A stretch of 12,754 nt of DNA, from the IMG/VR virus record IMGVR_UViG_3300023291_000078; one strand, 5' to 3'. How positions within the stretch are numbered: the stretch's first letter is position 1; every line of letters starts with the position of its first letter. Positions 1-12,754 of the stretch are shown in pieces. Below the pieces are notes generated by a model, which was not told where the DNA came from, made no database searches, and worked only from the letters and a program-made list of their open reading frames with translations. The position numbers and the translations under genes are program-made. Source of the DNA: a virus.

Positions 1-141
1 TTGCTACGTCTTGTTCCAGTGTATTTGTTGCAGTGGTAATACGCACAATCAGCGCGTCAAAGTCAGCATTAGTAGCCATTAAGTTAATTCCTCTATTACG
101 ATTGGGGTTAGTTCGTGAAGCTCTCTAATTACAGCTTCAAA
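1..141. repeat. Left copy of an exact 141-bp direct repeat of the window ends (1-141 = 12614-12754). This is a circular-closure overlap, and the unit genome is 12,613 bp.
   Basis: Compared base by base: ttgctacgtcttgttccagtg...acagcttcaaa occurs at both ends. The repeat lies inside coding sequence: the first 26 codons of the fibre gene (1-79, minus) and the 3' end of the 166-aa gene. Confidence 0.95.
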
Positions 142-579
142 TGCGTCTACAAGATCAGGCATAGGCACAGGTGGCGGTATTGGTGTTTCTCCCGGTGTGG
201 TAGGAACAAACAAACAGTCATACTGATAGTGCTTAGGTGCCCGTCCAGCTTGTGTGTAGTCCTTACTTGCAATCACTGTATACCAGCCAGCAGCAGAACC
301 AACTTGTGTATTCCCTTCAATGTAGGCAAAGGTTTCTACTTGTGTTGCTTCTGGTGGAAGGTCTGGAAAGTCTGGTGCATTGCGTAAGTAGAGAGTTCGA
401 TAGTTCTTGTAACTTGTGGCGAACTGATCGAGTGTAAACATTGTTCCTTGTTTGAATGGTTGAATGTTACCCTTAATGAAGTATGGTTGTGTGATTACAC
501 TAATGAAGTCTCCACCAGAGTAGTACCCATACCGAGTTACAAAGGGAACCCAGTTTCTGTAAAATGCGGCTATGCTCAT
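79..579 (-). CDS. 166-aa virion structural protein; candidate head-tail joining or tail adaptor protein (function unassigned)
   Basis: Its start overlaps the terminase stop as ATGA (576-579), and its stop overlaps the fibre start as TAATG (77-81), so it is translationally coupled between TerL and the fibre. The C-terminus has a Pro-rich linker (PTTPGETPIPPPVPMP) followed by an acidic helix. I recognise no family motif with certainty. Confidence 0.55.
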   Translation of the reverse strand: MSIAAFYRNWVPFVTRYGYYSGGDFISVITQPYFIKGNIQPFKQGTMFTLDQFATSYKNYRTLYLRNAPDFPDLPPEATQVETFAYIEGNTQVGSAAGWYTVIASKDYTQAGRAPKHYQYDCLFVPTTPGETPIPPPVPMPDLVDAFEAVIRELHELTPIVIEELT

Positions 580-2069
580 AGTAGCGTACTACCTCCTAAG
601 CGTTTATATTGTGAACTGTTTACGTTCAATCGGATTGTTGGGATAAGTGAACCACCCGTACACATATTAAAACAAGAGGCTACTGCGTCCGTGATATCGT
701 CGTGCATTCCAGAACATTTAAGCCCGTCAAATGCTTCCATTTCTGCATAGTGATCTTTTGTAAATACGTTAGGTGCTACAAACACTTTTCCTTCTTGTAG
801 TGCAATTAGAAAGTTTTCAGCTCGTGCCAACTTACCTTTCCGTGTCGAATCAAGCACCGCCTTATGACCTAGTGCAGCCAATCGGGCTTTCTTCTGGTCT
901 GCTACCACCCTACCAGACGCACCAGCGTCAACAGGAATGGATATATAGCAATCTCTACCGTCTATTACCGCTGTAGTCTCGATTAGTGCAGATACCATTG
1001 CAGGACTGTCACGAAGCGATACCATGTCAAGAATATAAAAGTTACCTGTTGCCTTGTCATAACAACCTTTAACGCCCCGTGTCCAGTCGGGATCTTTGTT
1101 CCCAGCATGAGGCTTAGTAGAAGCAAGGTCATAACTGCGAACAGTTGGTAAACCTTTAGGAATGTCAGCCCATGCTAAATGTTTAAACCAGTCAGAATCT
1201 ATATAGCCGTCACCCTCACTTTTTATAAACCAGTTCCCCAGCAAGTTACGGGCACGCTCGATAGGCTTTTGGTTTTCAAGTTTGTGGACGTATGCAGGCA
1301 GATTCTTACGCACATATGGGTTATCGTATACGTTTGCGTTGTAGTAGCAAAACTTCTGTGCCATTACAGCCGTTTCCCTACCAACTTCTTTTTCCATTTC
1401 TTTGTAAGTCTTGTACCAACGGAACTCACCACCTAGTTGAATCATGTAAGTGGTAACACCGTCCATTTCTTTGATTGCGTATCCGTCTTCACCAACATAA
1501 CCAGCCTTCACCAACCAATCACAAAGAAAGGAGGTATTGAGGGGGTTACAAGTTAAACGTAGTTGGTGTTTCTGTTTACTCTTTGAACGCAAGCGTGAAG
1601 TTAGAAACCATACGTCTTCTTCTTTACACTGTTGTGATTCGTCAACTAAGAATTCTGTACATTGTGTACCATGCCAGTCTTCCACGTTATTGTATAAGTG
1701 GTGACACTTGACGATTGCACCACTAGGGAATGACCAGCTTGTTTCTATCTTGTTAGAGGTAATACCATAGGGTGCAAACAGTTTTAATCCTGTGTCCCAC
1801 AAGCTACCCGCCATTTTCATTTGTTTCTGTGATTGCCTAGCCACACCAGCAACATAATTAGAATCCCACATACCAGCGAGCATAAGCCGAATCAAACTTA
1901 ATTGGGTCTTGCCTGCCGCCATAGCGCCACCCCACACAATAATGTCATGGGTATTATCGTTAAGGTAGGTTTCTTGTTTAATGCTAAGAGGTGCTAGAAC
2001 TTCAATCTCTGATAGTGTTTCTTGATCTAAGTGGAACGTGTATTCTCTTACTTTCTTTGCAGCAGCCAT
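576..2069 (-). CDS. terL: Terminase large subunit
   Basis: 497 aa. It has Walker A GAMAAGKT (VWGGAMAAGKTQ), Walker B FLVDE, a TCNP coupling motif, and C-terminal nuclease acidic motifs (RSYDLAST and MHDDITDAV). The ATG has an AAGAGG SD 6 nt upstream. Confidence 0.93.
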   Translation of the reverse strand: MAAAKKVREYTFHLDQETLSEIEVLAPLSIKQETYLNDNTHDIIVWGGAMAAGKTQLSLIRLMLAGMWDSNYVAGVARQSQKQMKMAGSLWDTGLKLFAPYGITSNKIETSWSFPSGAIVKCHHLYNNVEDWHGTQCTEFLVDESQQCKEEDVWFLTSRLRSKSKQKHQLRLTCNPLNTSFLCDWLVKAGYVGEDGYAIKEMDGVTTYMIQLGGEFRWYKTYKEMEKEVGRETAVMAQKFCYYNANVYDNPYVRKNLPAYVHKLENQKPIERARNLLGNWFIKSEGDGYIDSDWFKHLAWADIPKGLPTVRSYDLASTKPHAGNKDPDWTRGVKGCYDKATGNFYILDMVSLRDSPAMVSALIETTAVIDGRDCYISIPVDAGASGRVVADQKKARLAALGHKAVLDSTRKGKLARAENFLIALQEGKVFVAPNVFTKDHYAEMEAFDGLKCSGMHDDITDAVASCFNMCTGGSLIPTIRLNVNSSQYKRLGGSTLL

Positions 2070-2092
2070 TGTTAGCCTCTTATTTTAGAAAC

Positions 2093-2130
2093 AAAAAAGG
2101 GGAAAGGAGGTTTTTAATCTCCCCTCCCCC
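2093..2130 (-). terminator. Rho-independent terminator between the capsid and terminase genes
   Basis: The minus strand reads GGGGAGGGGAG / 9-nt loop / CTCCTTTCCCC followed by TTTTTT. The stem pairs 2119-2129 with 2099-2109 (11 bp including 2 G-U pairs), and the T-tract is the complement of 2093-2098. Confidence 0.75.
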
Positions 2131-2142
2131 TGTGGGTTACAT

Positions 2143-3150
2143 TTAAACAGTCAGAGTAATCAGAACAGTAGCGCCGTATTGCTCGTTGATAACGAGGGTG
2201 CTTTGCTCAGATTCAACTTCAACGTAACGGTCTTTAGGATCGCGGTGCGAAGTTGCAAAACGCTTGCTACCAACACCACCCAAACCAGACAGGGTAGAAG
2301 CTGGGCCGTAGATTGCAGTACCAAGGCGAGTACGTGGAACCAGAACACCAGTGTTAGCAGCCAGAACAGTTACAGCAGCGCCAGTTTTGGTAACGAAAGA
2401 ATCGTCATACAGAACTACGTCTACGTTGCCATAACGGAACATGGTGTAGCCATTTGCAACAGTACCCAGTTCGTTACGCAGTGGATTACCAGCAGCTTGC
2501 GAGAACTGCCATGCTTGCAGTACGTCAGGGCTAGCAATGATTGCAGCGAACAGCTCAGGGCTTGCAAACAGTACATAACCTTGGATACGACCACCAGTTT
2601 GCAGGCCGGCTTTAGACTTGGCTTGTGCAGCTTGAATAGAGGCCAAGGCAGTAGCAGAGGTGAAGGCTTGAGTAGGACGGGTAACACCAAACTCGGCAGC
2701 CATGCTGATAGTGCCGTAGTGGGCAGTAACAACAACACCGTTAAGGGTCATTTGTGCTTTCAAGTATTCCTCATGGGTATCATGCAGGTCAGCTTGACGC
2801 TCAAGTTCAGCAGCAACAGCACCAGCAACAATTTGTTCAGCCTCAGAACCGAAAGCACGAACACCAGCAAGTTTCTCACGGCCAATAGTTTTAACAATTG
2901 GGTAGTGTGGGATTGCCAAAGTATGCAGGTCATAACCGCTTTCTTCGGTGCTGTTTTTCTGTGCTACGTTGCGCAGGTGATCGTCCAGAATGTAAAGGCT
3001 GTTAGCTTGTACGTCAAAAGACACAGCGTCAGTACGAACTACGTCTGTACCGTACAGACCCATTGCACCGATCAGACCCGGCTTGAATGGGATACGTTCG
3101 ATAGCTGCGGTTTGGTCAACTACTTGACCGTTGTTGATAAGAATTGCCAT
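2143..3150 (-). CDS. Major capsid protein (HK97 fold, lambda gpE-like by length and pattern)
   Basis: 335 aa, directly downstream of the scaffold and decoration genes. It has an AAGGAAA SD and very strong codon bias (a full-length antisense shadow ORF), and a strong terminator follows it. The family assignment is from memory of gpE-type proteins and was not searched. Confidence 0.85.
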   Translation of the reverse strand: MAILINNGQVVDQTAAIERIPFKPGLIGAMGLYGTDVVRTDAVSFDVQANSLYILDDHLRNVAQKNSTEESGYDLHTLAIPHYPIVKTIGREKLAGVRAFGSEAEQIVAGAVAAELERQADLHDTHEEYLKAQMTLNGVVVTAHYGTISMAAEFGVTRPTQAFTSATALASIQAAQAKSKAGLQTGGRIQGYVLFASPELFAAIIASPDVLQAWQFSQAAGNPLRNELGTVANGYTMFRYGNVDVVLYDDSFVTKTGAAVTVLAANTGVLVPRTRLGTAIYGPASTLSGLGGVGSKRFATSHRDPKDRYVEVESEQSTLVINEQYGATVLITLTV

Positions 3151-3183
3151 TGTGTATATTTCCTTTCTTAGATTAGTTTAAAA

Positions 3184-3510
3184 TTACTTGTTAACTACGA
3201 TAATGCCGACAGCAGCAAAATCAGCGTCATGGGTAGCAGCGACATAACCAGTCAGAGCTTGTGCATTAACAGTGGTAGGGTTGCCACGGGTCATAAGACG
3301 AACCCAAGTACCTACAGGCCATTGGCCGGAACCGTTTACAGCGGTAGGTTCTACAGCAGTGCTAACAATAGCAAAACCGTCACCATTAGCGACAACTTGA
3401 CCAGATACAGCAACAACAGCCAGTTGTACTTGATCGAATGGTACGTTGTAATCACCGTTCATTTGAACGAGGAAGTCTTCTTTATTACCGATAGTTGCAA
3501 TAACAGCCAT
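3184..3510 (-). CDS. Head decoration / cement protein candidate (DUF2190-like small beta protein)
   Basis: 108 aa, Gly/Val/Ala-rich, sitting between the scaffold and the major capsid gene. It shares the biased codon usage of the capsid gene and has a GAAGGT SD. Confidence 0.5.
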   Translation of the reverse strand: MAVIATIGNKEDFLVQMNGDYNVPFDQVQLAVVAVSGQVVANGDGFAIVSTAVEPTAVNGSGQWPVGTWVRLMTRGNPTTVNAQALTGYVAATHDADFAAVGIIVVNK

Positions 3511-3512
3511 TT

Positions 3513-3863
3513 TTATTTACCTTCATATTTTTTAGAGAGAATTTGATCTACAAGAGAGGCACTGTCGTCAGTGGTTTGTTCTTCTGTAGACTTATCAGGG
3601 GTTGTTTCTTGTTTAAACCAGTCTCCACCACTCATGGCTTCAATCTGGCGTTCTTTCGTTTCCAGCAGTTCAAAGACTTGGTTAAAACCGTCAACACCTT
3701 GCAGTTTCATAAAGACTGGGGCGAGTTCGTTAACTAGTTCTTCGTCATACAGAATGCCTTTCAACTTTGCTTTAATCTCAGCTTCAAGGGCACCCTTGTT
3801 ATCGTCTGCTTTATTCTTAGCACTGCCCATAAGGCGTTCTAATAGACTCGGTTTGTCACTCAT
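3513..3863 (-). CDS. Scaffolding protein candidate
   Basis: 116 aa, highly charged and predicted helical (KADDNKGALEAEIKAKLK..., acidic TTPDKSTEEQTTDD). It lies between the portal-side genes and the capsid gene, and its start overlaps the upstream stop as TAATG. Confidence 0.55.
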   Translation of the reverse strand: MSDKPSLLERLMGSAKNKADDNKGALEAEIKAKLKGILYDEELVNELAPVFMKLQGVDGFNQVFELLETKERQIEAMSGGDWFKQETTPDKSTEEQTTDDSASLVDQILSKKYEGK

Positions 3864-4246
3864 TAGTAATACTTCCTAAATTGGTTTGCTTCTTGTCCAA
3901 ATGCTTTATCAAAGTCACACCAGTTTTTCCGGTCACTGTGAATAACTACACTTGGTCTAGCAGTTGGTTTACGGTTTTTAAGACTCTCAAGCCTTTCAGT
4001 CAGTGCAGAAATAAGCGGGCCAGTTTCCGAGGCTTCGCCAATCTCCCACCGTTGAGGACTAAGAGCAATGTTATTAATGATACTTTCCAGCGCAAGAATA
4101 GAACCGTCTAAAACAGAGTTACCGGCTTGCTCATAAAACCAAACATAAATAGAATCCTCTAGATATGGTTCGTCCTCGATAAAGTCACCAGTGTTCAATC
4201 TCATTTGGTCTACAAAGTTGCTGGGGTCAAGATTCGTACTAGCCAT
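3863..4246 (-). CDS. 127-aa head-associated protein; candidate connector/adaptor or minor head protein
   Basis: Coupled by TAATG overlaps to the portal (upstream) and the scaffold (downstream), with an AAGGTGGG SD. The N-terminal half is acidic. I recognise no family. Confidence 0.4.
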   Translation of the reverse strand: MASTNLDPSNFVDQMRLNTGDFIEDEPYLEDSIYVWFYEQAGNSVLDGSILALESIINNIALSPQRWEIGEASETGPLISALTERLESLKNRKPTARPSVVIHSDRKNWCDFDKAFGQEANQFRKYY

Positions 4247-5556
4247 TAACCCACCTTATCCCCTGCACGGTCTGACTGATCAGCCGTTACAGCGTTGTTT
4301 AGCTTCTTGGTATAGTCAGCACTAGGAGCGTGCCCAGCTTCCCGGAAGAACGCTTCAAGGTCTTCTGTGGCAGTAACACCACCAGATTGAACCAGACGTT
4401 GCCAACCCTTTGTAAACTCGTCCCAGTCAAGAGGCTGTAGAGGTTCCCATTCCAAACCGGGGATACGATCTAAGCTCAAGCCGTTAAGTTCAAACGCGAT
4501 ACGGATAGCCTTTTTAAACTCTTGGCTAATTACCCGCTGTACGTTCTCGATAAACAAAGTCATAAGATAAGTGCTGTTGTCCGAGAGAGCGAAAGAACCA
4601 CCTCCTTCAGCGCCCATACTCAGAACCATAGTTTGCAGGCTCAACTGGATTTCTTGGTTGTAACGTGCAATAGCTTGACCAACGTTATAGTTTTGAGCAT
4701 TACCACCACTGCCACCTACTGTCTTAACTTCATACAGGTAAATGCCATTAGCGTTAGTGTCAGAACCAGTTAGAATGTAACTACCTTTACCAGCGTGCAA
4801 CATTTCTGCTTGTGTCAGCAAGTTGGCTACATAAATAGCTTCTTCACTGTTTGGTTCACTAAAGTATTTATTGATATGCTCGCTAGGTACTTTAATGTCC
4901 AGAACACCAGAAAGGTTTTTAGCTACGCCGATAGCTTCATACTCTTGCAGGATCTTTTTAGTTTTCCATGCTGTATATGCACCGTACAACAAACTTTTAC
5001 CTAGTGGAAAGTCTGCGTCTGGTTCAATACGGAAGAAAAGAATCTTAGAACCGCTAATGTCTTTCTGTGCTACGTCTACGTTGTAAACTAAGCCGTCATT
5101 ATCAGCAGGGTTAAGAAGCAACTTATCCAGCTTGCCCCCTTTCATTTGAAACTTTTCAACTGTGGTTAGGTGAATAGGGGAGATAGTTTTAAAAACGAAT
5201 TGCCCAGCTACACGCTCACACACTACTTCATTAAGACTGCAACCATAGTCAAGCATTTGCAACCAGTTACTAACCATACGCTTCTTGTCGTAATCTTCCA
5301 TTGTTTCCAGTGAAAGGTTAAGAGCGTCAATTAGTTTCTTTTCTTGCTGGTTACTCTTTGCATGATAAGGAATGGAGAACCCACCCTTACTAAGAAGTGC
5401 CTTAATAAAACTCATACTACCGGAGATAACACCGTCTAGTTTCATATCCCGATAAGTATAGAATGCTTGGTTAATCGAAAGATCATGTTTCCCAAGCTGT
5501 AATACTGTGTTTTCAATGTGTAGTGGCTTACTCTGTTGCGAGAGGTTAGCCGCCAT
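4246..5556 (-). CDS. Portal protein
   Basis: 436 aa, the first large gene of the head module and upstream of scaffold and capsid. It has Gly-rich loops (GGSGGN, GAEGGGS) and an acidic C-terminal tail. The AGGAGC SD and TAATG overlap couple it to the upstream ORF. The call rests on size, position and general pattern. Confidence 0.75.
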   Translation of the reverse strand: MAANLSQQSKPLHIENTVLQLGKHDLSINQAFYTYRDMKLDGVISGSMSFIKALLSKGGFSIPYHAKSNQQEKKLIDALNLSLETMEDYDKKRMVSNWLQMLDYGCSLNEVVCERVAGQFVFKTISPIHLTTVEKFQMKGGKLDKLLLNPADNDGLVYNVDVAQKDISGSKILFFRIEPDADFPLGKSLLYGAYTAWKTKKILQEYEAIGVAKNLSGVLDIKVPSEHINKYFSEPNSEEAIYVANLLTQAEMLHAGKGSYILTGSDTNANGIYLYEVKTVGGSGGNAQNYNVGQAIARYNQEIQLSLQTMVLSMGAEGGGSFALSDNSTYLMTLFIENVQRVISQEFKKAIRIAFELNGLSLDRIPGLEWEPLQPLDWDEFTKGWQRLVQSGGVTATEDLEAFFREAGHAPSADYTKKLNNAVTADQSDRAGDKVG

Positions 5557-5813
5557 TATTTTTCTTGCTCCTGTTTCGTTAAGTCAGTGGTTAGTTTTTT
5601 CAGCCAAGCGGCAAATACCATTTTGTAACAACCGCCATGTGCTGTGTATTGTTGTGTATATCGCCACAAGTATTCCAAGTCATTAGGGTGTGTATCTAGC
5701 ATATAGCGTAAATACTTTCTAAGTTCCGGGCTTGGGGTTTGGGTACACTCCTTGTTACTGAAACAGTGCAAGGGAATGTCTTGTTTAGTCTGATAAGGAC
5801 TCTTTGGTTTCAT
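5556..5813 (-). CDS. 85-aa hypothetical protein (possible small Cys/His metal-binding protein)
   Basis: ATGA overlap with the upstream gene and TAATG overlap with the portal. It carries HC..x5..C and HGGC residues. It is the only positional candidate for a small terminase, but no motif supports that. Confidence 0.55.
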   Translation of the reverse strand: MKPKSPYQTKQDIPLHCFSNKECTQTPSPELRKYLRYMLDTHPNDLEYLWRYTQQYTAHGGCYKMVFAAWLKKLTTDLTKQEQEK

Positions 5814-6328
5814 TGAATTGTTTCCTTAACTTTAATCAGCTTCCCAAGTTCACGCATAACGCTAACTTCAAGCTCTACGCCTTCACTACGGTCATACACT
5901 CGATTGTAAGAGCGGTTCTTAGCTTCTGTAGCGGGTTTGGTTGACCACTTGCGTAGAGTGTTCTTGTTAGCTTCTACCCAATCCTTGAGTACAACAGATT
6001 CAATTACTGCCCAAGTGTCACCATACTCAGCAGTCCAGATACGCCAGAAGTAATAGTCTGACTCGTTGGTGTAGAAACAACCGTTACGCTTTGCACCAGT
6101 GCGAGTATTAATAGTGGTTAGTTCCAACTGTACCGAAGTCCACCCTTTTGAAGTGCCCCGCAATTGGTCTTTAACAGAGCAACTTTTAATCGTTCCGTCT
6201 TTAGCAGTAATAAACAAATCAATGTCTTTGTATTGGTCTTGCTTTACGTTGGTTAGCTTACCGTTGAACTGGCTAGCACAGATTGCCTCAGCTTTGAAGC
6301 CTTCACCGTCAAATTTAATTGCTTGCAT
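5810..6328 (-). CDS. 172-aa hypothetical protein; weak PD-(D/E)xK nuclease-like motif pattern
   Basis: Strong GGAGGG SD 6 nt upstream of the ATG. The pattern is E(13)...DIDLF...CSVKDQ...VQLEL, which resembles the E / D / (D,E,S)xK core of restriction-endonuclease-fold proteins. This is pattern-level evidence only. Confidence 0.55.
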   Translation of the reverse strand: MQAIKFDGEGFKAEAICASQFNGKLTNVKQDQYKDIDLFITAKDGTIKSCSVKDQLRGTSKGWTSVQLELTTINTRTGAKRNGCFYTNESDYYFWRIWTAEYGDTWAVIESVVLKDWVEANKNTLRKWSTKPATEAKNRSYNRVYDRSEGVELEVSVMRELGKLIKVKETIQ

Positions 6329-6404
6329 TTTTCACCCTCCAAGGGCATGATATGTAATAAGTGGGGAGTCTATCCCCTGTGGTTTTAAAAACGTTTAGAC
6401 ACGA

Positions 6405-6424
6405 CAAAACCCCCAAGAAGGAGG
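6405..6424 (-). terminator. Weak candidate intrinsic terminator downstream of the 52-aa ORF
   Basis: The minus strand reads CCTCC-TTCTT-GGGGG followed by TTTTG. That is a 5-bp stem with one G-U pair and a short T-run. Confidence 0.3.
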
Positions 6425-6564
6425 TTATTTATTCCGCGTATTGCTACAGGTCTAAATAATGTATTGGCCTTTCAGCCCTAATTGAATTCGCGGCGTAGGC
6501 ACCACACTAACCATGTCCTACACATAGACACCATACTGTGTCCCTCTCCACCACTTACACACAG

Positions 6565-6723
6565 TCACAAGACTGGTGCTCTTTCGTCTAGTGGCAGACT
6601 CATTTGTTCCAGAATCCACCACTCTACATTCTTACCTTCTTTCGCCAATGACTCTAGAAACTTGTCACTGTACTTACGTCTTACTTGCCGGAAGTTCTCG
6701 CCAGTTACTATGTCAAGTCTCAT
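6565..6723 (-). CDS. 52-aa hypothetical protein (below the ORF-track size cutoff)
   Basis: ATG at 6721-6723 (complement) with a purine-rich AAGAAAGAG about 9 nt upstream, and a TGA stop at 6565-6567. Translation: MRLDIVTGENFRQVRRKYSDKFLESLAKEGKNVEWWILEQMSLPLDERAPVL. It lies directly downstream of a near-consensus promoter. Confidence 0.55.
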   Translation of the reverse strand: MRLDIVTGENFRQVRRKYSDKFLESLAKEGKNVEWWILEQMSLPLDERAPVL

Positions 6724-6753
6724 AACACCAACTCTTTCTTGGGTTGAGCATAG

Positions 6754-6783
6754 ATTGTATCAGTTACATACACTTCCTGTCAA
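6754..6783 (-). promoter_or_regulatory. Near-consensus sigma70-type promoter (TTGACA-18 bp-TACAAT) reading into the 52-aa ORF
   Basis: On the minus strand the -35 TTGACA is the complement of 6778-6783 and the -10 TACAAT is the complement of 6754-6759. The spacer is 18 bp, and the predicted start is about 24 nt upstream of the ATG at 6723. Confidence 0.6.
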
Positions 6784-6801
6784 GTCTTTTGAAACTTTAT
6801 T

Positions 6802-7692
6802 TTAACTTTGTTGCCACCCTTGGTAATATTCAGCACCAAAGCAAGGCATGTTAATGTAATCAGGTTCCCAAACTTCTAAAGCTGGTACATGATACTCACT
6901 AATGTCTTTACCAACATTGTTTGCAAACCAAGCCTCAAACCCTACGTCAATAACTTCATGCTTCTTAGCTGGCTTGTTCCACCAGTCACCAGAAGTAAAG
7001 TTCTCTTTCTCTCCCATTGCTGAATCACAACGGTCGTCTTCATACCACTCAGCACCCTTAAACTTCTCTGTAATGTCAAACACAGGGCCAGTGTACGGCG
7101 CAGGGGGACCAACAAAGGGGATATACAGCGCGTTGTATTGGGTTTGAGGATCAACCTTGTAGTAGGTCTTGTTAGCACTAGGAATACCGCTAGCACGTCC
7201 CTTATACCCAAGCAAAGGAGCAACAAACAGCTTAATGAATCCCTTCTTACAGTCTTGTACTTGTACCCACTGATCTACTTGTTTGAGCTTGCGAGCTAGT
7301 GACTTGTCGTCAACACTCAACTTTGCACAAAGGAAAGAACGCTTACACAAAATAATGTTCTTGTATGTAATGCAATCTACAAGCTGTTTAAGGAACGCAT
7401 ACTGTGTGTTAGAAATTAAGGCTTTCTGTTTCAGAGTGCGGACACGGTAATCATTTTCTTTCTTGAACCACGTAAGGTCTGACTTTACTTTCAAACCCCG
7501 TTGGTCTGTTGTGTACTTCATAACGTCTGCAAGCTGGTCAGGGTCTGTACAATCATGCGCTGTACGCTGTGTTGCACTGTACATACGTTTGTCTTCTGCA
7601 CTCACAACAGAGCTGAATACTTCATACACCAAAGGAATGAGTTCACCTGTTTGTGTGTCTACTACGTTCTTACCTACTACTGTCATGCTCAT
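6802..7692 (-). CDS. 296-aa hypothetical protein; candidate DNA-binding / replication-initiator protein
   Basis: AAAGAGGTG SD 6 nt upstream of the ATG. The central segment (TQYAFLKQLVDCITYKNIILCKRSFLCAKLSVDDKSLARKLKQVDQWV) looks like a (winged) helix-turn-helix. The C-terminal third is Trp/Tyr-rich. It is the largest early gene in a genome with no polymerase. The function is inferred. Confidence 0.6.
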   Translation of the reverse strand: MSMTVVGKNVVDTQTGELIPLVYEVFSSVVSAEDKRMYSATQRTAHDCTDPDQLADVMKYTTDQRGLKVKSDLTWFKKENDYRVRTLKQKALISNTQYAFLKQLVDCITYKNIILCKRSFLCAKLSVDDKSLARKLKQVDQWVQVQDCKKGFIKLFVAPLLGYKGRASGIPSANKTYYKVDPQTQYNALYIPFVGPPAPYTGPVFDITEKFKGAEWYEDDRCDSAMGEKENFTSGDWWNKPAKKHEVIDVGFEAWFANNVGKDISEYHVPALEVWEPDYINMPCFGAEYYQGWQQS

Positions 7693-7807
7693 GTTTACAC
7701 CTCTTTAGGTTTGTGTTTTGACGCGGTATTTGAGAAAAGTGCGGATAAATCAGGCTACAGGCCACGGTTTATAAGGGGCGTTGTAGTTTTCTTATTATAT
7801 ATAAAGA

Positions 7808-7996
7808 TCAATGAATCGTCTTTTTACTCAGCGTGACTAGGATCAAATCAAGAAGAATAGAAGGGCTTTTGTTTTGTTGTAGTGCTAGTGAATCCAAATA
7901 CGTTAGGGCTTCTGGTGTTAAGTAGAAACGACGACGAATTAGGTTTTTGTTTTGGTGTACTTCTGGTGCGTCTTGCACCAATGTTAGTTTAGTCAT
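7808..7996 (-). CDS. Ribbon-helix-helix (Arc/CopG/MetJ-type) transcriptional regulator candidate
   Basis: 62 aa from the ATG at 7996, with a GAGG SD 6 nt upstream; the track's TTG at 8008 would add 4 aa. The layout is a basic beta-strand (RRRFYLTPE) followed by two short helices (ALTYLDSLALQQ, SPSILLDLILVTL). It is the first gene of the long minus-strand operon, next to the divergent promoter region. Confidence 0.6.
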   Translation of the reverse strand: MTKLTLVQDAPEVHQNKNLIRRRFYLTPEALTYLDSLALQQNKSPSILLDLILVTLSKKTIH

Positions 7997-8008
7997 ACAA
8001 TGCCTCAA

Positions 8009-8328
8009 GTGGTTAAATTAAAAATCATATATTTTCTTTGCTCTCTCACTGTATTATACTACTATTTTTGTTGATTTGTATATAGCAAACAGTAAATAAT
8101 AGCATATATTTGTATATAATTGTGTATATCCGACGAATGGTAGTGACAATAAGAGAATCAAGTATAAAAACTTACCTTCCTTACAACATTATACCATGTA
8201 AATACAAGTCTGTCTACAACTATTTGTGTTTTGAAAGTAAAAATAACATGAAAATAGAGCTTGCATGGTAGTGGTATCGGCGTTACACTGCTTACCATAC
8301 AGACAGCAAGCCTATAGAGGTGTTTGAA
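8009..8328. promoter_or_regulatory. AT-rich divergent promoter/operator region between the RHH gene and the plus-strand cassette
   Basis: There is a perfect minus-strand -10 TATAAT (complement of 8043-8048). A plus-strand candidate has TTGATT (8061-8066), an 18-bp spacer and AATAAT (8085-8090), and a second TATAAT lies at 8105-8110. The direct repeat ATTTGTATATA occurs at 8064-8074 and 8098-8108, with a variant ATTGTGTATAT at 8109-8119, overlapping the promoter elements. Confidence 0.5.
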
Positions 8329-8607
8329 ATGGAACATGTAGCCACAGTTAGCCAAATGCGTGCAATCCTTGACTCTACCGCTGGTAAAGTATTCAGCGTA
8401 TCGTTTGTCAAGAAAGACGGTAGCGTTCGTGACATGGTATGCAGGAACGAAGTTAGTAAGGGTACAAGCGGTGGTGTAGCTGGTCATGCACACAAAGAAG
8501 AGCTTTACACTGTGTGGGATATGCAAGCTGCTGGCTTTCGCTGTGTGAACCTTACCACTGTGAAACGTATTAAGTGTGGTGAACTCAACAAGGAGTGGTA
8601 TGTATGA
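8329..8607 (+). CDS. SH3 beta-barrel / DUF2693 (WYL_2)-like small phage protein
   Basis: 92 aa from the ATG at 8329, with an AGAGGTG SD 6 nt upstream; the track starts at GTG 8320. The pattern VFSVSFVKKDGSVRDMVCR...LYTVWDMQAAGFRCVNLTTVKRI matches my memory of the FxKKDGxxRxMxC...VWD...FRxxxLxxV signature of this family. No search was run. Confidence 0.6.
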   Translation: MEHVATVSQMRAILDSTAGKVFSVSFVKKDGSVRDMVCRNEVSKGTSGGVAGHAHKEELYTVWDMQAAGFRCVNLTTVKRIKCGELNKEWYV

Positions 8608-8747
8608 AAGCCTTTCAACTATTTGTAGAACAAGACACACCTAACAGCTACCTTGTATTGTGGTTGAATAACCCTACCATTGTGCAAGAGATACAGAGAG
8701 CGGCTAAAGAGTGGGGTAAACGTACCTTTGTTATCCCAACCCTCTAA
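8604..8747 (+). CDS. 47-aa hypothetical protein, translationally coupled to the preceding gene
   Basis: ATGA overlap at 8604-8607. Translation: MKAFQLFVEQDTPNSYLVLWLNNPTIVQEIQRAAKEWGKRTFVIPTL, with a TAA stop at 8745-8747. A terminator follows. Confidence 0.5.
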   Translation: MKAFQLFVEQDTPNSYLVLWLNNPTIVQEIQRAAKEWGKRTFVIPTL

Positions 8748-8772
8748 CACCGCCTACAAGTTGTAACACTTC

Positions 8773-8797
8773 GCCCCTTTCCCCGAGGGGCTTTTTT
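8773..8797 (+). terminator. Rho-independent terminator ending the plus-strand cassette, at the convergence point with the lysis operon
   Basis: The stem pairs GCCCC (8773-8777) with GGGGC (8787-8791) around a 9-nt loop, followed by TTTTTT (8792-8797). Confidence 0.75.
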
Positions 8798-8805
8798 ATA
8801 CCCGT

Positions 8806-9027
8806 TTATTTAAACTTCTGTAATTGAGCGTTACCCTTCCTTACTTCCAATGTGAGGCTAATGTAACATTGTGCTAGCTCTGTCTCGCTATAGTCACTCA
8901 AAGGGCACTCAGCTAGCGCCTGTACGTCATAAACTGGACATACAGACTCACTTACCATTGAAGTCTTTGAGCACCCTAGCAACAGGCTCAGACAGAGAGT
9001 TATTAACCCCGTTCTTACTACGTTCAT
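8806..9027 (-). CDS. o-spanin (outer-membrane lipoprotein spanin subunit)
   Basis: 73 aa from the ATG at 9027; the track's TTG at 9033 would add 2 aa. It has a signal sequence with a lipobox (LSLLLG-C), and the small mature part carries 3 further Cys residues. It starts inside the 3' end of the i-spanin gene in another frame. Confidence 0.8.
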   Translation of the reverse strand: MNVVRTGLITLCLSLLLGCSKTSMVSESVCPVYDVQALAECPLSDYSETELAQCYISLTLEVRKGNAQLQKFK

Positions 9028-9355
9028 TTGCAATGCCCTTTAGTGTGAGTGAATAGCCGTCTAACTCTTTCTTAAACTTAGCTGTCATTGTATCTAGTTC
9101 TTTATTCCAGTCTTTACGCTGTTGCTCATACAGTTTCATTTGCTCAATATTGTATTGTGCAGACTCTAACTTTGATTGTGTTACAGCTAGCTCCCAATTG
9201 GCGTTAGAAAGGTCATTAGTTAAGGCAGTATATGAGTATAGAAACCACAATAAGGCTAAACCCAAGCTACCCCACAGCACACCTTTAAACGTTACATTAC
9301 TTACTATAAACTTCCACATATTCCCATATCCTTTTAACATAGGTTGTTGTTTCAA
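8948..9355 (-). CDS. i-spanin (inner-membrane spanin subunit)
   Basis: It has an N-terminal TMD (GVLWGSLGLALLWFLYSYTAL) followed by a coiled-coil periplasmic domain (ELAVTQSKLESAQYNIEQMKLYEQQRKDWNKELD). The start is ambiguous: TTG 9355, ATG 9340, or ATG 9319, the last with an AAGGA SD 9 nt upstream. It lies directly downstream of the endolysin. Confidence 0.75.
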   Translation of the reverse strand: MKQQPMLKGYGNMWKFIVSNVTFKGVLWGSLGLALLWFLYSYTALTNDLSNANWELAVTQSKLESAQYNIEQMKLYEQQRKDWNKELDTMTAKFKKELDGYSLTLKGIANERSKNGVNNSLSEPVARVLKDFNGK

Positions 9356-9869
9356 TCGAGTGGTGTCCTGTGACTAAAGGGAGTGCCTTTGCCATTGGAG
9401 AATAAAGAAGGCTGTTCCCTCCTTTTGCTTGTGCCTTTAGAATGTTTCCTAATCCGGCATTGTATGAGGCTAGTGCTAAAGAGTGTCTATCAACTTCTGG
9501 TCTAGGCTTCTTAAACTGTGACCGTAGGTAGTTCATGTAATAAGCATGAGCTTGAATGTTGTATTGGCTAGTGTAAGCACTTGCATTAGCTGGTAAGCCT
9601 AATTCCTTCCTAACTTGACTCCAAGTATCGGGCATGAACTGACCTAGCCCCATAGCCCCTACAGGTGACGTTGCATTAGTGTTTAATCGACTCTCAGCTA
9701 CTAATTGAGCCTTAGCCCATATCCAAGGTACAGAGGGGTTATAGAAGGCGTTCCATTTGGCTATTTGACCGTCATAAATGGCATTCCTTAGAGCGTTTGC
9801 CTGTGAAGGTAAGCACACACCAAGGGTAAGCAATAGAACGCCTAGAACTACACAATAAATGCGACACAT
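9297..9869 (-). CDS. Endolysin: lytic transglycosylase (SLT family) with an N-terminal signal or signal-anchor sequence
   Basis: It carries the SLT signature AESRLNTNATSPVGAMGLGQFMPDTW (catalytic Glu in AES) and ASYNAG. The N-terminus MCRIYCVVLGVLLLTLGVCLPSQANA-L looks like a Sec signal peptide or SAR domain. Confidence 0.9.
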   Translation of the reverse strand: MCRIYCVVLGVLLLTLGVCLPSQANALRNAIYDGQIAKWNAFYNPSVPWIWAKAQLVAESRLNTNATSPVGAMGLGQFMPDTWSQVRKELGLPANASAYTSQYNIQAHAYYMNYLRSQFKKPRPEVDRHSLALASYNAGLGNILKAQAKGGNSLLYSPMAKALPLVTGHHSIETTTYVKRIWEYVEVYSK

Positions 9870-10081
9870 ATAATCAATCCAATAGCAATAGAAGTACCAA
9901 GGAAGCGTAAGCCATAATAATGACTCATAGCTTTAGGACATTGCTCGATCTTATCAAAGGCTTTCTTAAAGTCTACGTCTAGAAGTTTGTCAAATACCCT
10001 CAATAAGAGGAACTGACAGAGTAGGAATAGGCAGAATGCAACTAATCCCATACCAAGTTTAATCATAAATAGAGTAATCAT
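9848..10081 (-). CDS. Holin candidate (two transmembrane domains, pinholin-like size)
   Basis: 77 aa with TMDs at about residues 5-28 and 55-77. It is immediately upstream of the endolysin and overlaps it by 22 nt. The call is positional plus topology. Confidence 0.65.
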   Translation of the reverse strand: MITLFMIKLGMGLVAFCLFLLCQFLLLRVFDKLLDVDFKKAFDKIEQCPKAMSHYYGLRFLGTSIAIGLIICVAFIV

Positions 10082-10111
10082 ATTACATATACCTTTATTA
10101 GTTGGTTAATA

Positions 10112-10121
10112 ATTGATCAAT
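10112..10121. promoter_or_regulatory. Perfect 10-bp palindrome ATTGATCAAT, 31-40 nt upstream of the holin start
   Basis: Self-complementary by inspection and contains a GATC. It lies between ATTCTATCAAT (10125-10135) and the holin SD region. Confidence 0.35.
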
Positions 10122-10282
10122 AGTAATTCTATCAATACATTTGTGTGGTGTGAATGAGGGTAACACCTGCCAAACCCTTGTGTTACTTGGGGTAGCAAGT
10201 GTAAGTTGTCTATACAAGCTGTTGTTACGTTGGCCCGATCATAAATTTTTGCTATTGTCAAGCCCTTTTTCAATATATTTTA

Positions 10283-10432
10283 CCTATAGCTGACGAACGG
10301 TCACTAGCACAGGTCACTCACCAAGTCCAATGAATAATATCTATCAGGATACTCACACCAATAGACATAGCCTATATGTGAGCCTATAGAGAATACCTAT
10401 CACAGTACCTTAGTCCATTGTATTTACCTATA
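10283..10432 (+). repeat. Cluster of same-orientation CCTAT-core direct repeats (iteron-like)
   Basis: CCTATA occurs at 10283, 10371, 10383 and 10427, and CCTATC at 10396. Three copies are spaced 12-13 bp apart (AGCCTATATGTG / AGCCTATAGAGAAT / ACCTATCACAG). Related CTATCA copies are at 10127, 10341, 10634 and 10680. Confidence 0.55.
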
Positions 10433-10434
10433 AG

Positions 10435-10474
10435 GCTAGCTAGCACAATGTAGTGAGGAGGTCAAGCATTGACC
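10435..10474. promoter_or_regulatory. Two adjacent palindromic operator-like sites: GCTAGCTAGC and GGTCAA-GCA-TTGACC
   Basis: GCTAGCTAGC (10435-10444) is a perfect 10-bp palindrome. GGTCAAGCATTGACC (10460-10474) is a perfect 6-3-6 inverted repeat. Confidence 0.4.
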
Positions 10475-10946
10475 GACGAATGGTTACTACTAAATATATA
10501 CACTTGACATACCTAGTAGAGTGTGCATACCCCACCCCCTGCCCCTTCCTGTTCGTATAATAAAGAGAATATGTTAAATTGCTCTTACTCTCTCACTCAT
10601 ACTTTTAGTGTGTTGTCAATACATTGTATATTTCTATCAGCTTCCCTCTGTCCATAGTCTGTCTCTTCATTAGATTATTCTATCAATCTTCTGTGTCAAA
10701 TGAATATAAACAATTGGACAAGCTGGCGGATATCCTGTAAAATAATAGTTGACGCCCCTCTTAAAAGCATAGTCCCATATAAACATATGAGCTACTTGAC
10801 TTTCCTCCCCATTTAGTCTACTCACCCCTTCAAAACAGGCTACTTAATAGAGTGGCTATATCTCCCCGATATAATGTAACACCCGACAGGTCAAGGCCGC
10901 ATAGGCCGCTTCCCCTTTGTTCTTCTTGTAAGTGTTACCTAAAGAA

Positions 10947-11177
10947 TCACGGAATAATACGTGTCTCTAGTTTGCTTTTAATTATCTCAACGTCTGTTCT
11001 CAGGGTACTTAGGGTGTTATAAATATCCCCCAGAACGTCAAGCTTTGTTTCCACCTTAGTTAGTCGTGTATCAACTTCTTCTAACTTCTTGAATCTGTCC
11101 CTAACTAGCCAGCCTATGAAAGCACACATACCCACTAGTATTACACCGACAAGAAATATAACTCCTTCAAGTCCCAT
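10947..11177 (-). CDS. 76-aa membrane-anchored coiled-coil protein (function unknown)
   Basis: A strong AAGGAG SD lies 8 nt upstream of the ATG and overlaps the fibre stop codon. It has an N-terminal TMD (VIFLVGVILVGMCAFIGWLV) followed by heptad-like KKLEEVDTRLTKVETKLDVLGDIYNTLSTLRTDVEIIKSKLE. Confidence 0.7.
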   Translation of the reverse strand: MGLEGVIFLVGVILVGMCAFIGWLVRDRFKKLEEVDTRLTKVETKLDVLGDIYNTLSTLRTDVEIIKSKLETRIIP

Positions 11178-11189
11178 GTTAGTATCTCC

Positions 11190-12692
11190 TTATACTGGCA
11201 ACCAAGTACCGTCTGAAGTTTTAAACACATACATTTGACCAGCAGTAGTAGTACCTTGAATGTATGCAGTTGCACGGTTCTGGAAGTTACCCGCTGCAAT
11301 CTCACCTCTGTCTACAGTGATAAAACCAATACCACCAGCCAATGCACCAGAAGCAAAGTCAGCACTACGGAAGCAGTAACGACCAGCAGGAATACCCATA
11401 AGTGTAGAACCAGAAGCAAACAATCCACTACCAGTTGCAGTACCAGCAGCGTTAGCACAATCACCAATCCATATTGCTTCCATTGGATTCAAGTTAGGCC
11501 AGTTAGTAACAGAAACCCCTTTGTATCGGAAGGCAATAGTGGGGTGTCCAACACCAGAACTAGAAATAGGACGCCAAGTAACAGTGCTACCTGTGATAGT
11601 CCAAACATACTCATTTACTGGAGTGGTAAAGGTAGTTACAACAGCGGTTTGAGTAGTAGCATTCAGTTTCTTAACTTCTACGTTACCAGCAAGTGCAGAA
11701 AAAGGAGTACCAGAAAACGCACCAGCAGGGAACCAGTAGTTACCAATGGGTAAAGCGTTAACACCGCTCTGTGTGTTGAAAAGTGCCGCACCTTCTACAT
11801 AATCACCCTCAACATATTGACCAAAGCGGCTAAGTTGTGCAGCTTCATTAGGGTTAGCAACAGGCCAAGCTGTAATGTTAACAGCACCACTACCGGGATT
11901 ATAACCAACGCTAGGAATTGGATAACCAGCAGTAGAAGCGGGAGCACTACCCCAAGTACCATTACCAAGCAGCACAGTAGTAGCAGAAGGCGTACCAGTA
12001 CCCAAACGTGCAACAGGTACTTGACCACTTGCAATATCAGCACCTTCTAAAGTTACAACACCAGTCTTACCAGCAACAGAACGTACAGGGGCAGTTGCAG
12101 CAGTTACAAACCCAGCACCGTTAGTAAGTTGGATAGTGGTAGTTCGTATTACAGTGTTACCAGCAAGAGCTTGGTTAGCAGCAGTACCAATAATAGGAGC
12201 AAAGGTAGTTGGTTTGTCTGTTACTTCTGACCATGCTGGAACATACGAACTAGGTTTAGCTCCTACGTCAGCAGCAGCCAGGACAACAACACCAGTTTGA
12301 CCATTTACGCTATCAACTGCACCACCACCCCCACCGCCTGTTACAACAACCCAATCCCCGTTATTACGACCATAAGTTTGACTGTCTTCTGGGGCTTCTT
12401 GAATGATTACAGCGTTTTCAAGTTCAGTTACAAGGGCTTGAGCTTGAGAAGCAGAGGTAGCAGCATTCCCAGCTTGTGTAGAGGCCAAAGCTACTTGATC
12501 TTGTGCAAGGGTTACTTGTCCAGCAGCGTTAACAGCAGCAGCCTCAGCGTTAGCCTCAGCCAGTTGTGCAGCAGCTACAGATTCAGCTACGTTAGTAGTA
12601 CCTTCTGAAATAGTTGCTACGTCTTGTTCCAGTGTATTTGTTGCAGTGGTAATACGCACAATCAGCGCGTCAAAGTCAGCATTAGTAGCCAT
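11190..12692 (-). CDS. Tail fibre / receptor-binding protein
   Basis: 500 aa. It has an Ala/Gln-rich N-terminal coiled coil and a QEAPEDSQTYGRNNGDWVVV motif (the EAPxDxxxYxRxNGxW fibre signature). After a poly-Gly hinge there are two SV(N/A)G(Q/K)TGVVxLxxAD repeats, then LLGNGTWG. The C-terminal domain is tandemly duplicated. Confidence 0.9.
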   Translation of the reverse strand: MATNADFDALIVRITTATNTLEQDVATISEGTTNVAESVAAAQLAEANAEAAAVNAAGQVTLAQDQVALASTQAGNAATSASQAQALVTELENAVIIQEAPEDSQTYGRNNGDWVVVTGGGGGGAVDSVNGQTGVVVLAAADVGAKPSSYVPAWSEVTDKPTTFAPIIGTAANQALAGNTVIRTTTIQLTNGAGFVTAATAPVRSVAGKTGVVTLEGADIASGQVPVARLGTGTPSATTVLLGNGTWGSAPASTAGYPIPSVGYNPGSGAVNITAWPVANPNEAAQLSRFGQYVEGDYVEGAALFNTQSGVNALPIGNYWFPAGAFSGTPFSALAGNVEVKKLNATTQTAVVTTFTTPVNEYVWTITGSTVTWRPISSSGVGHPTIAFRYKGVSVTNWPNLNPMEAIWIGDCANAAGTATGSGLFASGSTLMGIPAGRYCFRSADFASGALAGGIGFITVDRGEIAAGNFQNRATAYIQGTTTAGQMYVFKTSDGTWLPV

Positions 12693-12754
12693 TAAGTTAA
12701 TTCCTCTATTACGATTGGGGTTAGTTCGTGAAGCTCTCTAATTACAGCTTCAAA
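12614..12754. repeat. Right copy of the 141-bp terminal overlap
   Basis: Identical to 1-141. It contains the fibre start codon (12690-12692) and the last codons of the 166-aa gene. Confidence 0.95.

Follow-up and report, generated by a model that had tools for sequence, protein, structure and literature searches.

The window, by which we mean the whole 12,754-bp stretch of viral DNA analysed here, begins and ends with the same sequence: bases 1..141 match 12614-12754 exactly, resulting in a circle of 12,613 bp in which all genes except two lie on the minus strand (Table 1). A first-pass annotation had described a closed replicon overlapping itself by 141 bases within coding sequence, with a head module, TerL, a fibre and a lysis cassette; the overlap and independent assemblies bear out the former, and family matches the latter.

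Table 1. Features of the 12.6-kb element, in window coordinates.
Feature	Position	Strand	Basis or remark
Terminal overlap, inside fibre gene	1..141	.	Exact 141-bp match; junction-crossing contigs
g166, head-closure (stopper) neck protein	79..579	-	AlphaFold/Foldseek and sequence profile
g497, large terminase	576..2069	-	PF03237 and PF17289; phrog_979 at 3.9e-112
g335, major capsid protein, lambda gpE type	2143..3150	-	PF03864 4.8e-37; phrog_29 1.8e-34
g108, decoration protein candidate	3184..3510	-	Position directly upstream of capsid gene
g116, scaffolding protein candidate	3513..3863	-	Position and charged helical sequence
g127, head-to-tail adaptor, portal-binding neck protein	3863..4246	-	Family profile against solved neck chains
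g436, portal protein, Mu type	4246..5556	-	PF06074 5.5e-12; phrog_113 2.6e-38
g85, small protein directly upstream of portal gene	5556..5813	-	Conserved, fixed position
g172	5810..6328	-	101 clusters at 90% identity, contigs <=14.4 kb
g52, 52-aa ORF	6565..6723	-	Own strong promoter-like site; conserved in close relatives only
g296, winged-helix DNA-binding protein	6802..7692	-	AlphaFold model, Foldseek
g66, small conserved protein heading early operon	7808..8008	-	Conserved in L003, L004, L013-L016
Divergent promoter region, AT-rich, 29% GC	7950..8250	.	Composition
Plus-strand gene pair	8320..8747	+	95-aa WYL_2-domain protein (8320-8607), 50-aa ORF (8595-8747)
Terminator hairpin GCCCCTTTCCCCGAGGGGC then T run	8773..8791	+	Between convergent lysis operon and plus-strand pair
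g75, Rz1-like outer-membrane lipoprotein spanin	8806..9033	-	phrog_456 2.9e-3; lipobox LLLGC
g135, Rz-like inner-membrane spanin	8948..9355	-	phrog_739 5e-5; phrog_89 1.3e-3
g190, endolysin, lytic transglycosylase	9297..9869	-	PF01464 SLT 7.9e-17; phrog_669 endolysin 1e-29
g77, holin candidate, small membrane protein heading lysis cassette	9848..10081	-	Position, hydrophobicity
Non-coding region, 865 bp	10082..10946	-	No gene called here in L023 or L024
g76, N-terminal membrane segment and coiled coil	10947..11177	-	Always after fibre gene
g500, fibritin-like fibre	11190..12692	-	PHROG tail/virion-protein matches 1.7e-7 to 5.5e-7

MEGAHIT's largest default k-mer is 141, so a 141-bp overlap is the usual signature of a circular assembly path. 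Alone, such an overlap proves just that path in the assembly graph, and it is as compatible with a circularly permuted molecule or a concatemer as with a circular molecule. On this ground the circle could be an assembly artefact, a piece of a larger phage falsely closed at a repeat. Against this, the same circle or a crossing of its junction appears in three other assemblers or samples. A 13,106-bp contig (L023, JGI sample 3300021965) is colinear at 98.9% over 13,120 bp of the doubled genome, and thus passes the junction and exceeds one genome length; a 12,667-bp contig (L024, Logan run SRR31654368) closes on itself with a 30-bp overlap; and in L001/L025 the order g166, 500-aa fibre gene, g76 runs unbroken across the junction. 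Furthermore, the ORF that spans the junction is single-copy and uninterrupted in other contigs, related contigs end at 12-14 kb by the hundred, and att-delimited integrated relatives measure 12.8 and 15.1 kb. The relatives L013 (12,860 bp, 127-bp overlap) and L017 (13,376 bp, 144-bp overlap) also self-close. Checked as a possible chimera or repeat artefact, the overlap proves to be neither; we consider false closure already close to refuted, and give it almost no credence.

Among the head and packaging genes, g497 is ~32% identical to TerL of Pseudomonas and Pectobacterium phages of 92-101 kb, and the closest cultured phages by g335 are myoviruses of 76-100 kb (26% identical). g116, which has no family match in profile searches, is conserved in place between the adaptor and decoration genes. 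The conserved g108 shows a sub-threshold BclA_C match and none to solved structures; its position suggests that it is probably the decoration protein. The position of g85 is kept in nearly all full-length members examined, integrated ones included, and family, PHROG and profile searches returned no informative match for it; it may be a packaging specificity factor acting in place of a small terminase. Together with the two neck proteins described below, the head set suffices to build a small head and package the element's own 12.6-kb DNA, sealing included.

The first-pass annotation had counted about five small unassigned proteins as all that was left for a tail. Structural and profile searches of the small ORFs place two of these, of 127 and 166 aa, not in a tail but on the head side of the neck. 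A profile built from the g127 family hits two neck chains, 9c39_C of phage Sf14 (9.2e-9) and 9mt4_C of phage Bas63 (2.5e-8), as well as 'Head to Tail protein gp72' (3e-3); g127 further matches phrog_1732 (4.9e-10). The AlphaFold model of g166 is moderate (pLDDT 72; TM-score 0.4-0.5), with Foldseek matches to 9mt4_E (9.3e-5), 9cc7_E (1.7e-4), 9c39_E (7.9e-4) and, lower, the necks of E217, Milano, 7-7-1, SPP1 and T1, while its sequence profile finds the 'Head-closure protein' 9mt4_E (6.6e-6) and 9c39_E (5.9e-5). Since fold and sequence profile agree independently, we conclude that g166 is a head-closure protein. Both proteins resemble neck components of contractile-tailed phages of the Felix O1/Sf14/Pakpunavirus type, the best matches being myoviruses of the same broad lineage as the closest TerL and capsid relatives, and both are of the kind that docks pre-assembled long tails.

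The fibre gene comes directly after the head-closure gene. In its product the N-terminal anchor is conserved and the C-terminal part variable; an Ala-rich coiled coil, repeat motifs of the kind found in tail fibres and a foldon-like motif, QEAPEDSQTYGRNNGDWVVV, which resembles the T4 foldon, are also present. Short motifs are common to g500 and phage tail fibres, and Fibritin_C matches occur in the homologues of L016 and L017, and faintly in L033. In IMG/VR the anchor is confined to this element family and found in no large phage. A C-terminal helix of g166 (~28 aa) is present in 8/8 fibre-encoding members and 0/6 fibre-less ones, a distribution confounded by the shared ancestry of the two clades; with the gene adjacency, it suggests that fibre and neck are coupled.

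In the lysis cassette, g190 carries an N-terminal signal sequence and shares 46% identity with Vibrio siphophage endolysins. g135 has a coiled coil and an N-terminal membrane segment, and its end is overlapped by g75, an overlapping arrangement typical of Rz/Rz1. The family matches of g77 are weak, and it is conserved in L003, L004, L013 and L014. g76, conserved in the same four and in L015 and L017, has weak matches (phrog_736 7e-4; holin phrog_689 0.027) and is a questionable candidate for a holin-like or lysis-timing role. The 865-bp non-coding region contains conserved blocks with indels, promoter-like sites, inverted GTCCAAT motifs and repeated TGATAG motifs; there are 3 copies of TGATAGRWAT where 0.09 would be expected. 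It has no Rfam match, shows no covariation, and may serve as an origin, as a packaging site or as a late/lysis promoter.

The stretch 8008-8806, previously supposed to be a gap, is not empty but holds two plus-strand genes, called in L023 and L024, conserved in L004 and L014, and divergent from the g66-g296 operon. The 95-aa protein matches PF10902 at 4.6e-6, its score of 27.3 bits lying above the cut-off of 26.7, and is a candidate regulator. Minus-strand promoter-like sites lie at 8216-8188 (11/12 matches) and 8082-8053, and that of g52 (TTGACA-18-TACAAT) at 6783-6754. A profile search with g66 against solved structures gave nothing meaningful; judged by eye from its invariant LIRRRFYL, it looks like a ribbon-helix-helix regulator. 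In the AlphaFold model of g296 (pLDDT 52 overall), residues ~95-160 form a predicted winged helix (pLDDT 70-83), whose Foldseek matches, at a best E-value of 0.02, include CodY/MarR-type regulators and RepE/Rep initiators. Its close homologues are confined to this element family; remote ones give weak RepL, HTH_Crp_2 and MarR_2 matches (RepL in 4/47). The slot it occupies is exchanged among relatives, as replication slots are swapped in plasmids and PICIs. By this modelling g296 is a candidate replication initiator or regulator, the case for a Rep role being weak. g172, with no match to a family, a solved structure or the integrated relatives, is restricted to integrase-less members among the loci examined.

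Family and profile searches of the genome detected no integrase, polymerase, small terminase or tail tube, in keeping with the earlier remark that tail-tube, replication-enzyme, small-terminase and integrase genes are not recognisable. Neither did any search of the genome find a tail terminator, tube, sheath, tape measure or baseplate gene, an absence of detected homology that extends to the small or unknown proteins g85, g172, g76, g52 and g296. Nozzle, tail-knob, ejection and cell-wall-piercing virion proteins were likewise undetectable in the genome, and family and profile searches of it found no ParA/ParB, toxin-antitoxin or recognised RepA gene.

Relatives comprise >100 protein clusters at 90% identity, their longest contig being 15.6 kb. 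That contig is also the longest relative in IMG/VR, where none of the 21 adaptor-bearing contigs exceeds 15.6 kb; in a large protein collection, 27, 41 and 101 protein clusters have longest contigs <=14.4 kb. Relatives that keep the gene order, 41-100% identical in amino-acid sequence, all measure 11.5-14.4 kb. A search for the same synteny in phages of 30-60 kb, proposed with the first annotation, found none, and neither collection holds a relative inside a large phage.

More distant relatives, with capsid proteins 41-59% identical, reside in Halomonadaceae chromosomes. An island in Chromohalobacter moromii (12,838 bp, 33-bp flanking repeats, 45% GC vs 63% in the host) has a tyrosine integrase and a head module, and is devoid of tail, fibre and lysis genes. 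A second, in Halomonas sp. 25-S5, spans 15,061 bp between 39-bp flanking repeats and also has an integrase, while in Vreelandella arcis the same head module is followed directly by host-type genes. The adaptor and head-closure genes of the integrated relatives are homologous to those of the 12.6-kb element. Lacking lysis, fibre, tube and sheath genes alike, the two att-flanked islands are not autonomous and must need a helper; they look like capsid-forming satellites. The clade of the 12.6-kb element has lost the integrase and gained the fibritin-like fibre, the lysis cassette and a winged-helix (perhaps Rep-like) module.

The first-pass annotation had offered three readings without choosing. 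One is an autonomous, extremely reduced podovirus-like phage, whose whole 'tail' would be the portal/adaptor/head-closure ring with six neck-mounted fibres; it would adsorb by the fibre, deliver DNA without a tube, use host enzymes and a plasmid-like initiator for replication, and lyse the cell itself. Such a virus would carry its own fibre and full lysis cassette, and the element's own early regulatory and replication module, its family-specific fibre anchor, its lack of an integrase and the wide occurrence of its clade as ~12.5-kb circular contigs, never met integrated, also suit this reading. However, its two neck proteins are of a type to which a long tail, assembled on its own, is attached, the genome shows no detectable nozzle, tail-knob, ejection or cell-wall-piercing protein, and homologous head modules occur in the helper-dependent islands. 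We know of no tailed phage that infects a Gram-negative cell with a stopper ring alone. This reading has thus lost ground, and we are sceptical of it.

Our conclusion from this set of results, held with moderate confidence, is that the circle is a complete, non-integrating, capsid-forming phage satellite of an undescribed family, which is the third of those readings: a satellite with a borrowed tail and its own fibre and lysis genes. The sealed head would become infectious by joining a tail, either one made by a helper myovirus infecting the same cell or a free one that it encounters. The trimeric fibritin-like fibre would be mounted on the element's own neck via the C-terminal helix of g166, and could serve as the satellite's own adhesin, binding either the host cell or, like the fibres of MiniFlayer, the helper virion. 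The early operon, g66 with the winged-helix g296, may recruit host or helper enzymes for replication, with the WYL_2 protein and the 865-bp region probably providing control and an origin or packaging site. Release would be by the element's own holin, secreted transglycosylase and Rz/Rz1 spanins. Having no integrase, the satellite may persist as an episome or travel between cells alongside its helper.

The remaining reading, a phage-plasmid-like element, has in its favour a possible mode of persistence between helper encounters, and no partition gene supports it. In its fuller form, a satellite-plasmid would be inherited mainly vertically as an episome and form occasional particles, a helper inducing the capsid, fibre and lysis genes. 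The circular form, the lack of an integrase, the divergent regulatory region with WYL_2 and winged-helix proteins, the RepL-like signals of g296 homologues and the swapped replication slot are consistent with this, and episomal capsid-forming satellites do exist in Vibrio (cf-PISP in Vibrio crassostreae, PMC13230959). Yet ParA/ParB, toxin-antitoxin and recognised RepA genes are missing, PLSDB holds no relatives, and GTDB representative genomes contain no plasmid-like contigs of the element. Because the clade is absent from 185,579 representative bacterial genomes, as integrant or plasmid, and from PLSDB, a stable episomal state is unsupported. We judge a satellite-plasmid unlikely, though worth keeping in view; it departs from the preferred satellite reading in persistence only, transmission being the same.

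For a satellite, the lack of an integrase and the possession of its own fibre and cell-lysis genes are unusual; known satellites do not typically carry a fibre and full lysis cassette. The element is comparable to cf-PICIs, to which it is not homologous, and to MiniFlayer. cf-PICIs produce filled capsids without tails that acquire foreign tails (bioRxiv 10.1101/2025.02.11.637232). MulchRoom, of 14.8 kb, has an integrase, whereas MiniFlayer, of 17.4 kb, has none and bears fibres that bind its helper's neck (PMC10690885). MulchRoom thus parallels the integrated clade, and MiniFlayer the fibre-bearing clade to which the 12.6-kb element belongs.

The window closes into a circle of 12,613 bp with 42.8% GC, its first and last 141 bases being identical. 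An overlap of 141 bases, MEGAHIT's largest default k-mer, is the usual mark of a circular assembly path, and the form of the molecule is not given by such an overlap alone. Independent assemblies agree with closure. L023, a 13,106-bp contig from another JGI sample, is colinear with a doubled window genome (98.9% identity over 13,120 bp) and crosses the junction; L024, from the Logan assembly of SRR31654368, is 12,667 bp long and closed by a 30-bp overlap; and the junction-spanning gene is uninterrupted in contigs L001/L025. More distant relatives also close on themselves, at 12,860 bp (L013, 127-bp overlap) and 13,376 bp (L017, 144-bp overlap). Since these contigs cross or close the circle independently, the whole replicon is in view, and the closed genome that the first-pass annotation had read from the end overlap stands. 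An assembly artefact is countered both by these contigs and by integrated relatives delimited by direct repeats (att), and is essentially excluded. L023 exceeds one genome length by ~490 bp, and its overlapping ends are 95.8% and 99.7% identical to the window, a difference that suggests co-existing strains in the sample or read-through of a concatemer.

The minus strand holds eighteen genes and the plus strand two, the latter pair having been missed in the first-pass gene map. The pair sits between the lysis cassette and g66 (g and a number denote a window protein by its length in residues), divergent from the early operon and facing a divergent promoter region of 29% GC. The terminator hairpin at which it ends (8773-8791) likewise faces the lysis operon's end. 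The WYL_2 domain that it encodes scores just over Pfam's cut-off.

Features of the window and of related loci (positions refer to the window unless a locus is named)
Feature	Position	Strand	Description
Early and lysis genes		minus	in transcription order: g77, SLT transglycosylase, Rz-like/Rz1-like spanins, g66, g296, 52-aa ORF
g77		minus	probable holin
Endolysin		minus	SLT transglycosylase with signal sequence; PF01464, 7.9e-17
Rz-like and Rz1-like spanins		minus	overlapping genes; Rz1-like carries lipobox
g66		minus	small conserved protein
g296 slot	6802-7692; L003:2420-3576; L014:5445-6594; L016:4352-5719		swap hotspot
Two plus-strand genes	8320-8747	plus	95-aa WYL_2 (Sm-like SH3) protein; 50-aa ORF
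Late block		minus	in order: g172, g85, portal, g127, scaffold-like, decoration, capsid, TerL, g166, fibre, g76
Portal		minus	Mu type; PF06074, 5.5e-12
Scaffold-like protein; decoration protein		minus	charged scaffold-like protein and probable decoration protein, between g127 and capsid
Capsid protein		minus	gpE type; PF03864, 4.8e-37
TerL		minus	phrog_979, 3.9e-112
g76		minus	small; membrane segment and coiled coil; after fibre gene
Non-coding region	10082-10946		865 bp, 7% of the compact genome; between g76 and holin
Chromohalobacter moromii island	L020:3629-16467		12,838 bp; 33-bp direct repeats; adjoins dnaX
TMP_3 protein loci	L005:10812-12755; L006:11511-13223; L018:12625-14535; L022:9700-11643		in integrated-type relatives

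The head and packaging hallmarks of autonomous Caudoviricetes (HK97-fold capsid protein, portal and TerL) are present in the window. Five small unassigned proteins had been left by the first-pass annotation as possible tail builders, a role that falls away for those of 127 and 166 aa, both of which are neck proteins. The family profile of g127 matches neck chains of phages Sf14 (9c39_C, 9.2e-9) and Bas63 (9mt4_C, 2.5e-8), and also a 'Head to Tail protein'; thus g127 is the portal-binding adaptor. The model of g166 (pLDDT 72) is a beta-barrel with a C-terminal helix, and its best structural matches are the Bas63 connector chain E (9.3e-5), the PhiTE connector (1.7e-4) and the Sf14 neck (7.9e-4), with further matches to the necks of E217, Milano, 7-7-1, SPP1 and T1. 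Independently, the g166 sequence profile matches 'Head-closure protein' chains in 9mt4 (6.6e-6) and 9c39 (5.9e-5). A tblastn search among cultured phages gave no match for g166, and single-sequence searches against solved structures returned nothing for g296, g172 or g166. In phages that dock separately built long tails, as in siphovirus and myovirus assembly, adaptor and head-closure proteins complete the neck on its head side.

The nearest cultured TerL (~32% identity) and capsid protein (~26%) all belong to myoviruses of 76-100 kb, of the Felix O1/Sf14/Bas63/Pakpunavirus-like kind that also supplies, in the Sf14 and Bas63 necks, the best solved-structure matches. The neck proteins, TerL and capsid protein all point to this one broad lineage, which suggests a virulent myovirus as helper. 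Whereas the Felix O1/Sf14-type phages are complete, with contractile tails and replication genes of their own, the window is about one seventh of their genome size and has no tail. Searches of its proteins against Pfam, PHROGs and NCBIfam revealed no tail terminator, tube, sheath, tape measure, baseplate or podovirus nozzle, and of a self-encoded tail (tube or nozzle, tail-completion and tip proteins) only the fibre was detected. This absence is a matter of homology searches, and the unassigned proteins g85, g172, g76 and g52 could hide a tail gene. Profile searches yielded nothing for g172, g85, g108 and g66, and NCBIfam gave zero matches for eight window proteins. Neither a small terminase (TerS) nor an HNH endonuclease was matched in Pfam, PHROGs or NCBIfam, and a protease domain was found in no window ORF. 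By position only, g85 is a candidate packaging factor.

Relatives in IMG/VR (41-100% amino acid identity) keep the order g85, portal, adaptor, scaffold, decoration, capsid, TerL and head closure, every contig being 14.4 kb or shorter. In a collection of 5.8 billion proteins g296, g166 and g172 form 27, 41 and 101 clusters respectively, none with an informative name, and the longest contigs of these clusters are mostly 11.7-13.2 kb and at most 14.4 kb. Adaptor-encoding IMG/VR contigs are likewise small (21 of 21 at or below 15.6 kb). The first-pass annotation had raised the prospect that close relatives might be embedded in phages of 30-60 kb; with all relatives' contigs at or below 15.6 kb, none was found. 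A megablast search of the whole genome against GenBank phages gave no match. A homologue of g172 was found on a contig of 919 bp in a highly fragmented assembly (NCBI GCA_002120585.1, NFYZ01008732.1), which may indicate a host or a host-associated sample.

When one genome was scanned for each bacterial species, five relatives turned up, every one of them in a member of the Halomonadaceae. The island in Chromohalobacter moromii TMW 2.2308 (L020) has ~45% GC against ~63% for the chromosome. Besides the head module it encodes a tyrosine integrase and a head-closure protein of 129 aa; fibre, lysis and tail genes are all absent. A DUF5677 protein lies beside its integrase. In Halomonas sp. 25-S5 the island (L018) spans 15,061 bp between 39-bp repeats, and in Vreelandella arcis host-type genes come directly after the head module. 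No tRNA was found in scans of the integrated loci. By gene content these homologous integrated elements are capsid-forming satellites in the sense of the cf-PICIs, to which they are not homologous.

Some integrated-type relatives encode, immediately behind the TerL or head-closure gene, a protein of 570-647 aa with a TMP_3 tape-measure domain; tail tube, sheath and baseplate genes were not found in these relatives. The protein might resize or hijack the helper's tail. We considered whether L018 is a piece of a larger siphophage prophage; it is att-delimited at 15.1 kb, lacks tube and terminator genes, and is therefore not a truncated prophage. L005, L006 and L022, which carry the tape-measure-like gene and end at contig edges, may be fragments of larger siphophage prophages.

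The window belongs to a clade of circular members (with L003, L004, L013-L017 and L033) which, compared with the integrated relatives, has lost the integrase and gained the fibre with g76, the lysis cassette, g172 and g66. The fibre has a conserved N-terminus (MATNxDFDxLIxRI) followed by an Ala-rich coiled coil, and contains the motif QEAPEDSQTYGRNNGDWVVV, which we take to resemble the foldon of T4 fibritin; Pfam Fibritin_C matches occur in the fibre homologues of L016, L017 and L033. A hunt for helpers by the N-terminal anchor in large IMG/VR phages found it only in this family. Because no other IMG/VR contig has the anchor, its target is probably encoded by the element itself. In the aligned set, a C-terminal helix of ~28 aa on the head-closure protein is present in 8 of 8 fibre-encoding members and 0 of 6 fibre-less ones. 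We infer that the fibre may be mounted on the neck, by analogy with the whiskers of T4, the correlation of helix and fibre coinciding with the split of the two clades. The window's own fibre, g500, has an extra C-terminal module relative to the shorter fibres of relatives (residues ~250-500; gene at 11190-12692), in which motifs of the module before it (NPxEA..., IPxGxY.F) recur, suggesting that the receptor-binding part has been duplicated internally.

The g296 slot is exchanged even between genomes that are otherwise nearly identical. The capsid protein of L003 is 99-100% identical to that of the window, yet its g296 slot holds a 245-aa protein and two small ORFs; in other members, circular and integrated, the slot holds a 455-491-aa P-loop protein of phrog_2467 with helicase-like motifs, for which a profile search yielded nothing. 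The model of g296 is of low quality overall (pLDDT 52), a winged helix at residues ~95-160 being the exception, and its Foldseek winged-helix matches are only generic (E-values 0.02 or worse), including RepE and other iteron-binding initiators as well as regulators. Searching 1.8 billion representative proteins with a profile of the N-terminal 180 residues gave 85 remote homologues; among 47 scanned with Pfam, HTH_Crp_2 (5), RepL (4) and MarR_2 (4) were matched, all weakly. The predicted fold is that of a DNA-binding protein, and g296 could be an initiator. No polymerase, primase or helicase is found in the window.

Blocks of the 865-bp non-coding region are conserved in L003, L013 and L014. 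TGATAG-type motifs occur there five times, all on the same strand; three of them are exact, where 0.09 would be expected. GTCCAAT motifs lie in inverted orientation ~400 nt apart. Searches for iterons picked up the TGATAG motifs but no convincing tandem array. The region could be an origin, a packaging site or a cluster of promoters. We also considered a packaging or regulatory RNA there; Rfam gave no match at a permissive threshold, and the idea was dropped because RNAalifold found covariation absent (term -0.19).

What is present, then, is a closed 12.6-kb genome with a myovirus-type head, packaging and completion module, a lysis cassette, a trimeric fibre and no tail. One reading is that it is an autonomous, tail-less mini-phage derived from tailed phages, which infects Gram-negative cells with only a portal-adaptor-stopper ring and neck-borne fibritin-like fibres, replicating from a plasmid-type initiator. 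Its own adhesin, lysis and early genes are consistent with this, as is the fact that it has never been found integrated or in isolates; however, DNA would have to pass the stopper ring without known ejection proteins, and we regard autonomy as unlikely. The smallest autonomous tailed phages (phi29-like phages and Mycoplasma phage P1, 11-20 kb) possess a protein-primed DNA polymerase and tail-knob or collar proteins; the window is similar in size, but neither was detected in it. If it is autonomous, no polymerase-less member of the Caudoviricetes would be smaller, and its virion architecture would be new.

The reading that we prefer is a capsid-forming satellite that borrows the tails of a helper. 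The small capsids of P4 and SaPIs are the basis, by analogy, for supposing that the element would build small heads of about T=3-4. Its DNA would be packaged by TerL, perhaps aided by g85, and the heads sealed by the adaptor and head-closure proteins, with fibres mounted on the neck. After lysis of the cell, infectivity would be gained by joining the contractile tail of a Felix O1/Pakpunavirus-like helper. The type of neck and the absence of tail genes together point to this dependence on helper tails. A marine or saline gammaproteobacterium is the probable host, because the window endolysin shares 46% identity with its counterparts in Vibrio siphophages and relatives occur in Halomonadaceae. 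Single steps of the scheme have published precedents in the cf-PICIs (bioRxiv 10.1101/2025.02.11.637232), in MiniFlayer and MulchRoom (PMC10690885), and in episomal capsid-forming satellites of Vibrio (PMC13230959). That the element is an episomal satellite-plasmid is a proposal which bears on persistence only; parA/parB and repA-type maintenance genes were not detected in the window, and a capsid search of PLSDB returned no relatives, only a 22% identical prophage-like match in Pseudochrobactrum megaplasmids.

A capsid-forming satellite is a known kind of element. What is new here is the lineage (gpE-type capsid with Felix O1-like neck), the size of the family, and an integrase-less form with neck fibre and lysis cassette. 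We found no published description of the family and no informative database name for any of its proteins. If the satellite reading is true, capsid-forming satellites arose at least one more time, from a gpE/Felix O1-like head lineage, and a large unnamed family is present in public metagenomes, with more than 100 clusters when one family-specific protein is clustered at 90% identity. The loss of integration with the gain of neck fibre and lysis cassette would be a step undescribed for Gram-negative satellites, giving a satellite that controls both the specificity of its adsorption and the timing of its release and borrows the tail alone. This would bear on how satellites of strictly lytic phages persist, on the host range of chimeric particles, and on the classification of small 'complete' virome contigs, which may now count as tiny phages.

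The cf-PICIs of Proteobacteria are described in PMC10690885 as elements of 10-15 kb with their own capsid, portal, connectors and terminase, for which the helper supplies only tails, and they release tail-less filled capsids able to take foreign tails (bioRxiv 10.1101/2025.02.11.637232). The window resembles them in encoding capsid protein, portal, head-tail connectors and TerL with no tail genes, and its Halomonadaceae relatives L020 and L018 do so in being chromosomal islands with integrase and att repeats. However, the cf-PICI capsid is of family PF05065 with a head maturation protease (PMC13230959), whereas that of the window is of the PF03864 gpE type, with scaffold and decoration proteins and no protease. 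The small terminase and HNH endonuclease of cf-PICIs are not detectable in the window, and in place of an integrase-bearing chromosomal island there is an integrase-less genome that assembles as a circle and adds a fibre and complete lysis cassette. Instead of temperate phages, the neck proteins of the window point to helpers like the strictly lytic large myoviruses.

The cf-PISP of a marine gammaproteobacterium is an extrachromosomal circular element of 15.8 kb, capsid-forming and tail-less, with genes for parA, repA, protease, HNH endonuclease, terminases and a tyrosine recombinase, and with a capsid that groups with those of cf-PICIs (PMC13230959). The window is similarly small and circular, but the plasmid genes of cf-PISP are absent and the capsid family is different.

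MulchRoom and MiniFlayer, satellites of Streptomyces BE-cluster phages (14.8 and 17.4 kb), encode capsid and packaging functions and are associated with large virulent helpers (PMC10690885). MiniFlayer has its own short tail and long direct terminal repeats, and the relevant passages report no lysis cassette for it (PMC10690885), whereas the window has one, of Gram-negative type, the Streptomyces host being Gram-positive. With MiniFlayer the window shares capsid and packaging genes and the absence of an integrase. The window's fibre may bind either a cell or a helper virion. According to the same paper, MulchRoom keeps its integrase, while MiniFlayer has lost it and has fibres that bind the helper's neck (PMC10690885). 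Likened by that published description, the pair parallels the integrated, fibre-less and the integrase-less, fibre-bearing clades that we describe here.

Follow-up and report, generated by a model that had tools for sequence, protein, structure and literature searches.

The 865-bp gene-free block at positions 10082 to 10946 of the 12,754-nt viral DNA analyzed here (the window) is, judging from its sequence and from that of its relatives, very probably a region that acts at the DNA level by binding proteins. It carries 21-bp repeats, boxes of the AlgR type, a conserved promoter-like site that points backward against its neighbors and, in a subset of lineages, a core of the XerC/XerD type. These elements, their conservation, and their enrichment in the block are observed, whereas their binders and their roles in transcription and recombination are inferred; the reading that we prefer, in which the elements make up a two-layer platform, is put forward tentatively, at a little short of an even chance.

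On the minus strand, a 76-aa gene (10947-11177) stops at one edge of the block and a 77-aa holin-like gene (9848-10081) starts at the other, and the block was delimited from the ORF lists and from the same gap in relatives.

10082-10946, no strand assigned: gene-free block

The first-pass annotation, which was made from the letters and their ORFs, put the longest ORF at 38 codons on either strand, and this figure was borne out for wholly internal ATG-started ORFs. When GTG and TTG starts were allowed, ORFs in the block reached 55 to 56 codons, and stop-to-stop frames reached 58. All three stop codons are indeed present in all six frames, and a recoding scan of the block with 200-bp flanks gave open frames of no more than 82 to 123 codons. 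An ORF-free gap of 687 to 903 bp was found at the equivalent position in all 28 complete relatives, and the distant relatives L012, L013, and L014 have ORF-free gaps of 959, 847, and 1,106 bp, respectively. Block length is fairly constant among relatives, and the gap is kept in every one of them, as far as 46% capsid identity. The first-pass annotation had named relatives with an intact gene at this position, or without the region, as grounds for refutation; the ORF-free gap was instead present in each relative. We conclude that the block is a real, selected, noncoding element.

The statement that genes elsewhere are separated by fewer than 80 nt was wrong, as other gene-free gaps lie at 6329-6801 (473 bp), 7997-8319 (323 bp), and 7693-7807 (115 bp). 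An additional 62-aa gene, absent from the ORF list, was noted at 7808-7996. Noncoding DNA makes up ~15% of the genome overall, and the block alone makes up 7%. The smallest isolated tailed phage has a genome of 11.6 kb, and the present genome is ~1 kb larger (bioRxiv 10.1101/2025.06.18.659913). Since a near-minimal genome spends 7% of its length on the block, the block must earn its place.

A 21-bp repeat with the consensus AATAGnnAAATACwATTGGAC occurs in 7 to 11 copies per genome and is nearly absent elsewhere in these genomes. When the window was scanned with a matrix for the repeat, 11 of 11 matches fell inside the block and none outside, and the same scan of eight genomes gave 60 matches within the gaps versus 15 outside them. 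The dyad ATAG-N7-CWAT was similarly distributed, with 38 matches in gaps versus 5 outside; its six matches in the window, where 0.66 were expected, are all within the block. The copies in the window and a related conserved element (island B) are as follows.

10664-10684, minus strand: repeat copy GATAGAATAATCTAATGAAGA, from the matrix scan
10618-10638, minus strand: repeat copy GATAGAAATATACAATGTATT, followed by a family-wide TTGACA, from the matrix scan, the dyad, and the alignment
10412-10432, minus strand: repeat copy TATAGGTAAATACAATGGACT, from the matrix scan and the dyad
10381-10401, minus strand: repeat copy GATAGGTATTCTCTATAGGCT, with a perfect ATAG-N7-CTAT dyad
10356-10376, minus strand: weaker repeat copy TATAGGCTATGTCTATTGGTG, with a perfect dyad
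10325-10345, minus strand: repeat copy GATAGATATTATTCATTGGAC, the best-conserved copy family-wide
10268-10288, minus strand: repeat copy TATAGGTAAAATATATTGAAA, from the matrix scan
10699-10719, plus strand: reversed repeat copy AATGAATATAAACAATTGGAC, whose TTGGAC end overlaps the -35 box of the promoter-like site P_anti
10232-10262, minus strand: island B, conserved GCTTGAC...ATAG-N7-TTAT...GTCGGGC followed by CAAC

Within the copy at 10325-10345, ATAG and ATTGGAC are invariant in a 13-sequence alignment. Island B was considered as a hairpin with covariation and rejected, as its inner "stem" is a further copy of the palindromic dyad. The repeat family was overlooked in the first-pass annotation, although it underlies the CCTAT and CTATCA cores that were listed there: CTATCA does occur five times in the block, on one strand only, compared with twice on that strand in the remainder of the genome, and CCTATA occurs four times compared with once. 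The other short motifs that had been reported fared variously. The palindrome GGATATCC was found at 10728, and the GTAACAC/GTGTTAC pairs are located where they had been placed. The paired motif TCAATACATT is at 10132, with its second copy at 10616 rather than 10615, and ATTCTATCAAT is at 10677, with its other copy at 10126 rather than 10125, a one-base offset in both cases. Nine TTGAC boxes are present (four on the plus strand and five on the minus strand), but they are not enriched, given that the genome has 46 in all, and neither of the two hairpins that had been named is kept in relatives. Also missed were the conserved backward promoter, the AlgR-type box common with the early region, and the Xer core at 10550-10579.

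The repeat occurs where the holin/endolysin/WYL_2 module occurs. In L012, whose lysis genes are different, it is weak or missing, and L013 and L014 lack it. Altogether, 44 holin clusters were recovered. Outside the family, 44 matches were obtained, mostly single and at the level expected by chance; an unrelated GC-rich contig (L065) has two copies within a duplicated intergenic stretch. A comparison with the relative L003 bears on how the block moves. Its fiber is only ~30% identical to that of the window, it has a replacement for the 296-aa early gene, and no alignment is possible over the first ~140 bp of its block, whereas from island A (described below) onward it is 88% identical to the window, continuing through the holin and endolysin genes. 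The block thus travels with the lysis module. The repeat represents a DNA-binding specificity, for which a ribbon-helix-helix-like protein encoded by the family is a possible binder, although L013 encodes this protein yet has no repeat, which counts against it.

The reversed repeat copy adjoins the best-conserved part of the block, where the following promoter-like features were recognized, together with one site near the holin gene.

10715-10743, plus strand: P_anti, predicted sigma-70-type promoter TGGACA-17 nt-TAAAAT, antisense to all neighboring genes
10744-10795, plus strand: island A, TTGACGCCCCTCTTAAAAGCATAGTCCCAT..., the most conserved stretch of the block, comprising the first ~45 nt downstream of P_anti
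10126-10154, minus strand: gene-sense promoter-like site TTCACA-17 nt-TAGAAT with TG, 45 nt before the holin start

P_anti scored 10 of 12 in the promoter scan and stands at one alignment column in 12 of 13 sequences. The pattern T(G/A)GA(C/A)A-17 nt-TA(A/T)AAT was recovered in 15 of 17 nonredundant lineages with a fixed spacer length and a variable spacer sequence, and P_anti is the only promoter-like site that is conserved family-wide. Island A is 86 to 93% identical to its counterpart in L009, compared with ~60 to 70% for the flanking block DNA, and an exact-pattern scan of viral contigs matched island A within the family only. No conserved fold of island A was found on either strand; a G.U-rich hairpin was rejected, as substitutions break its pairing instead of compensating. 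The gene-sense site at 10126-10154 is confined to the window sequence, being absent even from the close relative L031, and no conserved gene-sense sigma-70-type promoter was found upstream of holin across the family. A second candidate, TTGACC-17 nt-TAGCTA, was discarded, as its score rests only on the -35 box and the TG.

Of the 12-mer ACCrTTCGTCrG, two copies lie in the block and a third is located at the early promoter region; ACCRTTCGTCRG gave three matches versus 0.10 expected, all on the minus (gene-sense) strand.

10473-10484, minus strand: AlgR-type box copy 1, ACCATTCGTCGG, 66 bp from the XerC arm, kept in group 1 relatives (those with the insert described below)
10290-10301, minus strand: AlgR-type box copy 2, ACCGTTCGTCAG, kept in almost all lineages
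8130-8141, minus strand: AlgR-type box copy 3, located in the early promoter region rather than in the block

Copy 2 sits between two 21-bp repeats and contains the exact published 9-bp AlgR core CCGTTCGTC, and a variant in the family, CCGTTGGTC, is identical to a footprinted mucR site. AlgR sites can act hundreds of base pairs away from promoters (PMC4064291, PMC4787818). Copy 3 lies between two strong promoter-like sites (8216-8188 and 8082-8053), upstream of the 62-aa ribbon-helix-helix-like gene, and L009 and L031 have an equivalent layout. No LytTR domain was detected among the phage proteins scanned. The AlgR-type boxes are putative, the likeness having been noticed after the fact. Consensus sites for IHF, sigma-54, FleQ, extracytoplasmic sigma factors, and ArgR were compared by eye with the block, with no convincing fit.

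A subset of lineages carries, within the block, an insert with a dif-like core.

10550-10579, plus strand: XerC/XerD-type core TGTTCGTATAA - TAAAGAGA - ATATGTTAAAT, in an 11 + 8 + 11 layout
10419-10613, no strand assigned: lineage-specific insert of ~195 bp, holding the Xer core and one AlgR-type box

A search of the window for the core with three mismatches allowed gave one match, versus 0.01 expected. The XerC arm TGTTCGTATAA matches the chromosomal dif site of Acinetobacter baumannii at 11 of 11 positions, and the XerD arm ATATGTTAAAT (10569-10579) matches the corresponding dif arm at 10 of 11 (PMC10132070). Xer sites have a XerD arm close to TTATGTTAAAT, a XerC arm that is partly dyad-symmetric with it, and a center of 6 to 8 bp, and the phage core conforms in each respect. 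Among the 8 of 17 lineages that carry the core, the XerD arm is invariant, the XerC arm drifts (TGTTCGTAGAA, AGTACGTAGAA, AGTGCATAGAA, and AGTACGTGGAA in relatives), and the spacer varies in sequence, albeit with a center of 8 bp in every carrier (TAAAGAGA, TATAGATA, TAAAGATA, and TAAACAGA). Since Xer sites have been described as having a free spacer and a XerD arm that is better conserved than the XerC arm (PMC10132070), we counted this match in conservation pattern in favor of the Xer reading. The exact pattern was present in 13 of the 106 loci fetched, and those that were mapped all belong to the family. The core is missing from 9 of the 17 nonredundant lineages, as well as from L012 to L014, and given that it is missing in over half of the lineages, it cannot account for the block family-wide.

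The second group of lineages is without the ~195-bp insert. Insert columns, defined as those present in at least seven of eight group 1 sequences and at most one of eight group 2 sequences, correspond to 10419-10436, 10448-10494, 10530-10548, and 10587-10613. The insert reaches ~130 bp on the XerC side and has a response-regulator-type box within it; neither an ARG box nor a PepA site was recognized in it, and no homologues of it were found in plasmids. A Pfam scan of ten phage proteins gave no integrase. When 185,579 species genomes (one genome per species, a sampling that rare lysogens might escape) were scanned twice, with capsid and terminase profiles, no integrated copies turned up, and PLSDB contained no plasmid copies. 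From its sequence pattern, we lean slightly toward the Xer core being functional. In the Xer-site literature examined, there appears to be no report of a site of this kind for a tailed phage.

In the two-layer reading, the first layer, common to most of the family, would consist of the 7 to 11 repeats, one repeat-flanked AlgR-type box, and P_anti with its -35 box overlapping the reversed repeat. Located where the structural operon meets the holin-endolysin-spanin cassette, it would serve as a control region in which proteins bound to the repeats and the box, together with antisense transcription, would set when transcription of the structural genes enters the lysis genes. Through the box in the early region, a single regulator, probably a response regulator of the host belonging to the LytTR/AlgR type, would act on both controls. 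Control of lysis and late transcription is a plausible, if somewhat doubtful, main shared role for the block. The second layer, present in the lineage of the window and seven others, would be the ~195-bp insert with its cer-type core and second AlgR-type box. The core would be occupied by XerC and XerD of the host, with the flanking sites as accessory sequences. Accessory factors of this sort are known from cer, where ArgR and PepA take part, and from psi, where ArcA, a response regulator, does so. Recombination would separate multimers of the circular phage DNA into monomers or, with lower likelihood, integrate the phage at the host dif site. More speculatively, these near-minimal tailed phages (~12.6 kb) might exploit host XerC/XerD via a cer-type site of their own, with the 21-bp repeats and response-regulator boxes as its accessory array and with host two-component signaling feeding both the early promoter and the site. 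We counted against the two-layer reading that 700 to 1,100 bp is large for purely transcriptional control in so small a genome, along with the lack of a conserved gene-sense promoter before holin, the lineages without a Xer core, the negative searches for integrated or plasmid copies, and the difference in spacer length from Acinetobacter dif.

The main rival, which we consider unlikely, is that the block is a replication origin in which the 21-bp repeats are iterons for a phage initiator, P_anti provides activating or priming transcription, and the Xer core is a multimer-resolution site. Plasmids often set such resolution sites among other cis-acting maintenance sites. The 7 to 11 repeats, mainly in one orientation and with one overlapping a promoter -35 box, are consistent with an origin, as are the five further tandem ~29-bp repeats that L011 has beside its holin gene and the lack of comparable arrays in the other gene-free gaps. 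Moreover, the distant relatives retain the gap but have different repeats, as would be expected if origin and initiator coevolve, and a Xer site is most readily understood on a circular replicon that is maintained (PMC5357621). However, the only candidate slot for an initiator, the variable early gene, changes type (a 296-aa protein, a 245-aa protein, or a P-loop protein on the other strand) while the repeats stay unchanged, an argument that is valid if that gene is the initiator. The spacing of the repeats in the window is also irregular (25 to 206 bp), the block has no DnaA box, with a single near-consensus box located near the early genes at 7740, and the lowest-GC stretch of the genome (7801-8200) lies outside the block. 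The first-pass annotation had listed an origin among the candidate roles and GC skew among the checks; the origin is still a candidate, but the curve of cumulative GC skew does not turn within the block. Its wider claim of a DNA element was borne out, and a "regulatory hub" is likewise still a candidate.

A less probable alternative is that the functional product is a short noncoding RNA made from P_anti, antisense to the end of the structural operon, with the rest of the block as its regulatory surroundings. P22 sar and lambda oop are precedents for such short or antisense RNAs. That P_anti is the sole family-wide promoter-like site and that conservation in the block peaks over the first ~45 transcribed nucleotides both favor such a product, and Rcd, which is transcribed within cer, offers a further precedent (PMC5357621). 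Nevertheless, the leader has no conserved secondary structure (folding z-score of -0.77) and no terminator, it shows no notable RNA-RNA pairing when compared with all phage translation starts, and the RNA would cover only ~50 to 200 nt of the 865-bp block.

It is highly improbable that the block is a pac region whose repeats bind the small terminase subunit. Regions of the pac and cosB kinds typically contain repeated sites for protein binding, as in P1 pac, lambda cosB, and SPP1 pac; contig breaks in different genes fit circularly permuted, headful-packaged DNA, and no small terminase gene was identified among the scanned proteins, such that the site could be anywhere. Set against this, 1.9 kb separates the block from the large-terminase gene, no candidate small subunit is encoded beside it, the block moves with the lysis module rather than with terminase, and there is no direct evidence for packaging from it. 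The earlier proposal of a pac or cos site therefore gained no support: fixed genome ends in the block were rejected, given that break points vary among assemblies, with independent assemblies breaking in different genes.

The least probable readings are a long structured RNA, a decayed gene, or neutral capsid-filling DNA. In line with the first-pass annotation, which saw no clear terminator after the 76-aa gene, no intrinsic terminator was found in the region 9700-11300, and since none follows the 76-aa gene, the gene-sense strand is probably transcribed through the block, which, along with its fairly constant length, is what favors such readings. A long structured untranslated RNA, as the first-pass annotation proposed, is not supported: a search of the whole window against Rfam 15 with E values up to 1, a database whose models include GOLLD and ROOL, gave no match, a tRNA/tmRNA search gave nothing, whole-block folding z-scores were -1.1 for the gene-sense strand and +0.4 for the opposite strand, consensus folding of sub-blocks was nearly empty, and candidate hairpins showed no compensatory changes. 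A decayed gene was rejected as well, since six-frame peptides compared among lineages as a screen for conserved small ORFs matched in all frames on both strands, with matches switching frame, such that nothing appears coding and no lineage has a conserved reading frame. Finally, neutrality is ruled out by the conserved islands and block-specific motifs, and a length-compensating stuffer was rejected because fiber and block lengths correlate in the wrong direction (fibers of 336 to 338 aa with blocks of 687 to 733 bp and fibers of 500 to 595 aa with blocks of 845 to 865 bp).

Searches of cultured phages, plasmids, and bacterial genomes yielded no close relatives of the phage; for its terminase, the nearest relatives in culture are Pseudomonas phages, at only 32 to 33% identity. 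The GC content of the phage (43%) fits Acinetobacter-like hosts (0.40 for ADP1). If the Xer reading is true, this uncultured family gains predictions of host (Acinetobacter-like) and of lifestyle, the latter being an integrase-free state in which the phage is maintained as a circle or integrated at dif. If the wider proposal holds as well, these would be the first tailed phages found to use the chromosome-dimer-resolution machinery, either keeping a plasmid-like circle monomeric or entering the host dif site. If the AlgR-type boxes work, a host signaling pathway would gate early and lysis functions of the phage.

Several known systems resemble parts of the block. P22 immI has Arc/Mnt operators and the sar antisense promoter inside the late operon. 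The block would likewise be a control region within a late unit, with a predicted antisense promoter, and the phage also encodes a ribbon-helix-helix-like protein; however, immI has genes (ant, arc, and mnt), a much smaller noncoding part, and no sequence similarity to the block. P1 oriR/incA, P4 ori/crr, and the R6K gamma origin are iteron-array origins, a type that has multiple direct repeats of 17 to 22 bp, regularly spaced, with an AT-rich unwinding element and DnaA boxes adjacent, and they share with the block multicopy ~20-bp repeats, mainly in one orientation, with one at a promoter, whereas the phage repeats are irregularly spaced and have neither an adjacent, covarying initiator gene nor DnaA boxes. 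The far-upstream AlgR sites of Pseudomonas algD, algC, and rhlA have the identical core CCGTTCGTC, in several copies hundreds of base pairs upstream, and footprinted variants such as CCGTTGGTC. In contrast, many phage copies read CCATTCGTC or CCACTCGTC, variants without report in the AlgR papers examined, no AlgR-dependent promoter was found in the phage, and its host is probably not Pseudomonas, given a phage GC content of 43%.

The attP sites of integrative mobile elements exploiting Xer (IMEX), such as CTX, VGJ, TLC, and the dif-type double-jelly-roll phages, resemble the present case in that a phage without an integrase (among the ten Pfam-scanned proteins) has a dif-like site that closely matches a host dif. 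Elements of this kind are integrated at the host dif between dif-like junctions, whereas no integrated copy of the phage was found in the 185,579 species genomes. Unlike the tailed phage studied here, the examples named in the papers examined are genomic islands or phages of the filamentous or double-jelly-roll type, and the phage center TAAAGAGA shares little with the dif center TGTATA. The Acinetobacter dif and pdif sites listed in PMC10132070 have a 6-bp spacer, in contrast to the 8-bp spacer of the phage.

The cer and psi sites differ from the phage core in being plasmid sites, whereas the putative core lies in a tailed-phage genome. No ArgR box or PepA site was identified in the phage, and the first base of its XerD arm is A instead of T. 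The ~180 bp of accessory DNA on the XerC side of cer and psi, which binds PepA together with ArgR or ArcA, compares with ~130 bp in the phage insert. ColE1 cer has an internal promoter for the small RNA Rcd (PMC5357621), and the phage block has P_anti, although P_anti is on the XerD side, directed away from the core, and is present also in core-less lineages. The psi site of pSC101 uses the response regulator ArcA as an accessory factor, and the phage has a response-regulator-type box 66 bp from its XerC arm. The likeness to cer extends to the 30-bp core itself, with its 11-bp XerC arm, 8-bp center, and 11-bp XerD arm (PMC5357621), and, as at cer and psi, the XerD arm is the conserved arm and the insert lies mostly on the XerC side.

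The window is a circular assembly with a 12,613-bp unit, bases 1-141 being repeated exactly at 12614-12754, and the gene in which a contig breaks differs among independent assemblies of relatives, a pattern that circular or permuted DNA should give. The genome is ~1 kb larger than that of the smallest isolated tailed phage (11.6 kb; bioRxiv 10.1101/2025.06.18.659913). Nearly all of its genes lie on the minus strand, and the ORF-free block at 10082-10946 (865 bp) falls between the 76-aa gene and the 77-aa holin-like gene.

Features of the window
Structural side, minus strand, in order: large terminase, lambda-E-type major capsid protein, Mu-type portal, 500-aa fibre, 76-aa membrane protein, then the block
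Beyond the block: 77-aa holin-like protein, SLT endolysin, two spanin-like genes
10715-10743, plus: P_anti, a predicted sigma-70-type promoter (TGGACA, 17 nt, TAAAAT), antisense to all neighbours
10550-10579: XerC/XerD-type core, 30 bp, TGTTCGTATAA-TAAAGAGA-ATATGTTAAAT
8773-8791: best intrinsic terminator of the genome
8595-8747, plus: 50-aa ORF, called by gene callers in relatives too
Within 8320-8791, plus: 95-aa WYL_2 (Sm-like SH3) protein
8216-8188 and 8082-8053, within 7997-8319: strong promoter-like sites
8130-8141, within 7997-8319: third AlgR-type box
8074 and 8108, within 7997-8319: doubled ATTTGTATATA
6783-6754: gene-sense promoter-like site, the best in the genome (TTGACA, 18 nt, TACAAT with TG)
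6565-6723: possible 52-aa ORF

The only plus-strand coding unit is 8320-8791. The product of the 76-aa gene (10947-11177, minus) has a membrane helix at its N terminus; the sequence after it resembles, by eye, a coiled coil. The protein matches only a PHROG of unknown function. If this protein is a lysis accessory, the block sits within the lysis cassette rather than ahead of it.

As the first-pass annotation had proposed, the block has no ATG-initiated ORF longer than 38 codons on either strand (the limit rises to 55-56 codons if GTG or TTG starts are allowed), all three stop codons occur in all of its frames, and no terminator was found. The short motifs described in it are present, two of them one base away from the positions first assigned. 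It is not the sole large gap, however, since 6329-6801, 7997-8319, and 7693-7807 are gene-free too. Searches of 50,697 phage records with DNA, capsid protein, or terminase protein found no close relative, 185,579 bacterial species genomes yielded no relative, and PLSDB plasmids gave just distant terminase matches (≤29% identity). Relatives were gathered from collections of viruses and metagenomes by capsid, endolysin, and holin searches and by looking up identical proteins. The resulting 28 complete copies of the gap, which form 17 lineages at 90% identity, are all without an ORF and span 687-903 bp; in three distant relatives (capsid identity 70%, 67%, and 46%), gaps of 959, 847, and 1106 bp follow a 76-aa-like gene. 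Gene callers placed no gene in the gap save one 82-aa call in contig L051, whose block shares at least 90% similarity with the L035 block, in which the longest open frame has 68 codons. Six-frame peptides from different lineages matched in every frame and on both strands, with frame switching. Since the gap is ORF-free in all copies and these matches switch frames, the suggestion of a decayed gene is disposed of, as are the two outcomes proposed as refuting the annotation: neither an intact gene at this position nor loss of the region was seen in the 28 copies or the three distant relatives.

The block as a whole changes faster than coding DNA: it is 66% identical to that of relative L009 over 81% of its length (genes, 73-82%), and only 17% of it is alignable with that of L010. 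Islands inside it reach 86-93% identity, above the genes. We consider it probable, judging from sequence comparison, that the block acts at the DNA level as a platform of protein-binding sites.

One candidate site is a 21-bp repeat, AATAGnnAAATAC(A/T)ATTGGAC, that encloses a dyad, ATAG-N7-C(A/T)AT; the CCTAT and CTATCA cores listed in the first-pass annotation are real and are accounted for by this repeat. A matrix derived from the copies in the window and refined by iteration across 8 genomes matched 60 times in gaps and 15 times outside them, and the bare dyad matched 38 times inside and 5 times outside; all 6 dyads of the window are within the block (0.66 expected). Outward from the window, the repeat is kept as far as L012; L013 and L014 lack it and carry other repeats. 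A 62-aa gene missing from the gene map (7808-7996, minus) is conserved family-wide and has an invariant LIRRRFYL segment. The best structural matches of its protein model (mean pLDDT, 83) are CopG, PutA, Arc, and other ribbon-helix-helix proteins, although at weak E-values (E > 1). The protein may bind the 21-bp repeats, but it also occurs in L013, where they are absent. Directly upstream of the holin gene, L011 alone carries five tandem ~29-bp units (TAAnCCACACAATTnTCACAA; 8654-8821) that look like classical iterons. An unrelated GC-rich 11-kb viral contig (L065, IMGVR_UViG_3300010885_065454) contains two copies of GATAGGGAAATACAATTGGACA at 1023-1125, in intergenic DNA that is duplicated; these copies may reflect a motif read by a host factor or chance among 44 database matches.

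Such repeats make an iteron-type replication origin the main rival, with the second tandem array in L011 and an Xer site as companion also in its favor. We nevertheless regard an origin as unlikely, given that the repeats are irregularly spaced, that DnaA boxes are lacking, and that the repeats are linked to the lysis module and do not covary with the early gene. The relative L003 illustrates this: its fibre is ~30% identical and an unrelated 245-aa gene takes the place of the 296-aa early gene, whereas its block is 88% identical from island A (10744-10795, just downstream of P_anti) onward, the similarity running on into the holin and endolysin genes. The repeats thus do not follow the variable early gene, which weakens the origin reading; they go with the lysis module, which also includes the plus-strand WYL_2 gene. 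The early gene slot (window 6802-7692; L003 2420-3157; L013 4352-5719) holds unrelated proteins across lineages (296 aa, 245 aa, or a 455-aa P-loop protein on the opposite strand) between unmoved neighbours and is therefore a swappable module, possibly for replication. A pac site is less likely.

The repeat is one of four elements recognized in the block, with a 12-mer, P_anti, and the XerC/XerD-type core as the others. The 12-mer ACC(G/A)TTCGTC(G/A)G occurs three times (0.10 expected), all on the gene-sense strand, at 10290 and 10473 in the block and at 8130 in the early promoter region, and its layout is identical in relatives. Its core equals the 9-bp AlgR consensus CCGTTCGTC, a match to a published consensus that was spotted post hoc. 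AlgR sites are active at -470, -394, -702, or +391 relative to promoters (PMC4064291; PMC4787818). The stretch at 7997-8319, the lowest in GC of the genome (0.32), is probably the early control region. The 473-bp gap at 6329-6801 (83% identical to L009 over its full length and 89% to L003) is more conserved than the block and than the flanking 172-aa gene (5810-6328, minus), whose product occurs in all family members, has no Pfam or PHROG match, and shows by eye a D...SxK pattern reminiscent of restriction-endonuclease-fold nucleases.

P_anti is the only promoter-like site kept across the family (15 of 17 lineages), with a spacer of variable sequence that is always 17 nt, and a 21-bp repeat in reversed orientation overlaps its -35 box. 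The first ~45 bases downstream of its predicted start are the best-conserved part of the block. Neither a conserved fold nor an obvious pairing partner at the phage translation starts was seen for this leader. A short antisense RNA is less likely to be the main product. Many lineages, including L009, L032, L010, and L046, have CGTGCA-nnn-TGCACG, a perfect palindrome with a 6-bp stem, ~20-45 nt upstream of the holin start and just ahead of its ribosome-binding site; the window has TTGATCAA at the matching position. This palindrome could act on the holin gene as an operator or at the level of translation.

Filler is less likely. A long structured RNA, as first proposed, is less likely too: Rfam gave no match up to E = 1, shuffled sequence folds as well as the whole block (z = -1.1 for the gene-sense strand, +0.4 for the other), consensus folds of three sub-blocks had 0, 15, and 13 pairs and hardly any covariation, and the two originally named hairpins are not conserved in relatives. 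Two further hairpins were rejected: an apparently covarying one is a palindromic DNA motif, and in a G.U-rich one substitutions break pairs and do not compensate.

The XerC/XerD-type core lies within a ~195-bp insert (10419-10613) that is missing from the other lineages and also holds one AlgR-type box at a distance of 66 bp from the XerC arm. Chance would give 0.01 matches to the core pattern even with three mismatches allowed. Compared with the published Acinetobacter baumannii chromosomal dif, TGTTCGTATAA-TGTATA-TTATGTTAAAT (PMC10132070), the XerC arm is identical and the XerD arm matches at 10 of 11 positions. Across the 8 lineages with the core, the XerD arm, the more conserved arm of such sites (PMC10132070), is invariant, the 8-bp centre is variable, and the XerC arm drifts; no such site was found anywhere in the sequence available for the other 9 lineages or for L012-L014. 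The dif match and the 43% GC content suggest that the host may be Acinetobacter-like.

We tentatively favor, at somewhat under even odds, a reading of the protein-binding platform in two layers. A control region shared across the family, consisting of the repeats, a single box, and the antisense promoter, would lie where the structural operon meets the lysis cassette, and in the lineage of the window a host-Xer site of the cer/psi kind (recombinase sites of ColE1 and pSC101) would be embedded in it. The block as a whole has parallels in P22 immI and in iteron plasmids. Its Xer-type core shares the 11 + 8 + 11 layout of cer (PMC5357621).
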